This document shows, piece after piece, positions 1-64,000 of a DNA stretch of 64,000 nt. The DNA lies in assembly GCA_038727135.1 (NCBI GenBank), contig JAVYWL010000002.1, forward strand, positions 257,115 through 321,114, in the 5' to 3' direction. The translations under genes were made by a program, and so were the position numbers. The notes under the pieces are model-generated. The model had not been told where the DNA came from. It did no database searches and saw only the letters and a list, made by a program, of their open reading frames with translations. Numbering within the stretch: position 1 is the first letter of the stretch; every line of letters begins with the position of its first letter. Source of the stretch: Candidatus Bathyarchaeia archaeon (GTDB lineage: Archaea > Thermoproteota > Bathyarchaeia > Bathyarchaeales > Bathycorpusculaceae).

Positions 1-185
1 CTTTCTTATGGACTTGTGGCTTAGCAGCGTCTGAATAACAAGGTTTTGCTCTATCATTTATGCACGTTCCTTTTCGACTCTTGATTAATGGTTGTCAAAG
101 GGGATATAGTTTTCCAAAGAGTGGCTGCATATATCTAAATACTGACTGCGCCTACATATTCCAGCAGACTGGAAGGTGTTTAGTT

Positions 186-1754
186 ATGGTTGAGATTAGG
201 GAGCCAACTGTTGAGGAGAAGATTAGACGCTTAAGGGAAATGCGGGAGCAAGCCAAACTCGGCGGCGGACTAAAACGAATCGAGGAGCAGCACGCTAAGG
301 GTAAGCTGACTGCAAGAGAACGCATAGACCTCCTCCTAGACCCGGGAAGCTTCAACGAGCTTGACCAGTTTGTGGTTCACCAGTGCACGGACTTCGGCAT
401 GGCAGAACGCAAATATTTGGGCGACGGCGTCGTAACGGGCTACGGAACAATAGACGGAAGACTAGTCTTTGTCTTCTCGCAAGATTTTACAGTTTTTGGC
501 GGCTCATTGGGTGAAATGTTCGCAAGGAAAGTCTGCAAACTTATGGACTTAGCGATGAAAACAGGCGCGCCGGTCATAGGCTTAAACGATTCAGGTGGGG
601 CGCGCATACAAGAGGGTGTTGCAAGCCTTGCGGGTTATGGCGACATATTCTTCCGCAACGTGATGGCTTCCGGCGTCATACCACAAATATCAGCCATTAT
701 GGGACCATGCGCAGGCGGCGCCGTCTACTCGCCAGCCCTAACAGACTTCATTATAATGGTGGACAAGACAAGCTACATGTTCATAACCGGTCCAGATGTT
801 GTCAGAACAGTTCTTGGACAAGAAGTTACCTTTGAAGAGCTTGGCGGAGCCATGGTGCATAGCCAAACCAGCGGCGTAGCCCACTTCATAGCCAAGGACG
901 AGGAACACTGCATCCAAATAATTAAGAGGCTTCTGAGTTATTTGCCCAGCAACTACCTTGAAGACCCGCCCTATGTGGAGACCGGCGACGACCCAAACCG
1001 CACAGACGAGGAGCTAGCCCGCATAATGCCAGACGACCCAGACAAGCCCTACGACGTTAAAGAAATAATCCATCGAGTGGTTGACAACAGCGAATTCTTT
1101 GAAGTTCAGTCCTTATGGGCGCCAAACATAGTCATAGGCTTCGCAAGGCTTAATGGCCATGTGATTGGAATAGTGGCAAACCAGCCCGCCTACTACGCTG
1201 GGGCGCTTGACATAAACTCGTCAGTTAAAGCCGGGAGATTTGTTCGCTTCTGCGACTGCTTCAACATACCAATAATAACCTTCGTGGATGTGCCGGGCTT
1301 CTTACCAGGCATAGAGCAGGAACACGGCGGAATAATACGCCACGGCTCGAAACTGTTGTACGCTTACTGTGAAGCCACAGTCCCAAAAATAACAGTTATA
1401 CTTCGCAAGGCTTATGGCGGAGCCTACGACGTCATGGGAAGCAAACATTCCGGCGGAGACATAAATTATGCCTGGCCAACAGCCGAAATAGCCGTCATGG
1501 GACCGCAAGGAGCCATAAACATAATCTTCCGGAAGGAAATCGCCGAAGCCCCAGACCCGGAGCAGAAGCGTTTGGAGCTTGTTAGTGATTACCGGCGGAA
1601 GTTTGCCAACCCTTATGTGGCGGCGCAGAAAGGCTACATTGATGAGGTTATAGAGCCGGCTGAAACAAGGCCGAAGCTTATTAGTGCTCTTGAAATGCTT
1701 ATGACAAAACGCGAGGCTAGGCCGCCCAAAAAGCATGCAAACATCCCGTTGTAA
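186..1754 (+). CDS. Acyl-CoA (methylmalonyl/propionyl-CoA) carboxyltransferase subunit, PccB/MmdA/transcarboxylase 12S family
   Basis: [44 protein letters not shown] and KKHANIPL C-terminus; start moved to ATG 186 (MVEIREP). Confidence 0.95.
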
Positions 1755-1764
1755 GTGTTGTAAG

Positions 1765-2604
1765 ATGGGAGAGCAGCCAGTAAAAAGTGGAATCCCTCCA
1801 ATAACAAAGAGCAGACTAGTGGCTGACTTGAAAAGGCTGGGAGTGGCTTCTGGAGACACGTTAATGCTTCATGCCTCTGTTAAGGCTGTGGGGTGGGTTG
1901 TGGGCGGTCCGGACGTTGTCATCCAAGCCCTGTTGGAAGTTCTATGTGAGGAGGGAACTTTGATGATATATGTTGGCTGGGAAGACCCCCCTTGGGAAGC
2001 ACCATACGTGTTCAAAGAATGGCCAGAGGAGTGGCAAAGGGCATACCTAGAGGAGTTTCCTCCCTTTAACCCAGCCACTTCTAGGGCTCATAGAAGATGG
2101 AGCATACTAACTGAATATTTGCGCACATGGCCGGGCGCTTACAGAAGTGGCAATCCAGAGGCTTCATGTGTGGCTGTCGGAGCAAAGGCAAAGTGGCTCA
2201 CGGAAAAACATCCACTCCAATATGGTTACGGGCCGGGTTCGCCATTCGCCAAGCTATGCGAGGCTAAGGGCAAGGTTCTACTTCTCGGGGCGCCTTTCGG
2301 CTCGATTACGCTTTTGCATTACGCGGAGCACTTGGCCAAAGTGCCTAACAAACTGGTCATACGCTACAAAGTGCCAATTTTGCAAGAAGGCAAAAGAGTT
2401 TGGGTTGAAATTGAGGAATTTGACACTTGTGGGCATGTTCTGCCGAACGCGCGTGAATATTTTGAGGCTATACCAAGGGAATATTTCGCCTCTGGCAGAG
2501 GACTCATCGGAAAGGTTGGAGAGGCTCAATCTTACCTTTTCGACGCCGCAGACTTTGTCGAATTCGCTGTGCGATGGCTTGAAAGGAAATACGGATGCAA
2601 ATAA
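1765..2604 (+). CDS. Aminoglycoside 3-N-acetyltransferase (AAC(3)/YokD) family protein
   Basis: LGVASGDTLMLHAS, ILTEYLRTWPGAYRS, GPGSPF, TLLHYAE motifs; start uncertain (1735 or 1765). Confidence 0.85.
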   Translation: MGEQPVKSGIPPITKSRLVADLKRLGVASGDTLMLHASVKAVGWVVGGPDVVIQALLEVLCEEGTLMIYVGWEDPPWEAPYVFKEWPEEWQRAYLEEFPPFNPATSRAHRRWSILTEYLRTWPGAYRSGNPEASCVAVGAKAKWLTEKHPLQYGYGPGSPFAKLCEAKGKVLLLGAPFGSITLLHYAEHLAKVPNKLVIRYKVPILQEGKRVWVEIEEFDTCGHVLPNAREYFEAIPREYFASGRGLIGKVGEAQSYLFDAADFVEFAVRWLERKYGCK

Positions 2605-2675
2605 TCCGCGAAACAGACCATTACAGATTAATAGCGGCTTAACCATTCTTCAAAATCCTCAAGAGGCAACGGTTT

Positions 2676-4220
2676 ATGGCATCGAAACCCGTTAAGATTA
2701 CAGACACTACGTTTCGAGACGCTCATCAGTCGTTGATGGCGACTAGGATGCGCACTGAATCAATGCTTCCCATAGCCGAGAAAATGGACAGTGTTGGCTT
2801 TTTCTCCATGGAGGTTTGGGGAGGCGCCACCTTCGACGTCTGCATACGCTATTTGGCTGAAGACCCTTGGGAGAGAATCCGCCAGCTTAAGAGGCATATT
2901 AGGCGTACGCCGTTGCAGATGCTTTTGAGGGGGCAGAACATTGTTGGTTACCGGAACTATCCGGATGATGTTGTCATAAAATTCGTTGAGAAAGCCGCTG
3001 AAAACGGCATAGACATATTCCGAGTTTTTGACGCCTTAAACGATGTTCGCAACATGGAAGTAGCCATAAAAACCGTCAAAAAAGTGGGCAAACACGCGCA
3101 GGGCACTATATGCTACACCATAAGCCCAGTCCACACAATAGACTATTACGTGAATGTCGCCAAGAAGCTAGCTGAGCTTAATTGCGACTCCGTATGCATA
3201 AAGGACATGGCTGGAATGCTAGCGCCCCAACCAGCCTACGAACTAATAACAGCCCTCAAAAAAGAGGTGGGCTTGCCAGTGCACCTGCATTGCCACTGCA
3301 CCAGCGGGATGGCTATGATGACATATCTGCGGGCATGCGAAGCCGGAGTAGACATAATAGACACCGCTTTCTCACCATTGGCGTGGGGCACATCCCAGCC
3401 GCCAGTAGAATCCGTAGTGGCTGCTCTGAAGGGTACGCCTTACGACCCAGGACTTGACATGGAACTTCTCCAAGAGATTGCAGAATACTTCAGGGAACTT
3501 AGAGAAAAATACTATGACCCGTTGGGGCTCATAGACCCCAAAGCCGAAAAGGTCGACCCATCCATAATGGTTCACCAAATTCCCGGCGGAATGTTCTCCA
3601 ACCTTCTCGAACAGTTAAGGGAGCAGAACGCTGTCCATAGGCTTAAGGAGGTTCTAGAAGAGGTTCCAAGAGTTCGAAAAGAGCTTGGCTACCCGCCGCT
3701 GGTAACACCTACAAGCCAGCTTGTGGGCATCCAAGCTGTTCTTAATGTTTTGTCTGGAAAACGTTACAGCATAGTGCCAAAGGAAATAAAAGACTATGTT
3801 AAGGGGTTTTATGGACGCCCACCAGCCCCAATAGACGAGGAAGTTAAGCGACTGATTATTGGCGATGAGGAGCCAATAACATGTCGTCCAGCAGACCTTC
3901 TTGAACCAGCCCTGGATAAGATTCCGGAGGATGTTAAACCCTACATTGAAAGCGAGGAGGACATGCTCACATACGCCTTGTTTCCAGCTATAGCCCCAGA
4001 ATTCTTCAAGAAAAGGAAAGCCAAAAGAGAAGAAGCGAAAACAAGTATACCGCCTGAACGAATGGCAGAGCTTGAACAGGTGGCAGCCGTATCTGCGGCA
4101 ATTGCCACTTACATGGCAAGTTTAAGCGAGGTGAAAGCCCTAACCCTCCAAAGGGCTAGGCGTGGAGTTTCGCCGTGGGTTCTTGCCGGAAGACAAAGCC
4201 TAGCCGAGCATGGTGTTTAA
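2676..4220 (+). CDS. Pyruvate/oxaloacetate carboxyltransferase (PycB/OadA/transcarboxylase 5S family), no biotinyl domain
   Basis: RDAHQSLMATRM, EVWGGATFD, QMLLRGQN, IKDMAG, HCH, PGGMFSNL, LVTPTSQ. Confidence 0.93.
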   Translation: MASKPVKITDTTFRDAHQSLMATRMRTESMLPIAEKMDSVGFFSMEVWGGATFDVCIRYLAEDPWERIRQLKRHIRRTPLQMLLRGQNIVGYRNYPDDVVIKFVEKAAENGIDIFRVFDALNDVRNMEVAIKTVKKVGKHAQGTICYTISPVHTIDYYVNVAKKLAELNCDSVCIKDMAGMLAPQPAYELITALKKEVGLPVHLHCHCTSGMAMMTYLRACEAGVDIIDTAFSPLAWGTSQPPVESVVAALKGTPYDPGLDMELLQEIAEYFRELREKYYDPLGLIDPKAEKVDPSIMVHQIPGGMFSNLLEQLREQNAVHRLKEVLEEVPRVRKELGYPPLVTPTSQLVGIQAVLNVLSGKRYSIVPKEIKDYVKGFYGRPPAPIDEEVKRLIIGDEEPITCRPADLLEPALDKIPEDVKPYIESEEDMLTYALFPAIAPEFFKKRKAKREEAKTSIPPERMAELEQVAAVSAAIATYMASLSEVKALTLQRARRGVSPWVLAGRQSLAEHGV

Positions 4221-4782
4221 AATGCCAACCTACGAAATTTTCATAAACGGAAAACCATGGCGAATCGAAGTTTCAAAAATTAACGAAAAAACCTTCACAG
4301 TCAAGCTTGGAGAAAAATCCTTCAACGTTGAAGTTCCGGAAGGCAAGCTTCAGCCCGAAAAACAACTTCAATTAAAAATTGGCAATAAGGCATATGCGGT
4401 GACTTTGCAGGAAATTAGCAAAACAAAGCCCTTCACGGTTAAGGTTGAAGGGGCATCCTTTAAAGCGGAGCTGAAAACGCCCACTTTGGCGCGGTTGTCT
4501 GTTCCGTCAGCCATGGAACAAGCCCTCCAAGCGCCGACGCTAAGGGTGCCGAAGCCAAAACAAGTGGTTTCTGGAACTGTTACGGCGCCCATGACTGGAA
4601 AAATAATATCCATAAAGGTTGGGAAGGGCGAACAAGTTAAGGCTGGACAAGTATTGTGCATTTTGGAAGCCATGAAAATGGAAAACGAGATTACGGCGCC
4701 TGTGGCTGGAACAGTCCGCGAGATTCTAGTTTCAGAGGGCGTCTCCGTGAATGAGGGCGACCCCTTATTTGTTATTGGCTAA
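4210..4782 (+). CDS. Biotin carboxyl carrier protein
   Basis: APMTG...LEAMKMENEI biotinylation motif. Confidence 0.93.
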   Translation: MVFKMPTYEIFINGKPWRIEVSKINEKTFTVKLGEKSFNVEVPEGKLQPEKQLQLKIGNKAYAVTLQEISKTKPFTVKVEGASFKAELKTPTLARLSVPSAMEQALQAPTLRVPKPKQVVSGTVTAPMTGKIISIKVGKGEQVKAGQVLCILEAMKMENEITAPVAGTVREILVSEGVSVNEGDPLFVIG

Positions 4783-4784
4783 GG

Positions 4785-6464
4785 CTAGAATATGGATGGA
4801 GGCTTGTACTCTCCGAAAACTTGGCGGAGGGTGTCGCATATCTCGCCTAGGGTGGCGTATTCCTTGACGGCTTGAATTATGAAGGGCATAAGGTTTACAT
4901 TTTCCTTCTCTGCTGCTTTTCGCAAACTGTCTAGGGCTTCCCTGACTTTGGCATTGTTTCTTTGGCTTTTCACCTCTTGCAAGCGTTTAATCAGCGTTTT
5001 CTCGATTTCAGGGTCTATTCGCAAAATTTTGATTGGAGTTTTCTCCTCGCTTACGAACTCATTGACGCCGACCACTATGCGCTCTTTGCTTTCCACCTCC
5101 TTCTGATAGCGGTAGGCGCTTTCCATTATTTCCCTTTGCATGAAGCCCTTCTCTATGGCGGCGACAGCCCCGCCCATCTCGTCTATCTGCTCAATGTATT
5201 TTGTGGCTTTCTCCTCAATCTGGCTTGTCAAGTACTCCACGTAATAGGAGCCGCCAAGCGGGTCTATAGTGTCTGCAACACCGCTTTCGTAGGCTATTAT
5301 TTGCTGGGTTCTAAGCGCTATGGTTACGGCTTGTTCGCTGGGCAAGGCGTAAGCCTCATCAAAAGAGTTTGTGTGCAGCGACTGGGTTCCACCTAAAACT
5401 GCTGCCAAGGCTTGAATGGTTACGCGGATAATATTGTTTAGAGGCTGCTGGGCTGTAAGCGAAACCCCAGAAGTCTGCGTGTGAAAGCGCAGCATCCAAG
5501 AGGTCGGGTTTTTGGCACCGAAACGTTCCCTCATTATTTTAGCCCACAAACGCCTAGCAGCCCTAAACTTGGCAACCTCCTCAAACAAGTTGTTGTGCGC
5601 CGCAAAGAAAAACGAGAGCCTACCAGCGAATTTGTCAACGTCTAAACCTCTGTCTATGGCGGCTTGCACATAGGCTATGGCATTGGCAAATGTGAAGGCT
5701 ATTTCTTGAACCGCCGTGGCTCCAGCCTCTCGGATGTGGTAGCCGCTTATGCTTATGGTGTTCCACTTTGGCACGTTTTTGGCGCAATATTCGAAAATGT
5801 CTGTGACTAGGCGCATGGAAGGCTTAGGTGGAAAGATATACATGCCTCTGGCAACATACTCCTTCAAAATGTCATTCTGCACAGTGCCATCAAGCACGCT
5901 CTGCGGAACACCATGCTTCTCGCCCACAACAATATACATGGCGAGCAGAACCGCCGCCGGCGCATTAATAGTCATAGAAGTTGTAATTTTGTCCAAGGGT
6001 ATGCCGTCAAAAACTATTTCCATATCCCGCAAAGTGCTAACGCTCACGCCAGCCTTGCCAACTTCGCCCCTCGCCATAGGATGGTCGCAATCATAACCCA
6101 CCTGCGTTGGAAAGTCAAAAGCCACGCTTAATCCGGTCTGACCTTGGCTTAACAAGTATTTGAAGCGCTGGTTTGTCTGCTCAGCGGTGCCAAAGCCGGC
6201 ATACTGCCTCATAGTCCAAAAACGAGCTCTATACATGGTTGGATAAACGCCACGCGTGAAGGGATACTCGCCAGGAAAACCTAAATCTCCAAAATAGTCT
6301 AGATTGGCGATGTCTGCTGGTGTGTAGAGGCGGCTTACTGGTATATCAGAGCTTGTTAAAAACTCGCCCCGCTCCGGAAGTCTCTCAAGGCTTTTAGCGA
6401 CAGTCTCCCTTTCCCAGCGCTCCCTTTCACGCCTAACCCTTTCCAGCATTCCCATGTCAAACAA
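4785..6464 (-). CDS. Methylmalonyl-CoA mutase, large (substrate-binding) subunit
   Basis: [39 protein letters not shown]; lacks the B12-binding domain. Confidence 0.95.
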
Positions 6465-6583
6465 GTCGGATACACCAAAACTACATTGACTTAAAGCATA
6501 TAAATGGTTACTTCGGAAAGCTTACAAGAAACAAATATAAGAAAATCTATATTCATTTAATCTTGAAGGCAGGGCCAGCGAAA

Positions 6584-6877
6584 TTGAGGGTTAAAGTCGA
6601 ATACATCGGGCATATCAAAGAGATAATCCGAAGCGGTAGAGAGGAAGAGCTAGAAATCTCTGAGGGCGCCTCCCTTGCAGATTTACTTTCCATGCTTGCC
6701 GAGAAATATGGCGAGCCCTTCCGCAAAGCCGTCTACGAACCCGGCGGCTCAGATGTGAAACAAAGCTTCATAATAACGGTTAACGGCTACTTGCTAAACC
6801 AGCTCAGCAGCGGCGTGGAAACAAAACTCAAACATGGAGACCACGTAATTTTAATGTCCATAGTGAGCGGCGGCTAA
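6584..6877 (+). CDS. MoaD/ThiS/SAMP ubiquitin-like protein
   Basis: About 97 aa beta-grasp pattern ending VSGG. Confidence 0.85.
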   Translation: MRVKVEYIGHIKEIIRSGREEELEISEGASLADLLSMLAEKYGEPFRKAVYEPGGSDVKQSFIITVNGYLLNQLSSGVETKLKHGDHVILMSIVSGG

Positions 6878-6946
6878 AACATTTCGATTTTTTAAATTTC
6901 AGAACATTTTATAAGCTAAACAAGAAGCACATATTCTCTTCAAAAG

Positions 6947-8032
6947 GTGACATGCTTGAAAAGGATAGACGCCTTAAAAAAGAAAGCCTTCGAAGAAAAA
7001 GGTTTTGACGGTTTCTTAATAACAAACGAGGCTAACATGCTTTATTTTGCCGGTTTCCCCGGAGCCACATGCATCCTATTCCCCAAAAATGGCGAAAACA
7101 TGCTCTATGTTTACGGCGTCAACTATGAGCAGGCAAAGGCCGAAGGTAAAGGTTTCACAGTTGAGCTTGTTAAACGCGACGAAAACTTAGCGGCGAAGGT
7201 TGCCGCAAAAATAAAGGATTTAGGCATAAAAAAGCTAGCCTTCGACACATTAACCTATGAAAACTATCGCGGTCTGGCAAAGTTTCTACGGGGCAAGGCC
7301 AAGCTTAAGCCCCAAGGCAAGCTTGTCTGGGAACTCCGCAAGGTGAAGACTACTGAAGAGATTGAGCTGATGCGTAAAGCGGGCGAACTCACATGTGAAG
7401 GAATGAGGACAGCTTATGAGGTTATAAGGCCCGGCATCCGCGAGTATGAGGCTGCAGCCGAAATAGAATACGCCATGAGAAAGAAGGGCTCATGGGGAAC
7501 AGCCTTCGACACCATAGTGGCTTCCGGCGTGCGCTCCGCCTACCCCCATGGAGGCTGCACAGACAAGATAATCCGCGAAGGCGACCTAGTTGTAGTGGAC
7601 ATCGGCGCTTCTTACCGCTATTATCGCTCAGACATGACAAGAACACTGGTGGCCGGAAAACCATCAGAAAAACAGAAACGCCTCTACGAAATCGTAAAAA
7701 CAGCCCAGCAGAAAGCAGTCCAAACCATAAAAGCGAAGGCAAAAGCAAAAAACATAGACACAATAGCAAGGAAAGTCATTGAGGAGGCCGGATACGGCGA
7801 ACACTTCGTCCACAGCCTAGGCCACGGCGTAGGCTTAGAAGTGCATGAACCTCCAGTCCTTGGGCAACAGAGCAAAGACAAACTGGCAGCAGGCAATGTG
7901 GTGACAATTGAACCCGGTATATACTTTGTTGGCTTCGGAGGCATCCGAATAGAAGACACTGTACTCGTAAAGGATCAATGCGGAGAAAAATTAACTGATG
8001 GATTGTACGCTCTTACCCTCAACATGTCATAA
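6947..8032 (+). CDS. Xaa-Pro aminopeptidase/prolidase (M24B)
   Basis: DIGA..SDMTRT, HSLGHGVGLEVHEPP, TIEPGIY, GIRIED. Confidence 0.93.
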   Translation: MTCLKRIDALKKKAFEEKGFDGFLITNEANMLYFAGFPGATCILFPKNGENMLYVYGVNYEQAKAEGKGFTVELVKRDENLAAKVAAKIKDLGIKKLAFDTLTYENYRGLAKFLRGKAKLKPQGKLVWELRKVKTTEEIELMRKAGELTCEGMRTAYEVIRPGIREYEAAAEIEYAMRKKGSWGTAFDTIVASGVRSAYPHGGCTDKIIREGDLVVVDIGASYRYYRSDMTRTLVAGKPSEKQKRLYEIVKTAQQKAVQTIKAKAKAKNIDTIARKVIEEAGYGEHFVHSLGHGVGLEVHEPPVLGQQSKDKLAAGNVVTIEPGIYFVGFGGIRIEDTVLVKDQCGEKLTDGLYALTLNMS

Positions 8033-8066
8033 AAATGTTGTGTTGTAAAGGCGATTAAAGCGGATG

Positions 8067-8459
8067 CTACTGATTTACCTTGCTCGGAATGACCTCTAAA
8101 ACCTTGAGGATCTCCGCCGCGTCTTCGTACTTTCTACCATCAATTATGACAGTTGGCGTCTTCTTAACCCCTTTCTTCAAAGCCTTTAATTTGTCGGTTA
8201 AATGTGAAACGTCATAAACCAGCAATACATCGTTGGTTCCTTTAACTATTCGCAAAGCCTTCTCCAGAACCATGTAGTCTTCTTGCTGCAGTATGCGTCC
8301 TTTAAATTTGGATTCCAAATCACGGTAAGCCCAGTTAACCATTTCAGGCCCGCAATACATGTGCTGTGACATTTCTCTGTAAAAGCCTATGTCCACAGAT
8401 GGTGAAGCTGAGCGGACAAAAACCTCAATCAACATTTCTATCACCAATAATTTAATCAA
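8067..8459 (-). CDS. Hypothetical protein with thioredoxin-like C-terminus (TPTVIIDG)
   Basis: ORF with plausible composition; TP-hhhDG motif. Confidence 0.55.
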   Translation of the reverse strand: MIKLLVIEMLIEVFVRSASPSVDIGFYREMSQHMYCGPEMVNWAYRDLESKFKGRILQQEDYMVLEKALRIVKGTNDVLLVYDVSHLTDKLKALKKGVKKTPTVIIDGRKYEDAAEILKVLEVIPSKVNQ

Positions 8460-8491
8460 AAATTGAAATATTTAATTTTGCCAAACACTAT

Positions 8492-9271
8492 ATGCGAGGT
8501 GGGCTTCAAGATGGCGAGCTTTTTATAAGGTCGCTGCAGTACATATTGCCAGTTTACGCGGGCGCCATCATTCTTACTTTATTATTTGAACGAATAACAC
8601 ATTTTAAGCGTTGCCCGGTGGTTTTTGCCTCGACGCGTCGGGAATCTTTGCTTGGTATTTTCCTTTTTGTGTTCTCGATTGGCATAGGGGTCTCAATCAA
8701 AGTTGCCTTTTATACTTTTTTGGCAACTCTGTTTGAAGAACATGAGATGCCAAAATTTACCTGGTTACATTTGGCTGTTAGAATACTTATTTTAAGCGCG
8801 ACATTTATTCCCTTCGCTGTTGCTTTGCTAATAAGGCGTCAGAGTTTGATGACCATAGGCTTGTCGAGGCAAAACCTATTTTCTTCCACGCTTTTGGGCG
8901 TTTTGCTTGGCGGTATAAATATTCTATCCTACGCTATAGCTTTTAATAAACTAAACGTGATAGTTGGTGGGCTCCAGCTTTATCACCTCTACTATTTCAT
9001 TTATACGCTATGTATCGGCTTTACTGAAGAAGCCATTTTCAGGGGCTATTTACATTTGCGTTTCACAGCTTGGCTTGGTGCAAGTAGAGGTCTTGTTTTA
9101 ACAGCGCTACTGTTTGCCATTGGTCACATAGGCTCAACAATCCCCAACGTGATTTCGACATTTATTTTTGGCTTAATAACCGGATGGATCATGCAGAAAA
9201 GCCAAAATATTGTAGGATTGTCCATATGGCACGCTTTCCAAGATTGGGTCTGGGTATTATACTATGCCTAG
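8492..9271 (+). CDS. CPBP/Abi (type II CAAX) intramembrane metalloprotease
   Basis: EEAIFRGY, FAIGH, HAFQD motifs; multiple TM segments. Confidence 0.88.
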   Translation: MRGGLQDGELFIRSLQYILPVYAGAIILTLLFERITHFKRCPVVFASTRRESLLGIFLFVFSIGIGVSIKVAFYTFLATLFEEHEMPKFTWLHLAVRILILSATFIPFAVALLIRRQSLMTIGLSRQNLFSSTLLGVLLGGINILSYAIAFNKLNVIVGGLQLYHLYYFIYTLCIGFTEEAIFRGYLHLRFTAWLGASRGLVLTALLFAIGHIGSTIPNVISTFIFGLITGWIMQKSQNIVGLSIWHAFQDWVWVLYYA

Positions 9272-9337
9272 ATGTTATTTTACAAAATCTTTAGAAAGGG
9301 TAAATGATAAAACTATGAGTTGCAAGAGGTGTTAGGC

Positions 9338-9931
9338 ATGTCAGAGAGAATGTGTGTTATAATAATTGACATGCTTAACGATTTTGTTATTGGTGATCTG
9401 AAGTGTGAGAGAGCCCAACGCATAATTCCTAATCTTAAGAGACTTGTGGAGGCAGCTCGCAAGTATGGCGTTCCAGTCGTTTATAGTAATGATGCCCATT
9501 ATCCTAACGATTTTGAGGTTGTCCACCGTTGGGGCAAACATGCCATAAAAGGCACCAGGGGCGCCGAGGTTATTCCAGAACTTAAGCCCACGGAGAAGGA
9601 TTTTGTTGTGGAGAAGCGAACTTACAGCGGTTTTTACGAGACTGGTTTGGACCCGCTTTTAAGAAGCCTATACAATGGTGAGGGTGTAAAAACGGTTATT
9701 CTTGGCGGTTTGCACACTCACATTTGCGTGCGGCACACGGCTGCGGACGCCTTTTTCAGAGGCTACAAAATAATCGTGGCAAAGGACGGTGTGGAATCCT
9801 TCACACAAGAAGACCACGAACAGGGTTTAAAGTACTTGGAGTACGTTTACAACGCAAAAATAATGGCCGTCGACGAGATCATAAGCGAGATGGCGAAAAG
9901 CCGAAAACAGGGTAAAGGCCATGCAAAATAA
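9338..9931 (+). CDS. Isochorismatase/nicotinamidase-family cysteine hydrolase
   Basis: IIDMLNDF, EKRTYSGF, ICVRHTA (Asp-Lys-Cys triad). Confidence 0.9.
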   Translation: MSERMCVIIIDMLNDFVIGDLKCERAQRIIPNLKRLVEAARKYGVPVVYSNDAHYPNDFEVVHRWGKHAIKGTRGAEVIPELKPTEKDFVVEKRTYSGFYETGLDPLLRSLYNGEGVKTVILGGLHTHICVRHTAADAFFRGYKIIVAKDGVESFTQEDHEQGLKYLEYVYNAKIMAVDEIISEMAKSRKQGKGHAK

Positions 9932-10721
9932 ACTGAAAATTGAGAACCTTCAAGACTCAAACATAGACGACGTCATTTATGTCTGTTCTTCCAAGGGGCT
10001 CGGCGACCCTGTTCATCAAGAGGGTGTTAGGCTTAAGAGGCTTTGGCTTAAGGAAATGCTTGACAATTATGGTTCTTGTGCAAAAGTCGCCTACCACGAT
10101 GATAAGCCGGCAGCTCAAATCCTCTACTATCCAGAAGAGGCTGACAAAGCAAAGGCGCTTAGGCGTGAAGGCGTCCTCGTCATAAACTGCATTTACAACC
10201 CGACATCGGAAGCACGGAGGCTAGGACTGGGCAAGTTGTTGCAAGGCGTTATTAAGGATGTCAAGGAGAGAAAATCATGTCTTGGCGATAAACAATGTAA
10301 GTTTATTTTGGCAAACGCCTTCAACACTGGCGAGTTCCTCCCAATGCCCGATTTTTACAGGAAATATGGTTTTATCCTGACCGGCGAAGGGAACGCGATG
10401 TATCTTCAAATAGAGGGCGAATACGAGCCAGCCCCCAAGATGAAATATGAACCGTTGGAGGAGGATGCTGATAAAGCAATAATATTCTACGGTCAAAAGT
10501 GTCAGTTTTCCTATCCGTTTGCGAAAAAGATTGAGGCTATGATTAGAGAAACTTTGCCTAACATAAAAATCGAGATGATAAATGAGTGGGAGAAGCCTGA
10601 AGAATCTACAAAGCGGGGAAACTGGTGGCTTGTTGTAAACGCCAAGCCAATCCACACCTTCTTCATGGATACGGAAAGGTTTAAGGCTGAAATTAGGCAG
10701 GCGGCATATGGGACGCTTTAA
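9921..10721 (+). CDS. GNAT-like protein (YoaP-type C-terminus)
   Basis: Layout resembles YoaP-family acetyltransferases (INCIY, RRLGLGK, FYRKYGF). Confidence 0.6.
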   Translation: MQNKLKIENLQDSNIDDVIYVCSSKGLGDPVHQEGVRLKRLWLKEMLDNYGSCAKVAYHDDKPAAQILYYPEEADKAKALRREGVLVINCIYNPTSEARRLGLGKLLQGVIKDVKERKSCLGDKQCKFILANAFNTGEFLPMPDFYRKYGFILTGEGNAMYLQIEGEYEPAPKMKYEPLEEDADKAIIFYGQKCQFSYPFAKKIEAMIRETLPNIKIEMINEWEKPEESTKRGNWWLVVNAKPIHTFFMDTERFKAEIRQAAYGTL

Positions 10722-11016
10722 TGGGGTTAGGTTTAATTAGAAATGGAAGGAAAAGTTTAAAAGCAACATCAGCGATACGCATGGAAGGATGATGGGGAGA
10801 ATGATGGGGTTCTGATTTTCTCCCTTCTCTCCTTTCTCCCCTCTAAAAAGGCTCCACCATTCTCCCCGGAAATTTAGCACATTTTAGCCTCTTATAGCTT
10901 ATGGAAGAATCTTCTATTCGCACCTCAGCTGCCGAAAGCATCGTGTGGAGAGCAAAATTTAAAGCTGAAGCCTTTTCAAATGAGAGTTTGCCCCTAGTAG
11001 GCTGGTGGTGTTGATT

Positions 11017-11496
11017 ATGGCGAAAATCCTTGTTGTTTACGATTCTAAAACTGGGAATACTGAGAAGATGGCTTATGCCGTAGCTGAGGGCGCAAAAGAG
11101 GTTGAGGGCACTGAGGTTATCGTCAAGAAGGTTGACCAAACAAGCCTTGAAGACTTGTTGGCAGCGGACGGCATCATAATGGGTTCGCCAACATATTATG
11201 GGCAAATGTCAGCCAAGCTTAAGGCGCTAATAGACGAGTCCGTGAAAATTCATGGGAAACTTGAAGGAAAAGTGGGCGCAGCCTTCACCAGCTCTGGAGG
11301 AACAGCCACAGGAGCAGAAACAACACTCTTGTCCATAATAAATGCCATGCTAATCCACGGGATGATCGTTCAAGGAAGAGCAAACGACAAACACTATGGC
11401 GCAGCGGCAGTGGAAAAACCCGACAAAGAAGAGCTTGAATATTGCCGCGAACTTGGAAAAAGAACAGCTACTCTGGTCAAGAAGCTAAAGGCTTAA
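11017..11496 (+). CDS. Flavodoxin/WrbA-like NAD(P)H-dependent oxidoreductase
   Basis: YDSKTGNTEKMA, GSPTYYG, GKVGAAF. Confidence 0.9.
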   Translation: MAKILVVYDSKTGNTEKMAYAVAEGAKEVEGTEVIVKKVDQTSLEDLLAADGIIMGSPTYYGQMSAKLKALIDESVKIHGKLEGKVGAAFTSSGGTATGAETTLLSIINAMLIHGMIVQGRANDKHYGAAAVEKPDKEELEYCRELGKRTATLVKKLKA

Positions 11497-11511
11497 AATT
11501 TGCTGGTGCAG

Positions 11512-11586
11512 TGGGCCCGGCCGGATTTGAACCGGCGACCAACAGGTTATGAGCCTGTCGCTCTAACCTAGCTGAGCTACGGGCCC
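11512..11586 (-). tRNA. tRNA with CAU anticodon, most likely tRNA-Ile2 (agmatidine type)
   Basis: Reverse complement GGGCCCG TAGCTCAG...ACAGG CT CAT AA CCTGT...GGTTCAAATCC GGCCGGGCCC A folds as a cloverleaf; the GGGCCCG acceptor is typical of archaeal tRNA-Ile. Confidence 0.9.
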
Positions 11587-11742
11587 ACCTGGCTTTTCGG
11601 TTGATAGAATTTGTTTTGCCATTATGAAAGTTTTACGGTTAGAAGTTGCTGTCGAACCAAGTAATCCTTTTTATTTAACATTGCTCTGATTTGTTGCTGA
11701 AGCTTCTCCAATTGTCATAGTCCTTTAAGATCTGGTGGTTTA

Positions 11743-14046
11743 ATGAGTGTCGAAGATAGGCTAATGATTGAGCGTTCGCTCACGGAAATGATGAAAGAGG
11801 CTCTTAAAGCCTTTCATAGAAGGCTTCTTGTTGTTTGTGGTAAGGAAGCAGTAGATGTTCTGGCTTATATTGTATCAAAACATCGGGCAATTAGGGGTGA
11901 AAGCGATGAAAGGGTTGTTTTTGTGGATGATGGAAATAGTGAAACTGTTTACGGGAAGCTTGTTGGAAAGCTTGGGGAGATGGGTTATCAAACCGGCAAT
12001 GTTAAGCGCTACACGTATGAGGACACACATAGGGTTATGGGAACCACCAATGATATATTAATCCTCGACATGTCTAAAGGCGCAAGACCCAACGACATTG
12101 GGAGGCTAATAGAAACCGTAAGGGGCGGGGGTCTAGTAATCTTCTACAATCTAGACTTGGGGGCGGAGAAGCCTTGGAATACAAGCATCCATAAGAAGCT
12201 TGCATCCCCACCTTACACTGAAAGCGACTTGAGAAATAGATTTGAGAAGTTCTTTGTTAGGAAAATTCTTGAAAATCCATGCGTTTGGATTCTTGAAAAC
12301 TGGAGAATTGTTAAAGGAGAACTTCTAAATCCTGCTCGGGCTGTTAGGGAAAAGGCTGTCCCACCCAAGAGGAGTAGAATTCCACAGCCGATTCTTAGGC
12401 TTGCCTTAACTCGTGAGCAGATGAAAGCCTTAGAATCCTTCGAGTTCCTCGACATCAAAAAAAGATGCATGATTGTTCTGATATCCAACCGTGGGAGGGG
12501 GAAATCAGCTCTTCTAGGATTAGGAGCAGCTGCTCTCCTTTCCTTCGGCTTTGGAAAGGTGGTTGTTACTGCTCCCGCTTGTGAGGAGGTTCAAACGGTT
12601 TTCGAGATGGCTGAGCAGGCGCTACTATCTATAGGCGAAAGGGTGAAACGTGAGCGCATAAACGATTTGGTTTATAGGCTTTCGTGCAAGAGGGGCGTTT
12701 TAGAGTTTATCCCACCCTACAAGACGATTAGTGAGACCGCCGACGCTGTTTTGGTTGATGAGGCCGGCGGAATCCACGTTTCGCTACTCTTTCAAATAGC
12801 TGAAAAGTTTCCGAGGGCTGTTTTCGCTTCAACAGTGCACGGATACGAAGGCGCCGGTAGGGGCTTCTCTCTAAGATTTTTGAAATCCGTAGAAAAGCTT
12901 GAAGACGTTAAACCCCACATAATTGAGTTGAAAGAGCCTATAAGGTACGCGCCAGAAGACCCTGTTGAAAAGTGGCTTTATGACGCTTTGCTTTTAAACG
13001 CTGAGCCAGCCGAACTTGAGGGCGAACAATTTAGTCTTGAGAATTGCATATACGAAGAGCCAAATCTTGACTTATGGTTTGAGAGGGATGAGGGGAAACT
13101 CCGCCAGTTTGTGGGCATCTACGTGCTTGCCCACTATAGAAACAGACCTGACGACTTGCTAATCCTTGGAGACGCACCACACCATTCGGCAAGGGCTATT
13201 TTCTCTCCCTCGGGAAAGGTTCTGGCGGCCTTGCAGGTCGATGAGGAAGGACGGATGAGTCAAGAGCTTGTAGAGCAGATTTTGACGGGTAAGCCTCCGT
13301 CAGGTCACCTTATTCCCTCTTGCGTTGTGAAGTATAATCCGCAATACAGAGCCTTTTCAGATTTTAGGGGCTTGAGGGTTGTTAGGATTGCTGTTCACCC
13401 AGAGCTTATGGGACGCGGGTTGGGAAGCCTAGCCCTTAGAAGGCTATGCGAAGAGGCTAAATGCGAAGGTTTCGAGTGGGTTGGAGCCAGCTTTGGGGCT
13501 AATGCTGAGCTTGTGGATTTCTGGCTTAAAAATGGTTTTGTGCCAGTTCACATAAGCCCGATGAGGAATGTGGCCTCTGGTGAGTTCAGCGTCATAGTTA
13601 TTAAGCCCTTAAGTGAAAAGGCGCAAGACCTTGTTAGGGAGGTTCACAGAGAATTTAAGATTAGGCTTTTTGAGGCTCTTCCGGACACATATTTCAACCT
13701 TGAACCTCAAGTGGCTGCACGCCTCCTAAAAAAGCAAGAGTGGACAAGCCGTGAAGCTTTGACGTTGTCTGCTTCACAGCATGGTAGGCTCCTTCAATAT
13801 TGTGATGGAAAACTTGCCTATGAAGGGGCATGCGACGCTGTTAAGCAACTCTTAAGGGTTCATTTCCTCGGTTCCGGCGATGCTAGAGCGGACTTGGAAA
13901 TGGATGTTGAAGCTAAACTCATAGCCAGATGCCTGCAAGCTCGCTCATGGGGACACGTGGCGAGAGCCTTCAAAACCCAGCCGGCTAATCTTAAGGCTGA
14001 AGTGCGCTCTCACATTGCGAAGATGGCAGTCTTCTACAACGTTTAA
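11743..14046 (+). CDS. tmcA: RNA cytidine acetyltransferase TmcA/Nat10
   Basis: ETVRGGG, NRGRGKS, DEAG, STVHGYEGAGRGF, AHYRNRPDDL, RIAVHP..GRGLGS. Confidence 0.93.
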   Translation: MSVEDRLMIERSLTEMMKEALKAFHRRLLVVCGKEAVDVLAYIVSKHRAIRGESDERVVFVDDGNSETVYGKLVGKLGEMGYQTGNVKRYTYEDTHRVMGTTNDILILDMSKGARPNDIGRLIETVRGGGLVIFYNLDLGAEKPWNTSIHKKLASPPYTESDLRNRFEKFFVRKILENPCVWILENWRIVKGELLNPARAVREKAVPPKRSRIPQPILRLALTREQMKALESFEFLDIKKRCMIVLISNRGRGKSALLGLGAAALLSFGFGKVVVTAPACEEVQTVFEMAEQALLSIGERVKRERINDLVYRLSCKRGVLEFIPPYKTISETADAVLVDEAGGIHVSLLFQIAEKFPRAVFASTVHGYEGAGRGFSLRFLKSVEKLEDVKPHIIELKEPIRYAPEDPVEKWLYDALLLNAEPAELEGEQFSLENCIYEEPNLDLWFERDEGKLRQFVGIYVLAHYRNRPDDLLILGDAPHHSARAIFSPSGKVLAALQVDEEGRMSQELVEQILTGKPPSGHLIPSCVVKYNPQYRAFSDFRGLRVVRIAVHPELMGRGLGSLALRRLCEEAKCEGFEWVGASFGANAELVDFWLKNGFVPVHISPMRNVASGEFSVIVIKPLSEKAQDLVREVHREFKIRLFEALPDTYFNLEPQVAARLLKKQEWTSREALTLSASQHGRLLQYCDGKLAYEGACDAVKQLLRVHFLGSGDARADLEMDVEAKLIARCLQARSWGHVARAFKTQPANLKAEVRSHIAKMAVFYNV

Positions 14047-14070
14047 AGAGTTATCAAAACAATTTTAAGG

Positions 14071-14436
14071 ATGTTCCACACGGAATTAAAAACTATGGAA
14101 GGCTTTGGCTTTAAGGATCCAGAACTAAAGGTTTTCACCTTGCCCACATGCTCAAGCTGCCCCGCCGCCAAGCAAATAGCCTTTGAAGTCGCCCAAAAGC
14201 TAGGCTTACCTTATCGAGAGGTGGACATGAACACGCGGGAAGGCCTTGAAGAGGGACTAGCCCACCGAATTATGAGCGCTCCCAGCATAGCCTTAGGCGA
14301 CGAGGTCATTGTTGCTGGGCGCCTCATTTCCAAGGAGAAGCTTGAGGAGGAAGTTCGCAAAAGGCTGGAGAAGTGGCGCGCCAGAGCCTCCTCGGAACAT
14401 CAAATATTGAGAGATGAAAATTTTGGAAGACGTTAA
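14071..14436 (+). CDS. Thioredoxin/glutaredoxin-like protein
   Basis: CSSC motif and later SAP (cis-Pro) motif. Confidence 0.8.
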   Translation: MFHTELKTMEGFGFKDPELKVFTLPTCSSCPAAKQIAFEVAQKLGLPYREVDMNTREGLEEGLAHRIMSAPSIALGDEVIVAGRLISKEKLEEEVRKRLEKWRARASSEHQILRDENFGRR

Positions 14437-14785
14437 GAAAGCTGTAACTGTCTTTAACTATGCGGAGAAAATTAAAACAAACCTCATCATGGCTTCAAGC
14501 CTCCTAGAATTTTTGGGCGGAATAAAAGAGGAGGCGGAGACGGCTGGCGCAGAAAAACTTTTGGTGGCTTATCTTAACGCCCTAATTGTTGAGATTAATA
14601 TTGCGGCCAACGCTTCGCAGGTTGAGGGTTTTAGGGATATAGCCTCAAAACTTCAGAAGGCTGCCGAGCATGTGAGGCAGCGCAACTACGCAGTTGTTCA
14701 GCGATTTATTTCAGAAGCCATATCCATGGCGACGACTCATGGAAGCTGGGCGGCTCAAACCTTAAAGGAGAAAAACCTAATCTAG
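14414..14785 (+). CDS. Hypothetical alpha-helical protein
   Basis: ORF overlapping the thioredoxin gene end, probably co-transcribed. Confidence 0.6.
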   Translation: MKILEDVKKAVTVFNYAEKIKTNLIMASSLLEFLGGIKEEAETAGAEKLLVAYLNALIVEINIAANASQVEGFRDIASKLQKAAEHVRQRNYAVVQRFISEAISMATTHGSWAAQTLKEKNLI

Positions 14786-14797
14786 TCGGCATGTAAC

Positions 14798-15673
14798 TTA
14801 CTTCCCTGTCATCCTTTCAAAATGGAATAGATATTCTTGAGCGTATCCAGCATAAGCGCCGAAATACCTCCGTCCAAAAAGGCTAAGCCTCTCATAATCC
14901 GCCCTTGTCAATGACCTTTTAAGCGAAATTTTCTCAACAAACTCTTTTTCAAAGTGGTTTGCGTAATGCCTTACCATTACACGTTTCATCCAAACGTCCA
15001 CCGGAAAAGCCTCAAGCTTTTCTAGAGAGAAAAGCGCCACGCAATCCGCCACTTTTAAGCCTACGCCCTTTAAAGTCAGCAACCTTTCTCTGGCGCTTTT
15101 ATAGTCTTCTTTTTTAAGCTCTTCGATTTCAAGTTCGCCGTCGGCAACTTTTTTGGCGGCTTCATGGACGTACTTGGCTCTGTAGCCTAAACCGCACTCG
15201 GCTAGCTGCGTGGGACTTGCTTTTGCAAGTTTTTCTGCTGTTGGGAAAGCATACATGGTGCAGCCATTCAGCCACGTTTTTTCTCCGAAACGTTTGGAGA
15301 GATTGTTAAGCATCCTTTTTATGGCTGGTATGTTCTTGTAGGTGGCGCATATGTAAGAGATAAGGCACTCCCAAGGGTCTTGGCGCAGAATCCGCAAGCC
15401 TTTAAGAGCTTCAACAGCTTCTCCGATGTGCTCATCTCTTGCTATTTTTGATAAAATTAGGGGCAAGTTGTCGTCAAGCCCAAAATAGGTTTTGACGAGG
15501 CCGTGATTGGCGCCTTCAAATTCAAGCGTATTGCCAGTTTGCCTAACCTTTAATGGTATGTCTTTAACCGTGCCATACCACCACTCGCCAACTTTTTCCC
15601 ATCTGAAGGCTTGACCACAACACAGTGTCAAATCTAAATTGAAAGGCTGCCAAGGCTTCAAAACAATCTCCAT
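14798..15673 (-). CDS. 8-oxoguanine DNA glycosylase (OGG1-type HhH-GPD)
   Basis: TLCCGQAFRW, LRQDPWECL, GLGYRA, LKGVGLKVADC, FPVDVW. Confidence 0.9.
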   Translation of the reverse strand: MEIVLKPWQPFNLDLTLCCGQAFRWEKVGEWWYGTVKDIPLKVRQTGNTLEFEGANHGLVKTYFGLDDNLPLILSKIARDEHIGEAVEALKGLRILRQDPWECLISYICATYKNIPAIKRMLNNLSKRFGEKTWLNGCTMYAFPTAEKLAKASPTQLAECGLGYRAKYVHEAAKKVADGELEIEELKKEDYKSARERLLTLKGVGLKVADCVALFSLEKLEAFPVDVWMKRVMVRHYANHFEKEFVEKISLKRSLTRADYERLSLFGRRYFGAYAGYAQEYLFHFERMTGK

Positions 15674-15697
15674 AAGCTTTCACTTCACATAAGCGCA

Positions 15698-17908
15698 TTA
15701 TTCTTCGTCTATAAACATGTCCGGCGTCGGCTTTTCCGGCGGCAACCCTTTTCTTTCGCGTATTCGCCTAACAACTTCTGAGGCTATGTTTTCTGGGACC
15801 CTCTCCCAATGGTCAAAGGTGCACTGCCAGAAGGCATGCCCAGAGGTGGCTGAACGCATCTCAGCCGACAACCCAAAGGTTTCAGCCACTGGAATATAAC
15901 CAGCAATCATCGTTAAGATGCCCCTCTGCTCCGAAGCCAGTATCTTGCCCCTTTTCCGGGTTATTATACTTATGCAATCCCCAACCCATTGAGCTGGAAC
16001 AGAAACTCCAATCTTATAAACGGGTTCCAGAAGCACTGGTTTAGCTGTCAAAAAAGAGCCTAAAATCGCGCGGCGAATAGCCGGCATAATCTGTGCTGGT
16101 CCCCGGTGGACTGGATCCTCGTGAAGTTGGGCGTCCATAAGCTTGACTTTCACTCCTCGGATGGGTTCCTCGCACAGTGGTCCAGCCCTGCAAGCCCACC
16201 TAAAACCGGCAATAATCATTTCTTTAGCTTCTCCTAGGTATTGGACGCCTTTTGTCGCGTCTATGAGGATGTTGCGGTGCTCGTCTATAGCCCAAATGTT
16301 TCGCGCCTCCTCGGCTGGCCATCCAGCCTCCTTGAAGAGTATGTTTCCAATCTGTTTTCTCCCCATTTCTTCGGCTATTTCGCCAGCCTCTATTAGGTTT
16401 ATAACCTTCTCATCCAAAGGTTCGACTTGAACCCAGAACCTGTTATGCTTATTGGGGCTTTTGGCCATGGCTACTACGCCTCTGCTAGCGACGCTTTCCC
16501 GGTAAACCACTATCGGCGTTGAGGTTATGATTTCCAATCCGCCGCCATAATCCCGAAGGAATTTCACAGCAATTTCGAGGTGAAGCTCACCCATTCCGCT
16601 CAGCAGATACTCGCCCGTTTCCCTGTTTATGGTGGTTATAAGGTTTGGGTCTTCAATGGAGAGTCTGTTCATAGCGTCCACTAGACGCGGCAAATCCTTT
16701 GGGTGTTTTGGTTCAATGGCAATTGTTATGACGGGTTCTGAAACATACTTTATACGTTCAAAGGGAACCATGACGTCTTTGTAGGCTAAATCCACAAGGG
16801 TTTCACCAGCCCTAGCCAAATCCAATCCCAAAAGCGCCGCAATATTCCCAGCCGCTATCTTGTCAACGACTTCTCTGAAGGCGCCCATATACATGGAAAC
16901 CTGCTGAACGCGGTAGTCTTTGCGCGCACCCACAAGATAAACCTGGTCCCCCTCCTTAACAGAACCTGAGAAAAGCCTTCCAGTTGCCACCAAACCAGCG
17001 TGGGGGTCCATCTGAGCCATTGTTATGCACATGACTGTTGGTCCATTGTCGTCGCAGTTCAGCATGGCTTGCCCAATTTCAGACGACAAATCACCTTTCC
17101 ATATTCTTGGCAGCCTATACCTTTGGGCTTCTATAGGGTTTGGAATGTTCCTCACCACCATGTCTAAAATAGCGTTATGAAGCGGAATCAGCTGCGCAAG
17201 TTTTTGGTGTTCACCGCGCATGTAAGCCTCCACTATGTCGCTGAATTTGATGTTCTTCTCCTGTGCAATTTTTAGTGTAAAGCCCCAACGGTGCAACGCA
17301 GAACCAAAAGCCACCGTCTCCTTTTGAGGGTCAACCTTCCACTTTTCCTTGAATTCTGGCTCTCCATAAAGCTCTATTAGGCTGTTGAGGTCTCTGATAA
17401 TCCGCATAAACTTGTCCTGAATCTCGCTTGGAGTAAGCCTTAACTCCCGGATTAGGCGGTCAACCTTGTTAATGAATAGAACTGGGCGCACTCTCTCCTC
17501 TAGGGCTTGGCGTGTTACGGTTTCTGTTTGAACCATAACCTCCTCAACAGCATCTACGACTACCACTGCGCCGTCAATAGCCCTCAAAGCCCTTGTAACC
17601 TTACCAGTAAAGTCCACATGCCCCGGCGTATCAACCAAGTTTATGATGTATGGGCGTCCGCCAATCTCATGCAAAAGCGAAATGTTGGCGGTCTTGATGG
17701 TGATTCCGCGTTTCTGCTCTTCCTCCAAATAGTCCAAAGCCCGGGCTTCTCCGGCTATTCTGGGCGAAAGTAAGCCAGCCTCAGCCAAAAGAGAATCCGT
17801 CATAGTTGTTTTTCCATGGTCTATGTGGGCTATTATGCCAATGTTGCGGATATCCTCCTTTCTATGCATAAGCTTGAGAATTTCGCTGGTTTGCCTAAAC
17901 CTTGGCAA
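15698..17908 (-). CDS. fusA: Translation elongation factor aEF-2 (canonical)
   Basis: AHIDHGKTT, canonical RGITI, DTPGH, NKVD, GMGELHLE, HEDPVHRG diphthamide loop; TTG start at 17908 chosen. Confidence 0.95.
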   Translation of the reverse strand: MPRFRQTSEILKLMHRKEDIRNIGIIAHIDHGKTTMTDSLLAEAGLLSPRIAGEARALDYLEEEQKRGITIKTANISLLHEIGGRPYIINLVDTPGHVDFTGKVTRALRAIDGAVVVVDAVEEVMVQTETVTRQALEERVRPVLFINKVDRLIRELRLTPSEIQDKFMRIIRDLNSLIELYGEPEFKEKWKVDPQKETVAFGSALHRWGFTLKIAQEKNIKFSDIVEAYMRGEHQKLAQLIPLHNAILDMVVRNIPNPIEAQRYRLPRIWKGDLSSEIGQAMLNCDDNGPTVMCITMAQMDPHAGLVATGRLFSGSVKEGDQVYLVGARKDYRVQQVSMYMGAFREVVDKIAAGNIAALLGLDLARAGETLVDLAYKDVMVPFERIKYVSEPVITIAIEPKHPKDLPRLVDAMNRLSIEDPNLITTINRETGEYLLSGMGELHLEIAVKFLRDYGGGLEIITSTPIVVYRESVASRGVVAMAKSPNKHNRFWVQVEPLDEKVINLIEAGEIAEEMGRKQIGNILFKEAGWPAEEARNIWAIDEHRNILIDATKGVQYLGEAKEMIIAGFRWACRAGPLCEEPIRGVKVKLMDAQLHEDPVHRGPAQIMPAIRRAILGSFLTAKPVLLEPVYKIGVSVPAQWVGDCISIITRKRGKILASEQRGILTMIAGYIPVAETFGLSAEMRSATSGHAFWQCTFDHWERVPENIASEVVRRIRERKGLPPEKPTPDMFIDEE

Positions 17909-18131
17909 GACAGAATCCCCGGACGCTGGACTTTCAAATAACTTACAAGTTTCAAGAAACAAGGGTTTCTCGTGGTCTTAAAAGTCTTGTGGATTTCATG
18001 CAAAAAGTTAATATGGTTCAGTTTTCATTTGCATGTAGCCTAACTCTGGCAGTGGACAGTAATGTTTGCTGGAAACTATGCAGGCAACATCCAGTTTTCA
18101 AGCTTTTGGTTAGCGTGGGGTATGTTCAACT

Positions 18132-20351
18132 ATGGGTCGTTATAGGCAGATAGAAGAAATAGTTAAACTAATGAATCAAACCGAGAGGATAAGGAACACA
18201 AGCATAATTGCGCATGTTGACCATGGTAAGACAACCCTTTCAGACAGCCTTTTGGCGGCTGCCGGCATTATAAGCGAGCAGGTCGCCGGACAGAAGCTTT
18301 TCCTAGACTCTTGGGAACTCGAGCAGAAGAGGCAGATGACGGTTTTCGCCTCCAACATAAGCCTAGTCCACACGTACAAGGGCGTTGACTACCTCATAAA
18401 CCTTATAGACACGCCGGGGCACATAGACTTCAGCGGAAACGTTACAAGAAGCCTAAGGGCTGTTGACGGCGCTTTGGTGGTTGTGGACGCTGTTGAAGGA
18501 CCCATGACCCAGACTGAAACTGTTTTGATGCAAGCCCTCCGCGAGAGAGTGAAACCCATACTGTTCATTAACAAAGTTGACCGACTAATCCGAGAGTTGA
18601 AGCTAACTCCAGAAGAGATTCAGAAAAAATTTGCGAGAATAATCACGAGGATAAACAGCATAATTGAAAAGTATGCGCCGCCAGAGCATAAGAAGGACTG
18701 GCAAGTTAAGGTTGAAGACGGACGTGTCGCTTTTGGATCCGCCCTCCACAAGTGGGGCTTAAACCTACCCCACATGAAGGCTAAGGGCGTAACCTTCAAA
18801 GACATTATTGACGCCTACACTGGCGAACCGGAAGAAATCGGACGGAAAGTTGAAGCCCTAAGCAAACGCATACCCGTTTATGAGCCAGTGCTGGACATGT
18901 TTTGTGAGCACCTCCCAAGTCCGTTGGAGGCACAGCCATACAGGCAGAGCCAAATCTGGCCGGGCGACCCGAACAGCTCTGTCGGTAAAGCTATGGCTAA
19001 GGTTGACCCTAACGGTCCGCTTTTAATGTGTATTACGTTTATTGAGGTGGACCCCCACAGTGGTGTTGTCGCCATCGGAAGAGTTTTCAGCGGCACTGTT
19101 GAGAAGGGTAAAACCGTCCGCCTTGTCACAAGCCGCCAGAAGGGGAGCATACAGCAGGTCTACATGAGCATGGCAACGGACAGAGTTATAGTTGAGAGGA
19201 TCCCGGCTGGAAACATTGCGGCTCTTTCTGGTTTGCCATCCATCCACGTTGGCGAAACAATAGCAGAGGAGGGCGTTGAAACCGCGCCCTTCGAAGCCCT
19301 AAAGTATGTTTCAGACCCCGTCGTCACAGTGGCTGTCGAGCCAGAAGACGTGAAAGACCTCCCATTATTCGATAAGGTTATTCATAAACTAACCCTAGAA
19401 GACCCGAACCTTCACTTCAAGATAGACAAAGAGAGCGGGCAGTACCTGCTCAGCGGCATGGGTGAACTTCACCTTGAGGTTACAGCTTACCGGATGCAGG
19501 AAGCCGGCTTAAAGGTTAGGATGAGCAAGCCCATAGTGATTTACCGTGAGACCATAAGCCGCGATTATAAGGGCCCGCCAGTTATGGGGAAGAGCCCCAA
19601 CAAGCATAATAGGCTTTGGGTAACCGTTGAAAGGCTACAGCCAGAAGTTATAGAGGCTATTAAGACGGGCAAGATTAACGAGATGCAGACCCGTGACGAG
19701 CGCCAGAAAATCCTAATGAAAGAGTTCGGCTGGTCCGCTGAGGACGCCCGCAACGTAATTGCCATAGAAGGCACAAACATATTGGTCAATAGGATTAAGG
19801 GTAGGCAGTACGTGGAAGAGGTACTAGACCATGTTAGGTCTGGCTTTAGGGATGCTGTTGCCACTGGCGTTTTGGCAAAAGAGCCTATGTACGGGCTAAA
19901 GGTAAACCTTGAAGACATCCTCATCCACGAGGACCCAGTCCACCGAGGACCAGCACAGATTTTGCCCATGACATGGCGTCCAATTTGGGGCGCCTTCCTC
20001 CTCAGCGAACCAAAACTCTTAGAGCCCATCCTAAGCTTTGAATGCAAAGTCCCAAACGACTTTGTAAGCCCGGTCATAACGCTATTGCAGAAGCGTCGGG
20101 GCAAAATCTTGGACATGGTTAACGAGGAGGACATGGTTATTGTTAAGGCTGAACTGCCAGTGGCGGAATCCTTTGGAATAGCTGACGAGCTACGCTCTTC
20201 AACACAGGGGAGAGCCTTCTGGGCAACCCAGTTCAGCCGATGGGCACCAGTGCCGGAATCTATGCAAGCAGAAGTTATAAGGCAGATCCGCGAACGCAAA
20301 GGCTTGCCGCCAACACCACCGAGACCAGAGGAATTCTGCGAAGAAGAGTAA
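18132..20351 (+). CDS. EF-2 paralogue (aEF-2p-like)
   Basis: Full EF-2 architecture, but switch-I reads RQMTV instead of RGIT; HEDPVHRG retained. Confidence 0.9.
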   Translation: MGRYRQIEEIVKLMNQTERIRNTSIIAHVDHGKTTLSDSLLAAAGIISEQVAGQKLFLDSWELEQKRQMTVFASNISLVHTYKGVDYLINLIDTPGHIDFSGNVTRSLRAVDGALVVVDAVEGPMTQTETVLMQALRERVKPILFINKVDRLIRELKLTPEEIQKKFARIITRINSIIEKYAPPEHKKDWQVKVEDGRVAFGSALHKWGLNLPHMKAKGVTFKDIIDAYTGEPEEIGRKVEALSKRIPVYEPVLDMFCEHLPSPLEAQPYRQSQIWPGDPNSSVGKAMAKVDPNGPLLMCITFIEVDPHSGVVAIGRVFSGTVEKGKTVRLVTSRQKGSIQQVYMSMATDRVIVERIPAGNIAALSGLPSIHVGETIAEEGVETAPFEALKYVSDPVVTVAVEPEDVKDLPLFDKVIHKLTLEDPNLHFKIDKESGQYLLSGMGELHLEVTAYRMQEAGLKVRMSKPIVIYRETISRDYKGPPVMGKSPNKHNRLWVTVERLQPEVIEAIKTGKINEMQTRDERQKILMKEFGWSAEDARNVIAIEGTNILVNRIKGRQYVEEVLDHVRSGFRDAVATGVLAKEPMYGLKVNLEDILIHEDPVHRGPAQILPMTWRPIWGAFLLSEPKLLEPILSFECKVPNDFVSPVITLLQKRRGKILDMVNEEDMVIVKAELPVAESFGIADELRSSTQGRAFWATQFSRWAPVPESMQAEVIRQIRERKGLPPTPPRPEEFCEEE

Positions 20352-20420
20352 AGCCGCTATTCTTTCTCTTCCAATTTTAGCATAGCCTTTTAAGAGCACA
20401 ACATAACATTTAAGAGTGAA

Positions 20421-21182
20421 ATGGAAGCTGAAAGCTTAAAGGTTTCTCTCGTAAGCCTTCGTGAAGAGCCGTTTGCCTCAGTACTATGTTATCCAAAACC
20501 AGCCGAAGCGGAGCTTGGAAAACGCATAAAAGAGCTTAGAAGATTGGGAGTAACTGAATTGGAGTTTTGCGGGGAAAAACAAGTTTTAAGCTTGAAGGTT
20601 TTGGGCAAAGGATGTGTTGGCATAGTTGTGAAAGCCTATAGGGGCAATGAGGCGGTAGCCTTAAAAATTCGGAGGGTGGATGCTGACCGCGCTACAATGT
20701 TGCATGAGGCTGAAATGATTGGAATAGCAAACTCTGTTAATGTTGGACCGAGGCTTTTAGGTGTGAGCAAAAACTTTCTGCTGATGCAGTTTGTGGAGGG
20801 CTTACTGCTTCCAGAATGGCTGGAAAAACGCTTAAGCAAAAAGCGCCTAAAAAATGTTTTGAGAGACATTTTGGAGCAGTGTTGGCGCCTTGACCGTGCT
20901 GGATTGGATCATGGCGAGTTAAGCCACGCCCCAAAACACATAATTGTGGACGGCCAAGACAAGCCCTTCATAGTGGACTTTGAAACCGCCAGCCTAAACC
21001 GTAAACCATCAAACGTCACCTCGATTGCGCAGTTCCTCTTCATAAGCGGTGTTGTAGCGGAGAAAATAAGCCGAAAACTTGATGAAAAGGATAAAAAAGC
21101 CATTATTGAGGCTTTAAGGCGTTATAAAGCTGACGGAAGCCGCCAAAATTTTGAGGCACTTTTGTCGGTTTGCGGTCTCTAG
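20421..21182 (+). CDS. Ser/Thr protein kinase (RIO/Bud32-like)
   Basis: LGKGCVG, VALK, HGELS, IVDFE. Confidence 0.85.
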   Translation: MEAESLKVSLVSLREEPFASVLCYPKPAEAELGKRIKELRRLGVTELEFCGEKQVLSLKVLGKGCVGIVVKAYRGNEAVALKIRRVDADRATMLHEAEMIGIANSVNVGPRLLGVSKNFLLMQFVEGLLLPEWLEKRLSKKRLKNVLRDILEQCWRLDRAGLDHGELSHAPKHIIVDGQDKPFIVDFETASLNRKPSNVTSIAQFLFISGVVAEKISRKLDEKDKKAIIEALRRYKADGSRQNFEALLSVCGL

Positions 21183-21409
21183 GCGATGTAGTCAATCTTA
21201 GATTTGGCATTTGCGTTTTGCTCGATTCTTCCTCCATCATTTATCAATTCAAGTTTTAACTCGTTCAGAAGCTGGGTTAAATCCAGCCAAGTCTCCACCT
21301 GAAGCTGTCGGGCAACCCGTCGCTTCTCGTAAAGAAGCGGAACAAAGTCAACGAAAAGCCAGCCGTAAGCCTCAGCCAAATGTTTTCTCTCCCTTCTCCC
21401 TTTCCCCAA
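21179..21409 (-). CDS. Small hypothetical protein
   Basis: Fills the gap, 4-nt overlap with the kinase stop, TATA-like element just upstream. Confidence 0.4.
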   Translation of the reverse strand: MGKGRRERKHLAEAYGWLFVDFVPLLYEKRRVARQLQVETWLDLTQLLNELKLELINDGGRIEQNANAKSKIDYIA

Positions 21410-21543
21410 TTGAAAGAGAGGCTGACCATTTTATAACCATGTATGGAAAAATCTTCTAGAAGAAAAGAGCGCATGTACAATTTTAATGGTCTTGTTGAAA
21501 AGGTTTAAAACTGGCTTTTCTGGATTTTAGCCACGGTGTTCAA

Positions 21544-22977
21544 ATGGTTATAAGCAGAGAAGAGATGCAAGAAATAGCCAAAAAATACAAAGAACCTATA
21601 GGGCTAAATTTGGGTTCACATTCGGCTTTAGATGCTTGGCAGGGACAGCGCAACTACGGCCTAAGAAGCATAATTTATACTACGCCTGGAAGGGCACGCA
21701 TATACCTTCAGAACCCGATGGTTGGGAAGCCAGACGAACCTGTGGAAGATTTGCCAAGCCTTGTCAGGCGGGATATTCGCGTTGTAAACGATCCGAAGGA
21801 CATTAAGAAAAATGGCGACTGGAAAAGCGTAATCCTAATTCTTGACCGCTACTCTGACATTGTTAAGTATGTGGATGAGCTTGTGGATTTGGAGTGTTTG
21901 CAAATTCCGAACAGGGCTTTCTCCGTTTATGTTGGCGGAGACGAATACTGTAGTGTAATCGAAAACCAGTTTGCAGTCCCAATAGTCGGCTCAAGAACTC
22001 TCCTAAAAATTGAGAACCGTGGCGAAATTGAGAAGGATTACTACTGGTTTGCGGAGCAGGCTGGCATCCCCTACCCAAAGTCCTACAAGTTTGAGGTTAG
22101 AAAAGGTGGAATACGGTTTAAAGAGTTTATTGACGAGCCCATGCTTTTGAAGGCGGAGCACGCCCACAGAAAATTTGAAAGGGAATTCATATTCGCCGCA
22201 GACTCAAAAGATTTAGAGGAGAAGGTCGAAAAGGAGGTTAAGGCTGGAAACTTAAACGAAGAGTCTTTGCGCAATGCACGCGTGGAACAAATTGTTCTAG
22301 GGCCTCATGCCAACTTTAACTTCTTCTTCTCACCATTAGATGCCAAAAGCGACTGGGGAGAGGTGGACGACTGGTTCGCTAAGCTCTACAACGTAACCAT
22401 CGAAGAGGCTAGAACATGTCTAGCCAACCAGTTCCTATCCATAGACGAGCGGAGAGAAACAATCCTAGACGGCGTGAAGAGGCTTCCACTAGAGGTTCAG
22501 CAGAAGCTTAAGCGTGTTCCATCCTTTGAGGTTACAGCCCACGCCATGCTAAGCTTAAGAGAGTCCCTCCTAAAGGATGTGCAACGCTATGCGGACCGCT
22601 TCTTATTGGCGTGCAGAGAACATGAACCGCCAGGCATAATTGGCGCATGGTGCCTTCAGACGCTCATCACGTGGGACCGCATATCAAAATATGAACTGAA
22701 ACCAATGGTTAAGCTGGACTACACAAGCGGCATAGAAGCCAAAACAGCCGCAGATTATGGCTTATACGATGTTCCAGAAGAACGAGACCCATACATGCAC
22801 ATACCAGTAACGCAAGATGTGGCGCTGCGCCATGGCGGAGGAACTAACGTCCACATGGGCTTAGGCTCCCAATATGCCAATGCCAAATACAAGAAGCCCA
22901 TGAGCACAGGAGACCGCATAGCCCTAGAAATAAGGCGGGCATGGAAAACAAAACAACTCCACGAAATAGTAACATAG
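21544..22977 (+). CDS. purP: PurP-like ATP-grasp ligase (FAICAR synthetase family, DUF1246/DUF1297)
   Basis: GSHSALD, IPNRAF, PPGIIGAWCLQ, RHGGGTN, MSTGDRIALEI; near purC/purE. Confidence 0.8.
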   Translation: MVISREEMQEIAKKYKEPIGLNLGSHSALDAWQGQRNYGLRSIIYTTPGRARIYLQNPMVGKPDEPVEDLPSLVRRDIRVVNDPKDIKKNGDWKSVILILDRYSDIVKYVDELVDLECLQIPNRAFSVYVGGDEYCSVIENQFAVPIVGSRTLLKIENRGEIEKDYYWFAEQAGIPYPKSYKFEVRKGGIRFKEFIDEPMLLKAEHAHRKFEREFIFAADSKDLEEKVEKEVKAGNLNEESLRNARVEQIVLGPHANFNFFFSPLDAKSDWGEVDDWFAKLYNVTIEEARTCLANQFLSIDERRETILDGVKRLPLEVQQKLKRVPSFEVTAHAMLSLRESLLKDVQRYADRFLLACREHEPPGIIGAWCLQTLITWDRISKYELKPMVKLDYTSGIEAKTAADYGLYDVPEERDPYMHIPVTQDVALRHGGGTNVHMGLGSQYANAKYKKPMSTGDRIALEIRRAWKTKQLHEIVT

Positions 22978-23025
22978 CAATCAAAATCTTTTAAGGAAAG
23001 CTGCTTAATATAAGCTGGGAATAAG

Positions 23026-23421
23026 ATGGCTCTTATAATAAAGGCATTTGCTACTATGTGGGCTGGAGGTCCTCCCTACATCATAAGGGACAAAGCAAGT
23101 AGCTTTTATGTTAGCCTTCCTTCAACTTATCTTTCCGAAGCATATGAGCTTACAATAGGCGACGAACTGAAGGCAAGAATTCTGAGTGTTAGCATGGATG
23201 AAAAAGAGTATCCAGAGTTTAGGGATAAAGAAATAACCCTTATTCTCTATCCCTACATTGGTCTTGACTACCTTTTCCTCTCTAAAAAAGACTGGATAGA
23301 ACATTTTAGGGAATACGGTTTAGTTGGACGATTATTTTATATTACGTTAAGAATTGAAAAAGCTATCACAAAAGATGGTGCGGAAATCCAGATCTACACG
23401 AAGAGGGACCTTGAAGTTTGA
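23026..23421 (+). CDS. Hypothetical protein (possible AbrB-like partner of the downstream HEPN protein)
   Basis: YVSLP...YELTIGDEL pattern; 4-nt overlap with the next ORF. Confidence 0.55.
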   Translation: MALIIKAFATMWAGGPPYIIRDKASSFYVSLPSTYLSEAYELTIGDELKARILSVSMDEKEYPEFRDKEITLILYPYIGLDYLFLSKKDWIEHFREYGLVGRLFYITLRIEKAITKDGAEIQIYTKRDLEV

Positions 23422-23816
23422 ATGAAGATATTTTAAAACGAGTAGTGGATTACAGGAATAGAGCCAAACTTTACCTTAAAAATTTCGAAAAAGAAAAAGT
23501 GGAAGGGAATAAAGAAAAAGCGGGCGAGGCTTTGTGGGGTGTTATCTCTTGTCTCATAAATGCCTTAGCTCTTTTCGAATATGGTAAGCCGATACCTGAT
23601 CATAAGGAACAAAGCAAATTTGCGACACAGTTTATTTTAAGCACGTATGAAGATGGGGAGGAATTAGCAAAAGCTTACAGAAATGCTGAAAAATTTCACG
23701 CCAACTTTTACCACGCTTTCCTCGATGATAAAGAGTTTGAGACTATTAGTGCTGAAATCCTTGATCTTGCGGGTCGACTAGATGCTACATTAGTGGAAAA
23801 ACTTCGAAAACTTTAA
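23418..23816 (+). CDS. PaREP1/HEPN-like protein
   Basis: KAGEALWG and AEKFHANFYH motifs. Confidence 0.75.
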   Translation: MNEDILKRVVDYRNRAKLYLKNFEKEKVEGNKEKAGEALWGVISCLINALALFEYGKPIPDHKEQSKFATQFILSTYEDGEELAKAYRNAEKFHANFYHAFLDDKEFETISAEILDLAGRLDATLVEKLRKL

Positions 23817-23928
23817 CATCAAAAATTTTAGAGAAGTTATAGCATTTTTCTTTCTGATTACTTCCGTGAATTTTGAGACTTCGAGAAGTTTTCAATGTTT
23901 TAACTGGCTAAGAATTATTTTAAACATT

Positions 23929-24395
23929 TCACATGGTTTCTAATTGCTGTTGCTTTTTCTTCATTTCGTTATAGAGATATTCAAACCACTCTGCATATTG
24001 CGGATAATTAAGCTGTTTTCTGGCTTCCTCAATGTAAGGTTTGCAAGCTTCCCAATATCTTATTATCATGCCGCTGAAAAGGTCGTCCACCAAACCTATG
24101 TCAATAAGTTTTCTATGCAAAAGGACGCCAAGCCCCTCAAAGAATAAGCCTGACTCTGGTGCTATTGCGCCATATTTTTTGGCTAATTCAGCGAATGCGG
24201 TTTCTGTTTGGCAGTCATCATGATTTGCTGCATCTCTTGCTGAAACTCCTTTTTTGAGAATGTAGCGTATAACCTCATGGCAAGGTCTATGTCTCTGCTT
24301 CTCCTTTGATGCCTAACCTGGAAAACATAGTAGACAGCGGCAATCATAACGCTTGTGGAAGCAACAACCACAGAAACCGTCTGGATATCAACCAC
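23929..24395 (-). pseudogene. DUF4760-like membrane-anchored protein, frameshifted near 24210
   Basis: N-terminal TM ORF (24183-24395) continues in another frame as ...FFEGLGVLLHRKLIDIGLVDDLF...EWFEYLYNEM. Confidence 0.7.
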
Positions 24396-24468
24396 TTTAA
24401 CACCAAGGTAGAATTAACAAGGGTTGTATTAAAGTTAACCATACCATCGGTTGCTTGATTCCCGCCCT

Positions 24469-25518
24469 CTATAAGTTGGCACCTTCAAATTTCTTAACTA
24501 TATCTGTGAGTTTTGGAACATCGAACATTTTTCTTCTCGTTATTTCGTTTGCCGCCGCCATATACATCTGGCTTATTAGCGTTTTCAGTTTTTGTTCCAG
24601 TTTTGGCGGTTGGTTTTTCACCAGTGTTCTCCAGTCTTGTACGCCTTGCTCTTTGGCTTTCTGTTTTGCTTGTTCCACTTCTTTTGCCCATTCCGTCTGT
24701 CTATAATATATGCGGGCTATTTCCTTACTGACATGCAATCCTTGATATGTGAATCTACACTCGTCCAACGTGCCAACCACGTCTGCCACCATAAGCCTTC
24801 TTTCCTCGTCGAAGGCTAACTCTATCTTGCCGTCTTCGTTTACCAAGCCCGCTTTGGCAGCTATTTCCGTGATGGTTTCATCCACTTTTAGAAGCACACT
24901 TTTTATTTCTTCCAGTTCGTTGTCTGTTAAGCCCGCCAGTTGCTGGGCTTCCCGCCATGTAAGGTAGCGGTCGCTTTCCTCAAATTTCGTGCTTACATCA
25001 AAGATTGGTTTTGCAAGCCTTTCGCCCGGTTTTGGGTAATGGTCCAAGCCCAAATCTTCAAGGGTTACCAAGCCTTGCTCAAGCCTTTTGAATACCGATG
25101 AGCCTTCTGGCAAACCATTGCGGTAAATAATTTCCAATGGAATTAGGAAGTTCCGAAGCTTGGGCGTGTAGGCACTGTAATCGTACTTTAGTTTGCCTCT
25201 TTCCACGTGGGCTTTTGGTTTGTAAACGTTTACCAGATGAAATTCCATGATGTTTGTTGGCTTTTCCAACTCGTCAAAATGCACAACCTTGCCCTTTTCG
25301 TCCACGAGTCCACGATAATGGGTTCTTATGCCCTTTTCTTCAAGCCTTTCAAAACAGTAAGCTCCCATTAAGCATAGGGCTGCGCCCTTTCCGTCTATGT
25401 GGTCTGGCATTTCACCCCAATCAAAAACCGAGTAGCGGTCTGAAAAGTGGAATCTGCCAATTCCCATCTGCGTTTTCGTCGGCTTTTTCACCACCTCAAG
25501 GTCTTTAACGCTGCCCAT
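24469..25518 (-). CDS. purC: SAICAR synthetase
   Basis: GSVKD, FSDRYSVFD, STKFE, DGKIELA, DVVGTLDECRF. Confidence 0.93.
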   Translation of the reverse strand: MGSVKDLEVVKKPTKTQMGIGRFHFSDRYSVFDWGEMPDHIDGKGAALCLMGAYCFERLEEKGIRTHYRGLVDEKGKVVHFDELEKPTNIMEFHLVNVYKPKAHVERGKLKYDYSAYTPKLRNFLIPLEIIYRNGLPEGSSVFKRLEQGLVTLEDLGLDHYPKPGERLAKPIFDVSTKFEESDRYLTWREAQQLAGLTDNELEEIKSVLLKVDETITEIAAKAGLVNEDGKIELAFDEERRLMVADVVGTLDECRFTYQGLHVSKEIARIYYRQTEWAKEVEQAKQKAKEQGVQDWRTLVKNQPPKLEQKLKTLISQMYMAAANEITRRKMFDVPKLTDIVKKFEGANL

Positions 25519-25541
25519 AACAGCGTACGCCCCTTACACGC

Positions 25542-26036
25542 CTATATCTTCAATTTTTTAACAGAATCATCTGCCCTTTCAATCTCTCCCCCTTTCTCTT
25601 TTTGGTAGGCTCTTATGCGTTCTTCAAGCTTCTTATCTTCTAAGGCTAAGATTTTTGCCGCAGCTATGGCTGCACCTTCAGCCTCAATGGTTACAACAGA
25701 GCCTATGCCACTCGGTACCCGCAGGGAGGAGTAAATGTCTGCACCGGCAAACTTTTCAGAATAGGGTGGACAAGCAATGACGGGTTTTGTGGTGTGGGCG
25801 TCCACGAAGGCGCTTAGGGCGTTTGACCTACCCGCCACGGTTATGTAAACAACACTTTCGCTTTCATGATCCTTTAAAATTTCGAGGACTTTTTCAGGGG
25901 TTTTATGGGCTGAAGCCACCCGAAGCCTAAAATCTAAACCAAAAACCTTCAAATGTTTGGCTATTTCCTTAGCGAATTCCAAGTCCCGCTCAGAACCCAT
26001 GATTACAACAACTTTTCCCGCCAATTCTATCCACAC
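25542..26036 (-). CDS. purE: N5-CAIR mutase / AIR carboxylase
   Basis: IMGSERD, VASAHKTP, AGRSNAL, PVIACP. Confidence 0.93.
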   Translation of the reverse strand: MWIELAGKVVVIMGSERDLEFAKEIAKHLKVFGLDFRLRVASAHKTPEKVLEILKDHESESVVYITVAGRSNALSAFVDAHTTKPVIACPPYSEKFAGADIYSSLRVPSGIGSVVTIEAEGAAIAAAKILALEDKKLEERIRAYQKEKGGEIERADDSVKKLKI

Positions 26037-26121
26037 GCTTTGTTGTCAATAAATAGCCCGCGGAGGCTAATTAAATTTTTAAGCAGCCCCTTTCACGCTT
26101 AAAATTTGAGGGTGAGACTTC

Positions 26122-26442
26122 ATGCCGTCTGAGAAAAGGCGGAGAAGAAGCATAGATGAGCTTTTCGGAGGCTCCATATTCGACGAAATGGAGGAAATAT
26201 TCAAAGAATTTCCAGAAGACGAAATCACCAGCGGTTACTCGATAAGTGTGACCCAAACGCCGGAAGGCACAAAAGTCAAAGCTAAGGTTGGAAAGGATGT
26301 TGACGTAAACGCCTTAAAAAGAAGGCTTCAACAGCAGTATCCGGGAGCGCAAATAGAAATCGAAGGCGGAAGACAAGAGCCTCTCATAAGGGAGATTTCA
26401 ACAAAACCCGCACGGGAAGAGGAAAACAGCGAGGAAGCATAG
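26122..26442 (+). CDS. Hypothetical protein
   Basis: SD-like GAGGGTGA upstream; N-terminus resembles archaeal small-HSP N-termini (IFDEMEEIF, GYSISV). Confidence 0.65.
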   Translation: MPSEKRRRRSIDELFGGSIFDEMEEIFKEFPEDEITSGYSISVTQTPEGTKVKAKVGKDVDVNALKRRLQQQYPGAQIEIEGGRQEPLIREISTKPAREEENSEEA

Positions 26443-26448
26443 GCAAGG

Positions 26449-27168
26449 TTAGGTTAAGTCGCCACATACACATTTAACCTCATGAAGCATTGTTAACAAC
26501 TCGTTAAAACCCTCTCCAGTCTTTGCGGAAACCAGCGGTATCCGCTGGGCTGGGATAACCTTACCCAAAATTCTGAGTATGGGAAGATAAATGTCAGCCA
26601 AAATCCCCATCGTTTTAACCTTCCTCACCAAAATTTTGGGATTATACAAAATCTTGCTCAGCCTTTCCGCCTCCTGCTTATCAAGCAAGTCCACTTTATT
26701 CACAATCCTTAAAGTGTTTATCCCAAGCCTAAATGAGATGGCAAGCGAATACAAGTAGGCCGATGGCAAGTCATCAACCCCGATGGTGGCGTCAATTATG
26801 AATACGCCAACAGAATCCGTCAGCTGACCAACAATTTTTGGGCCGGAACCGCGAAAGGCGAAAACTTCGAGTTGTCCGGGCGTGTCAAAGAGCACGAAGT
26901 CTCCATCAAGTGCTGGGATTCTCGTCTCGCTGAGCATGTCCATAGCCCTCAAAACAGCACCGTTGGGTCCCAAACCCTCCTCAGCCATTATCCGCTCAAC
27001 AGTGAACCTTTCCCTAATATCAAAGTCACAACTGTAAGGAACAGTCAAACATCCAGGGTCAAGATTCAAAAACTTAACAGAATAACCCTCCCTCAATAAA
27101 TACTCTCCAAACCTCCATGTCAAGAGGCTTTTTCCAGAACCAGCCGGTCCCAAAACAACAACATTCAT
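26449..27168 (-). CDS. GPN-loop GTPase
   Basis: GPAGSGKS, NLDPG, GLGPNGA, DTPGQLE, NKVD, SAK. Confidence 0.92.
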   Translation of the reverse strand: MNVVVLGPAGSGKSLLTWRFGEYLLREGYSVKFLNLDPGCLTVPYSCDFDIRERFTVERIMAEEGLGPNGAVLRAMDMLSETRIPALDGDFVLFDTPGQLEVFAFRGSGPKIVGQLTDSVGVFIIDATIGVDDLPSAYLYSLAISFRLGINTLRIVNKVDLLDKQEAERLSKILYNPKILVRKVKTMGILADIYLPILRILGKVIPAQRIPLVSAKTGEGFNELLTMLHEVKCVCGDLT

Positions 27169-27505
27169 AAACCACACCGCCATCCATTCCAAGGACTGAA
27201 ACCTACTTTTCAGTTTTACCCTCTTAGCCATTCTCATCTGCAACTGAAAACATCAATTCTTATGGCTATTAAAGCCCAAAAGTCCTGCTGGCATCGTCGC
27301 CAAGGAACATTTGTCAATTTTGCTTAGAACCACAGCATGGACATTGCAGCTCAGCGACCAAAACCATAGCCCTAATTACAAGAGGAAGCCATCACGTGGT
27401 TGGCAAACTAACAACGAAAACCGAAATGGTTCAAGATATGATTGCAAAGATAAAAGAAGACCAGAAAAGAATAGCTTACGAAAGTCCCATGCTTGGCAAG
27501 CAAAC

Positions 27506-28489
27506 CTAAATTGGCGGTTTAGTCCTCTTTTTCGCATCTGTGCTTTGACGAGCCCACTTTTCAAATTCCTTAGAAGGCGGATAATCAACGAAAAGCGCTT
27601 TCCTCTTGGCCTCGAGAAAAAGGTTTTCTTGGCCTAAAAATTCAGCAGATGTTAAAACCTTTTTACCGGTTCTTTGGGCTTCTTCGAGGACTTCTTTTGC
27701 TTTTTCACGCCACTCTTTATCCCTTAAAATGTGGTGTTCAAGAATTGTGCATGGCACAGAATCAACGATTTTTCTGAGATTTTCTAATCCTAATCTAACC
27801 AGTTTCTCATCAATTCTGAAGCCGGACAAATAGAGGGGCGGTCCGCCAATTAAAAGCAGCTGAGGTTTCTCCTTAATTATCAGTTGTAAAGTTTTTGCTG
27901 ATATGGGACCTTGAACATCTGGGGCCATTAGAAACTTTTCGTTTTTAAATTCTATTGTTGTCATTAGAACCCATCCTAGAGCGGAGTCCTCTTGACCGTG
28001 GAAAACTGGCTCTGAAAATTTTATCATGGTTTTTCCAAAGGTGAAGCTTCTTCCATCAGCGATTATGAGTTGTTTTGCGTCTTTTCCACCAGTTTTCTGG
28101 AAAACCCAGCCTCTGCGCCTCTGGCTGAAGTTAATCATCTCCTTCGGATTTTTAATTAAAACGGTTTTTCCCTGATAGATTTGTCTCGCTGTCTCCTCAG
28201 CTTCTGTCCAGTTACATAGCCAATCCTCATAAGAAGGCGTGTGATGGTCAAAATGGTAGTGGCTAACCGTCACTACATCGGCTTTTTCAGCGGCCTCAGC
28301 TATTTTTTTCCTTGATTCTATTACGGCTTTATACTCTAGTGGATGGGGAGGCAAGCCGTAACGGTTTGGGCATAGAGAAACCCCAGCGTCCAATAAGATT
28401 CTAACATCTGGAGTTTCCACATACGTGCACATCGAACGGACGCCTAAACTTTCGGCTGCAAGCGGCACAACCCTGATATATTTAAGCAT
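27506..28489 (-). CDS. UPF0282-family metallo-beta-lactamase-fold protein
   Basis: ESLGVRSM, SHYHFDHH, DVQGP, LEHHILRD. Confidence 0.85.
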   Translation of the reverse strand: MLKYIRVVPLAAESLGVRSMCTYVETPDVRILLDAGVSLCPNRYGLPPHPLEYKAVIESRKKIAEAAEKADVVTVSHYHFDHHTPSYEDWLCNWTEAEETARQIYQGKTVLIKNPKEMINFSQRRRGWVFQKTGGKDAKQLIIADGRSFTFGKTMIKFSEPVFHGQEDSALGWVLMTTIEFKNEKFLMAPDVQGPISAKTLQLIIKEKPQLLLIGGPPLYLSGFRIDEKLVRLGLENLRKIVDSVPCTILEHHILRDKEWREKAKEVLEEAQRTGKKVLTSAEFLGQENLFLEAKRKALFVDYPPSKEFEKWARQSTDAKKRTKPPI

Positions 28490-28556
28490 AGCCTTCAACA
28501 GCCAATAAAGCTTCAGCTATAACTTTTTATCCAAGTCAAGCATTTTAGTTTTGCAT

Positions 28557-28620
28557 GGTGGGCGATGACGACTCTGGCCCCGCTGAAGAATGATTGGGAT
28601 CTTGAGTGCGGGAGCCCGCC
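28557..28620 (+). ncRNA. Candidate C/D-box sRNA
   Basis: 7-bp terminal stem GGTGGGC/GCCCGCC, C box ATGACGA, D' CTGA, C' ATGATTG, degenerate D box; TTTTTAT element about 27 nt upstream. Confidence 0.55.
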
Positions 28621-28694
28621 CCTAAATTCTCACCAAACGAAATGGTAAATGTAAAATTCTGAAACATGCATGATAGCTTTCTGAGGGCATAAAA

Positions 28695-29825
28695 TTGGCT
28701 AGGCTATATGAGAAAACTGTTCCAACCCCGCCACATGAGTACGTTAGAGTAAACCATGAATCTTTAAAAAATTTTGTTGCCGCCATCTTAAACTCCTATA
28801 ATGTGCCCGAAGAAGATTCACAGATAGTTGCTGACGTACTTGTAACCGCTGACCTAATGGGGATTGAAAGCCACGGAGTGCAGAGGCTAAGGAGGTACAA
28901 CACGGGCATTCAAATAGGCTCTGTAAACCCAAAGCCTAACATTAAAATTGTGAGCGAATCAGCCTCAACAGCACTAGTCGACGGTGACTCCGGACTTGGC
29001 CAAGTTGTTGCCTATAAGGCTATGGAAATAGCCGTTAAAAAGGCCGGTGAGGTAGGCGTTTCAGCCGTAGGCGTCAGAAACAGCCACCATTTCGGCATAG
29101 CTGGTTATTATGCGCTTCAAGCTGTTAAACGGGACATGATAGGCATGGTAATGACCAACTCGGAAGCCTTGGTGGCTTACACGCATTCTATTGGCAGAAA
29201 CATTGGCACAAACCCCATAGCCGTTGGCTTCCCAACAAGAAAGCCTCCACCAGTACTTTTCGACGCAGCAACAAGCGTTGTACCCGTAGGAAAGATAGAG
29301 GTCTACGCCAAAGAAGGAAAGAAAATACCCCTAGGCTGGGCCATGTCTCCCGAAGGCAAACTTCTAGACGACCCCAGAGAAGTTTTAGCCAAAAAGGGGG
29401 CACTGCTGCCATTGGGCGGTTTCGGCGAAGAATTCGGCGGCCACAAAGGAGCCGGCCTAGCCCTTGTGGTAGATCTTTTATGTGGCGTTTTAACCGGAGC
29501 CAACTACGGCAAAAATGTAAAACATACGACTGAAAAAGAACGCGCCAACGTGGGACACTTCATGATAGCCATAAACATAAACAATCTAACACCAATAGAC
29601 ACTTTTCTAGAAAGGGTTGAGGAATACAAGGTTTACGTGAAAAGCCTAACAAAAATATCTGAAAATGCTGAAATTTGGATTCCCGGTGAAAAGGCATGGC
29701 TGACCATGGAAACAAGGAAAAGAATAGGAATACCAATTCACAAGAACATCTTGAAGGAAATAAGGGAAGAAGCCGCAAAAGTAGGCCTGAAATTTGACGT
29801 TAAAATCCTTAAGGAAACAGCCTAA
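28695..29825 (+). CDS. Ldh_2 (type 2 malate/L-lactate dehydrogenase, AllD/ComC) family oxidoreductase
   Basis: GIESHG, NSHHFG, GTNPIA, DAATS, GGHKG, IPGE. Confidence 0.9.
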   Translation: MARLYEKTVPTPPHEYVRVNHESLKNFVAAILNSYNVPEEDSQIVADVLVTADLMGIESHGVQRLRRYNTGIQIGSVNPKPNIKIVSESASTALVDGDSGLGQVVAYKAMEIAVKKAGEVGVSAVGVRNSHHFGIAGYYALQAVKRDMIGMVMTNSEALVAYTHSIGRNIGTNPIAVGFPTRKPPPVLFDAATSVVPVGKIEVYAKEGKKIPLGWAMSPEGKLLDDPREVLAKKGALLPLGGFGEEFGGHKGAGLALVVDLLCGVLTGANYGKNVKHTTEKERANVGHFMIAININNLTPIDTFLERVEEYKVYVKSLTKISENAEIWIPGEKAWLTMETRKRIGIPIHKNILKEIREEAAKVGLKFDVKILKETA

Positions 29826-29982
29826 AAACACTATGCCTTATATCAATATCTTCTGTTCAAAACCTTTTACTTTGAGTAAAACTTTTAACGGGCAAAACTC
29901 CGCGCATTTAGCCTTGTACACGTAAATTTTAAAAGCGTCGCAATAGTTATTGTGATACGAATTAATGAGAAGGGAAAAATAA

Positions 29983-31637
29983 ATGTTGCCATCAAGGATT
30001 AAGAAAATTTTTTCAAAATTGAAATCTAGAGAAGCTTTGACTAAAGTTCAAGCAATAATTATTGCCTTGATAATAATCATTGCAGCTGGCGTAGGCTTAG
30101 TCATCTATTATTTCGTTTTACCTCGACCCGGCGAAAAGAAAACCACTTTAGTGATAGCAATCCCCGAAGAGCCTGAAGGCTTAGATATCCAGCAAGTAAG
30201 CTGGTCAAATGAAATTCACGACCTCGTCTTCCAATCCTACATGAACTTCAACGCGACCATGGGAATGGTTCCGGATCTCGCCACAAACGTAGTAATGGAA
30301 GGAAATAACATAACTATATACCTCCCAGTTGATGCCAAATTTTCAAACGGAGACCCCATTACCGCGGAAATTATGAGAGACAGCATAGAGAGATATCGAC
30401 AATTAAGTCCCTACGGCAGCGATTACGAGGCTGTTGTAGGCTACGAAATCATAGATACATACACTTTAAAGATAATATGCAATGTTCCTCCCGTCTACAT
30501 ATGGTTTAATGATATGCCAGTAGTTTACGGAGCAGTAGTAAATACCAACGTTGCAAGTCAAGTGGGAGATGCCAATTTCAATCTAAATCCGGTAGGATCC
30601 GGCCCCTATAAGGTTAAAGAATGGGTTCATGGTTCCTATGTACTTCTAGAGAGGAATGAGTACTACAAGACTAATCTGCCTTTTGTTCAAAACAAGGGAC
30701 CAAACCCCTACATAGACTATGTGATGATTAGATTTATCCCAGAAGATTTGACAAGAATAAGCGAACTTCTGGCTGGTAACGTACACATAGTAAGGGGGGT
30801 TCCTTCAGACGCTGTGGCTGACTTGAGAACTAATGCTGAAGTAACACTCTATGAAAGCACAACTCCTGGCATTGTATACTTAATGATTAATGTTAGAAGA
30901 CCGCCTTTAGATGATGTGAGGGTGCGCAAGGCTTTGATTTACGCAATAAACAGAGATGAGATAAAAACAACTTTGGAAGATACGGTTTTGCCATGCTACA
31001 GTTATATGTCTCCATCCATGCTCGCTTACAATGCTTCAGTTGAGGAGTATGCAAGCCAAATCTACGCCTATAATCTTGACAGGGCAAGAAACCTCCTAGA
31101 AGAAGCTGGATGGACCGACACCAACGGTGATGGAATAGTCGATAAAGATGGACAGCCATTAAGTCTTGAACTGCTTATTCCGTATGACGAGCCTAAATTC
31201 AAGAGAATCGGACCCCTCATTAAGTCTAAATTAGCTAGCATCGGCATAGACGTCGAGTACGCAGAATATGACTACAACTATATTAGACAAAAAACGAGAG
31301 AATGGGATTTTGACCTTGCTGATTCTACTCTTGGTTTGATCCCGCTGGAATTTTGCCCTACCTCCTACACAGCACCATTGGAAACTATACATACAGCAAT
31401 CCAGAGGTAGACAGCCTTTTCGAACAAGACAGGTCAACAGCGTTAAGTCCTACTGAAAGAATAGCCTTATACACAAGAATACAGAGCATATTGCTGGAAG
31501 ACGCCCCTTGGGTTCCTCTATACATCGACATTAATTATACTGCTGTGAGAAAGAATGTTGAAGGGCTCATAGTGATGCCACCCTTTGCAACACTATTCAT
31601 ACAGGACGTTAGGATCAAAGAAGCGGAGGGCGCCTAA
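29983..31637 (+). CDS. Peptide/nickel ABC substrate-binding protein (SBP family 5), frameshifted near 31320
   Basis: KFSNGDPIT, GSGPY, VRKAL.YAINR; frame switches after FDLA to FYSWFDPAGILPYLLHS...YSNPEVD (single-base loss). Confidence 0.85.
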
Positions 31638-31644
31638 AACAAAA

Positions 31645-32583
31645 TTGTCAGCTTTGCTACGCTATACGATGAAAAGAATACTAATAGGGATACCAGTAAT
31701 TTTCCTCGTATCCCTCTTTATTTTTTTACTTATGCAAATGCTGCCAGGAGACCCTATCAAACTTATTGCGAGTGAAAGAGCAACACCCGAGAGAATAGAG
31801 GAGCTTAGGAGAAGCTGGGGTCTCGACCAACCTATATACATCCAATACTTTTATTGGTTATCTCATGTAATGATGGGAGATTTTGGTTACTCATACGTGA
31901 CAAGATTACCAGTTTCCCACCTTATTTGGTCTAGATTACCATATACTATACAGTTGACGTTCACAGCATTAATACTGTCTTATGTTCTTGGCATTCCTAT
32001 TGGGGTAATTGCAGCCGTGAAGAGGGGCACTGTGGTTGATAATGTAACGGTTGGAGTTGCAACCTTTTTCTACTCGATGCCTACATACTGGCTTGGATTA
32101 ATTCTAATGCTCATATTTGGGCTATACCTACGATGGTTTCCCATATCAGGCTCTTTCAGTTTAGAGTCGATGGTCCTTCCCTTATTAACACTAACTTTAC
32201 CGTACGTTGCCATGTCCGCCAGAATTGTGAGAACCGAAATGTTGGAGGTTTTAACTGAAGACTATGTTAGAACGGCTTGGGCTAAGGGACTCCCTTCAAG
32301 GATGGTTATTCTAAAACATGCCTTAAGAAACGCCTTGATACCACTCACTGTTATGTTTTTCTTAGATCTTCCCTGGATTATCGGAGGAGCCGTAATAGTG
32401 GAAAGTGTTTTCGCTTGGCCAGGTATGGGCAGTCTTCTCTACAAATCCATTCTGAAGCAGGACTACCCGGTTGTGCAGGCTATAGTGCTTATCATCACCA
32501 TCCTAACAGTGATATGCAATATTTTGGGGGACGTTGTTGTGGCGTTTTTAGATCCGAGAATTCGAGTGGAAAAGGAGGCTTAA
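31645..32583 (+). CDS. Peptide ABC permease DppB/OppB
   Basis: PGDP, EDYVRTAWAKGL, VESVFAWPGMG. Confidence 0.92.
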   Translation: MSALLRYTMKRILIGIPVIFLVSLFIFLLMQMLPGDPIKLIASERATPERIEELRRSWGLDQPIYIQYFYWLSHVMMGDFGYSYVTRLPVSHLIWSRLPYTIQLTFTALILSYVLGIPIGVIAAVKRGTVVDNVTVGVATFFYSMPTYWLGLILMLIFGLYLRWFPISGSFSLESMVLPLLTLTLPYVAMSARIVRTEMLEVLTEDYVRTAWAKGLPSRMVILKHALRNALIPLTVMFFLDLPWIIGGAVIVESVFAWPGMGSLLYKSILKQDYPVVQAIVLIITILTVICNILGDVVVAFLDPRIRVEKEA

Positions 32584-33482
32584 AAACGGAGAGCATTAAA
32601 GGTGGCATTTTAGGAAGGCTTGAAACGAAAAGTAGGCTTAGAGTAACAAGACTTAAGGAATTCCTTTCCGTTCTATTACATTATAAAGTTTCGTGTGTTG
32701 GCTTTTTTATAGTGATGGGCATAATTTTTCTTGCTATATTTGCTCCTATAATTGCCCCGAAACATTATGCTGAAATTGACGTACCAAATAGGCTCCAGCC
32801 ACCCTCATTAGCCCATCTCTTCGGAACTGACGCTCTTGGAAGAGACGTTTTCAGTAGAGTTGTATATGGGGCTCAAATAGCCTTATGGGTGGGGTTTATC
32901 GTGGTTCTAGTTGAAGCCTTAATAGGTGTGAGTTTGGGCGTTATAGCAGGCTACTATAATGGCAAAATAGATAAACTAATTTCGGCAATCACCGACATCG
33001 TTTGGTCGTTTCCCACAATAGTGTTAGCCCTCGGGGTGGTGATGATTCTAGGTCCAGGGATAACTCAAGTGGTTGTGGCTATTGCCATTACAAGCTGGCC
33101 TGGATTTACTAGGGTAATCAGAGCTAAAGTGCAATCAATGGTTAATCGGGAATTTGTCCTAGCGGCCAGATCCATTGGCGAATCGGATTTAAACATAATC
33201 CTTCGTTATCTTTTACCAAACACCGTCCCTACAATCTTGGTTTTAGCAACGCTAACTCTGCCTTCAGCTATTATATCAACAACAGCCTTGAGCTTTCTAG
33301 GGTTTGGTGCCCAACCGCCGACCCCTGATTGGGGGGCTATGCTTTCTGAAGGCGCAAGCCTACTTATGAAGGCGCCTTGGGTTGCCACCTTTCCCGGCAT
33401 ATTCATTGTAATTACGGCGTTAGGTTTTAACTTGTTAGGGGACGGCCTAAGAGATCTACTTGATCCGAAACTGAAAGTATAG
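32580..33482 (+). CDS. Peptide ABC permease DppC/OppC (start uncertain)
   Basis: FGTDALGRD, EFVLAARSIG, LSFLGFG, PDWGAML. Confidence 0.9.
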   Translation, partial: LKTESIKGGILGRLETKSRLRVTRLKEFLSVLLHYKVSCVGFFIVMGIIFLAIFAPIIAPKHYAEIDVPNRLQPPSLAHLFGTDALGRDVFSRVVYGAQIALWVGFIVVLVEALIGVSLGVIAGYYNGKIDKLISAITDIVWSFPTIVLALGVVMILGPGITQVVVAIAITSWPGFTRVIRAKVQSMVNREFVLAARSIGESDLNIILRYLLPNTVPTILVLATLTLPSAIISTTALSFLGFGAQPPTPDWGAMLSEGASLLMKAPWVATFPGIFIVITALGFNLLGDGLRDLLDPKLKV

Positions 33483-34460
33483 GTGATTTACTTGGATGCC
33501 CCACTGTTGATGGTCAAAAATTTGAGAACGTATTTTTATTTGAGTCAAGGCGTTTTGAGGGCTGTGGATGGAGTTAGTTTGACAATAAATAAAAACGAAG
33601 TTTTTTGTCTTGTTGGAGAAACTGGTTGCGGGAAAAGTGTAACAGCTCTCTCCATAATGCGGTTGATTTTTTACCCTGGAAAAATAGTGGAGGGAAGCAT
33701 AATTTATGATGGAGTCGATTTACTTAAGCTTCCAGAAAGGGAGATGAGAAAAATTCGTGGAAAAGAAATTGCCATGATCTTTCAAAGTCCAATGAAATCC
33801 CTTAATCCGGTTTTCAACGTAGGCTACCAAATTTCTGAAGCTCCAATAGTCCATTTTAACATGCCACATGAGGATGCTTGGAAAAAAGCAATTGAACTTA
33901 TAGGGAAGGTTAAGATGCCGGATCCGGAGATACGAGCCAAAAGTTACCCGCATGTTTTGAGCGGTGGCATGAGGCAGAGGTCTATGATTGCCATGATGAT
34001 ATCCTGCGAGCCTAAACTTTTAATAGCAGATGAACCTACAACTGCACTCGACGTTACAGTTCAAGCTCAGATAATGGATCTTCTGTTGGAGATTAAAAAA
34101 AGAAGCGGTATGTCAATAATGCTTATAACCCATAATTTTGGTTTGGTTGCCGAAAGAGGGGACGAAGTTGCAGTCATGTATTCTGGAAAAGTAGTTGAAG
34201 GAGGCTCTGTGAGGGATGTTTTTGATGAACCCTTACACCCATATACACAAGGACTTTTAAGATGTATACCCGTCGGCTTTAAACGCAAAACAGAAATAGA
34301 TTACATACCCGGAACTCTTCCCAGCCCTATTAGTCCCCCTGTAGGTTGCAGATTTCACCCTAGGTGCAAATATGCAACTGAAAGGTGTATAAAAGAGGAG
34401 CCACAACTAGTCGTTGCCGGGAAAAACCATATGGTTGCATGTCACCTTTATGGAGAATAA
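33483..34460 (+). CDS. Peptide ABC ATPase DppD/OppD
   Basis: GETGCGKS, LSGGMRQR, ADEPTTALD, C-terminal GCRFHPRC domain. Confidence 0.93.
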   Translation: MIYLDAPLLMVKNLRTYFYLSQGVLRAVDGVSLTINKNEVFCLVGETGCGKSVTALSIMRLIFYPGKIVEGSIIYDGVDLLKLPEREMRKIRGKEIAMIFQSPMKSLNPVFNVGYQISEAPIVHFNMPHEDAWKKAIELIGKVKMPDPEIRAKSYPHVLSGGMRQRSMIAMMISCEPKLLIADEPTTALDVTVQAQIMDLLLEIKKRSGMSIMLITHNFGLVAERGDEVAVMYSGKVVEGGSVRDVFDEPLHPYTQGLLRCIPVGFKRKTEIDYIPGTLPSPISPPVGCRFHPRCKYATERCIKEEPQLVVAGKNHMVACHLYGE

Positions 34461-34463
34461 GGC

Positions 34464-35489
34464 ATGGAAAATCCTCTGCTTAAGGTTGAAGATTTAAAGA
34501 AATACTTTTTGGTTAAGAAGGGCATCTTTGCAAAGCCCAATTATATTAAGGCGGTTGACGGTGTCAGTTTCCATATCAACAAGGGCGAAACACTAGGATT
34601 AGTCGGAGAATCTGGATCTGGGAAAACAACGGTTGGACTATTAGTTTTAAGATTAATCGACCCTACTTCTGGAAAGATACTTTTCAACGGCGTGAACATT
34701 GCGGAAAAGTCCCAAAGGGAGCTGATGAAATTTAGGAGACATATGAGTATAGTTTTCCAAGATCCATTAGCGTCGCTTAATCCCCGCATGACGGTTAAGG
34801 AAACCTTGAAAAGACCACTAGTAATTCATGGTGTAGAAAATGATGAAGAGTGCATGGCGAGAATAATAAATATCCTTAAAATGGTTGGGCTCGGAGAAGA
34901 ACATTTGGAAAGGTATCCCCACGAGCTCAGTGGAGGACAGCAGCAAAGGGTAGCTATAGCTCGGGCAATAATCCTTAACCCAGACCTTGTAGTTCTAGAT
35001 GAACCCACATCCTCTTTAGACGTTTCAGTTCAAGCCCAGATTCTAAATCTTCTACTTAAACTTCAGAAAGAGCTTAACTTAACATATTTATTCATAACCC
35101 ACGACTTGGTAACAGTTAGGCATGTCAGCGATAGAGTTGCCGTTATGTACGTGGGGAAGATTGTAGAAGCGGCTGAGACAGACGAATTATTTAGCAACAC
35201 GATGCATCCGTACACCGCCGCGCTTTTATCTGCTGCGCCCATACCAAAGCCTGAAGCCAAAAATGTGGAACGTTTCGTTGTTGGCGGTGAACCCCCAAGT
35301 CCTATTAGTCCTCCTGTCGGTTGTAGGTTTCATCCGAGATGTAAATACGCAACTAAAAAGTGCATGAAAGAGGAGCCTCAACTAGTTGAAGTTGAAAAAA
35401 ACCACACAGTAGCGTGTCATAGAGCAAAGGAAATCGACATTTCAAGTTATGCAAGAAAAATTTGGGAAATACTTATGACAAGGACTTAA
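34464..35489 (+). CDS. Peptide ABC ATPase DppF/OppF
   Basis: [33 protein letters not shown]. Confidence 0.93.
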
Positions 35490-35518
35490 AACGGTTAAAA
35501 ATTAAGGTTGATGATGAA

Positions 35519-37237
35519 ATGTCGAAAAATCTGTCTCAGCCAACCTATAGTATAAAGGCGCAATACAACGTTTTGATACCCATGAGGGATGGTATACGAC
35601 TTTCTGCAGATGTTTATCTACCCGATAAGGAAGGAAAGTACCCGGTCCTTCTAATGCGCACCTATTATGGAAAATGTAACTTTGACCTAAGCAACGATGA
35701 AACAGGAGAATTTATCCGGTTCTTCGTTGAACGGGGATACGTTATAGTTATTCAAGATTGCCGAGGAAGATATGATTCCGAAGGCGAGTTTTATCCTGAA
35801 ATCCACGAATTTGAAGATGGATATGACACCATAGAATGGTGTGGAACACAAAAATGGTCCAACGGCAACGTTGGAATGTTTGGCTGTTCCTACCCAGGTT
35901 GCATGTGCTGGTCCGCCGCGATTTCTGGAAACAAACATTTAAAATGTATTGCTCCACGAGACGCAACTTCAGATTCATACTTTAACGGAGGTTTCATGCG
36001 CGGAGGAGTGGTGCAAGGATGGCTATCGTGGTGCTTACATACGGCTGGTCGTACATCGAGAAAACTTGAGAAAGAAATCGATTGGAGAAAAGTCTACACT
36101 AGGCTACCCCTCATAGACTTGGACGAGTACCTCGGATTCAACTTTCCATGGTGGAAAGACTACTTTAAACATCCATGCTACGACGAATACTGGGAGAGAC
36201 TCAGCTACGAAAATAAATATTATAGAGTTGTTGCTGCATCACTAAACATTGGCGGATGGTATTCAAGCTCCGATATTGACGGAACGATAAACAACTTTAT
36301 CGGGGTTAGGGGAAAAGGAAAGAGATTCTCTGGAACTCATCATAAACTTTTGATTGGCCCATGGCCACACTGTAAAATTGTAACTTCTTTTGGTGAGGTG
36401 AAATTTGGAGAAGAAGCAAACATCGACTTGAAAGAGGTTATGCTTCGGTGGTTTGACTATTGGCTTAAAGGAAAAAACACGGGAATCATGGAAGAACCGC
36501 CAGTTAGATATTTTCTGATGGGAGCAAATAAATGGTGTACAGCGCAAAATTGGCCTCCTGAAGGGGTTTCTTTTGTCCGCTATTATTTGCACAGCAATGG
36601 AAGGGCAAATAGCCTATACGGAGACGGTATTTTAAGCACTGAAAAACCGGAAGACGAAAAATTCGACCAGTATACATACGATCCTGACAATCCGGTGCCT
36701 TTTCCCTTAGGCGATTCCGAAAATGTAATATTGGATCAAAGAACCGTTGAACGCAGAGACGACGTCCTTGTTTACTCAACTCCTCCATTAGAGGAGGATG
36801 TCAACGTTGTTGGGCCGATTAAGGCCAAAATATTTGCTTCATCCTCGTGTGTCGACACGGATTTTGTAACGAAACTTGTAGATGTTTATCCAAATGGTAT
36901 GGCAATATTCCTCACCATAGGAATTGTTAGGGCAAGATACAGGACTTCTTTTAAAGAACCCACATTAATGAAGCCCGGAGTGATCTACGAATTTGATATC
37001 AATATGAGTAATACTGCAAACCAATTCAGGAAAGGACACATGATAAGGCTTGAAGTTTCAAGCAGCGCTTTTCCCTATTTCCTTAAGAATCAAAACACCG
37101 GCAAGGATATTGGAACGGACACTGAAGGCATAATGGCGACGCAGAAGATCCATCATGACCGTCAATATCCTTCTTATATCGAGTTGCCCATTCTGGAAAA
37201 ACCAGCTTATATTGTTCAAAAGAATAAAGTAGGTTAA
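35519..37237 (+). CDS. CocE/NonD family hydrolase (S15)
   Basis: PMRDGIRLSADVY, QDCRGRYDSEG, GCSYPG nucleophile, IGPWPH. Confidence 0.92.
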   Translation: MSKNLSQPTYSIKAQYNVLIPMRDGIRLSADVYLPDKEGKYPVLLMRTYYGKCNFDLSNDETGEFIRFFVERGYVIVIQDCRGRYDSEGEFYPEIHEFEDGYDTIEWCGTQKWSNGNVGMFGCSYPGCMCWSAAISGNKHLKCIAPRDATSDSYFNGGFMRGGVVQGWLSWCLHTAGRTSRKLEKEIDWRKVYTRLPLIDLDEYLGFNFPWWKDYFKHPCYDEYWERLSYENKYYRVVAASLNIGGWYSSSDIDGTINNFIGVRGKGKRFSGTHHKLLIGPWPHCKIVTSFGEVKFGEEANIDLKEVMLRWFDYWLKGKNTGIMEEPPVRYFLMGANKWCTAQNWPPEGVSFVRYYLHSNGRANSLYGDGILSTEKPEDEKFDQYTYDPDNPVPFPLGDSENVILDQRTVERRDDVLVYSTPPLEEDVNVVGPIKAKIFASSSCVDTDFVTKLVDVYPNGMAIFLTIGIVRARYRTSFKEPTLMKPGVIYEFDINMSNTANQFRKGHMIRLEVSSSAFPYFLKNQNTGKDIGTDTEGIMATQKIHHDRQYPSYIELPILEKPAYIVQKNKVG

Positions 37238-38823
37238 GTTTTTCTTAAAACATGTCCATTTCTTATTCCGGTGTGGACTCCGTCTTCAACAACCAATTTC
37301 CCATTCACAAGCACATACTTTATTCCTTCTGGATAATTGTGCGGGTTTTCAAAAGTGGCGGTGTCCCTTATTTGCCAATAATCGAAAATTGTTAAATCTG
37401 CTTTCATCCCAGGTCTTATTATACCTCTGTCCCAGATTCTAAGCTTCCAGGCGGGCGTGCATGTCATCTTCTTTATCGCCTCTTCAAGGCTTAGAATACG
37501 TTTTTCTTTGACGTATCTTGATATAACTCTTGGGAAGGTTCCGTAAAAACGTGGGTGGGGTTTTCCCTCTCCAAACTTTGTGATACTTCCATCGCTTGAA
37601 ACCATGGAAAGCGGATGTTTAATAGCATACTCAACGTCTTTCTCGCTCATCCCTCCGCCAACAATATCAGCTGAATAACCATCTTCCATAACCATTTCGA
37701 AAATCGCCTCAAAGAGGTTTTTTCCAAGTTCCCTTGCTATTTGAGAAAGCGTTTTCCCCTCAAACTTCTTGTATTTTTCTGCGTAAGCCAACGTTATGAA
37801 ATCTGCTCCCACATCATATAGTATGTTCTCCCACTCTAAACTAGGCCTTTTCAACTCTTCAATTATTTTCCTTCGATTATCTTCGTCTCTGATTTTTAAA
37901 ATGGTGTTTTCTAGGCCCCCTTCTCGTGTCCAAGGTGGCAGAAGGGCCAACAAATCCGTCATCCAAGCAGTGTATGGGTATACGTCACATGTTACTTCAA
38001 CGCCCTTGCGTCTGCCATGTGTTATAAGTTCTAATGCAGCCCTAACCAGCCCCCAGTTTCTCTGGGCGCAAGCCTTAATATGTGAAATTTCAACGGGTAG
38101 TTTTGCGGTTTCCCCGATGGTTATGGCCTCATTAACAGCGTCTAAAAGCAGATCGGATTCATTACGAATATGGGAAGTGTACACTCCGCCATATCGTGCA
38201 GCCACCTTTGCAAGCGAAATTATCTCATCTGTTTTAGAGAAGACCCCTGGATCATATATTAGACCGGTGCTTAATCCAAAGCATCCAGCTTCCATAGCCT
38301 CTTTAACATAAAGCTTCATTTCTTCCAATTCTTGCGTGCTTGGTTCTCTCCTTTCTAAACCTAAAACCGCGCTTCTCACAGTCCCATGACCTACTAATGT
38401 AACAAAATTAATGGATGGAGAAACTGCTTCAACTTTTTCGAGGTATTCTTTAAAGGTTTGCCAATCAACCTGAAGTTCTTTGGCGTAAGATGGCAATGAT
38501 TTGATGAGCAAATCCCTATTTTTATCCGAGAGCGGAGCACAACTTGACCCACAATTTCCTACAACAATAGTTGTAACACCTTGCATTATGTAATTATCAG
38601 CTGTTGGAATCGCCAGAATGTCGATATCGCTGTGATTGTGGATGTCGATGAAACCCGGCGCAACAATTAAATCTTCACAATTCAAGATTTTTTCGGCTTC
38701 AACCCCGCTTAAATCGCCTATTTTTTTAATAGTCTCACCTTTTATTCCAATATCGCCTTTAAAAGGAGGAGTCCCAGTTCCATCCACAATTATTCCACTT
38801 TTAATCACGATATCGTAGCTCAT
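37234..38823 (-). CDS. N-acyl-D-amino-acid deacylase (D-aminoacylase)
   Basis: APGFIDIHNHSD, GNCG, STGLIY.PG, SHIK, PHPRFYGTFPR. Confidence 0.92.
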   Translation of the reverse strand: MSYDIVIKSGIIVDGTGTPPFKGDIGIKGETIKKIGDLSGVEAEKILNCEDLIVAPGFIDIHNHSDIDILAIPTADNYIMQGVTTIVVGNCGSSCAPLSDKNRDLLIKSLPSYAKELQVDWQTFKEYLEKVEAVSPSINFVTLVGHGTVRSAVLGLERREPSTQELEEMKLYVKEAMEAGCFGLSTGLIYDPGVFSKTDEIISLAKVAARYGGVYTSHIRNESDLLLDAVNEAITIGETAKLPVEISHIKACAQRNWGLVRAALELITHGRRKGVEVTCDVYPYTAWMTDLLALLPPWTREGGLENTILKIRDEDNRRKIIEELKRPSLEWENILYDVGADFITLAYAEKYKKFEGKTLSQIARELGKNLFEAIFEMVMEDGYSADIVGGGMSEKDVEYAIKHPLSMVSSDGSITKFGEGKPHPRFYGTFPRVISRYVKEKRILSLEEAIKKMTCTPAWKLRIWDRGIIRPGMKADLTIFDYWQIRDTATFENPHNYPEGIKYVLVNGKLVVEDGVHTGIRNGHVLRKT

Positions 38824-39051
38824 TGACACCCTCAACTTTGGTTAAATTTTGATTATTTGTTGTAAAGACTTAAACAAGGTTAACTAATAACTTTTATGTG
38901 GAAGAGGCCAGAAACACAGAAATCTACACCATAATAGAACGCAGACTAATTCAAGCCAGCTTCAAATGTATATGCCACCATGAAGGCGCAACGCTCTTCA
39001 GAAAAAGAAAATAGGGAGCCCATGATTAAAAATGGTCGAGGCTACCCAGGT

Positions 39052-39128
39052 GGCCGAGGTGAGGTAGCCTGGAAGCCTACGGGCCTGTGGAGCCCGGCGC
39101 CCGGGTTCAAATCCCGGCCTCGGCCCCA
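39052..39128 (+). tRNA. tRNA-His(GUG) with encoded G-1 and CCA; integration target
   Basis: G GCCGAGG...CGGGC CT GTG GA GCCCG...CCGGG TTCAAAT CCCGG CCTCGGC C CCA. Confidence 0.93.
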
Positions 39129-39130
39129 CA
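39084..39130 (+). repeat. attL, 47-bp direct repeat
   Basis: CCTGTGGAGCCCGGCGCCCGGGTTCAAATCCCGGCCTCGGCCCCACA, identical at 47621-47667. Confidence 0.97.
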
Positions 39131-39389
39131 AATCAGAACCTACGGTTCCGATACCTCCCTTGTTTTCGCTTAATCCCTCGTTCTGGGCTTCTAAATGTGA
39201 TATTATGCTTGAAAGGGCTTCCTCGAGGATTTTTGAAAGGTTTAAACCGTTTTTCCGTGCTTTTTCCACCAAAAATTTAGACAGGTATAGGCCTACGGTT
39301 GTTTTAGCTTCTGTTTGCCTGTGAGATCTTCCTCGAGGAGTATAGCCGAGTTTCCTCGAGGAATTTAGGCTTATGCCTGCTTTACTCAT
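39084..39389 (-). CDS. Integrase N-terminal fragment int(N) with RHH/CcdA-like segment
   Basis: Reads into att as WGRGRDLNPGAGLHR, the same peptide that opens the int(C) ORF. Confidence 0.85.
39220..39362. repeat. Three copies of palindrome TCCTCGAGGA
   Basis: At 39220-39229, 39330-39339 and 39353-39362, each preceded by T. Confidence 0.8.
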
Positions 39390-39964
39390 GGCTTCACACC
39401 TTCTTGTTGTGTTGTTAACGGTTCAAGCCTTTTTAGAAAACGTTGTTTCATTTCTTCCTCTGTTTCTTCCCAAATAATGTATCCAAAAATTTGCCTAGCT
39501 TTAAACAACATATTAGGGTTTCTCTTTTTTGAAGCTTGATAAATACTGTTTCTCACGTGGCTTAACAAATCTTGCTCTTTTCTCCAATCTTCAAATGGAG
39601 GAAGAAAGCCTAACCATAAAATAGCTTGTTTGCCTTGAAACTCTAGGCTGTCTTTCTCTTTAAAAAGCTCTATAATCTCTTCAATGGTGAACGTTTTCGG
39701 TTCCTTGCCTAATTCTTTAAGAAGCTCATTAAACTGAGGATAGACTGCTCTGTAAACTCCCTTCTTAACCGGCCGAATGGCTGTTTTTGCCAAGGGGATT
39801 TTATCTAGCGCATATTTCAACGTTTCCCAAGCAACTTTCCTCGACAAACCTGTTCTCTCCGTTATCTCCTTCATTCGCAACTCTTGCTTAAATGGACTGA
39901 AACAATCCAAAATTAGTGACAAGTTAGCTTTCCTTCTCCGGCTTAACGTTTCTTTTTGGCTCAT
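39386..39964 (-). CDS. Winged-HTH DNA-binding protein
   Basis: LRMKEITERTGLSRKVAWETLK HTH pattern; coupled to int(N) by a 4-nt overlap. Confidence 0.7.
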   Translation of the reverse strand: MSQKETLSRRRKANLSLILDCFSPFKQELRMKEITERTGLSRKVAWETLKYALDKIPLAKTAIRPVKKGVYRAVYPQFNELLKELGKEPKTFTIEEIIELFKEKDSLEFQGKQAILWLGFLPPFEDWRKEQDLLSHVRNSIYQASKKRNPNMLFKARQIFGYIIWEETEEEMKQRFLKRLEPLTTQQEGVKP

Positions 39965-40045
39965 TTTTTATCTTTCCTTTTAGGTTTTTAGTAACAAAAA
40001 TGGTCAAAGACATATATAAATGTTCCTCATTGACTTTCATCGGAG

Positions 40046-40171
40046 ATGAAAATGTCTCAGAAAAAGAAGCGTCATCCAATCATCAGGGCATATTGGCGGG
40101 AAATGCAAAGACAATATAGGGCTAGAAAAAAGGCTCAGCAAAAAGCTGAGGAGCGTAATAAGCATGACTGA
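40046..40171 (+). CDS. Small basic protein (41 aa), absent from ORF track
   Basis: MKMSQKKKRHPIIRAYWREMQRQYRARKKAQQKAEERNKHD; GGAG upstream, TATA at about 40013, overlaps the next ATG. Confidence 0.6.
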   Translation: MKMSQKKKRHPIIRAYWREMQRQYRARKKAQQKAEERNKHD

Positions 40172-40562
40172 CACGGATTTCAAGATTTTCTTGGATGATT
40201 TGGTGGATTGTCTTAATGAGTGGGAAGAGGCTGCAGATAGGGCTTTAAGAGGCGTGCGGAAGCTTAAGGTTCAAATCGCTAAGCTTGTTGGAGTGAACGT
40301 TGGGCCTAGGATTTCCGAGGAAACCTTTGCTTGTCTTAAATGGCAACCTGAGAAAGGTGCTCGTTTAGGCGATTATGAATGCGCCTACAAGAACCAAAAC
40401 ATATTGGAAAATTGGCAACACGCCTATAACATTCTGAAGGCAAACAATTCAGTTATTGGCAACCCTTTCCATGAAGAAGGCTATCAATATCGCTATTGGA
40501 TTTACCCTGAAAAACACCCTGACAGGATTTTCCGCAAAAAGCTGGAAGAGGCTAAGGCTTAA
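40164..40562 (+). CDS. Hypothetical protein of the element's replication operon
   Basis: Translationally coupled (TAATG) to the ATPase gene. Confidence 0.7.
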   Translation: MTDTDFKIFLDDLVDCLNEWEEAADRALRGVRKLKVQIAKLVGVNVGPRISEETFACLKWQPEKGARLGDYECAYKNQNILENWQHAYNILKANNSVIGNPFHEEGYQYRYWIYPEKHPDRIFRKKLEEAKA

Positions 40563-42334
40563 TGGCTGAGGCTTTTATGCAGGTTTGGAGAACTCAAAAT
40601 CTTGTCGACTATGTTTTGGCTGATTTGGAGAGGCGTGTTAAGAGGGATAGGGCTACAAAGCTTAGCGTGTTTTTCACGGGGCTTTCAGCTTACACTAGAG
40701 AACCCATTAACCTGTTTTTGAAGGGTGAAAGTGGAAGTGGCAAGTCGTATAATGTGGTGCAGACGCTTAGGTATTTCCCTCAAGAGGATGTTTGGTTTCT
40801 TGGCGGTTTAAGCCCTAAAGCCCTCATTCATGAGCATGGCGTTCTGCTCAACAAGCATGGTGAACCCCTTGATTTGGAAGATAGGCCCATCAAGCCTAAA
40901 AGGAAGAATTACGCCTCGGAAGAGGAATACCGAGAGGCCCTTAAAGAATACCATGAGGAACTCAGGGCTTATGCTGAGGAAATCCGGGAAGGCTATACGC
41001 TTATCAATTTGCGGAATAAAATTTTAGTTTTCCTTGAGGTCCCTGAATACGAAACCTTCAAAATGCTTTACCCAATTCTTTCCCATGACACGGAAAGGAT
41101 AGAATACAGGTTTACAGACAAATCCGCTAAAGGCCCTTTGAGAACGGTTAAAGTTGTGATTGAAGGATGGCCTGCAACCATATTTCTGACAACTGATAAG
41201 CATTACATGGAAGAACTTGCCACTCGCAGCTTCACGGTTACACCTGAAGTTTCTAAAGAGAAAATCGAACAGGCCAATATATTAACTAACCTAAAGGCTA
41301 GTTTTCCATGGGAATACAGTGAGGAAACAGAGGAAGCCAAATGCATTAAAGCCTTGATTGAAAGCCTAAAAAAGCAGTTGACAGGCGGAAAAACAAGCGT
41401 AGCTATTCCGTTTTCAAACCTTTACGAGCTTTTCCCTAAAGAGATTGCCAGGGATATGCGGGATTTTCAGCACTTCATTCAATTTTTGAAGGCTTTAACA
41501 ATTCTACACTTCTTTCAGAGGCCTTTCATAAGAGTAGGTGATAAAAGGTTCATAGTTTCAACCGTGGAAGATGTTAGGAAGGCTCTTGAAATTTATGCGG
41601 AGCTTTTTGAAACAACACGCACAGGAACAGAACAAAGAATCCTAAGCTTCTATCATGACATAGTAAAGGGAAAAGAGTCGTGGTTTCTAACGGATTTGGT
41701 TGAGGCCTATAACGAGAAGGCTGAGAGAAAGGTTAGCTCTGAAACAGTTAGAAGATGGCTTGAGAGGCTTTCAGAAATAGGATATGTGAACATTGAGAAA
41801 AGTGATTTGGATAAGAGGCTTAACGTTTACAAGCCTTTAGTTAAAGAGGAAAAATCCACAATCCGCCAAAAATTGGAAATGTGGACAGTTTCAAGCTTAG
41901 AATTGGAAAAGGGCTTTAAAAAATGGTTAGAAAAAATCCACAACACAAGAGGCTTAGAAATAAAAAACAAAATTTTCGCCTACAAAACCATAGATGAAAA
42001 CAGGGAAACATGGGGAGAATCTGAGATTTCCATTGAAGAGTTTTCAAAGGTGGTTTTAGGCGGAGCTTGTTCTGAAAATTTTTATTTTAATTCCGAGCGT
42101 GGTGTGTTGAGGATTTCTTTAGAGGAGAAAAAAGAGCCTTTTTCAGAGAAGAAGCCTGAAATTGTCCACATTTGCGAAAATAGTGGAATGTTGGATAATT
42201 CAGACACGTTTAAGGGCCTCATTCCATGTGAACTTTGTAGGGCTCAGGGTAGGCCCATATTTTTCGCTACTCTTGAGGATTTGAAAATCCATGTTAAGGC
42301 TTTTCATGGCGGTTTCCCTGACTATGTGAGGTGA
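40562..42334 (+). CDS. P-loop AAA+ ATPase, putative replication helicase, with wHTH and C-terminal C2H2-like Zn finger
   Basis: Walker A GESGSGKS, ILVFLE, ELATRSF, RDMRDF; SETVRRWLERLSEIGY; CELC...HVKAFH. Confidence 0.7.
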   Translation: MAEAFMQVWRTQNLVDYVLADLERRVKRDRATKLSVFFTGLSAYTREPINLFLKGESGSGKSYNVVQTLRYFPQEDVWFLGGLSPKALIHEHGVLLNKHGEPLDLEDRPIKPKRKNYASEEEYREALKEYHEELRAYAEEIREGYTLINLRNKILVFLEVPEYETFKMLYPILSHDTERIEYRFTDKSAKGPLRTVKVVIEGWPATIFLTTDKHYMEELATRSFTVTPEVSKEKIEQANILTNLKASFPWEYSEETEEAKCIKALIESLKKQLTGGKTSVAIPFSNLYELFPKEIARDMRDFQHFIQFLKALTILHFFQRPFIRVGDKRFIVSTVEDVRKALEIYAELFETTRTGTEQRILSFYHDIVKGKESWFLTDLVEAYNEKAERKVSSETVRRWLERLSEIGYVNIEKSDLDKRLNVYKPLVKEEKSTIRQKLEMWTVSSLELEKGFKKWLEKIHNTRGLEIKNKIFAYKTIDENRETWGESEISIEEFSKVVLGGACSENFYFNSERGVLRISLEEKKEPFSEKKPEIVHICENSGMLDNSDTFKGLIPCELCRAQGRPIFFATLEDLKIHVKAFHGGFPDYVR

Positions 42335-42645
42335 ATAGCCCCGGCATGGTTAAGTTTGAGGTTATTAAGGGCCGGAAAGGACCAAACGACAGGCTTGTTA
42401 AAGTGTGGGCTTATGGAGAAATTTTCAGCATCGAAGCCCTCCTCAGGCTTCTCCAAATCTTTTTTGAAGGTGAGGATTTCGCTTATCCAATTGAAAAGGG
42501 AAAGCAGGGCCGAGCCATGCTTCTTAAAGCCATAATAGACGTGGCCCTAGGCATTCCCATAGAACGAGTTTTAAAAGCTTACCGCTTGAACAGGAAAAGG
42601 CCCAAAACAAAGGTTGTCGAGAAGCTTCACGAGGTTATAAAGTAA
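42331..42645 (+). CDS. Hypothetical protein
   Basis: Coupled to both neighbours (GTGA and TAATG overlaps). Confidence 0.65.
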   Translation: MNSPGMVKFEVIKGRKGPNDRLVKVWAYGEIFSIEALLRLLQIFFEGEDFAYPIEKGKQGRAMLLKAIIDVALGIPIERVLKAYRLNRKRPKTKVVEKLHEVIK

Positions 42646-43229
42646 TGCCATGGTATAGAAGGCATGGGAAAGCTGCAACACCAATCACTTTTGAAGAATT
42701 TCTAAGGGCCATGGAGAGGGCTAAGTCTATTAAACCTGAACATAGGGCTTTTGCAGCTCTGCTCTATTACACAGGTGTGAGGCGTGGAGAAGCCTTAAGG
42801 GCGGTTAAAGAACAATTTTGGGTTAAAGACGGCTTTCTCTTTTTTGATGTGGGTAAACGCCTTAAAGGTGGAAGGGAAACTCCGCCTCTAAACATTCCCT
42901 TAAATGCTCCTTATGTTTTGGATATTTGGCGTGTTGTTAAGAAAACAGGGAAAGGTGAAAGGGTTTTCCCATTTACTGATAGAACAGCCTACAACATTAT
43001 TTGTAGGGTTTTTAACACTTACCCGCATCACTTGAGGCTGAGCAGGATAACCGATTTTCTCATGAAGGGCTTTAATATTGCAGAAGTGAAAAGCTGGACA
43101 GGCCATGCTTCGACAAAAAGTTTAGACAGTTACGTGGGTATTGTGGATGTTCATAGAATGGGTGAATCCCTTATTGGAAAACCAACAAATAAAATAATGA
43201 AACTTAAACAAAACAGAAACGAAAAATGA
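42645..43229 (+). CDS. Minimal tyrosine recombinase (catalytic domain only)
   Basis: YTGVRRGEAL, K, HHLR, TGH, SY catalytic set in 194 aa. Confidence 0.85.
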   Translation: MPWYRRHGKAATPITFEEFLRAMERAKSIKPEHRAFAALLYYTGVRRGEALRAVKEQFWVKDGFLFFDVGKRLKGGRETPPLNIPLNAPYVLDIWRVVKKTGKGERVFPFTDRTAYNIICRVFNTYPHHLRLSRITDFLMKGFNIAEVKSWTGHASTKSLDSYVGIVDVHRMGESLIGKPTNKIMKLKQNRNEK

Positions 43230-43343
43230 AGCTAAACACCATTGGATTTCCAAAAATTCATGGGTTTTATTTTGTTTGAGTTTCATTTTAATGCTCGTTC
43301 AATGAGTGCCAAGCATCAAGAAACTTGGTGTAGTTTGCTAGTT

Positions 43344-43694
43344 TCATTGGGCATTGTTTGCATTCTCTGTTCTTGCATAGTTTTTACCTACGTTCCCTTC
43401 CATTCTTCTACCGGCTCCCCCCCATTTCCTAGAAATTTTTTCTTTGCTTTGGTTAATGTATTTGGAGAGAATGGCTTTTTCAAGGTCTATTTCAAAGTAG
43501 TTAGCGAGGGCTGTACAGCAGAAGATTATGTCTGCCAGTTCTTCTTCTATGTTTTTGGATTTCTCCTTTTTTAAAGCATCTGCTAATTCGCCTACTTCTG
43601 CAGATAATACTACAAAAAGGAAGTATGCCCCTCGCTTTTTGTCCTCTTCGCCGTACTGTTCTTTCATTTGTTCTTGGAAAGTTCTAAAATCCAA
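43344..43694 (-). CDS. MazG-like NTP pyrophosphohydrolase
   Basis: AEVGELADA...EEELADI...LAN motif. Confidence 0.88.
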   Translation of the reverse strand: MDFRTFQEQMKEQYGEEDKKRGAYFLFVVLSAEVGELADALKKEKSKNIEEELADIIFCCTALANYFEIDLEKAILSKYINQSKEKISRKWGGAGRRMEGNVGKNYARTENANNAQ

Positions 43695-43766
43695 GTTTAT
43701 CCCTCATCACGACAATGCTTTAATCTTATTTAGAGTGTTAGGCTTATTAAAAATGAGGCCCAAGAA

Positions 43767-44789
43767 ATGGCTAAACCTGCATTATGCGATTTTAAGTGTC
43801 ATGATTGCCATGTTGGCGAGAGGGGTGGGGGGATTCATCAACAGGTTTTAAAATCTCTTTGTTTATTGGGTAGAAAACATGGATTGTACGCTAAAGATGA
43901 ATGGGTATCTCCGTCGTTTTCTGGCGGGGTTCAACCTGAAAAAGATGAATATTCTCCCTCCATAGATATGGTTTGGTTCATTGACCTTGTTGATGCCGTC
44001 GGCGAGGATAAGTTTAGTAGGCTTCATTCAGTCGTATCAATGTGGACTGATGAGAAAATTCCGAGAGATGTGTTGCGTTTTCTTCCATATGTTGCTTTTG
44101 AGGTTGAGGTAAGTGATGTAACAAGTAAGACGGTTTACTCGGACTTTCATAATTTGGCTGCGACGAGGGCGGCGATTAAAATTGAGGTTATTCGAGAAGT
44201 TGGTGATATGAATCTTAAACGGGCTGAGAGAATTAGGGAATCAGCAATTCGATTCTGCGGGGATACAGATATGTTTGTTTTAACTATACCCATGCTTGAA
44301 GATATTTTGAAAATGGAAGAGCGCTTTCCAGCGTCTTGTTTGTTAACTGAAAGGGAAACCCGTAAGATCAAACCGATACAGAAGAAATTAGTTTCTCTTG
44401 GAACCGGATTGAACCTAAAAGGAGAGGCTGAATTTACCCCGCCTGAATGCAGGGGAGTGTATATTCCCAGACTTGATGCCGCTTGGCTTGTGAGTGTGCC
44501 TAAGGCTGCGGCGGCTTTGTTGGCAACTATTTCCAAAAGGTATTCATTGAGAATTGCGAGGGACCTCTGTCATTTGACGTTGTTTGGTTTTGAATATGAA
44601 AAGGAAACCGGTCATAAACATATAGCTGGAGGTGTAGCAAATCTTTCACGTCATTCTTTCATAGGTTTTCTTGTGGCCCCTAGCGAGAAGGCTTTTGTTG
44701 CGAAAAGGATCGTTAACAAGTATTCGCTAGCTTTTGGTTATAATAACATTTTTGTTGTTAGCGAAGACGCTGTTTTAGGGGAGGCTTGA
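43767..44789 (+). CDS. Putative nuclease with two tandem PD-(D/E)XK-like domains
   Basis: Internal duplication: EWVSP..PSIDMVW..AFEVE..K..NL and EFTPP..PRLDAAW..GFEYE..K..NL. Confidence 0.65.
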   Translation: MAKPALCDFKCHDCHVGERGGGIHQQVLKSLCLLGRKHGLYAKDEWVSPSFSGGVQPEKDEYSPSIDMVWFIDLVDAVGEDKFSRLHSVVSMWTDEKIPRDVLRFLPYVAFEVEVSDVTSKTVYSDFHNLAATRAAIKIEVIREVGDMNLKRAERIRESAIRFCGDTDMFVLTIPMLEDILKMEERFPASCLLTERETRKIKPIQKKLVSLGTGLNLKGEAEFTPPECRGVYIPRLDAAWLVSVPKAAAALLATISKRYSLRIARDLCHLTLFGFEYEKETGHKHIAGGVANLSRHSFIGFLVAPSEKAFVAKRIVNKYSLAFGYNNIFVVSEDAVLGEA

Positions 44790-44790
44790 A

Positions 44791-45429
44791 ATGATTACCG
44801 TTGAACAAATCAGGCAAATAGTAAATTCAAACTTCAGGATGCGAGAGCCGCCTGTTGAAAAGTTGACTGTCAAGTCACTGGAAGATGCTGTGAGAATTTG
44901 GGATGACCCTGACGTTTTGGGTTTCTTTGAGAATAAGGCTATGAAGTGGCAGCCAAAAAATGAAACCGCGGTTTTTATACCATGTTCAGCTTGGAAACCT
45001 TATTTTTACTCTCAAAGCCACAAGGATGGATATTTGAAGGCTTTACTACCTTTCCTTGAAAGAATCGATCTTTTTGTTGTTAGTGAGCCCATGGTGATAG
45101 TTCCATATTGCTATAGCGACGAGTATCCTGTCAAGAGCTATGATTATGACCCAAGCAAGTATTTCATGGGTAAACTTTCGCATCCTTTAGTAAAACAGTC
45201 TCTAAACATTTTCATTGAGCGACTGAGTAAATGGGTAACAAAGTACGACGGACAATATTCCAAGAAAATTTTAATACTACCTAAAGGCTGGCATCTTAAA
45301 GTCTTCCTGAAAGCGTTGAAGCACGCAAAAGTATCGACAAGCCAATACAATATTGTGTCAATGACCGGGCGGGCCTTCCAAGTCGTAAATAGTATTAATC
45401 AGCAGGTTGAAAAATATATGGGAGCTTAA
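44791..45429 (+). CDS. Stand-alone DUF5591 (archaeosine synthase ArcS core-like) protein
   Basis: FIPCSAWKPY..SQSH and SEP..IVP......YP...YD match the ArcS PCSxxKPYxxSxSH signature. Confidence 0.7.
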   Translation: MITVEQIRQIVNSNFRMREPPVEKLTVKSLEDAVRIWDDPDVLGFFENKAMKWQPKNETAVFIPCSAWKPYFYSQSHKDGYLKALLPFLERIDLFVVSEPMVIVPYCYSDEYPVKSYDYDPSKYFMGKLSHPLVKQSLNIFIERLSKWVTKYDGQYSKKILILPKGWHLKVFLKALKHAKVSTSQYNIVSMTGRAFQVVNSINQQVEKYMGA

Positions 45430-46313
45430 AATTTTTAAAATTGCGTGTTAGAGAGTTTCCTATGCTCATTTTTTGTTTTGGGTCTTGTATGTGCCCTTGT
45501 TTTCGTGAAAAAGCCTAGATGAGAATAACGTCTTCTTCTTTTATTTTTTAATTTCTAAAGCCTTATAATGGGCTTAGTAACCTTTTAGATTTAGGAAGTG
45601 TGTTTTGTGAGTAAAAAGGCTACAACGTGATTTATTCCCGTCCCCTAGTGGATGTTGAACCTTTGATTACACTTATTTTTTGCACAGTGTTCCTAAGGAT
45701 GAAGTTGCTCCCAAACTTTCTGTTGCTGAAAAATGGGGAGGAATCATGAGAGGTTCTCCACTCAGATTCCTTTTGACGATGGAGAAATAAGAGAATACTG
45801 AAAGACTTGGGGCGAGATTTGATGAATAACTTCCGCAGATAAATTATTATAGCTTGTGAAAATAGGCATTTTTAGAAACTTTGATTTCATCAGGCTTTTC
45901 CTAAAATTTCCGTAATAGGAAATTTAACGTTGAATCAAAACAGTTTTCCAAAACCTCTTTAACATTGAAAAAGAAACCTTCAGGTTTACAAGCGATAAAA
46001 GTTTTGAACGTTTCTTTCAAGGTTCAGGTTATTTATCAAAGCTGTTAAACGGTTTCCATTCTGTCTCTAGTAAAAATTAATTGGAAAATCTACTCATCCA
46101 AAACATTAAAGAAAAGCGGTTAAAAACAACAGTTTAAACCCTTCATTTTTTCATTCAATAGAAAGCCTTCCAAAGGTTTCCCATTTAACCGTAACCAGCA
46201 TAAACGTTAAAAATAAGCCGGAAACTCAAAAAAGGAAACGTGGGAGGAGTAACTGTCGGGGGTGCAAATCCCCCTGGTAATGGCCCATTACTTATCTGTA
46301 TAGAAATTTAATT

Positions 46314-46688
46314 TTAAAAGAATATTTTTTGAGCATCTCTTAGGAGTTTTTCTAAAGACTCTTGAGTTTTACGTTTAACGCGTTTCCTTTTTTCAGTTAC
46401 TTTTTTAGTTCCCTTCTTAACCCCAAGCCTCCTCCATAACTGTTCTTTAGTTATCTCTCCGTTGTGGACCCTATTATGGCAAGTTCCACATAAAGCAATT
46501 ATATTGTCAGGAGTGTTGTGACAAGGGTTTTCATCAATATGATGAAACTCTTGAACTGGTTGTTTCCTGCACCACATGCAAACACCCTTAGATTTAATCC
46601 ATAACTGTTTCTCGATGCTTCTAGGAATTCGCTTCCTTCTCCTTTCTTCTTCCCATAATGATGGGAGTTTAGGAAGTTTAAGTGACAT
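46314..46688 (-). CDS. HNH endonuclease
   Basis: CMWC...HHID...N.PDN...LCGTCHNRVH. Confidence 0.88.
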   Translation of the reverse strand: MSLKLPKLPSLWEEERRRKRIPRSIEKQLWIKSKGVCMWCRKQPVQEFHHIDENPCHNTPDNIIALCGTCHNRVHNGEITKEQLWRRLGVKKGTKKVTEKRKRVKRKTQESLEKLLRDAQKIFF

Positions 46689-46762
46689 TTCCCCTTCCCG
46701 GTGGAATTTTTAAAGTTTTGATGATAAAAAATTAACGGTTGGGACTAAAATTTTAGTCCTCT

Positions 46763-47668
46763 TCAACTTAACACCTTCAAACAAGCCTTATCATAAACTT
46801 CCTTCAGCCTTTCAATACTTAAATCCAAGTAATGGCGCGCCAAAACAGAGCGTGGAACTCTTCCGCAAAAAGCGTCAATATATGAATCGCTTACGCCAAG
46901 CCTAGCCATTTCACTGCAGAACCACTCCCTAAGCTTTTGAGGAGTTAAACGTAGCCCTGTTTTAAGCTGAGCCCTTTTCCAAAACTTTAGGAAAGTTTTA
47001 CCGCTTATCCTGAACAGCTTAATGCTTCCATCATGCCTTGAAGTCAAATACTCTTTAAGCGCTTTTTCCGCCTCATCATTGTAAAAGGTTACGTAGCTCC
47101 TTTTTGTTGTGCTGTCATGGTTAGGCATAACCATACGCTTGTTGAAATCCACATCGCTAATTTTAAGCCCTAAAACCTCACGTTTCCTAAGCCCTGTCGT
47201 GGCATACATGAGAAACAAAGCCCTCTCAATAGGCCTTTCTAAAGCTTCATAAAACCGCCTCAAATCATCCTTTGTCGGAACCTTTTTCAACTTGAAAGGT
47301 TTCCTAGGCAAACGGAAACTTTCAACAACCATAGGCATTTCAAGATAGTCCCTGAAAAACCTCCTTAAAGCCTTCAAAACATTGCTATAAGTGTAAGCGC
47401 TGCAACCGTCAAAACGCTTTAAATACTCACGCACAACTTCCCTTGAAACATTCCTGAACCCGCTATCCCTAAACCATTCAAGAAACCTTTTAACCTCAAA
47501 CAAATGCTCCTTAACCGTAACCTCGCTAAGCCTCAAATCAACCCTCAAGAAATCCGCAAACCCCTCAACCAAACCCTCACTTAAGGGAAGATGATAAGAA
47601 ACCGTAGGTGTCTTATCATACCTGTGGAGCCCGGCGCCCGGGTTCAAATCCCGGCCTCGGCCCCACAT
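46763..47668 (-). CDS. Tyrosine integrase C-terminal fragment int(C)
   Basis: TGLRKREV, TTK, QKLR, CGR, RHY; N-terminus spans attR; ATG at 47668. Confidence 0.9.
   Translation of the reverse strand: MWGRGRDLNPGAGLHRYDKTPTVSYHLPLSEGLVEGFADFLRVDLRLSEVTVKEHLFEVKRFLEWFRDSGFRNVSREVVREYLKRFDGCSAYTYSNVLKALRRFFRDYLEMPMVVESFRLPRKPFKLKKVPTKDDLRRFYEALERPIERALFLMYATTGLRKREVLGLKISDVDFNKRMVMPNHDSTTKRSYVTFYNDEAEKALKEYLTSRHDGSIKLFRISGKTFLKFWKRAQLKTGLRLTPQKLREWFCSEMARLGVSDSYIDAFCGRVPRSVLARHYLDLSIERLKEVYDKACLKVLS
47621..47667 (+). repeat. attR, 47-bp copy of tRNA-His 3' half
   Basis: Identical to 39084-39130. Confidence 0.97.
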
Positions 47669-47832
47669 ATAGTGCCTTAACCCGGGATTTTTGGACAGCA
47701 CCATGTCAATGGCTGTTTTTGATATAACATTTCAACGCTCCACCATTAGAAAACCACGCCAAACTTTTCAGAAAAGGAAATGGAGCCTTGGAAATAGAAC
47801 GGGAGTACGCTGGTTCGTAAGTACAATAAAAG

Positions 47833-47854
47833 CGCCGCCGGTCGGACTTGAACC
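47833..47854 (-). repeat. tRNA 3'-end fragment (tRNA-Asn-like), probable att of a second island
   Basis: Minus strand GGTTCAAGTCCGAC CGGCGGC G = T-loop, T-stem 3' strand, acceptor 3' strand and G discriminator; no 5' half adjacent. Confidence 0.7.
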
Positions 47855-47964
47855 CGCCACGGTGTGGAGATTTCTCCCGCAATTTCCCTTCTTTTTCTGT
47901 TTTGAGCCTTTATCTTGCTGTTTTGTCGTTTAGGGGCTAATTTTTCTCTTGGGGAAGCCTAAAG

Positions 47965-48675
47965 TTGGATGCCTTTGTTAGTCTGGATTTTTTGCGTAGT
48001 AGGCTTCCTTCTGATTTGTTGGAGGAGTTGGCCTTGTTTTTAGGTTTGTGTTTTGAGTGTGGGGGTCGTTTACGTAGAATTGATGGAGAGGTTGTTTGTG
48101 AGGGGTGTGGACGTGTTTGGGGCTATGAGAACGTTGATGAAAGTGTTCCTTTCCCCGAAGGAGGGAATGATGGGGCGGATAGCCATTTTGAGGGGCATTG
48201 GCAGCCCGGTAACAGCCTATGCTTCTTGAAAGGTCTAGGCGATCCAACACTAGAAAATAATGGACGTGAGAGGAGTTTGATGCGGGTTTTGGCTTTGGCT
48301 CCAGCCCAAGGCGAGGACCTGGGCCTAAGAGCCCGCAGAATAAAGGTTATGGTGCAGGCTGAGGACCCGCCACAGCTTAGAAGAATCCTATCCAGAATTT
48401 CACAACTCCTAGATAAGCTTGGATTTCGTGGAAACTATGAGATCGCGGCTTATACTGGGAATTTAGCTAGGAAAATTGTTGCTTTTGCCTTGGCTGCCCG
48501 GTTATCGATTCCATCCACATGGGCCGACGCTATAGTTCGGCATACCCTCAACAAGCTACAGTTGAAAATAGCATCAAGCGATAATATTTTAAAGTTTAAG
48601 GATGAGGACTTGCAGTTTGTCGAATGGTTCGATAACGCAGTCAAGAAGTTTAAGCTCAAAGAGGCTTCTAAGTAA
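47965..48675 (+). CDS. Zn-ribbon protein (TFB/TFIIB-like N-terminus)
   Basis: CFECGG...DGEVVCEGCGRV; helical C-terminus. Confidence 0.6.
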   Translation: MDAFVSLDFLRSRLPSDLLEELALFLGLCFECGGRLRRIDGEVVCEGCGRVWGYENVDESVPFPEGGNDGADSHFEGHWQPGNSLCFLKGLGDPTLENNGRERSLMRVLALAPAQGEDLGLRARRIKVMVQAEDPPQLRRILSRISQLLDKLGFRGNYEIAAYTGNLARKIVAFALAARLSIPSTWADAIVRHTLNKLQLKIASSDNILKFKDEDLQFVEWFDNAVKKFKLKEASK

Positions 48676-48687
48676 TCATTGTACATT

Positions 48688-49602
48688 TTAGGGCGTAAGC
48701 CAAGGCTCCGCTAACGTGCGATATGCTTCTCTCCAACTTTCTCGGCTTTTGCTGATGTAGACTATTTGTTGTTCTGGGACTTTGTGGCCCATCCAAAACT
48801 CTATGTAAAGCGGATCAACCTTATGATCGCTTAATATTGTGCGGAAAGCAGCCCTAAGCGAATGTGGGCTATAGGGGTTCCTTCCAACGAAACGTCCTCC
48901 AAACTTTTCGCCTATTCTTGCGAAGTAGCTGTCAACAGCCCTAGCAGAAACCGTGAATAATGGCGTGTCCTCCTGCATGGCTCTGCCTTCCAAATGCTGT
49001 TTTAGAAGCGACAAAGCCCATCCGCCAAGAAATGTTAGGAAGGGGATGTTTGTCTTCTTCCTTGAAAGGTCTAGGCATACAGGCGTAATGTGCCCTTCAA
49101 ACTCGTTTTTGATATCGCCGTATTTTAGGCCCAGCAAATCTGATATGCTTAAGCCGCTTTGAACTATGCAGGCTGCAATACAGCGATATTGAATGTTATC
49201 CATTAGCGATGTGAATCTGCCGATTTCCTCGATGGTCCATGAATGCTTTTTGTGGAGGGCTTTTGCTGGTGGTCGGCTGACATAACGCATACTTAATGGG
49301 ATGTCATAGTATTTGGCTAGGGATTGGACGGCTCCAACATAAGTGTTTATTGATTTGGGGGCAAAGCCTTCACACTGCAAATAGCCAATAAAAGCGTTTA
49401 ACGTCTTACGGGCTACCCGCGTCTTCTCCAGCCTAGGCTTATGAAGGTCTTCTTCCATCAGCCTCAAAAAACCAGCCACATCGAGGCCTTGCCCAGCCAA
49501 AAACTCCTGGAATTTGGTTAGGGCCCTAGCATATATGTGGCGGGTTCCAGGCTTGAGGGCTGAGAGGAACTCGTCGACTTCTGGCGATGATGGCGATGTC
49601 AT
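48688..49602 (-). CDS. Tyrosine recombinase with atypical box I (SGLSISD, Arg replaced by Ser)
   Basis: Core-binding domain (APKSINTY), RKKT, PHSLR, MGH, VY. Confidence 0.88.
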   Translation of the reverse strand: MTSPSSPEVDEFLSALKPGTRHIYARALTKFQEFLAGQGLDVAGFLRLMEEDLHKPRLEKTRVARKTLNAFIGYLQCEGFAPKSINTYVGAVQSLAKYYDIPLSMRYVSRPPAKALHKKHSWTIEEIGRFTSLMDNIQYRCIAACIVQSGLSISDLLGLKYGDIKNEFEGHITPVCLDLSRKKTNIPFLTFLGGWALSLLKQHLEGRAMQEDTPLFTVSARAVDSYFARIGEKFGGRFVGRNPYSPHSLRAAFRTILSDHKVDPLYIEFWMGHKVPEQQIVYISKSRESWREAYRTLAEPWLTP

Positions 49603-49698
49603 TCAAATGAAAAATTTAATGGAAGCTATCAACAACCCCTTTTATTATGGCGTTTTTCAAGGCTTTTTGAAAAATTTTATTGAGTTGGGCGTTTTGGG

Positions 49699-49726
49699 TG
49701 TTCTGTTAAGAGGTGTTAACAGAACA
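49699..49726. repeat. Recombination-site-like palindrome A (perfect 11-6-11)
   Basis: TGTTCTGTTAA GAGGTG TTAACAGAACA, 96 bp upstream of the recombinase start. Confidence 0.85.
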
Positions 49727-49904
49727 ATATTCGCATGGTTAAAGACGGGGACCAAGGCTGTTTCTTAATAGGATTCTTTATTAAACAATTAATTTTGCAC
49801 GGGCAGGGAGAGTTATGATATACATCTTAATTTATGCTTCGAGTGGGCGGGAAGGAGTTTCAAAGTTAATTAGTTAATATTTTTCCTTTGGAGGGTTTGC
49901 CTCG

Positions 49905-50384
49905 TTGCCTAGGCCTCGGAAGTATGCTGATATGATTGTCAAGTCTTTCTGTGTTGAAAGGGCAGTTTACGAAAGCCTTAGGGCTTTTTTGTCTGCGCAG
50001 GGCAGATCAATAAGCGAGGAAGTAAACGAACTCCTAAAGAAGCGCCTATTAGAGCTTAAAGGCGGGGAACAGCCTTCTAACGGAGCCCAAAATTATGAGG
50101 CCTTGAAGCGTGAGCACGTCCAACTCATGGAAGAGTCCATGCGCCTAACAAGGCTTTTACAGAAAACCGGCCAATACGACGCTTTAATAGAAACGTTGCA
50201 AGATCTAGGCCTAAACATAGAAACACTAGATAACATAGAAGAGGTTAAAGCAAAACTACTACAAACATGGAACGGCCCAAAAGCACCAGCCCACACCCTC
50301 ATAACCCTACTAGAAACAATCCAAAAAAGAAAACAAACAGAAAAACAACTCGAAGAAATAAGAACCAAAAGAAACAACTGTTAA
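49905..50384 (+). CDS. RHH-like DNA-binding protein
   Basis: KSFCVERAVYESLR...GRSISEEVNELL. Confidence 0.65.
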   Translation: MPRPRKYADMIVKSFCVERAVYESLRAFLSAQGRSISEEVNELLKKRLLELKGGEQPSNGAQNYEALKREHVQLMEESMRLTRLLQKTGQYDALIETLQDLGLNIETLDNIEEVKAKLLQTWNGPKAPAHTLITLLETIQKRKQTEKQLEEIRTKRNNC

Positions 50385-50403
50385 ACGTTACTCTAATAGA
50401 AGT
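50374..50403. repeat. Site B (degenerate; 2-nt CT duplication lengthens the spacer)
   Basis: ACAACTGTTAA ACGTTA CT CTAATAGAAGT; ACGTTA spacer shared with site F. Confidence 0.55.
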
Positions 50404-50435
50404 GGGACATTGAAAATAAAAAGGAGCATGTTGCG

Positions 50436-51152
50436 TTAAGGTCCATATCTTGCCTGCAGGCCGAGGATGTCGCCTAGTCCAAGTGTTCGCTTGTATGTTT
50501 CTCCATAGTTTGCGTAGCCATACATTGTCAGCCAATAGTCTTTGTCTTCATATAAGTCGTCGAGGCCGCACCAGTGGCCGAATTCGTGAGTCATAATGTT
50601 TTGAACATCCATCTTGTTAGTCTCACCCGTTAGGCTCCACGGAAACCACGTGTTCATTTTTGTGTCTGTCTCAAGTATATTTTCGCCTGAATACCATATG
50701 TAGGTGACTGCAATGACATTTGGATTTGCGTATAATCCCCATGCAACAACGTTGTATCCGTCTCGGACACCTGCGCTTTTACGTGTTGTGCCTTGGAAAA
50801 CGAAGAGCTCAAAAGTTGTGTTGGCATCCCATGTTTCTGCTGCTATGGTGATTGTGGCTATAACATCTGATGTTGAAAAGCCATACTTGTTCTTCGGATT
50901 TATCCAATAATTTATAGTGGTATGCCACCAGAAAGGTAATAGCTTATAATCAGGGTTTGTCATAGAATCGTCCTCAGGCGGTATTGAATACAAAATAATG
51001 CGCCCGCGTCCCCGATCATACCACTCAACAACCATTAGATGCGCTTGCTGTTCACATGCAAAAGCGTAAAGCAACATTGGCGAAAACAGCGACAAAGAAA
51101 CAATGCAAGCCAATATCATAGACCGAATCTTTCTCATATAACCTGCCCACAT
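50436..51152 (-). CDS. Secreted matrixin-like (M10) zinc metalloprotease
   Basis: Signal peptide; THEFGHWCGLDD and Met-turn TMY. Confidence 0.85.
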   Translation of the reverse strand: MWAGYMRKIRSMILACIVSLSLFSPMLLYAFACEQQAHLMVVEWYDRGRGRIILYSIPPEDDSMTNPDYKLLPFWWHTTINYWINPKNKYGFSTSDVIATITIAAETWDANTTFELFVFQGTTRKSAGVRDGYNVVAWGLYANPNVIAVTYIWYSGENILETDTKMNTWFPWSLTGETNKMDVQNIMTHEFGHWCGLDDLYEDKDYWLTMYGYANYGETYKRTLGLGDILGLQARYGP

Positions 51153-51274
51153 TAAAAGAGGCGGACGCGAATTAATAAATGTTTTTTAGCGCTATTCAAG
51201 AAATTCATACGCGTAAGTTTATACTTTAAAAGCTTAAGCTTTAGTTAAGCCTGTCTTAAGGCTTTCCCATTATT

Positions 51275-51775
51275 TTACGTGGTAAATTGTCCGCTCTTGA
51301 CTATATGGGGAATCGGATTTTCAGATGAACTGACTAGAAGGGTCTCCGAAAGCCGTAGTTGGCTTGTTCCCTCTCCTTTCACGTAGAATTCAACTGTAGC
51401 GAGGGTGCCGCTTCCACTCACGCCTGGAACATCACCGATTAAGGTGCAGTCTAAAATCAGACCGCCCACTTCAATGAATTTTTGGCTGAAAAAGGTTTGA
51501 CCATGATTCTTTAGAAAGATTCCTTCCGTAACACTGCTAAAATTTAAAACTTGCGGATTCCATTCCAGTTTAACCTGCCAGCCATATAAGTCGGCAACAT
51601 TTGAAATACTAATGTTAATCGTGATGAACTGCCCAACAGACCCTTTGACTGTTTGAGGGCTAACGTATAAAGTTGCTCCGGTTTCCGTTTTCTTAAAATA
51701 ATATAGGCATATAAATGCTACGACAAGAATGCAAATGACAGCCGCTGATATGCCAATTACCAATTTCTTATTCAT
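51275..51775 (-). CDS. Membrane-anchored cohesin-domain protein
   Basis: N-terminal TM; INISISNVADLYGWQVKLEWNP..V.EG.FL..GSGTLATVEF. Confidence 0.8.
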   Translation of the reverse strand: MNKKLVIGISAAVICILVVAFICLYYFKKTETGATLYVSPQTVKGSVGQFITINISISNVADLYGWQVKLEWNPQVLNFSSVTEGIFLKNHGQTFFSQKFIEVGGLILDCTLIGDVPGVSGSGTLATVEFYVKGEGTSQLRLSETLLVSSSENPIPHIVKSGQFTT

Positions 51776-51870
51776 CTGAACTCACCGCCAAGCTAGCTTT
51801 CTCTTCTATATCAGCTTTGATTCGCTTTACGAAATTTAGTCTTTTCTGATTTCGCGTTAAAAGCGTTAGG

Positions 51871-53188
51871 ATGACGGTTACCAAGATTAAAACCATGACG
51901 CCGCTTTGGTCTTACGAAACTACGGGCTCGGTGACTTCGGTCGACATTACTCCAGATGCCAAATACGTAGCGGTGGCAGCGAGAGACAAAATATATGTTT
52001 TCGACAGTAGCGGAAATAAGTTGTGGGAAAACTACCTCTATGATCTGTACTCCGGGCCAACTCCTGATGTTGACGTTGAAGATGCGGCCATATCACACGA
52101 TGGAAGTTATGTGGCAGCCGTGGGAGGCGACAGCCTATGCTTATACAACAAAACAGGCGATCTTCTCTGGACAGTTTTCACACCTACTTACGCTTCTTAC
52201 ACGTACCTCGTTGCAATTTCATCTGATGGCCAATACATAGCGATAACGGATAGCGACGTGGTGGTCACATTATACAATGTAGCGGGTCAAGTCTTATGGT
52301 ATAAGGAGTTAGGTACTGTTAGGTAGCTACTCAGTCCCATACGAGGGTGACAGCTTCTTATGCACAGCGATTTCCGCTAACGGCGCATATATCGCAGCTG
52401 GATGCCAAGATGGCAAAGTTTACTTCTTCAGCAGCAATAACCCGCCAACCATCACCTCTGGTAGAGTATATCCATTGGTGGGATATGAAAATGCCACTTT
52501 CACGTATGAGGCAAGCTATAAAGACATCGATAATGACCCGCCAGCCTACGTAAAAGTATACATTGACGGCGTAGGCCATAATATATGGGGCTATATGAGT
52601 GGAGTATACCAGACAGGCGCCAAATTTCAATATTAAACAAAGCTGAACCCAGGCTACCATTATTTCTACTTCGAGACGCTCGACGCACGAGGAGGATATA
52701 ACAAAACAATCGAGTTTTCCGGACCCTATGTAATACCACAAACATCAGAATACACCTTCAACATTACAGTTGATGGAACAACCTTCCTAATCAAAATTTT
52801 CAGCAACTCATACATAACAGACTTCACCTTTAACCAAGCAGCCATACAAATCAGCTTCATGATTTACGGCGAAACCGGAACACAAGGCTACTGCAACATC
52901 ACAATACCGAAGGCCTACATCAAAGGAGAGCCATGGACCGTCAAACTCAACCAAACAACAATCGACTACATTTTAACCCAAAACCAAACACACTACTCCA
53001 TATACATAAACTACACATTTACAAGCCTATACCAAGTGACGATAGAAGGAACATGGGTAATACCAGAATTCCCATCAAACATTATTATATTACCCTTCAT
53101 GTTAATCACCGCTATTACACTAATAATGCTTAAAAGAAAAAGACAAAAACCCCTAAACTCCTCCAATTTTTCTATTATCCACCGGTAA
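51871..53188 (+). pseudogene. Disrupted cell-surface beta-propeller protein with PEF-type C-terminal anchor
   Basis: WD40/PQQ-like repeats (51871-52326), further fragments in other frames, and C-terminal VIPEFPS + TM + KRKR (52859-53188). Confidence 0.7.
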
Positions 53189-53195
53189 TGGAAAC
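53168..53195. repeat. Site C
   Basis: TTTTCTATTAT CCACCG GTAATGGAAAC. Confidence 0.75.
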
Positions 53196-53277
53196 AATAG
53201 AAAAGCGCTGATAAGATTTTTGGAAGAAATATGTTAGTTTGTGTTGATGACTGGATGCTCGTAACTTTAAAATCGCG

Positions 53278-53869
53278 TTAAATTAGGGATGGGTTTACCT
53301 CGTATGTTATTCCTTCTTTTGTGGGGTTATTTATGTGTGGGTTTATTATTCCTCCGCCTTTGAACTCAACTATAAGTTTGTTCATGTTTACTTTTAGTCC
53401 ATGTTTTTCTGCGGCTTGCTTTATCGTGTGGGGCGTGATTTTTACTATTGTGTGGGGGTCTTTTTGGCTTATTATTTCTCGTTATTTCATTGAAAACTGT
53501 CAGCATTTTGTCAGCGTCTGGCTCTGCTATCTCTTCTAAGTATTTTTTGACAGCTAATTCAGGTTTCCATTCACCCGTTTCTTTTGCATGATTTATCAGG
53601 TGTCTTATTACATTTGGCATTTCATAGGTTTCGCCGGGTTTAGCGTTAAGTATTCTGTCTTGCCATGCAAGTGACAAGAGGTTCTTAGACGTTTTAACTG
53701 GTAGAAGCAATCTTTCCTTATATGCTAAAAGTAGTAGGCTTCGCTTAGTCTCTTCGTCACAGTCTACTTCTTCATAGGATATTATTCCTTTCTCTGATGC
53801 TGATGCTAACATGGCTGCTAGAAGGCTTGTTTGTTCTCCTGGAAATTTCCTCTTCAAAACTTCCCTCAA
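53278..53869 (-). pseudogene. Hypothetical protein, frameshifted near 53480
   Basis: ORF continues in another frame as ...KITPHTIKQAAEKHGL...EFKGGGIINP...YEVNPSLI stop. Confidence 0.65.
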
Positions 53870-53918
53870 TCTGTTTAGCTTTTCATCATTCTCAGCTCAA
53901 AAAATGGGGGAAATGATT

Positions 53919-54290
53919 TTAGCGTGCAACGAATGGTTTTTTAACAGGTTCCACCGCCCTTAGAGTCGCTATTTTTGGCATGTAGTGGCTTATTGTTAGT
54001 ATTGTTCCCCATGTGGCTAGTGTGACAACCGACATGGCTGAGCCTACAGTGGCCATTTCATGAAGCATTACTGGTATGTCTGCAGGGTTCGCCATTGCCG
54101 TTAAGAATGGCGGCCACGGGACAACTTCAGCATGCCAAACATGCTCCAATGCCAGTAGAATAACTCCGCCCCATAACAACGCATTGAGGATCCAAAGCTT
54201 CAACTTTTCAGCTAGGTTTCGCGCAGTCTTCTGTATTATGGACGTTATTATTGCCAGAGCCATCGGAACTAAAAAGCAAGCCACCCTCAT
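53919..54290 (-). CDS. Small 3-TM membrane protein (LLWGG...EHVWH)
   Basis: Hydrophobic segments with His residues; GGAGG upstream. Confidence 0.8.
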   Translation of the reverse strand: MRVACFLVPMALAIITSIIQKTARNLAEKLKLWILNALLWGGVILLALEHVWHAEVVPWPPFLTAMANPADIPVMLHEMATVGSAMSVVTLATWGTILTISHYMPKIATLRAVEPVKKPFVAR

Positions 54291-54297
54291 TCCTCCG

Positions 54298-54325
54298 GTA
54301 ACACTAAGCTTATATTTCGTAATAC
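54298..54325. promoter_or_regulatory. NikR-like operator 1 over the divergent promoter
   Basis: GTAACAC-N14-GTAATAC enclosing TTATAT. Confidence 0.55.
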
Positions 54326-54352
54326 CGATATAAGCCTATCGGAGGAAAAAGT

Positions 54353-54649
54353 ATGTGGCTCATTATTCTATCATTTGCAGCAGCAGTCGCCACTCCAATA
54401 TGGTATGCTAAAGCTGAGGAAGATAAGTATATGCTTAGGCTTCTCTGCCTAATACTTTGGGGGGCAACAATAATGGTGTTTGTCGACCATGTAATGGGTT
54501 TTCTAATGGAAGGCGGAGAATTCTTTGAATTAACTGCTGAAGCGACGGTTTTAGGCCTCGTCATGTTGACAGCCGCGCTTGTTGTCTGGGAGATCGCCTT
54601 ACTCCTTAAGGATCCAAAGGGCATACTATACAAAAAGAAGAGCGAGTAG
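54353..54649 (+). CDS. Small 3-TM membrane protein (ILWGA...DHV), apparent paralogue of the divergent neighbour
   Basis: Similar TM layout and LWG..[ED]H motif; GGAGG upstream. Confidence 0.8.
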   Translation: MWLIILSFAAAVATPIWYAKAEEDKYMLRLLCLILWGATIMVFVDHVMGFLMEGGEFFELTAEATVLGLVMLTAALVVWEIALLLKDPKGILYKKKSE

Positions 54650-54766
54650 ACGTTACCCCTATATTTTTATCTTCAATTCATTGAAATGTCTTCATAAAAT
54701 CTAAAAATGCTGACCAGTCATCCGTGAACTGTTACAAGTTTTATTTGTTAACTCCTGAATAAAACA

Positions 54767-54794
54767 GTGTTACGATAATATATAAAAGTAACAC
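54767..54794. promoter_or_regulatory. NikR-like operator 2 over the TATA box
   Basis: Perfect GTGTTAC-N14-GTAACAC enclosing ATATATAAAA. Confidence 0.6.
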
Positions 54795-54821
54795 CGATAT
54801 TCAATATCTAATTGTGAAAAC

Positions 54822-55151
54822 TTGTCAAGTGAGCTATCCACGGAAATTAGAAAGTTTGAGGTTAGGCTTCAAGAATTTGTAAAGGCTGAAGATGAAGCAA
54901 TCAAATCATTAACAGCCTTCATAGGAAAAGTTAAGGAATTAAACAAACTCCTAGAAGCACAATTAAAGGAGAATAAGCCAAGAAAAATCGAAAACGTCAT
55001 GTATCTCCGATTTGAAATTATCAAAGCCCTCCAAAACGCTCTAAACCGCATAGCCAAAGCCGAACATGAAAAAAGCCACCTTCCACAATCATACGGGTCA
55101 ATTCTAGCAACCATAGAAGAACTAACCAAAGCATTACTAAAAACTAAGTAG
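54822..55151 (+). CDS. Coiled-coil hypothetical protein
   Basis: Helical ORF with EHEKSH motif, downstream of a TATA box. Confidence 0.65.
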   Translation: MSSELSTEIRKFEVRLQEFVKAEDEAIKSLTAFIGKVKELNKLLEAQLKENKPRKIENVMYLRFEIIKALQNALNRIAKAEHEKSHLPQSYGSILATIEELTKALLKTK

Positions 55152-55155
55152 CTCA

Positions 55156-55183
55156 GCCTCTGTTGGTCACCGTTAATGGAACA
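55156..55183. repeat. Site D
   Basis: GCCTCTGTTGG TCACCG TTAATGGAACA, 4 bp after a stop codon. Confidence 0.75.
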
Positions 55184-55309
55184 ATAAAATTTGCATAATA
55201 AATGTGTCCGTTGGATTTTAAACGAGGTGTAGAAAGAAATCGGTAGGTTTTATTAGTTTGATGGTTCTTTTTAAATTTTAAACGGGTTTGTGCTGAGGGA
55301 TGCGGTAGA

Positions 55310-55477
55310 ATGGTGAAGAGGAGGGTTTGTTTTATGTGTGGTAAGGAGCTTTCGGAGGGTGAGGCTGTTCCCGTTTATAAGGAGGTTTTGGATCGTGAGT
55401 CTGGCGAGTTGAAGTCTGTTTTGGATTATTATTTGTGTAAATCTTGTTATGCTATTGTGAAGAAAAGAACCGTATAG
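55310..55477 (+). CDS. 55-aa zinc-finger protein, absent from ORF track
   Basis: MVKRRVCFMCGKEL...YYLCKSCYAIVKKRTV, two CxxC motifs. Confidence 0.7.
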   Translation: MVKRRVCFMCGKELSEGEAVPVYKEVLDRESGELKSVLDYYLCKSCYAIVKKRTV

Positions 55478-55490
55478 TGTGGATGTGAAG

Positions 55491-56450
55491 TTAAACCGAG
55501 TCTTTTACTTTTTCTAATGCTTCTTCCGGGTTTTTGGCTTCTATTATCCGGATTTTGTATAGGTTTGCGAGTCTTTTTCCGTTTTCGCTTATTTTTGGCA
55601 TGGCTATTAGGATGGTCTTTTCTATGTTTGAGTCGTAGGCTTTTGCGAACATGTCTATTATGGCTTGTTCTTGGACTGGTTTCTCGTCTGTTGATGTTGA
55701 TATGTTGATGGCTATTTTGTAGGGTTTTCTTCCATTGTTGTAGGCTATCATGTCGAACATGTGTCTAACTCCGGAGCGGCCTTCAACAAATCCTGGAGTT
55801 TCCACTTTGAAGCCTCTGTCTTCCAACAGTTTTCCAATAGGTGCTAAAATAGCCCAGTCCATTGCCACGATTTTGACCAACTCCTCGTTTAGGCTGTATA
55901 TGTAAGCATCTTTTAATTTGGCGTCTTCAAATGTGAATTTTGTTTGGCAGCTTCTGCAGAAGTGTCTTGGAACTGGTATGTCAAAGCTTTTCCCGCATTT
56001 GTTGCATGTGCACCAAACACCAGCCCTTCTAAAGTCGACTTCTATCTCATCTAATTTGCGCCCACATTTAGGGCAGGTAAGCCCATCCTTTTTGCGGAAT
56101 TTCTCTTCAACATCTATGTATCCGCACTTAACATGTTCGATGAGGGAGCTTCTTTCGATGTCAAAAGACCCGCAGAAAGGGCAGGAGTAGAGAATGGAAA
56201 CGTTTACGGATTCACATTTTGGACAGCAGACGATCTTATCGTAAAGCTGCCGCTTCAAAATTCCGCATTCATGAAGCTTTGATAAAAACTGTTCCGCGCT
56301 TTCCGAATCCCCGACTATTTCTTCAACCTCTGGATAAACAAGCACCTTTTTCAAGTCAAAAAGTGGGGTTAGGGCTTTAACCTTCCCGCTCATAAATTTG
56401 TTGAGGAGGGCTTGAACACGCCTGTCATTAAGCGGGTCGCTAAAATTCAT
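55491..56450 (-). CDS. TackOD1-like multi-Zn-ribbon protein with C-terminal restriction-endonuclease-like domain
   Basis: CPKC..CPFC..EHVKCG..CPKC..CNKC..CRSC series, then GRSGVRHMFD. Confidence 0.75.
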   Translation of the reverse strand: MNFSDPLNDRRVQALLNKFMSGKVKALTPLFDLKKVLVYPEVEEIVGDSESAEQFLSKLHECGILKRQLYDKIVCCPKCESVNVSILYSCPFCGSFDIERSSLIEHVKCGYIDVEEKFRKKDGLTCPKCGRKLDEIEVDFRRAGVWCTCNKCGKSFDIPVPRHFCRSCQTKFTFEDAKLKDAYIYSLNEELVKIVAMDWAILAPIGKLLEDRGFKVETPGFVEGRSGVRHMFDMIAYNNGRKPYKIAINISTSTDEKPVQEQAIIDMFAKAYDSNIEKTILIAMPKISENGKRLANLYKIRIIEAKNPEEALEKVKDSV

Positions 56451-56455
56451 TGCCG

Positions 56456-56926
56456 TTATTCCCCGCTCTGAGCAGGTTGAAACTCAAACTCGCATGCTTT
56501 ACCTTCAAAAGAGGCGCATTTCCGCTCTTTTACAGCAATATTTCTGCTAAGCAGCTCTGATAGGAAGCCGCCTAAAAAATTTGACAAAAAATAGCAGCCA
56601 ACTATACCGCCGGACCTCCTTGTCCGAGTTTCAAGGGAATTTTTAACGCAAAGCCTTCCAGCTCCCTCGTCAGCATCTATATAAGCGACAGTGAACTCAC
56701 CCCAGTTCCATCCAGTTAAAATTTGGCAAAGCCTTTCAAGCGTGTCTTCTACGCCCAGGTTTTGGCTTTTCATTTTAAGGCAAAAAAGTTTCCCGCAAGA
56801 CTTAGCCATGGCGGCAACAATAACCACGGCGCCTGAAGCAAAGAGCTGTTCAAGGGCTCCCTCCATTTCAGCCAACATCTCAAACTCTATGAAGAACCCG
56901 CCATTCTGCTCAAGAACACTCTTCAT
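56456..56926 (-). CDS. V4R-domain protein
   Basis: NWGEF, NSLE, C..LSNFLGGF, VKERKC...ACEF. Confidence 0.8.
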   Translation of the reverse strand: MKSVLEQNGGFFIEFEMLAEMEGALEQLFASGAVVIVAAMAKSCGKLFCLKMKSQNLGVEDTLERLCQILTGWNWGEFTVAYIDADEGAGRLCVKNSLETRTRRSGGIVGCYFLSNFLGGFLSELLSRNIAVKERKCASFEGKACEFEFQPAQSGE

Positions 56927-56941
56927 CTACATCACGCCTAA

Positions 56942-57241
56942 TCACTTCGGAACAGCCCAATTCCTATATTCAATGTATATGCCTATCAACGTCAATATCC
57001 CACCCAAAAGCATAAGCAATCCGCCAGCAGCATGCGCCTCAAAACCTCCAACACTCAAAAAATACTTTAGCGAGAAAATAGATGAGCCAAAAGCAAGGGA
57101 TAAAACCCCCAAACAAACAAAACGCCAAGGTCTACCCATAACACCACCCTTAAAAACACGCATCAAACGACACGCAAAATAAACAAGGCAAACATTAACA
57201 ACTAAGGCGATCACGTTCAACACAACATGAAACATCTCCAT
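56942..57241 (-). CDS. Small 3-TM membrane protein
   Basis: Three hydrophobic helices, FKGG..PWR motif; first gene of a three-gene operon. Confidence 0.75.
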   Translation of the reverse strand: MEMFHVVLNVIALVVNVCLVYFACRLMRVFKGGVMGRPWRFVCLGVLSLAFGSSIFSLKYFLSVGGFEAHAAGGLLMLLGGILTLIGIYIEYRNWAVPK

Positions 57242-57350
57242 AAACCATCACTCCTTAAACCAAACACATAGACATCAAAATCAAACACTTTAAAATTATG
57301 AAACACAAATTCAGATAAAAAATCAAAAAACAAAAAGCACCACAACAAAT

Positions 57351-57378
57351 CTTTCCTTTAGTAGTCGTTAATGGAAAT
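57351..57378. repeat. Site E
   Basis: CTTTCCTTTAG TAGTCG TTAATGGAAAT. Confidence 0.78.
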
Positions 57379-57561
57379 AGGCGTTTTCTAAAGTAGCTCT
57401 TGCGTGTGGTTAGGTCCGTTTTTACGTTGAATGAAAGTTTATCTCGTTACGATTGCAAGACTTATCATAATGGTCGTCAAGCTTAGCTGTATTTTGGATA
57501 CGTATTCACGTTTAACAATCTTTTAATTGTTAGGTTGAACCCTTCATATCGGTGTTTACTA

Positions 57562-59228
57562 TTGAAGGTCGGTATTAAATATGAAAGGTTGCAATCCCTT
57601 CTGATCGTAGCTTCTATATTATTGTCTGTTGCTAGCGTGGCGAGCACTTTAGTGGTTGGTGTGGCAGCTTACACGGGTGTTGCTAAACCAATGGAGTTTA
57701 CTTCCATTATAGTAGCACTCCTGTGCATGTGGCTGGTTTAGAAACACATTATATTTTGAACACAAGCAAAGTTTTCCAGGCCTATAACAATTCCTTCTAT
57801 AAGCCTGTAGGTCTCCCAAAAATTGTTGTTGACTTTTACCTATATCCAAATTTTGCTGGGCCTGCGGAGATCAATGGTTCCTGGCAGGTTTTTATTTGGG
57901 CAAACTCCTCTGCCTATAAACCAGCAACATTTGCGCTTCATTTTAAGGAGATAACCGTCGGTGGCGCAGTCCTTTGGGATTCGGGACTACTAAGTCCGAT
58001 GGTGACCAGCACCATTGGAAGCTACTTGGATGTTCCAGTATACTGCTATAACCTCACAGTTTCGCTTGCACATGTATTTAACACGGATTCAACTTTGCTT
58101 GTTGAAGTTGAGGTTAATGCTGGCTCCTCGGCTGATACAAGGATATGGTTTGACTCGCCACAGTTTCCGAGTAAGGCGATACTGCCCGCCAGAGACTATG
58201 CAAGACCGGCATGGATCAAAACTTATTCAGTAGATGGTTCGGAAACAAACATGTTCTACTATAATGTTAGCGAGAACGAGCGCAAAGTAATTGTCCGCGT
58301 AAACGTAACTGACCCCTTTGGAGGATGCGACGTATACAAGGTGAACATAACCATTATTGACCCTGAAGGCAACCGAGTCATAGATAATAATGACATGGTT
58401 AGGGTCTCGAATGGCTTATGGTTTATAAAATACTCCAACGTTTTCGAGTTGAACTGGACTTATCCTTCAACTGTTCCATTGGGCAACTACACAGTAATCG
58501 TAACAGTCATCGATAACAACGGATATTATCATTACGTTGAAACGGGAACTTACCAACCATTCATTGAGGAAGAAACTCACACCTTCACCATGGGCATAAT
58601 AGTCTATTACAATCCATCATTCCTAATAACTGATGATATAGGCGACCCATTACCAGAAGCACAAGTTTATGTTACGTGGCGAAACGGCACAACAGATAGG
58701 CTACCACGTTACACATCAGCTGAGGGCTATATAAACCTAACAGACGTCCAGCCAGGAAATTACGGATTCACAATACTGTGGAAGGATGTTATTGTAAGCC
58801 AAACCACCATATACGTTGACTCCGATGGACCATACACTATAAGGACAAAGGTCTATCAGCTAACAGTAAACCTTTATGGAAACGATGGCAAACCAATTCA
58901 TGGAGCCTACGTAATCGTCTATACAATGTCGGGTGTTGGATACGGTCTTGACATAACAGACGCGGCGGGCAAAGCCACCTTTAAGCTGCCATCAGGATCA
59001 TACCGAATAGAAGTCTACTACACAACTGATTACTGGCTAACAACGGTTAAATCCACAGCCACAGAACAAGCCACCATAACATCATCAACAACAAAAGGCA
59101 TAGTATTATCAAACTTCCCGCCAGCAATATGGACAACAACAGGATTCCTACTACTAATTGCAATCATCATAGCTGCCATGATAGCTGCAGCTTACACCAT
59201 AATCACCATCCATAGAAAAGCCCGTTAA
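57562..59228 (+). pseudogene. Cell-surface Ig/carboxypeptidase-regulatory-like protein; signal peptide separated by a frameshift at the T-run 57697-57699
   Basis: Adding one T joins ..VAKPMEF to YFHYSSTPVHVAGLET; C-terminal TM + RKAR. Confidence 0.75.
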
Positions 59229-59348
59229 AACAAAATCATCGGCAAATGTCATTAAACCAGCCGAGAACCAAGTTTCCTCATTTTCCACTTTATTGACTGA
59301 GCAGCACACACCACAACTTTACTGTTAGTCGCTAAGCGCAAATATAGC

Positions 59349-59376
59349 CACTCTTTTAGACGTTACTAACAGAAAA
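59349..59376. repeat. Site F (preceded by a truncated left arm plus spacer at 59318-59334)
   Basis: CACTCTTTTAG ACGTTA CTAACAGAAAA; upstream half-site TTTACTGTTAG TCGCTA. Confidence 0.75.
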
Positions 59377-59455
59377 ATGTCTTAAAACGAATAAAGTTTA
59401 TAATTTATGCGTGTGTCGTGGTGTTACTTGGGTCTGGAATTATAAAGTCTTCATT

Positions 59456-59767
59456 TTATTTTCTTTGGCTGATTTCTCTCATGAAGTCTGCAAGTTTAGC
59501 GTTTTTGGCTTCTTCGTATTTTATTCCAAGTTTGAGGCATAAGTTTTTTAGGATGGCGTTTTCAATTATTTTTGCTCCAGCGCCAAAAAGCCTGTTCAGA
59601 AATTCTGTAAAAAGTTCTGGGTTTTCTGGAATGTCTTCTTTTCTGAGGGCATAGGAGCTTTTAAGGTAATAGTAGACGACTTCCTTTCCACTTTCGCCTA
59701 AGGTGGTTTGTAGGGCTTCGTCTATCGCTTCAATAAGAACGGTGTTAAACTCTTTTTTAGATGTCAC
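59456..59767 (-). CDS. NitrOD5/DUF3227-like small protein
   Basis: EAIDEAL..LGESG..YYYL...IPENPE.F...L..LFGAGA.IIE. Confidence 0.7.
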   Translation of the reverse strand: MTSKKEFNTVLIEAIDEALQTTLGESGKEVVYYYLKSSYALRKEDIPENPELFTEFLNRLFGAGAKIIENAILKNLCLKLGIKYEEAKNAKLADFMREISQRK

Positions 59768-59780
59768 TATTTTCCCAACA

Positions 59781-61298
59781 TTAGATTATTGGTGTGAGTT
59801 TAGGCATGGCATAACCTTTTGAGGTGTCCATTTCAAGGGCGTAAAAGCATGTCCTTGGTTTAACCCCGCAGACAATTATGGTTCCATGTTCGCGTGTGAT
59901 TTTTAGGTGTATGTCTGCGATTGCGCCAAGAGTTTTGGCTAATTGGGGGTAGCCTGGCTTAAGAAGGATTATGCCCAGGCCTCCATTCTCCTTTATCCAT
60001 GTAGCATCCATTTTCAAAATGGAGATTGTTTCCTTTATTCCATACACATCTGTAAGCATGTCTACCCCTGTAATGCGCAACACTGGCTGGCCTGTTCTTT
60101 CCACCAGTTCCCGCTCTATCTCCATATACCTTTTATAGTCCTCTGAAATGTTCTCGCCCTTAAACGCTACAAGGTAGGGTTCCTGTTTGATTCCGGGATA
60201 ATCTTCTTTAATGCCTACTCTTAAGAGGCTGTTTATCTCGTCAAGTGTTAAACCTCCTTCCTCAGCCCTCTTTTTAATGAGGTTGTGGTCCACTCCTGCT
60301 GATGGAATTATAATTATGCCTCTTCCTTGAGTGGCAAAGTTCCATGCTGTTGGAACCGCGATAAGGTGATATTGCAGCGTTGAAACGTGCTCGCTAATTT
60401 CGATGAGAACAGGCGAGCCTCTTGGGTAGCCTCCACCCAGCATCTCATCCAAGCTGGGTATGCCTGATGAGAAGAACTGATCAGTGTCTGGTTGAGGCTT
60501 GAACCTGCATGGCTTATCAACAGGCTTAGCTTTGAAGGGTGGAAACGCTTTGAAACCATCCTTAAGCGTAAACACTAATCGTGTTTCTGGAAGCGGTGTC
60601 CCCCTCATCTTGAACAGTGTGATCTCTCTTAGGGGTCTACCCATTAGACTGCTTCTTCCCATGTGGATTATGCCGTCGGCAACGAATCCTTCTACGCCAA
60701 AAACTACCTTATCCTTATCGTTCATGCATGAGTTCTCGACGATGATTAATGTTGTGCAGCCTTGAAGCCTACAAACCTTACTTAAAACAGTGTGTAAAAA
60801 TACCCTTACTTCATGAGGTTCCTTGAACGCCTGAGCAAGAGCGGAGAACGGATCTACTACGAGGCGTTTCGCCCCTAACTCCGTTACCTCTCTCAAAATT
60901 AACTCAATAACCTCTGGAATGCCTCCCTCCTTAACCGTTAAAAGGTCTAAGAACCGGAACTTTCCACTATCCTCAAGCTTTCTAAAATCATATCCAAAAC
61001 TTCTCATATTCTCGTAGAAGGCGTCCTTGCTTTCAGCAAAGCTCACGTAAACGCCGTTATCATCATACTCCACACATCCACGATAAAGAAACTGAGCGGA
61101 AAAAATCGTTTTGCCAGATCCAGGACAACCAACCAGAACGATCAAGCTGTTCTTAGGAAATCCTCCCCCAAGGACAGCATCAAACCCTTCAACGCCAGTG
61201 GGAACGAGACGCTTTCTCAAATTATCATCGCTAAACACTTTTTCATTTTCATTAAACATTTTTAAATCCAACTTTGCTAAAGAATGGTTTCCAAGCAA
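59781..61298 (-). CDS. KaiC/RAD55-like ATPase with degenerate second (GvpD-like) domain
   Basis: PTGVEGFD..LGGG, GCPGSGKT, DGII, KMRGT; second SSGIPSLDEMLGGG repeat lacks Walker A. Confidence 0.85.
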   Translation of the reverse strand: MLGNHSLAKLDLKMFNENEKVFSDDNLRKRLVPTGVEGFDAVLGGGFPKNSLIVLVGCPGSGKTIFSAQFLYRGCVEYDDNGVYVSFAESKDAFYENMRSFGYDFRKLEDSGKFRFLDLLTVKEGGIPEVIELILREVTELGAKRLVVDPFSALAQAFKEPHEVRVFLHTVLSKVCRLQGCTTLIIVENSCMNDKDKVVFGVEGFVADGIIHMGRSSLMGRPLREITLFKMRGTPLPETRLVFTLKDGFKAFPPFKAKPVDKPCRFKPQPDTDQFFSSGIPSLDEMLGGGYPRGSPVLIEISEHVSTLQYHLIAVPTAWNFATQGRGIIIIPSAGVDHNLIKKRAEEGGLTLDEINSLLRVGIKEDYPGIKQEPYLVAFKGENISEDYKRYMEIERELVERTGQPVLRITGVDMLTDVYGIKETISILKMDATWIKENGGLGIILLKPGYPQLAKTLGAIADIHLKITREHGTIIVCGVKPRTCFYALEMDTSKGYAMPKLTPII

Positions 61299-61384
61299 AA
61301 TTTATAGTTTACGAATTTACAATTAACTTTACAAAAATAAAGCAAACAGCTATATCTTAACACCATCCAGTAAAATAGGGGAAA

Positions 61385-61680
61385 GTGCAGCGCGAAAAAA
61401 GGCGCCAAGAAGCATAAAAATTCTGGGAAAAGCATTCACAATAGAGATACTGGAATCTCTAAGCGAATGTCCAAAAAGATTTACAGACCTAAAGGAATCT
61501 TGCTCAAACGACAAAACAAGAGCTGAAAGAATTAAAGCCTTAAAAAGAGGCCGCTTCATCGAAGCCAAACTAATAGAAATTGAAGGACGAAGCACAGTCT
61601 ATTACACCCTCACAAACAGAGGAAAAGAGGCCTTAAACCTACTTAAACGCCTCGAAAACATGGTTTCGGAAGAACAATAG
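61385..61680 (+). pseudogene. HxlR-type winged-HTH regulator, frameshift in A6 run near the start; absent from ORF track
   Basis: IKILGKAFTIEILESLSECPKRFTDL...VYYTLTNRGKEAL; GTG at 61385 joins in frame if one A is added. Confidence 0.7.
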
Positions 61681-61711
61681 TCTAACGATAAAATTGTTTT
61701 AATTGTTTCAT

Positions 61712-61739
61712 GTTTCGGTTAGTGTCTCCTAACAGAACT
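61712..61739. repeat. Site G
   Basis: GTTTCGGTTAG TGTCTC CTAACAGAACT. Confidence 0.78.
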
Positions 61740-61765
61740 TGGGTAGTAATTTTAGTTTTACGTTT

Positions 61766-62341
61766 TTAAATTTGCTTAATTTCCTCTGTTAAGTTAAGCG
61801 CTAGTTGTGCTGCTTCTTCCAATATAGTTTCGTTTGGTGGTGCTGGGCCGAAATACCAGAAGGGTGGTCCATTTATGCTGTCTACGCTTGTATAGTTGAG
61901 TATGCTCCAGTAGGCTTGTGCAACTTTCTGTCCAATATCATGGATTGTGTTCATCATTCTTGATTGTTCCGTAGAGTTCAGCCGAGACAAATCAATGTTG
62001 GGATCCCTGATGGTGTCTATTAAGTAAAGGATTTTTCCTAATTGGACTTGATGCCCTTGGTCCAAATTAATGAGCTCCGTCAACGAACTGGTTGCATAAA
62101 CTAATTCGGCATTAAGCCAGTTTGAAGTTGTGGGATCCAAGCTTCCATTAAATTTGGCTGGCAAGAGCACATAAACGGCGTCTAGATGAGTCCTTAGGCG
62201 TTGCGACTCCCTGAGCATCGATGCCCAAAGCTTGTGCGTATTAATTTTCTGGAAGGCCCAAAAAACTCCAGCAACCACAACTATAACCAAGAGAAACAAA
62301 ATTATAAATCGTTTCAGACTTATGCAAAAAATTCTCCCCAC
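61766..62341 (-). CDS. Membrane-anchored hypothetical protein
   Basis: N-terminal TM helix; single-gene module. Confidence 0.7.
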   Translation of the reverse strand: MGRIFCISLKRFIILFLLVIVVVAGVFWAFQKINTHKLWASMLRESQRLRTHLDAVYVLLPAKFNGSLDPTTSNWLNAELVYATSSLTELINLDQGHQVQLGKILYLIDTIRDPNIDLSRLNSTEQSRMMNTIHDIGQKVAQAYWSILNYTSVDSINGPPFWYFGPAPPNETILEEAAQLALNLTEEIKQI

Positions 62342-62462
62342 TTTAGCTCCCTCTATATAGTCTACTGTTTTTCAAACCTTAAAATTTTCTCGCCGCAAGC
62401 CAAACGATAAAACTCTGACTCGCATACTTTGACATAACATCACAAATATAAAACAATGAGTG

Positions 62463-62840
62463 CTAACAATAGCTCGACATTCTACTAGTCATCGCTAAAA
62501 TAATGAAAGAGTAAAACTTCGTTGGATCAACCCTGAGCCTAATAAAACCTCTTTTTTGGTAGCACTGCCCCATCGAAACAAACTGAGCGGAGCAAATAAT
62601 GGGAAGCAATAGCATTACATTAGAAAACTTTTTTCCTATCATGACTTTGTTCCAAAAAATTAGTGTAGTATTAATTATGCTTATAAGAATTGAGATAATC
62701 AGCATAATGAATGCTACACCAACGTCGTGTCCTTCCGAACTTAGGTAAATAGCGGTCGCAGCTGAAAAGGCAACCCCAACTATTAAAAGCAGCCGAACTA
62801 AAGTCTTAGCGGAGTGATTCGCAGCAGCATTATTTTCCAT
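62463..62840 (-). pseudogene. Truncated/disrupted membrane protein
   Basis: TM helices followed by loss of a coherent frame; ends across site H. Confidence 0.45.
62478..62505. repeat. Site H (weaker)
   Basis: CATTCTACTAG TCATCG CTAAAATAATG; overlaps the apparently truncated end of ORF 62463-62840. Confidence 0.5.
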
Positions 62841-62980
62841 ACTGTTTCACCTGTCAAAAGGACCGTGCAACAATGAGGGTTGTCGTCCCATTCACAATCT
62901 CATCGTATCCAAGAGACGGGTCAATTGAACCAATAATGACTCTATCACTTGAGATATCATCACTCTCAAGAGACACTTAT

Positions 62981-63241
62981 TCATAGTAAACCCTCCGCCG
63001 GATCATCAGCCTTTCCATATCTCAAAATTATGAGATTGCATTTTCTACATCGATAGGCTATGACGTTATATATGTGAGGCCCAAGGCCCTTACCAACAAT
63101 TAGTTCTCCGCTGAAAAGCCCTTTAAGTGACCAATTACTAATTTTTTTATTACTCCAAGCCATTCCCGAAGCAAAAGCCAGGTATCCGCAATCCAATTTA
63201 GAACCGCACAGTGGGCAAACCTCTATAGCTTTTTGCTCCAT
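62981..63241 (-). CDS. DUF6487-like small Zn-ribbon protein
   Basis: CPLCG...GYL...W...AYRCRKCNLII. Confidence 0.7.
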   Translation of the reverse strand: MEQKAIEVCPLCGSKLDCGYLAFASGMAWSNKKISNWSLKGLFSGELIVGKGLGPHIYNVIAYRCRKCNLIILRYGKADDPAEGLL

Positions 63242-63421
63242 CTTTTCAGCCTTCAATTTATTCCCTTCCCTTATTTTTTCTCCGCTCTTGATAATTAAAC
63301 TTAGCCTTTTTCTATCGTTGTCGATCAAGCATACCCTTCGTTGAGATTTTGCAGCCCACAAGCACTCAATCTACCGTAAAATATAAAATCTACATTAAAA
63401 CAACAACATCAAAACATCATG

Positions 63422-63449
63422 GCGTTCATTAGTCGCTGTTAATGGAATA
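63422..63449. repeat. Site I
   Basis: GCGTTCATTAG TCGCTG TTAATGGAATA. Confidence 0.78.
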
Positions 63450-63474
63450 GTTCGGATATTAATTGCTTTTTGTG

Positions 63475-63933
63475 TTAGGTTCTTAATGCGTGTGTTATGT
63501 CGCTTCTTGTTAGAATTCCAAGCAGTGTTTCCTTGTTTTCCTTGCTGACGACCAGTAGTCTTCCAATGTTGTGTTTGTTCATTTTTTCGAAGGCTTCCGC
63601 TACTGATTCTTCTGGAAAAGTTGTGACTAATTTTTTTGTGCAGATTTCTCCAAGGGATGTTTCGTTTCTTTTTTCTTTTGGAACTTTCATTACGTCTTGC
63701 AAGGTAACTATTCCCAAGAGTTTGCCGGACTCGCTTACTATTGGAAAGCCTATGTGATGATGCTCTGCCACTTTGTCAAAGAATTCATTTATTGTCATTG
63801 TAGGCGTTAGCGTGATGACGTTTTTTGTCATAATTTGTTCTACTTTCATTTCCTTCAGTATGCTGATTTCGATTGGTGTTGGCTTTATGTAAAACTCCGC
63901 AGCTGTAGGTATTATTATGCCCTCTTTTTCCAT
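63475..63933 (-). CDS. CBS-pair protein (possibly the C-terminus of a larger gene beyond the window)
   Basis: VEQIMTK..GFPIV..LLGIVT.QD and IGRLLVV..LLGILTRSD. Confidence 0.8.
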   Translation of the reverse strand: MEKEGIIIPTAAEFYIKPTPIEISILKEMKVEQIMTKNVITLTPTMTINEFFDKVAEHHHIGFPIVSESGKLLGIVTLQDVMKVPKEKRNETSLGEICTKKLVTTFPEESVAEAFEKMNKHNIGRLLVVSKENKETLLGILTRSDITHALRT

Positions 63934-64000
63934 GTTTCTGCTTTCTTGCAGTGCGCTTTTTCTTTTTTGAGTTGATACATTAATTAGGTGTGCTAGTGTG

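Follow-up and report, generated by a model that had tools for sequence, protein, structure and literature searches.

A mobile trio of MazG, tandem nuclease-like and stand-alone ArcS-core genes from a hot-spring archaeon, possibly directed against virus DNA with 7-deazaguanine bases

The locus described here raises the question of what an enzyme core known from tRNA modification does next to a nuclease-like gene in the cargo of a mobile element. Canonical archaeosine synthase (ArcS) converts preQ0 at position 15 of tRNA to G+ together with RaSEA, and preQ0-type bases are, to our knowledge, the only substrate class of the ArcS-core fold. In DNA, 7-deazaguanine marks are widely used by viruses to counter restriction. 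The analyzed stretch, referred to as the window, comprises 64,000 nt of contig JAVYWL010000002.1 (GCA_038727135.1; 257,115 to 321,114, forward strand), and all positions refer to it. As cargo of an 8.5-kb integrative element in a tRNA-His gene of a hot-spring archaeon, it carries three genes encoding a MazG protein, a 340-aa protein and a 212-aa DUF5591 protein. With 1.9 kb, this trio has the size of a small candidate module, and it looks like an undescribed nuclease system, possibly directed against virus DNA carrying 7-deazaguanine bases. The features are as follows.

39084-39133, + strand: attL, 50-nt direct repeat inside the 3' half of tRNA-His(GTG) (39053-39128)
43344-43694, - strand: MazG-type NTP pyrophosphohydrolase, 116 aa as read here (Pfam MazG 6.6e-10, MazG-like 1e-6)
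43695-43766, no strand: 72-bp spacer between MazG and the nuclease operon, divergent; presumed shared promoter region
43767-44789, + strand: ORF of the 340-aa protein, 1 bp before the 212-aa ORF
43767-44321, + strand: N-terminal half of the 340-aa protein, restriction-endonuclease-like domain 1 (D67, E112-x-E114, K121, N129)
44322-44789, + strand: C-terminal half of the 340-aa protein, restriction-endonuclease-like domain 2 (D237, E276-x-E278-K279, K284-H285, G288, N292)
44791-45429, + strand: stand-alone ArcS core (DUF5591, ArcS2-like), 212 aa (Pfam PF17884 1.7e-11)
46763-47704, - strand: tyrosine integrase, XerA-like, SSV-type (Pfam Phage_integrase 1.9e-15, NCBIfam XerA 2.9e-29)
47621-47670, + strand: attR, second copy of the 50-nt repeat, 98% identical, in the 5' end of the integrase ORF

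Carrier element and gene layout

The pair of 50-nt repeats, of which attR closes an element of ~8.5 kb, bears out the cargo slot of a tRNA-His element that a sequence-only reading had assigned to these genes. The integrase gene holds the att site itself, and a tRNA-derived peptide, WGRGRDLNPGAGLHR, is common to the integrase and ORF 39042-39389; the integrase is a gene of the carrier element and lies outside the trio. A single contig from run X1 spans 39129-47497, its left end lying in the attL repeat and its right end ~120 bp before attR. Contig joints resembling empty-site alleles (39135 to 47833 and others) were not counted, their sides consisting of just 22-25 letters of tRNA-like sequence. 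The trio occupies the variable, integrase-proximal end of the element: the HNH gene region downstream of it has almost zero depth in runs X2, X4, and X9, and other ORFs are found there in the near-identical element L003.

Gene coordinates, the two-gene operon with its 1-bp gap and the divergent MazG gene at a distance of 72 bp, all part of the same earlier reading, agree with the ORFs. A divergent MazG gene upstream of the nuclease gene is also present in loci L001, L003-L011, L016, and L018, and related loci keep this layout with MazG-nuclease gaps of ~66-77 bp. Scanning 10 ORFs of the element for protein families returned no TGT/DpdA, as had been claimed for the element, the sole TGT-family match of the genome being located on another contig. 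Neither these 10 ORFs nor the scanned flanks of related loci contained a methyltransferase family, and the locus differs in this respect from a Type II restriction-modification (RM) system, in which a cognate methyltransferase stands beside the endonuclease. A search of PADLOC-DB 2.0.0 gave 0 families at E<=0.1 for any of the three proteins.

The three proteins

MazG enzymes hydrolyse (d)NTPs. The protein encoded here scores 39.6 bits against Pfam MazG (PF03819; cut-off 22), placing it in this family, and both metal-binding motifs, ExxE and ExxD, are in place (AEVGE...EELAD); the nearest solved chain is PDB 1vmg (SSO3215) at 1.2e-14. Its C-terminal tail is frame-shifted relative to L003 by one extra G in a G-run. 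Two reports treat MazG as a predicted, unvalidated defence domain (PMC13092281, PMC12871103).

The 340-aa protein matched no Pfam, NCBIfam or PADLOC family. Its AF2 model (pLDDT 81.9, pTM 0.83) contains two restriction-endonuclease-like domains. Structural alignment with VIA-align matched residues 18-264 to the small subunit of R.BspD6I (2p14; Z 8.8, rmsd 3.5 over 129 residues), followed by N.BspD6I (7.8), NucS (7.3), FokI (7.2), PaqCI (7.2), and BglII (6.7), while residues 200-340 matched AF1548 (1y88; Z 8.9, rmsd 3.2 over 105 residues). Further matches of the C-terminal half were Can2, with Z 8.9 for alignment 52-340 and 7.3 for 191-340, and VC1899 (7.5), and most of the top 50 VIA-align rows are nucleases of the restriction-endonuclease-like fold. 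The model thus predicts the alpha-beta-beta-beta-alpha-beta core of PD-(D/E)XK nucleases for both halves, with Z scores of 7-9 that are to be regarded as middling. Searched with the whole model, neither PDB nor BFVD yielded a Foldseek match at E<=1e-3; the rows returned were domain-level only, those from BFVD being PD-(D/E)XK and Mrr-type proteins with a probability of 0.89-0.99 but E>1e-3.

Both halves share the same arrangement of candidate catalytic residues, with D67 and D237 at the start of a strand, E112/E114 and E276/E278 at the end of the next, and K121 and K279/K284-H285 thereafter. Down to 22% identity, each of these D...ExE...K residues is invariant or has a conservation of at least 90%; among 26 sequences within this range, D237, E276, K284, H285, and G288 show no substitution. 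A glutamate occupies the position of the canonical lysine in the D...(D/E)xK motif, which is a known BamHI-type variant, and we take the acidic layout D...ExE to resemble that of BamHI. In addition, the N-terminal half opens with a conserved C7-x3-C11-x2-C14...H24 cluster of low pLDDT, possibly a zinc knuckle. The restriction-type nuclease fold proposed for this ORF is therefore borne out by model, structural alignment, and conserved acidic residues in both halves. The internal duplication, which had been claimed as well, is moderately supported: aligned with each other, the halves reach E 3e-4 by BLASTP (25/102 identical) and a probability of 80.8% by profile-profile comparison with hhalign (E 1.3e-5, 149 columns), and each matches restriction-endonuclease-like folds.

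The nuclease family comprises 78 representative clusters, mostly without a known partner, and a Pfam domain was found in 0 of 32 members tested. Distant homologues in the protein atlas fall into "hypothetical protein" clusters from Bacillota, Bathyarchaeota, and Chloroflexota, with a single lead (0.82) to an NmeDI_C cluster. Of the 401 genomes in the phylum sample, one contains the nuclease, and searches of 2.9 million viral contigs, 50,697 phage records, and 72,556 plasmids returned no relative (phage and plasmid records being searched by tblastn); a distant member of the family likewise gave no tblastn match in plasmids. One apparent relative, L002, was dropped as a spurious 40-residue match; it lies at the end of a contig, immediately downstream from a coiled-coil P-loop ORF of 905 aa that we read as Rad50-like.

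With 44.6 bits against a cut-off of 26, the 212-aa protein (sequence excerpt ...IPCSAWKPYFYSQSH...) belongs to Pfam DUF5591 (PF17884). It carries an intact P64-C65-x3-K69-P70-Y71-x2-S74-x2-H77, residues 64-77 reading PCSAWKPYFYSQSH, in accordance with the PC-x3-KPY-x2-S-x2-H motif as defined in PMC10516641. Across 41 homologues P64, K69, P70, Y71, S74, and H77 show no variation, with C65 at least 90% conserved. A profile of these homologues matches PDB 2q07 (AF0587) at 2.2e-6 with the motif aligned, and 2q07 is also the sole Foldseek match at E<=1e-3 of the AF2 model (pLDDT 95.4; E 7.3e-5, probability 1.00). The stand-alone ArcS-like protein with a full motif, as recognized from the letters, is hence confirmed by family, motif, profile, and fold. 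The NCBIfam ArcS models NF040592 and NF053620 are hit only partially (41.8 and 40.9 bits versus cut-offs of 600 and 440), at model positions 213-302 and 276-354, and the protein has no TGT-like N-terminal, C2 or PUA domain, thereby deviating from the architecture of canonical full-length ArcS. Its DUF5591 clade had no relative in the viral contigs searched. A prediction of the complex between the 340-aa and the 212-aa protein, with alignments as input, scored 0.01 versus a mark of 0.32, which speaks neither for nor against binding.

Recurrence of the trio and gene content of the host

Each of the 10 loci in which the nuclease reaches 64% identity or more (L001, L003-L011) keeps the trio, always in the order MazG(-), nuclease(+), DUF5591(+), with nuclease-DUF5591 spacers of ~1-22 bp and with the identities of the three proteins dropping in parallel across loci. 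Such a recurrence argues against a chance arrangement, and the co-occurrence elsewhere that the sequence-only reading called for is thereby found. Sites of the trio include tRNA-His (window, L003), tRNA-Leu (L001, L005), and tRNA-Pro beside an integrase (L006). It occurs without the backbone genes of the window element, the replication-type genes of which (a 590-aa P-loop protein and others) are present only in L003. The three genes form a conserved, mobile unit.

They are not, however, a single ancient unit. Six more distant nuclease loci were devoid of DUF5591 (0/6), and one of them (L016) keeps MazG and thus represents a MazG-nuclease pair, which makes MazG and nuclease the older core, to which the ArcS core, judged from these sequences, was added in one subclade. 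In genome G627, conversely, a 56%-identical DUF5591 gene stands alone amid ordinary chromosomal genes. The only loci without MazG (L013 and L014, one lineage) have frame-shifted nuclease genes. Defence-type neighbours were seen in only two of the flanked loci: immediately upstream of the trio in L007 lies a gene for an EVE+NucS_C protein, matching the PADLOC candidate PDC-S02 at 4.8e-40, and the neighbourhood of L016 contains HerA (7e-37) and a PbeA/XPB-like helicase. Of 401 genomes of the class, 3 contain close homologues of the DUF5591 protein, and none of the 3 further genomes from the same genus does, which indicates that the 212-aa gene is not a housekeeping gene.

Regarding the supply of a substrate, the host genome (94.7% complete) encodes an arcTGT (TgtA; 572 bits versus a cut-off of 350), whose own C1-like domain carries the degenerate motif PQTRAKPYHKSEEY, and no other DUF5591 protein. 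It contains no DpdA-like second TGT and no credible QueC, the best QueC match being GuaA, and QueD and QueF gave 0 matches each, the Pfam QueF search having found 0 of 4 archaeal controls, so that it may miss archaeal QueF-like proteins such as QueF-L. Based on these results, the host apparently lacks both the synthesis of preQ0 and its insertion into DNA. Around the trio of the window, L001, and L003-L011, tblastn gave no TGT-like match, and the arrangement of the viral pair, with DpdA adjoining ArcS2, is not seen there. Outside these loci, a 2.6-kb contig of genome G730, the carrier of L001, includes a TGT-like gene of 358 aa, located behind that of a BrxD-like ATPase and sharing 25% identity with STSV2 DpdA (E 1e-8); a self-marking partner in trans is therefore conceivable in some genomes. 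A TGT-like gene is also the neighbour of the stand-alone DUF5591 gene in L030, L031, and L033, which come from three genomes of another family.

Possible function and comparison with known systems

Tentatively, and at clearly less than an even chance, we favour the trio as a modification-dependent (Type IV-like) nuclease system for defence or competition between elements, in which the ArcS core would have the role of recognizing or processing bases of the preQ0 type, with MazG depleting or sanitising nucleotides. Trio linkage, cargo mobility, defence-type neighbours, conserved nuclease residues, the intact ArcS motif, and a host without DpdA and preQ0 genes point in this direction. The ingredients of a Type IV system can be named, with a nuclease fold and a candidate reader, the ArcS core, encoded 1 bp downstream of it. 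As modelled, the 340-aa effector combines two D...ExE...K domains in one chain, and such a pseudo-dimer could cut both DNA strands. The ArcS core would serve as specificity subunit, binding and perhaps chemically processing 7-cyano-7-deazaguanine (preQ0)-type bases, either in invading DNA or accumulated during infection by viruses making them. MazG might sanitise modified dNTPs, thereby keeping host DNA free of the targeted base, or it might act as a second effector by nucleotide depletion.

Several observations weigh against this defence reading. With its catalytically intact motif, the ArcS core departs from the pure reader domains known from Type IV enzymes, which as a rule have no catalytic function; the nuclease can do without DUF5591, considering the absence of the latter from the more distant loci; and we know of no phage or virus with modified DNA for this host. 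The lack of PADLOC matches, the small number of loci with defence neighbours, and the middling fold matches count in the same direction, as does the DpdA-like gene of G730, since it would permit self-marking there. An ancestral role in tRNA modification is hinted at by the lone DUF5591 gene of G627, where an arcTGT-like gene is present as well.

This last hint leads to the proposal that the 212-aa protein is an archaeosine synthase completing G15 of host tRNA in which arcTGT has inserted preQ0, the nuclease and MazG being unrelated or a toxin-like pair dependent on tRNA modification. The host situation would fit, with an arcTGT, a degenerate motif in its own C1-like domain, and no second DUF5591 protein. 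However, the PUA and C2 domains used by canonical ArcS for tRNA are missing, the gene is translationally coupled to a DNA-nuclease-like protein in 10 of 10 close loci, its distribution is too sporadic for a housekeeping function, and tandem restriction-endonuclease-like domains indicate DNA as substrate, so that we regard a tRNA-directed role as quite unlikely. Hardly any weight remains for the RM-like system with a non-methyl modification that the sequence-only reading had offered as one of two options. The ArcS core would then turn dPreQ0 in the DNA of the element or the host into dG+ or a similar mark, the nuclease would cut unmarked DNA, and DpdA would be provided in trans; the ArcS2 gene directly follows DpdA in STSV1, STSV2, and STSV4, and the TGT-like genes beside DUF5591 in the other family and behind the BrxD-like ATPase in G730 are in line with it. 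A host with arcTGT as its only transglycosylase and with no match to QueC, QueD or QueF disfavours this option, as do the missing TGT-like gene in or beside the trio and the weak QueC matches (25-28 bits) in G730 and G627 too.

Two further explanations dispense with 7-deazaguanine altogether. Nuclease and MazG may serve the element itself, in replication, recombination or nucleotide supply (resolvase-like, degrading host DNA or shaping dNTP pools), with nothing being defended. The trio is invariably found in or beside integrative elements, the fold matches include NucS and other repair or recombination nucleases, and MazG and dUTPase-like genes are common in viruses, even inside a phage 7-deazaguanine gene cluster according to PMC10516641. 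Against this, the trio moves among different backbones, takes the variable end of the element, and is separable from its replication-type genes, and the searches of viral contigs, phage records, and plasmids returned no homologue; we consider such a service function quite unlikely as well. Possible, though still unlikely, is a generic nuclease defence or addiction module in which DUF5591 has taken on a role unrelated to 7-deazaguanine, as regulator, inhibitor or antitoxin of the nuclease or as binder of another nucleotide. A nuclease family mostly without known partner and with no Pfam domain, the MazG-nuclease pair without DUF5591, and the frame-shifted nucleases of the sole MazG-less loci, which are compatible with a protective partner, would all suit it. 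The invariance or near-invariance of the complete ArcS motif in 41 homologues is hard to explain in this way and suggests that a preQ0-type pocket or chemistry is probably still in use.

We therefore infer that a modification-dependent nuclease acting on preQ0-type bases is still the most economical reading, and it corresponds to the second option proposed earlier, a sensor/nuclease against deazaguanine-modified invader DNA. A mark-and-cut immunity, in which the ArcS core would add an amine to the preQ0 nitrile in invading DNA and thereby license the tandem nuclease, appears very improbable to us. In a host making no preQ0, the nitrile base itself would be the non-self signal; the amine could be lysine, ammonia or even a protein lysine, and the product a bulky adduct or a covalent handle. 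A mark evading restriction would thus be turned into an adduct or handle, with MazG destroying the matching modified dNTPs. If true, it would be the first immune system chemically rewriting a viral DNA hypermodification with a tRNA-modification enzyme.

The literature searched on DUF5591 or archaeosine synthase and defence contained no description of this module, nor did we find there an archaeal counterpart of the bacterial defences exploiting 7-deazaguanine. The combination of an intact archaeosine-synthase core, a two-site nuclease, and MazG without a transglycosylase represents a concrete candidate for testing. Its function would assign a role to a Pfam-less nuclease family as well as to non-viral stand-alone DUF5591 proteins. 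Should the trio turn out to be tRNA-directed or an addiction module instead, this would still be a new use of the ArcS core.

Among known systems, two-site restriction nucleases (R.BspD6I/N.BspD6I, FokI, PaqCI, and the BamHI/BglII type) share the restriction-endonuclease-like fold and two catalytic-type domains (top matches Z 6.5-8.8). The 340-aa protein differs from them in having both domains in a single chain, no sequence similarity or Pfam family, no separate DNA-recognition domain in family scans and fold matches, and no methyltransferase among the 10 ORFs. With Type IV enzymes, the trio would share the logic of a nuclease combined with a recogniser of a modified base in foreign DNA, although its candidate reader is an apparently active enzyme core and not of the SRA, EVE or PUA type. 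The same logic would apply to GrwAB and the Dag glycosylases, bacterial defences that target 7-deazaguanine DNA according to their descriptions (PMC12137116; bioRxiv 10.1101/2025.10.29.685425). Their proteins are unrelated to those of the trio, which has neither a DUF262/GmrSD nor a glycosylase fold, includes MazG, and is archaeal. The bacterial Dpd system (DpdA-K) similarly places 7-deazaguanine enzymes beside nucleases or ATPases on genomic islands, whereas the trio has neither the signature enzyme DpdA nor helicase or ATPase genes.

Canonical ArcS has the catalytic C1 domain and its motif in common with the 212-aa protein, which matches A. fulgidus AF0587 by sequence and fold; the reduced architecture and the mobile, sporadic gene set the latter apart. 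Compared with the viral DpdA-ArcS2 pairs (STSV1, STSV2, STSV4; Vibrio phage nt-1), the upstream gene here encodes a tandem restriction-endonuclease-like protein, DpdA is missing from element and host, and the trio has a linked MazG but no thymidylate synthase or preQ0 pathway genes. Nevertheless, the viral proteins are DUF5591-only cores with the same motif, encoded by the second gene of a tight mobile pair, and in an alignment covering 91% of its length the ArcS core (P0002) shares 27.7% identity with the STSV2 protein; it also matches phrog_34505 (6.2e-13). As described in PMC10516641, ArcS2 and DpdA2 of nt-1 generate dG+ in DNA, the viral stand-alone ArcS2 acting on dPreQ0 in DNA.

Layout of the trio and its carrier element

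The trio resides in an integrative element of approximately 8.5 kb, whose ends are defined by a 50-nt direct repeat with copies being 98% identical. The gene layout proposed by the sequence-only reading was matched exactly, covering the ORF coordinates, the 72-bp divergent spacer and the 1-bp gap. Besides the trio and the features listed below, the element encodes wHTH-like 192-aa, 132-aa, 590-aa P-loop and 104-aa proteins.

Features of the carrier element (window coordinates)
39084-39133: left repeat copy, in the 3' half of tRNA-His (39053-39128)
42645-43229: short integrase-like protein, element ORF
43344-43694, minus strand: MazG
Between MazG and the 340-aa ORF: divergent spacer, 72 bp
43767-44789, plus strand: 340-aa ORF
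44791-45429, plus strand: 212-aa ORF, starting 1 bp after the 340-aa ORF
45430-46313: ORF-poor stretch after the trio, ~880 bp without ORFs of at least 50 aa
Between the ORF-poor stretch and the integrase: HNH protein, 124 aa
46763-47704, minus strand: tyrosine integrase ORF
47621-47670: right repeat copy, inside the 5' end of the tyrosine-integrase ORF

The element has an SSV-type integrase, whose own gene contains the att site. The tRNA-encoded peptide WGRGRDLNPGAGLHR forms the end of an ORF at 39042-39389 (minus) as well as the start of the integrase ORF at the opposite end, indicating that the integrase gene was divided into an N and a C part upon integration. From the DUF5591 gene to the integrase (window 45430-46688; L003:7715-10419 in a near-identical element), the sequence is variable: L003 and contigs of the sequencing runs X2 and X4 diverge from the window at about 46040-46220, hosting other unknown ORFs there (148 and 198 aa), and reads of runs X2, X4, and X9 leave the HNH region almost uncovered. 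Just past attR (window 47965-49602), a CxxC...CxxC cluster protein of 236 aa and a second tyrosine-recombinase-like ORF (48688-49602, minus) may represent a second adjacent integrated element or a remnant.

MazG was assigned with 39.6 bits in Pfam (cut-off 22) and displays the ExxE/ExxD motifs, its closest solved relative being the 95-aa Sulfolobus protein SSO3215 (1vmg, 1.2e-14). At its 3' end (window 43395-43405), a run of seven G compares with six in L003; with the extra G, the final ~25 codons of the 116-aa protein are read in another frame, the catalytic core being unaffected, while a six-G reading by eye yields a tail resembling 102-103-aa homologues. Either the assembly erred in this homopolymer, or the tail genuinely varies.

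A tandem nuclease-like protein and a stand-alone ArcS core

Scans of the 340-aa protein against Pfam, NCBIfam, PADLOC, and PHROG returned no family. Its AlphaFold2 model, built on a 16-sequence alignment, reached a pLDDT of 81.9 and a pTM of 0.83. The whole chain gave no Foldseek match at E<=1e-3; locally, it aligned with MspJI (probability 0.96) and PaqCI (0.90), among others. A Foldseek-independent VIA-align search of 48,161 chains retrieved mostly restriction-endonuclease-like proteins at Z 6.5-8.9, which is middling by the tool's own caution. Residues 200-340 matched AF1548 (1y88, Z 8.9), Can2 aligned to residues 52-340 (Z 8.9), and residues 18-264 matched the R.BspD6I small subunit (8.8), N.BspD6I (7.8), NucS (7.3), FokI and PaqCI (both 7.2), BglII (6.7), and OkrAI (6.5). 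The weight of this result lies in the consistency of the list and in each half matching independently.

The two halves are related to each other, as detected by BLASTP (E 3e-4) and by hhalign of the half-alignments (80.8%, E 1.3e-5, 149 columns), and share a common signature: a strand-start aspartate (D67, D237), an ExE closing the next strand (E112/E114, E276/E278), K121 or K284-H285 in the following helix, and then N129 or N292. A family-profile scan of 1.84 billion representatives identified 78 proteins at E<=1e-3, most of them 350-380 aa in length and matched in both halves, with some matches crossing over from the query C-half to the target N-half; none of 32 scanned members contains a Pfam domain. 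An alignment of 26 sequences, the most distant at 22% identity, shows no variation at P64, D67, P107, N129, D237, E276, K284, H285, and G288, and conservation of 90% or more at E112, E114, K121, E278, and N292. Taken together, fold matches, half duplication and shared signature place the protein in an unnamed family of predicted single-chain, two-domain restriction-type nucleases. At the N-terminus, a C-x3-C-x2-C...H cluster (residues 7-24, window 43785-43838) was modeled at low pLDDT; C7, C11, C14, and H24, and also C32, are invariant in the close family and missing in most distant members. The cluster possibly forms a zinc knuckle that only the close clade has.

The 212-aa protein belongs to DUF5591 (44.6 bits, cut-off 26) and carries the ArcS C1 motif PC-x3-KPY-x2-S-x2-H intact (PCSAWKPYFYSQSH), matching full-length ArcS models in part only. 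Among solved chains, its 41-sequence profile found AF0587 alone (2q07, 2.2e-6; motif aligned), and the same structure was the sole Foldseek match at E<=1e-3 (E 7.3e-5, probability 1.00) of its AF2 model (pLDDT 95.4). Phage and virus ArcS proteins comprise the core alone and have been renamed ArcS2, and ArcS2 of Vibrio phage nt-1 led to dG+ in plasmid DNA only with DpdA2 co-expressed, according to passages of PMC10516641.

Linkage, mobility and composite origin of the module

Genome and metagenome scans yielded 18 loci; L002 was rejected as a spurious 40-residue match. MazG (minus), nuclease (plus), and DUF5591 (plus) occur in the same order in all ten loci with a nuclease at least 64% identical (L001, L003-L011), and identity falls jointly across nuclease, DUF5591, and MazG, from 76/81/85% in L001 to 65/73/63% in L010. 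These ten are not independent, with L003 being the window element itself (99-100% identical) and contexts being shared by L001 with L005 and by L007 with L008. The DUF5591 gene of L008 is split over two frames.

The trio was found at tRNA-His (window, L003), at tRNA-Leu(TAG) (L001, L005), and at tRNA-Pro next to an integrase (L006), and the backbone genes of the window element recur among the loci in L003 only; the trio is thus cargo moving between elements. Its distribution is sporadic: the nuclease profile matched one of 401 phylum-sample genomes, namely the host itself, and the DUF5591 clade (E<=1e-15) three of 401 genomes of the class and none of three other same-genus genomes. Directly upstream of one copy (L007:3177-4073) lies a 298-aa EVE+NucS_C fusion, corresponding to the PADLOC candidate PDC-S02 at 4.8e-40. 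L016, a more distant nuclease locus, neighbors HerA (7e-37) and a PbeA/XPB-like helicase, and L011 an ABC-ATPase/GNAT protein with weak "mad" matches; the remaining flanks consist of integrases, unknown ORFs or ordinary genes.

At 49-58% nuclease identity (L012-L017), a downstream DUF5591 gene is present in none of six loci. A divergent MazG is kept 66 bp upstream of the nuclease in L016 (Pfam 1.2e-16), and MazG is also present in the fragment L018; the two MazG-less loci, L013 and L014 of one lineage, both carry frame-shifted nuclease genes. Conversely, genome G627 harbors a solitary DUF5591 gene, 56% identical to that of the window, among transporters, a CN-hydrolase and a CxxCxxCC protein, with no nuclease or MazG found within about 7 kb. 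DUF5591 homologues in the 50-60% identity range number about 30. The DUF5591-free nuclease loci, the MazG of L016 and this solitary gene therefore mark MazG and nuclease as the older pair, with the ArcS core having been added in one subclade. The nuclease homologues at L013:2271-3313 and L014:8001-9042 are 58% identical, are frame-shifted near the N-terminus and adjoin a HELLH-motif ORF of 123-132 aa in the absence of MazG and DUF5591; they are probably decaying copies.

Host 7-deazaguanine genes and possible roles of the trio

The host genome (1.55 Mb, 7 contigs, 94.7% complete) contains one TGT-family gene, an arcTGT (TgtA, 572 bits, cut-off 350; contig C3, L021:1468-3093) with a DUF5591-like C1 domain of degenerate motif (PQTRAKPYHKSEEY). 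The best match for QueC was a GMP synthase, and QueD and QueF searches gave no match, the QueF model also being silent in four of four archaeal control genomes and possibly missing QueF-L. Judged by these searches, the host is unable to make preQ0 or to put it into DNA; it seems to place salvaged 7-deazaguanine into tRNA, with the element-borne protein as its sole recognizable archaeosine synthase. The apparent lack of both abilities argues against the RM-like branch of the sequence-only reading. G627 and G730 (the genome holding L001) alike combine an arcTGT-like gene, a stand-alone DUF5591 gene and weak QueC matches only. On a 2.6-kb contig of G730, a BrxD-like ATPase precedes a 358-aa TGT-like protein (179.8, TgtA cut-off 350; weak DpdA match; 25% identical to STSV2 DpdA, E 1e-8), making a DpdA in trans possible in that genome, a caveat to the argument against the RM-like branch. 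The two genes of this pair (L062; G401/G730 contig C119, 235-2471) overlap by 4 bp as an operon, and its ATPase, of 387 aa, is BrxC/D-like or ORC-like. The operon probably represents part of a DpdA-type system for DNA marking in archaea, and the same MAG contains a trio copy.

Considering families, folds, intact motifs, linkage, mobility and the host's lack of preQ0/DpdA genes, we tentatively read the trio as a modification-dependent nuclease defence, an assignment that we regard as possible, albeit on the doubtful side. The tandem protein would cut DNA, the ArcS core would confer specificity by recognizing preQ0-type bases of foreign DNA or by processing them, and MazG would sanitize or deplete (modified) dNTPs. 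Plausibility is lent by bacterial systems attacking 7-deazaguanine DNA, as outlined in parts of PMC12137116 and bioRxiv 10.1101/2025.10.29.685425, and by excerpts of PMC13092281 and PMC12871103 treating MazG as a predicted, unvalidated defence or dNTP-targeting domain. Against the defence reading, the nuclease family appears to work without DUF5591 elsewhere, the ArcS motif resembles that of a catalyst more than that of a reader, and the solitary chromosomal DUF5591 homologue hints at a tRNA role. The rival readings are RM-like self-marking, a tRNA-directed function, element housekeeping, and a nuclease or addiction module of a generic kind.

No PADLOC model was matched by the trio, and the open-access literature searched (DUF5591, archaeosine synthase with defence, 7-deazaguanine with modification-dependent restriction) gave no account of it. 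Rare and unproven, the module is yet compact, conserved and directly testable. In STSV1, STSV2, and STSV4, DpdA is directly followed by ArcS2, and in three genomes of another family (L030, L031, and L033 in G361, G289, and G223), stand-alone DUF5591 ORFs of 178-196 aa adjoin a TGT-like (DpdA-like) gene, representing either chromosomal or proviral DpdA-ArcS2 pairs. In contrast to these arrangements, the trio carries a nuclease in the transglycosylase's place with MazG attached; if it serves defence, it could perhaps combine a nuclease with a new candidate for the sensor.

What the first reader, a model, noticed from the sequence alone, without database searches (positions are those of the whole stretch)
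48688..64000. Integron-like gene-cassette array: tyrosine recombinase followed by about nine 11-6-11 recombination-type sites separating cargo modules
Seen: a perfect 28-bp palindrome TGTTCTGTTAA-GAGGTG-TTAACAGAACA lies 96 bp upstream of the recombinase. Related sites (consensus TTCYRTTAR-N6-YTAAYRGAA) recur at 50374, 53168, 55156, 57351, 59349, 61712, 62478 and 63422. All lie at gene or operon boundaries (three overlap an ORF's last codons), and I found no complete copy by eye in 1-49 kb. They cut the island into 0.7-2.8 kb modules: RHH; protease+cohesin+propeller; membrane pair; TackOD1/V4R; surface protein; KaiC/NitrOD5/HTH; single genes; CBS. Established: 11-6-11 is the geometry of Xer/dif-type tyrosine-recombinase sites, and Acinetobacter pdif modules are gene cassettes flanked by such sites. 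Classical integrons, including the archaeal ones described, use folded attC sites instead. Inference: this is a gene-capture/shuffling platform, with site A as an attI-like entry point, that accumulates signalling and surface cassettes. I know of no description of this in Bathyarchaeia.
Basis: partly seen in the sequence, partly recalled or inferred. Interest (0 to 1): 0.92.

Follow-up and report, generated by a model that had tools for sequence, protein, structure and literature searches.

The report
Ordered recombination-site cassette array in Bathyarchaeia
A hot-spring archaeon carries a row of short palindromic DNA sites next to a recombinase gene, and the genes between the same sites differ from strain to strain, which points to a site-specific gene-swapping system resembling the dif modules of Acinetobacter plasmids, a kind not reported in archaea in the papers I could search.

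Summary
Site A is a unique perfect 28-bp palindrome 96 bp upstream of a 304-aa tyrosine recombinase. Eight of the nine listed sites match the consensus at up to 3 mismatches (10 window hits against 1.17 expected). The ninth, B, is a half-site.

The sites are 9-6-9, not 11-6-11. Their 6-bp spacers fall into a few classes conserved across Bathyarchaeia genomes: F ACGTTA, G TGTCTC, D TCACCG, H TCATCG, I TCGCTG, T TTGCAG. Within an array they point the same way and keep the order A-F-G-(D)-H-I-T (44 of 48 transitions in two test sets).

The DNA between sites is hypervariable: 27 H-to-I slots hold 19 unrelated contents. Homology between loci ends at the sites (52 of 192 endpoints within 15 bp, 1.5 expected). 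Metagenome contigs start, stop or rejoin there.

The recombinase family lies next to such sites in 21 of 22 close metagenomic relatives. It is not a housekeeping XerA or an integron integrase, and it has Ser where the first catalytic Arg is expected.

Best reading: an archaeal, element-encoded counterpart of dif modules that exchanges cassettes between sites with the same spacer. The attI-like role proposed for site A is not supported. Recombination itself is inferred, not shown.

The parts
47965..48675 (+). 236-aa ORF, convergent with the recombinase. It is part of the conserved core module. Function unknown; it has only a weak TFIIB-type zinc-ribbon hit.
   Evidence: Pfam Zn_Ribbon_TF E 1.7e-4, below the cut-off. 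No NCBIfam or PADLOC hit. The copy on C4 is 82% identical. Found directly behind the recombinase in 14 of 80 metagenome loci, all of the close clade.
48688..49602 (-). REC304, a Xer-like tyrosine recombinase and the candidate enzyme for the sites.
   Evidence: Pfam Phage_integrase 1.8e-10. NCBIfam XerA_Arch 53 bits against a cut-off of 220. Best PDB match is P. abyssi XerA 4a8e, 6e-10. K183, H247, R250, H273 and Y282 are invariant; Ser152 sits at the Arg-I position in 20 of 20 family members. It is patchy and multi-copy among relatives.
49652..49675 (.). Second palindrome, GTTTTTCAA-GGCTTT-TTGAAAAAT, between the recombinase start and site A. Probably a promoter or operator element.
   Evidence: Found by the inverted-repeat scan. 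Conserved in the C4 copy and in G005. Sequence read.
49699..49726 (.). Site A: perfect 11-6-11 palindrome with spacer GAGGTG, lying between the divergent recombinase and 159-aa genes.
   Evidence: An identical 24-bp core lies at C4:155143, and a copy with 1 mismatch at both ends of G005:C1. A consensus site lies 123-202 bp upstream of the match to the recombinase in 21 of 22 close metagenome loci.
49905..50384 (+). 159-aa gene filling the constant A-to-F slot.
   Evidence: No Pfam or NCBIfam hit. Homologues follow an A-type site in G000 C4, G005 and G021 and occur in 23 of 80 metagenome loci. The AF2 model (pLDDT 77) is helical, and no PDB fold match has E below 1.
50376..50399 (+). Site B: class-F half-site (left arm plus ACGTTA; right arm degenerate).
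   Evidence: Homology with the C4 copy ends at the right edge of the spacer. A contig in run X3 joins 50369 to 59356.
53097..53193 (+). Two D-like sites: 53097-53120 (TCACCG, weak arms) and site C 53170-53193 (CCACCG).
   Evidence: X4 record 24 ends at 53173.
55158..55181 (+). Site D, class D (TCACCG).
   Evidence: X2 record 10 ends at 55165. An X4 contig runs from 59317 back to 55166.
57353..57376 (.). Site E, spacer TAGTCG, in no class found elsewhere.
59351..59374 (+). Site F, class F (ACGTTA). It is in direct repeat with site B, 9 kb away.
   Evidence: X4 record 27 spans 59356-61735, from site F to site G.
61714..61737 (+). Site G, class G (TGTCTC).
   Evidence: The 98.6% homology to G007:C1 starts at 61713. 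X1 contigs diverge after 61737.
62480..62503 (+). Site H, class H (TCATCG), 3 mismatches in the arms.
   Evidence: X4 record 28 ends at 62483.
63424..63447 (+). Site I, class I (TCGCTG).
   Evidence: Contig C6 and an X3 contig carry the same CBS cassette behind a different left neighbour, joined at a class-I spacer.
50400..59350 (.). Cargo unit 1, between the two class-F sites: M10 peptidase, cohesin, beta-propeller, small ORFs, TackOD1/V4R and a 501-aa surface protein.
   Evidence: Pfam. Absent from one X3 contig, with a joint at the F-class sites.
59375..64000 (.). Cargo unit 2 in slots F-G, G-H, H-I and after I: NitrOD5 + KaiC + 81 aa; 191 aa; 125 aa + DUF6487; CBS protein (cut by the contig end).
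   Evidence: Pfam. The KaiC/NitrOD5 pair is also in an F-to-G slot in G013. G-to-I is shared with G007 at 98.6%.

Best explanation
The 24-bp sites look like core recombination sites of a simple tyrosine recombinase. Each has two inverted 9-bp arms, TTCYRTTAR / YTAAYRGAA, around an asymmetric 6-bp spacer. They divide the cargo region of a family of Bathyarchaeia genomic islands or integrative elements into exchangeable modules.

The arms are shared by all sites. The spacers fall into a few classes that cannot recombine with each other in a homology-dependent reaction: F ACGTTA, G TGTCTC, D TCACCG, H TCATCG, I TCGCTG, T TTGCAG. Within an array all sites point the same way and keep the order A-F-G-(D)-H-I-T.

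Inferred mechanism: strand exchange at the two edges of the spacer, only between sites with the same spacer.
- A crossover between two arrays at one class swaps everything distal to that site.
- Two crossovers at different classes swap one slot, a natural cassette exchange.
- Two same-class sites in direct repeat allow a multi-cassette circle to excise and reinsert. An example is B and F in this window, 9 kb apart.
Each of these events keeps the order of the classes.

The most likely enzyme is the REC304 family protein at 48688-49602, encoded beside the array. The perfectly palindromic proximal site A, whose spacer is not conserved between elements, is more likely a recombinase-binding or operator site in the divergent promoter region than an entry point.

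Shown: the sites, their classes, order and orientation; the hypervariable content; homology breakpoints at the sites; the physical linkage to the recombinase family.
Inferred: catalysis by REC304, the same-spacer rule, and the exchange pathways.
For: Enrichment and clustering of the motif:
- 10 hits against 1.17 expected in the window.
- None of the 18 hits at up to 2 mismatches lies in the 820-kb contig C1.
- Against a reversed-pattern control at up to 2 mismatches: G005 30 vs 4, G002 41 vs 4.
- At up to 1 mismatch the motif is present in 21 of 61 related genomes, including 12 of 13 of the same genus, with controls of 0-1.

Spacer classes and order:
- In loci fetched after the classes were defined, 30 of 34 sites had an exact class spacer. 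In a second set it was 66 of 74, but 39 of those were class I by the way the set was seeded. A random 6-mer would fit 0.34% of the time.
- Transitions between neighbouring sites: 15 ascending and 1 descending in the first set; 29 ascending, 1 descending and 2 of mixed orientation in the second.

Variable content and breakpoints:
- 27 H-to-I slots fall into 19 unrelated content groups.
- Of 192 internal homology endpoints, 52 lie within 15 bp of a site centre against 1.53 expected.
- Junctions at base level sit at the edges of the spacer.
- Contigs from hot-spring metagenomes begin or end at sites B, C, D, F, G, H and I. One joins B to F, one runs from before F back to D, and others diverge after G or before the I cassette.

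Linkage to the recombinase:
- 21 of 22 close REC304 relatives with at least 150 bp of upstream sequence have a consensus site 123-202 bp upstream, followed outward by F, then G, then H.
- In the 57-69% identity clade, 10 loci have a class-I site at the 3' end of the gene and 4 have another site there. All 31 classified sites downstream have the same orientation and run in the order I, H, G, F.

Other points:
- The catalytic Lys, His-x-x-Arg, His and Tyr are invariant in the family.
- A review states that tyrosine recombinases cleave at the two ends of the spacer (passage read).
Against: - No recombination product was observed directly. The metagenome evidence comes from assembled contigs. The B-F joint has depth 2.5, and the F-G joint has only 24 letters on one side.
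- REC304 has Ser at the position of the first catalytic Arg in all 20 aligned members. It could be a poor or unusual catalyst, or only a DNA-binding protein.
- G021 is 98% complete in 2 contigs. It has 15 sites at up to 1 mismatch and full arrays, but no REC304 homologue. Eleven further genomes have sites but no match, several of them incomplete.
- Some relatives carry REC304 homologues but no consensus sites: G008, G024, G029, G049.
- Not every cassette keeps its slot. One cassette (98% amino-acid identity) lies in an I..I slot and in an F..H slot. One cassette is followed by a G spacer in G021 and by an I spacer in contig C6. So exchange between different classes, or some other process, also occurs.
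- 140 of the 192 homology endpoints are not at recognised sites.
- Most sites in this window are degenerate (1-3 mismatches; 7 for B), so this copy may be inactive.
- Loci were chosen because they held a site or the recombinase, and related genomes are not independent. The statistics therefore overstate the case.
Confidence: 0.68

Rival explanations
1. The sites are operators of a transcription factor, for example the 159-aa protein encoded after site A or REC304 acting only as a DNA binder. They would form a regulon over island genes, with no recombination.
For: Site A and site E lie between divergent gene starts. A-type sites always precede the 159-aa gene, and their spacer is not conserved, as expected for a pure binding site. 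REC304 lacks the canonical Arg I.
Against: - Sites B, C, D and F lie between convergent 3' ends, where no promoter is expected.
- Operators would not need their 6-bp spacers conserved in discrete classes, in a fixed order and orientation, across genera, while the flanking genes are unrelated.
- Homology breakpoints and contig joints fall at the sites, down to the spacer edge.
- The RHH fold of the 159-aa protein was not confirmed.
Confidence: 0.1
2. The sites are dif-like sites used by a chromosomal housekeeping Xer recombinase (XerA), exactly as pdif modules use the host XerC/XerD. REC304 would be irrelevant.
For: The sites have inverted arms and a 6-bp spacer, like dif (passages read). Arrays exist in G021 without REC304. 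The closest solved relative of REC304 is a XerA.
Against: - No protein in this genome reaches the XerA model cut-off. Of the 4 of 14 recombinases tested, the best scored 102 bits against 220.
- The 325-aa candidate on C1 belongs to a multi-copy integrase family and has no close orthologue; the best match among 60 relatives is 50% identical.
- G021 has no recombinase of about 300 aa at all.
- No single chromosomal dif-like copy stands out.
- The REC304 family is tightly linked to the sites.
Confidence: 0.08
3. The large tRNA-targeting integrases (about 400-450 aa) of the islands that carry the arrays act on the sites.
For: Such integrases flank arrays in G021, G013, G007 and G000 C1/C3, next to primase-helicase genes.
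Against: This family is found in 48 of 61 relatives. That includes genomes with many copies and no sites: G015, G023, G030 and G035. These integrases sit beside tRNA genes, their usual targets. The array on G021:C2 has none within the 17 kb fetched, by similarity search among the fetched loci.
Confidence: 0.07
4. The sites are only conserved boundary sequences, inherited from an ancestral element. Ordinary homologous or illegitimate recombination, not a site-specific enzyme, reshuffles the modules.
For: The order could reflect descent. 140 of 192 breakpoints lie elsewhere. Many sites in the window have decayed.
Against: 24-bp palindromic sites with class-specific asymmetric spacers, kept perfect in many genomes while their flanks are unrelated, imply selection on the sites or their regeneration. 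Junctions sit at the spacer edges. A recombinase gene is linked to the sites.
Confidence: 0.07

Closest known systems
dif modules flanked by pdif (XerC/XerD) sites in Acinetobacter Rep_3 plasmids
   Same: Both have a backbone plus accessory modules separated by short sites with a 6-bp spacer. The spacers differ between sites. [quoted passage not shown]
   Different: Here the arms are symmetric and 9 bp long, which implies one recombinase, so orientation rests on the spacer alone. All sites of an array are direct, not alternating C/D and D/C. The spacer classes and their order are conserved across genera. The linked recombinase is element-encoded and not a housekeeping Xer. The hosts are archaea and the arrays lie in chromosomal islands.
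Integrons, including those reported in Archaea (Ghaly et al. 2022, PMC9668308)
   Same: A tyrosine recombinase gene lies next to an array of variable cassettes, with a site in the divergent promoter region.
   Different: There are no attC-type long folded sites, no match to integron-integrase models, genes in both orientations, several site classes in a fixed order, and no sign that cassettes enter at the proximal site. The archaeal integron paper does not mention Bathyarchaeia or XerA in its main text (term search only).
Engineered heterospecific lox/FRT variants and recombinase-mediated cassette exchange
   Same: Shared arms with different spacers give sites that recombine only with their like. 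Two unlike sites flanking a segment allow it to be swapped without deletion.
   Different: That is a laboratory design (recalled; the search listing showed only engineering papers). Here the arrangement is natural, has six or more classes, and the same-spacer rule is untested.
R64-type shufflons (Rci/sfx)
   Same: One tyrosine recombinase acts on many short sites that segment a region.
   Different: Shufflon sites are inverted and cause inversions within one gene (recalled). Here the sites are direct and separate whole genes. Only one inverted site was seen, in L081.
Tandem islands built by tRNA-targeting integrative elements, such as tycheposons or IMEX arrays at dif
   Same: Islands of variable cargo lie next to tRNA genes and integrases. 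This window also holds a tRNA-His element with a 50-bp direct repeat.
   Different: Those arrays are punctuated by repeats of one att or dif site. Here the punctuation is an ordered set of different classes unrelated to the tRNA. Tycheposons are known to me from a search listing only and from recall.

Membership tests
Integron | An IntI-type integrase that matches integron-integrase models | tested here: not met
   REC304 has no hit to TIGR02249 or NF011946 at E <= 0.01. Its best hit is XerA_Arch at 53 bits against a cut-off of 220.
Integron | attC sites: long imperfect inverted repeats recombined as folded single strands (feature recalled) | tested here: not met
   The sites are 24 bp, with 9-bp arms and a 6-bp spacer. 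Conservation stops outside the arms.
Integron | Cassettes inserted at attI next to the integrase; mostly promoterless and co-oriented (feature recalled) | tested here: not met
   The A-type spacer was never seen at a cassette boundary. The A-to-F slot is constant. Genes lie on both strands.
Xer/dif and pdif modules | Sites are recombined by the housekeeping chromosome-dimer resolvase | tested here: not met
   No XerA equivalog was found among the 4 recombinases tested. REC304 is patchy, multi-copy and often a pseudogene. The 325-aa candidate is one member of a multi-copy integrase family.
Xer/dif and pdif modules | Two inverted arms with a 6-bp spacer | tested here: met
   The arms are 9 bp (11 bp in site A only).
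Xer/dif and pdif modules | Neighbouring sites alternate in orientation (C and D modules) | tested here: not met
   All sites of an array share one orientation: 44 of 48 transitions ascend in the same orientation, and only 2 have mixed orientation. The rule itself was read.
Xer/dif and pdif modules | [quoted passage not shown] | not testable with these tools
   The data are consistent with it: classes are conserved and the order is kept. A B-F joint lies between two ACGTTA sites. The reaction itself was not observed.
Tyrosine recombinase (catalytic domain) | Catalytic residues Arg-Lys-His-Arg-His/Trp-Tyr | tested here: inconclusive
   K183, H247, R250, H273 and Y282 are invariant. Arg I is replaced by Ser152 in 20 of 20 members, and R181 is invariant two residues before the Lys.
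Shufflon | Inverted sites that cause segment inversion | tested here: not met
   The sites are direct. One inverted H site was seen among 74 sites in the second test set.

The most novel reading that the evidence does not exclude
Bathyarchaeia carry a natural system of addressable slots. One element-encoded recombinase, with an unusual active site (Ser in place of Arg I), acts on six or more mutually incompatible spacer variants of one site. The variants are laid out in a fixed order, so any slot can be exchanged between elements, even across genera, without scrambling or deleting the rest. This would be the natural counterpart of multi-lox cassette exchange and a new mode of modular gene flow in archaea.
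Probability: 0.4. Interest if true: 0.9.

Novelty: new variant of a known kind. Interest (0 to 1): 0.8.

Why it matters
If the reading holds, three things follow.

1. It is the first archaeal counterpart of dif-module or integron-like cassette systems that uses simple double-stranded core sites. It would explain how hot-spring Bathyarchaeia swap signalling, surface and other accessory genes. Some cassettes are 75-100% identical in protein between genera.

2. The fixed order of incompatible spacers is a design principle known from engineered recombinase systems. I did not find it described in nature in the library searched.

3. A recombinase from a hot-spring archaeon, presumably thermostable, with a ready set of orthogonal sites would be a candidate tool for genetics in thermophiles.

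It also explains why these MAGs break into contigs at these loci.

Tried and rejected
- Half-site scan (exact class spacer plus one good arm) over the genome: 100 hits against 79-94 in shuffles, so noise. It was not used, except to describe sites B and 53097.
- RHH assignment of the 159-aa protein: no Pfam or NCBIfam hit. The AF2 model is helical, and Foldseek against the PDB gave nothing with E below 1. Left unconfirmed.
- tRNA at 47833-47920: it looks like the 3' part of a tRNA but is called neither by ARAGORN nor by Rfam.
- Co-variation between distant REC304 homologues and other palindromes: no clear sites lie next to the 41-60% homologues in the small loci. The larger metagenome set answered the linkage question instead.
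- Defence content: 0 of 10 window proteins hit PADLOC.
- REC304 in known plasmids and phages: only distant matches, at most 28% identity. The class-I site has 0 matches in IMG/VR.
- IntDOT as a precedent for Ser at Arg I is recalled only. Two searches found nothing.
- The archaeal dif sequences of Cortez et al. are in figures and supplements that I could not see, so the arms could not be compared with a known archaeal dif.
- Parts of the window without metagenome cover, and the F-G joint with 24 letters on one side in X1, are not counted as evidence.

Full report
**1. The observation**

The 28-bp palindrome occurs once in the window, at 49699-49726. It lies 96 bp upstream of the start of a 304-aa ORF on the minus strand, 48688-49602. 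With up to 3 mismatches there are 10 hits against 1.17 expected, with a maximum of 5 in 100 shuffles. All 10 fall between 49701 and 63424. The ninth listed site (50376, 'B') is a half-site: a good left arm, an ACGTTA spacer and a degenerate right arm.

The window is the last 64 kb of contig C2 of a 1.55-Mb, 7-contig genome. Genome-wide there are 18 hits with up to 2 mismatches. None lies in the 820-kb contig C1. The others cluster at the start of C3, the end of C4, the start of C7 and at C2:195.8-196.9 kb. C1:1123 matches at 3 mismatches. Contig C6 has a class-I spacer with one good arm 282 bp from its end. The motif is therefore real, strongly clustered and associated with assembly breaks.

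**2. Genes**

- Pfam identifies the 304-aa protein as a Phage_integrase-family recombinase.
- Cargo includes an M10 peptidase, a cohesin, a beta-propeller, TackOD1, V4R, a CarboxypepD_reg-type surface protein, NitrOD5, KaiC, DUF6487 and a CBS protein.
- The 159-aa 'RHH' protein has no family hit. Its predicted structure matched nothing in the PDB with E below 1.
- Four sites (B, C, D, F) lie between convergent gene ends. Two (A, E) lie between divergent starts. Three (G, H, I) lie between tandem genes.
- Left of the module lies a separate integrated element at tRNA-His, 39053-39128. It has a 50-bp direct repeat at 47621-47670 and its own 313-aa integrase.

**3. Spacer classes, order and orientation**

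Searches of related genomes showed the same arms with a small set of spacers. In every array the sites share one orientation and follow the order A, F, G, (D), H, I, T. Sometimes the order repeats in tandem, with an I site and an F site 44-52 bp apart.

I defined the classes and the order on the first loci and then tested them on two further sets.
- Loci from four other genomes: 30 of 34 sites had an exact class spacer, with 15 ascending transitions and 1 descending.
- Thirty-nine loci from a scan of 185,579 species genomes, seeded only by the class-I pattern: 66 of 74 sites had an exact class spacer (39 of them by seeding), with 29 ascending transitions, 1 descending and 2 of mixed orientation. 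A random 6-mer would be in a class 0.34% of the time.

Nearly all of those 39 stretches are in MAGs labelled Bathyarchaeia or Bathyarchaeota. The pattern has no match in IMG/VR. Over 166 distinct classified sites only 9 bp per arm are conserved.

This window reads A, F(half), D-like, D, E(unique), F, G, H, I. That is two units, joined at the second F site.

**4. The content between sites is variable and homology ends at the sites**

- Twenty-seven H-to-I slots fall into 19 unrelated groups by tblastx.
- Window 61713-64000 is 98.6% identical to G007:C1, starting at site G. The recombinase module 47840-50390 is repeated on C4 at 84% identity, ending at site B. The recombinase region shared with G005 ends inside site A. 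Contig C6 shares the CBS cassette but has another left neighbour.
- At base level the C4 junction lies at the right edge of the spacer.
- A cassette shared by C6 and G021 is identical up to and including the left arm. It is then followed by an I spacer in one and a G spacer in the other.
- Over all fetched loci that hold at least one site, 52 of 192 internal homology endpoints lie within 15 bp of a site centre, against 1.53 expected. Eighty-eight endpoints in loci without a recognised site were dropped beforehand.

**5. Natural populations**

Fifteen hot-spring metagenome runs hold 10-47% of the sampled words of the last 10 kb. No run holds half or more. I laid the contigs of four runs on 46001-64000.
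- Contigs begin or end at sites: 50393, 53173, 55165, 59356-61735, 61764-62483 and 62552-63422.
- One X3 contig joins 50369 to 59356, across the two ACGTTA sites (depth 2.5).
- One X4 contig runs from 59317 back to 55166. That places the surface-protein cassette in front of a D-class site and the TackOD1 cassette. It could be a circle, a tandem copy or another order (depth 29.9).
- X1 contigs diverge after 61737.
- An X3 contig reaches the CBS cassette from a different class-I site.

These are assemblies, not reads. They show alternative joins, not the reaction.

**6. The recombinase**

- REC304 is closest to archaeal XerA (PDB 4a8e, E 6e-10; XerA model 53 bits against a cut-off of 220) and does not hit the integron-integrase models.
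- Among 61 relatives it is found in 17 at E <= 1e-10. It is often in several copies, as a pseudogene, or cut by contig ends.
- It has 270 homologues at E <= 1e-5 in the large protein collection. Those listed that carry a name are called only 'integrase' or 'site-specific integrase'.
- In the alignment with XerA, and across 20 family members, Lys, His-x-x-Arg, His and Tyr are invariant. The first catalytic Arg is Ser152, and R181 is invariant near the Lys. I recall a similar Ser-for-Arg case in IntDOT but could not verify it.
- No housekeeping Xer was identified. The 325-aa candidate belongs to a multi-copy integrase family that is present in 48 of 61 relatives whether or not they have sites.

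**7. Linkage of the recombinase to the sites**

I examined 80 metagenome loci that encode REC304 relatives.
- Close clade (77-93% identity): 21 of 22 loci with at least 150 bp upstream have a consensus site 123-202 bp upstream. The spacer is within one mismatch of GAGGTG in 16, TAAAAG in 4 and CACATA in 1. An F site lies about 675-720 bp further out in 7 loci, and 4.1 kb further out in 1. G and H follow in one locus.
- 57-69% clade (51 loci): 10 have a class-I site at the 3' end of the gene and 4 have another site there. All 31 classified downstream sites have the same orientation, in the order I, H, G, F.
- The 236-aa gene follows the recombinase in 14 loci, and the 159-aa gene is present in 23.

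This is strong guilt by association. It is weakened by G021, which has full arrays next to a D5-type primase-helicase and a 425-aa integrase, or next to glycolytic genes, but has no REC304.

**8. Interpretation**

The data fit a site-specific module-exchange system whose closest described relative is the Acinetobacter dif-module system. [quoted passage not shown]

The differences are:
- symmetric 9-bp arms;
- uniform orientation;
- conserved classes in a fixed order;
- an element-encoded recombinase that is not Xer;
- archaeal hosts.

The integron analogy fails on the integrase, the sites, gene orientation and the entry point. The spacer of the proximal site varies and is never found at cassette boundaries. 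Site A is therefore better read as a binding or operator site.

Searches of the held library found no description of such arrays in Bathyarchaeia or other archaea. The 2021 review of archaeal tyrosine recombinases contains no occurrence of 'cassette' (term search). The archaeal integron paper does not mention Bathyarchaeia (term search). Supplements were not available.

**9. Verdict**

I rate it a new variant of a known kind, with recombination and the enzyme still to be shown experimentally.

Noticed in passing
window 39053-47704: A separate integrated element at tRNA-His (39053-39128). The 3' 50 bp of the tRNA are repeated at 47621-47670, inside the 5' end of a 313-aa integrase gene (46763-47704). 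The element also holds an HNH ORF (46314-46688), a 194-aa integrase-like ORF (42645-43229) and a DUF5591 protein (44791-45429). A second tRNA-His copy lies at C2:56687-56762.
   Followed up: partly
window 47833-47920 (minus strand): A sequence resembling the T-arm and acceptor 3' part of a tRNA marks the left end of the recombinase module. It is shared with C4:153296 onward and with C1:815336-815390. Neither ARAGORN nor Rfam calls it. It may be an old attachment site.
   Followed up: partly
window 49652-49675: A second palindrome, GTTTTTCAA-GGCTTT-TTGAAAAAT, lies 23 bp from site A. It is conserved in the C4 copy and in G005. A similar TTTTTCAAC...GTTGACAAA repeat lies upstream of a 41%-identical homologue in G029.
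   Followed up: partly
window 48688-49602 (protein residue 152): The whole REC304 family has Ser at the position of the first catalytic Arg (motif GLSISDL). An invariant Arg lies two residues before the catalytic Lys.
   Followed up: partly
window 52311-52316 and 54749-54758: Metagenome contigs of X1, X2 and X4 carry 326-327 extra letters at 52311-52316, at the end of the beta-propeller ORF. X2 carries 485 extra letters at 54749-54758. The window copy may have deletions, or the others insertions.
   Followed up: no
L038 (G005:C1:1-20000) against L055/L056 (G021:C1:898000-937999): Genes of the F-to-G slot are 75-100% identical in protein between two genera. The CBS block after site I is 94-100% identical in G000, G007 and G021. 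This suggests recent transfer between genera.
   Followed up: partly
L056 13372-18835 and L058 8805-14876 (G021): Arrays without REC304 adjoin a mobile-element backbone. In one it is the 159-aa homologue, a D5_N/DUF5906 primase-helicase (888 aa) and a 425-aa integrase. In the other it is an AEP primase and a 435-aa integrase.
   Followed up: partly
L081 2391-7209: An array reads G+, H-, I+, T+. The single inverted H site hints at an inversion of one site or slot.
   Followed up: no
G000 contigs C5, C6, C7 (5-6 kb each): The small contigs look like alternative cassettes of the arrays. C7 starts with an H site at 408, and its genes are 93-100% identical in protein to those after the H site at the start of G005:C1. 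C6 joins a G021-like cassette to the CBS cassette.
   Followed up: partly
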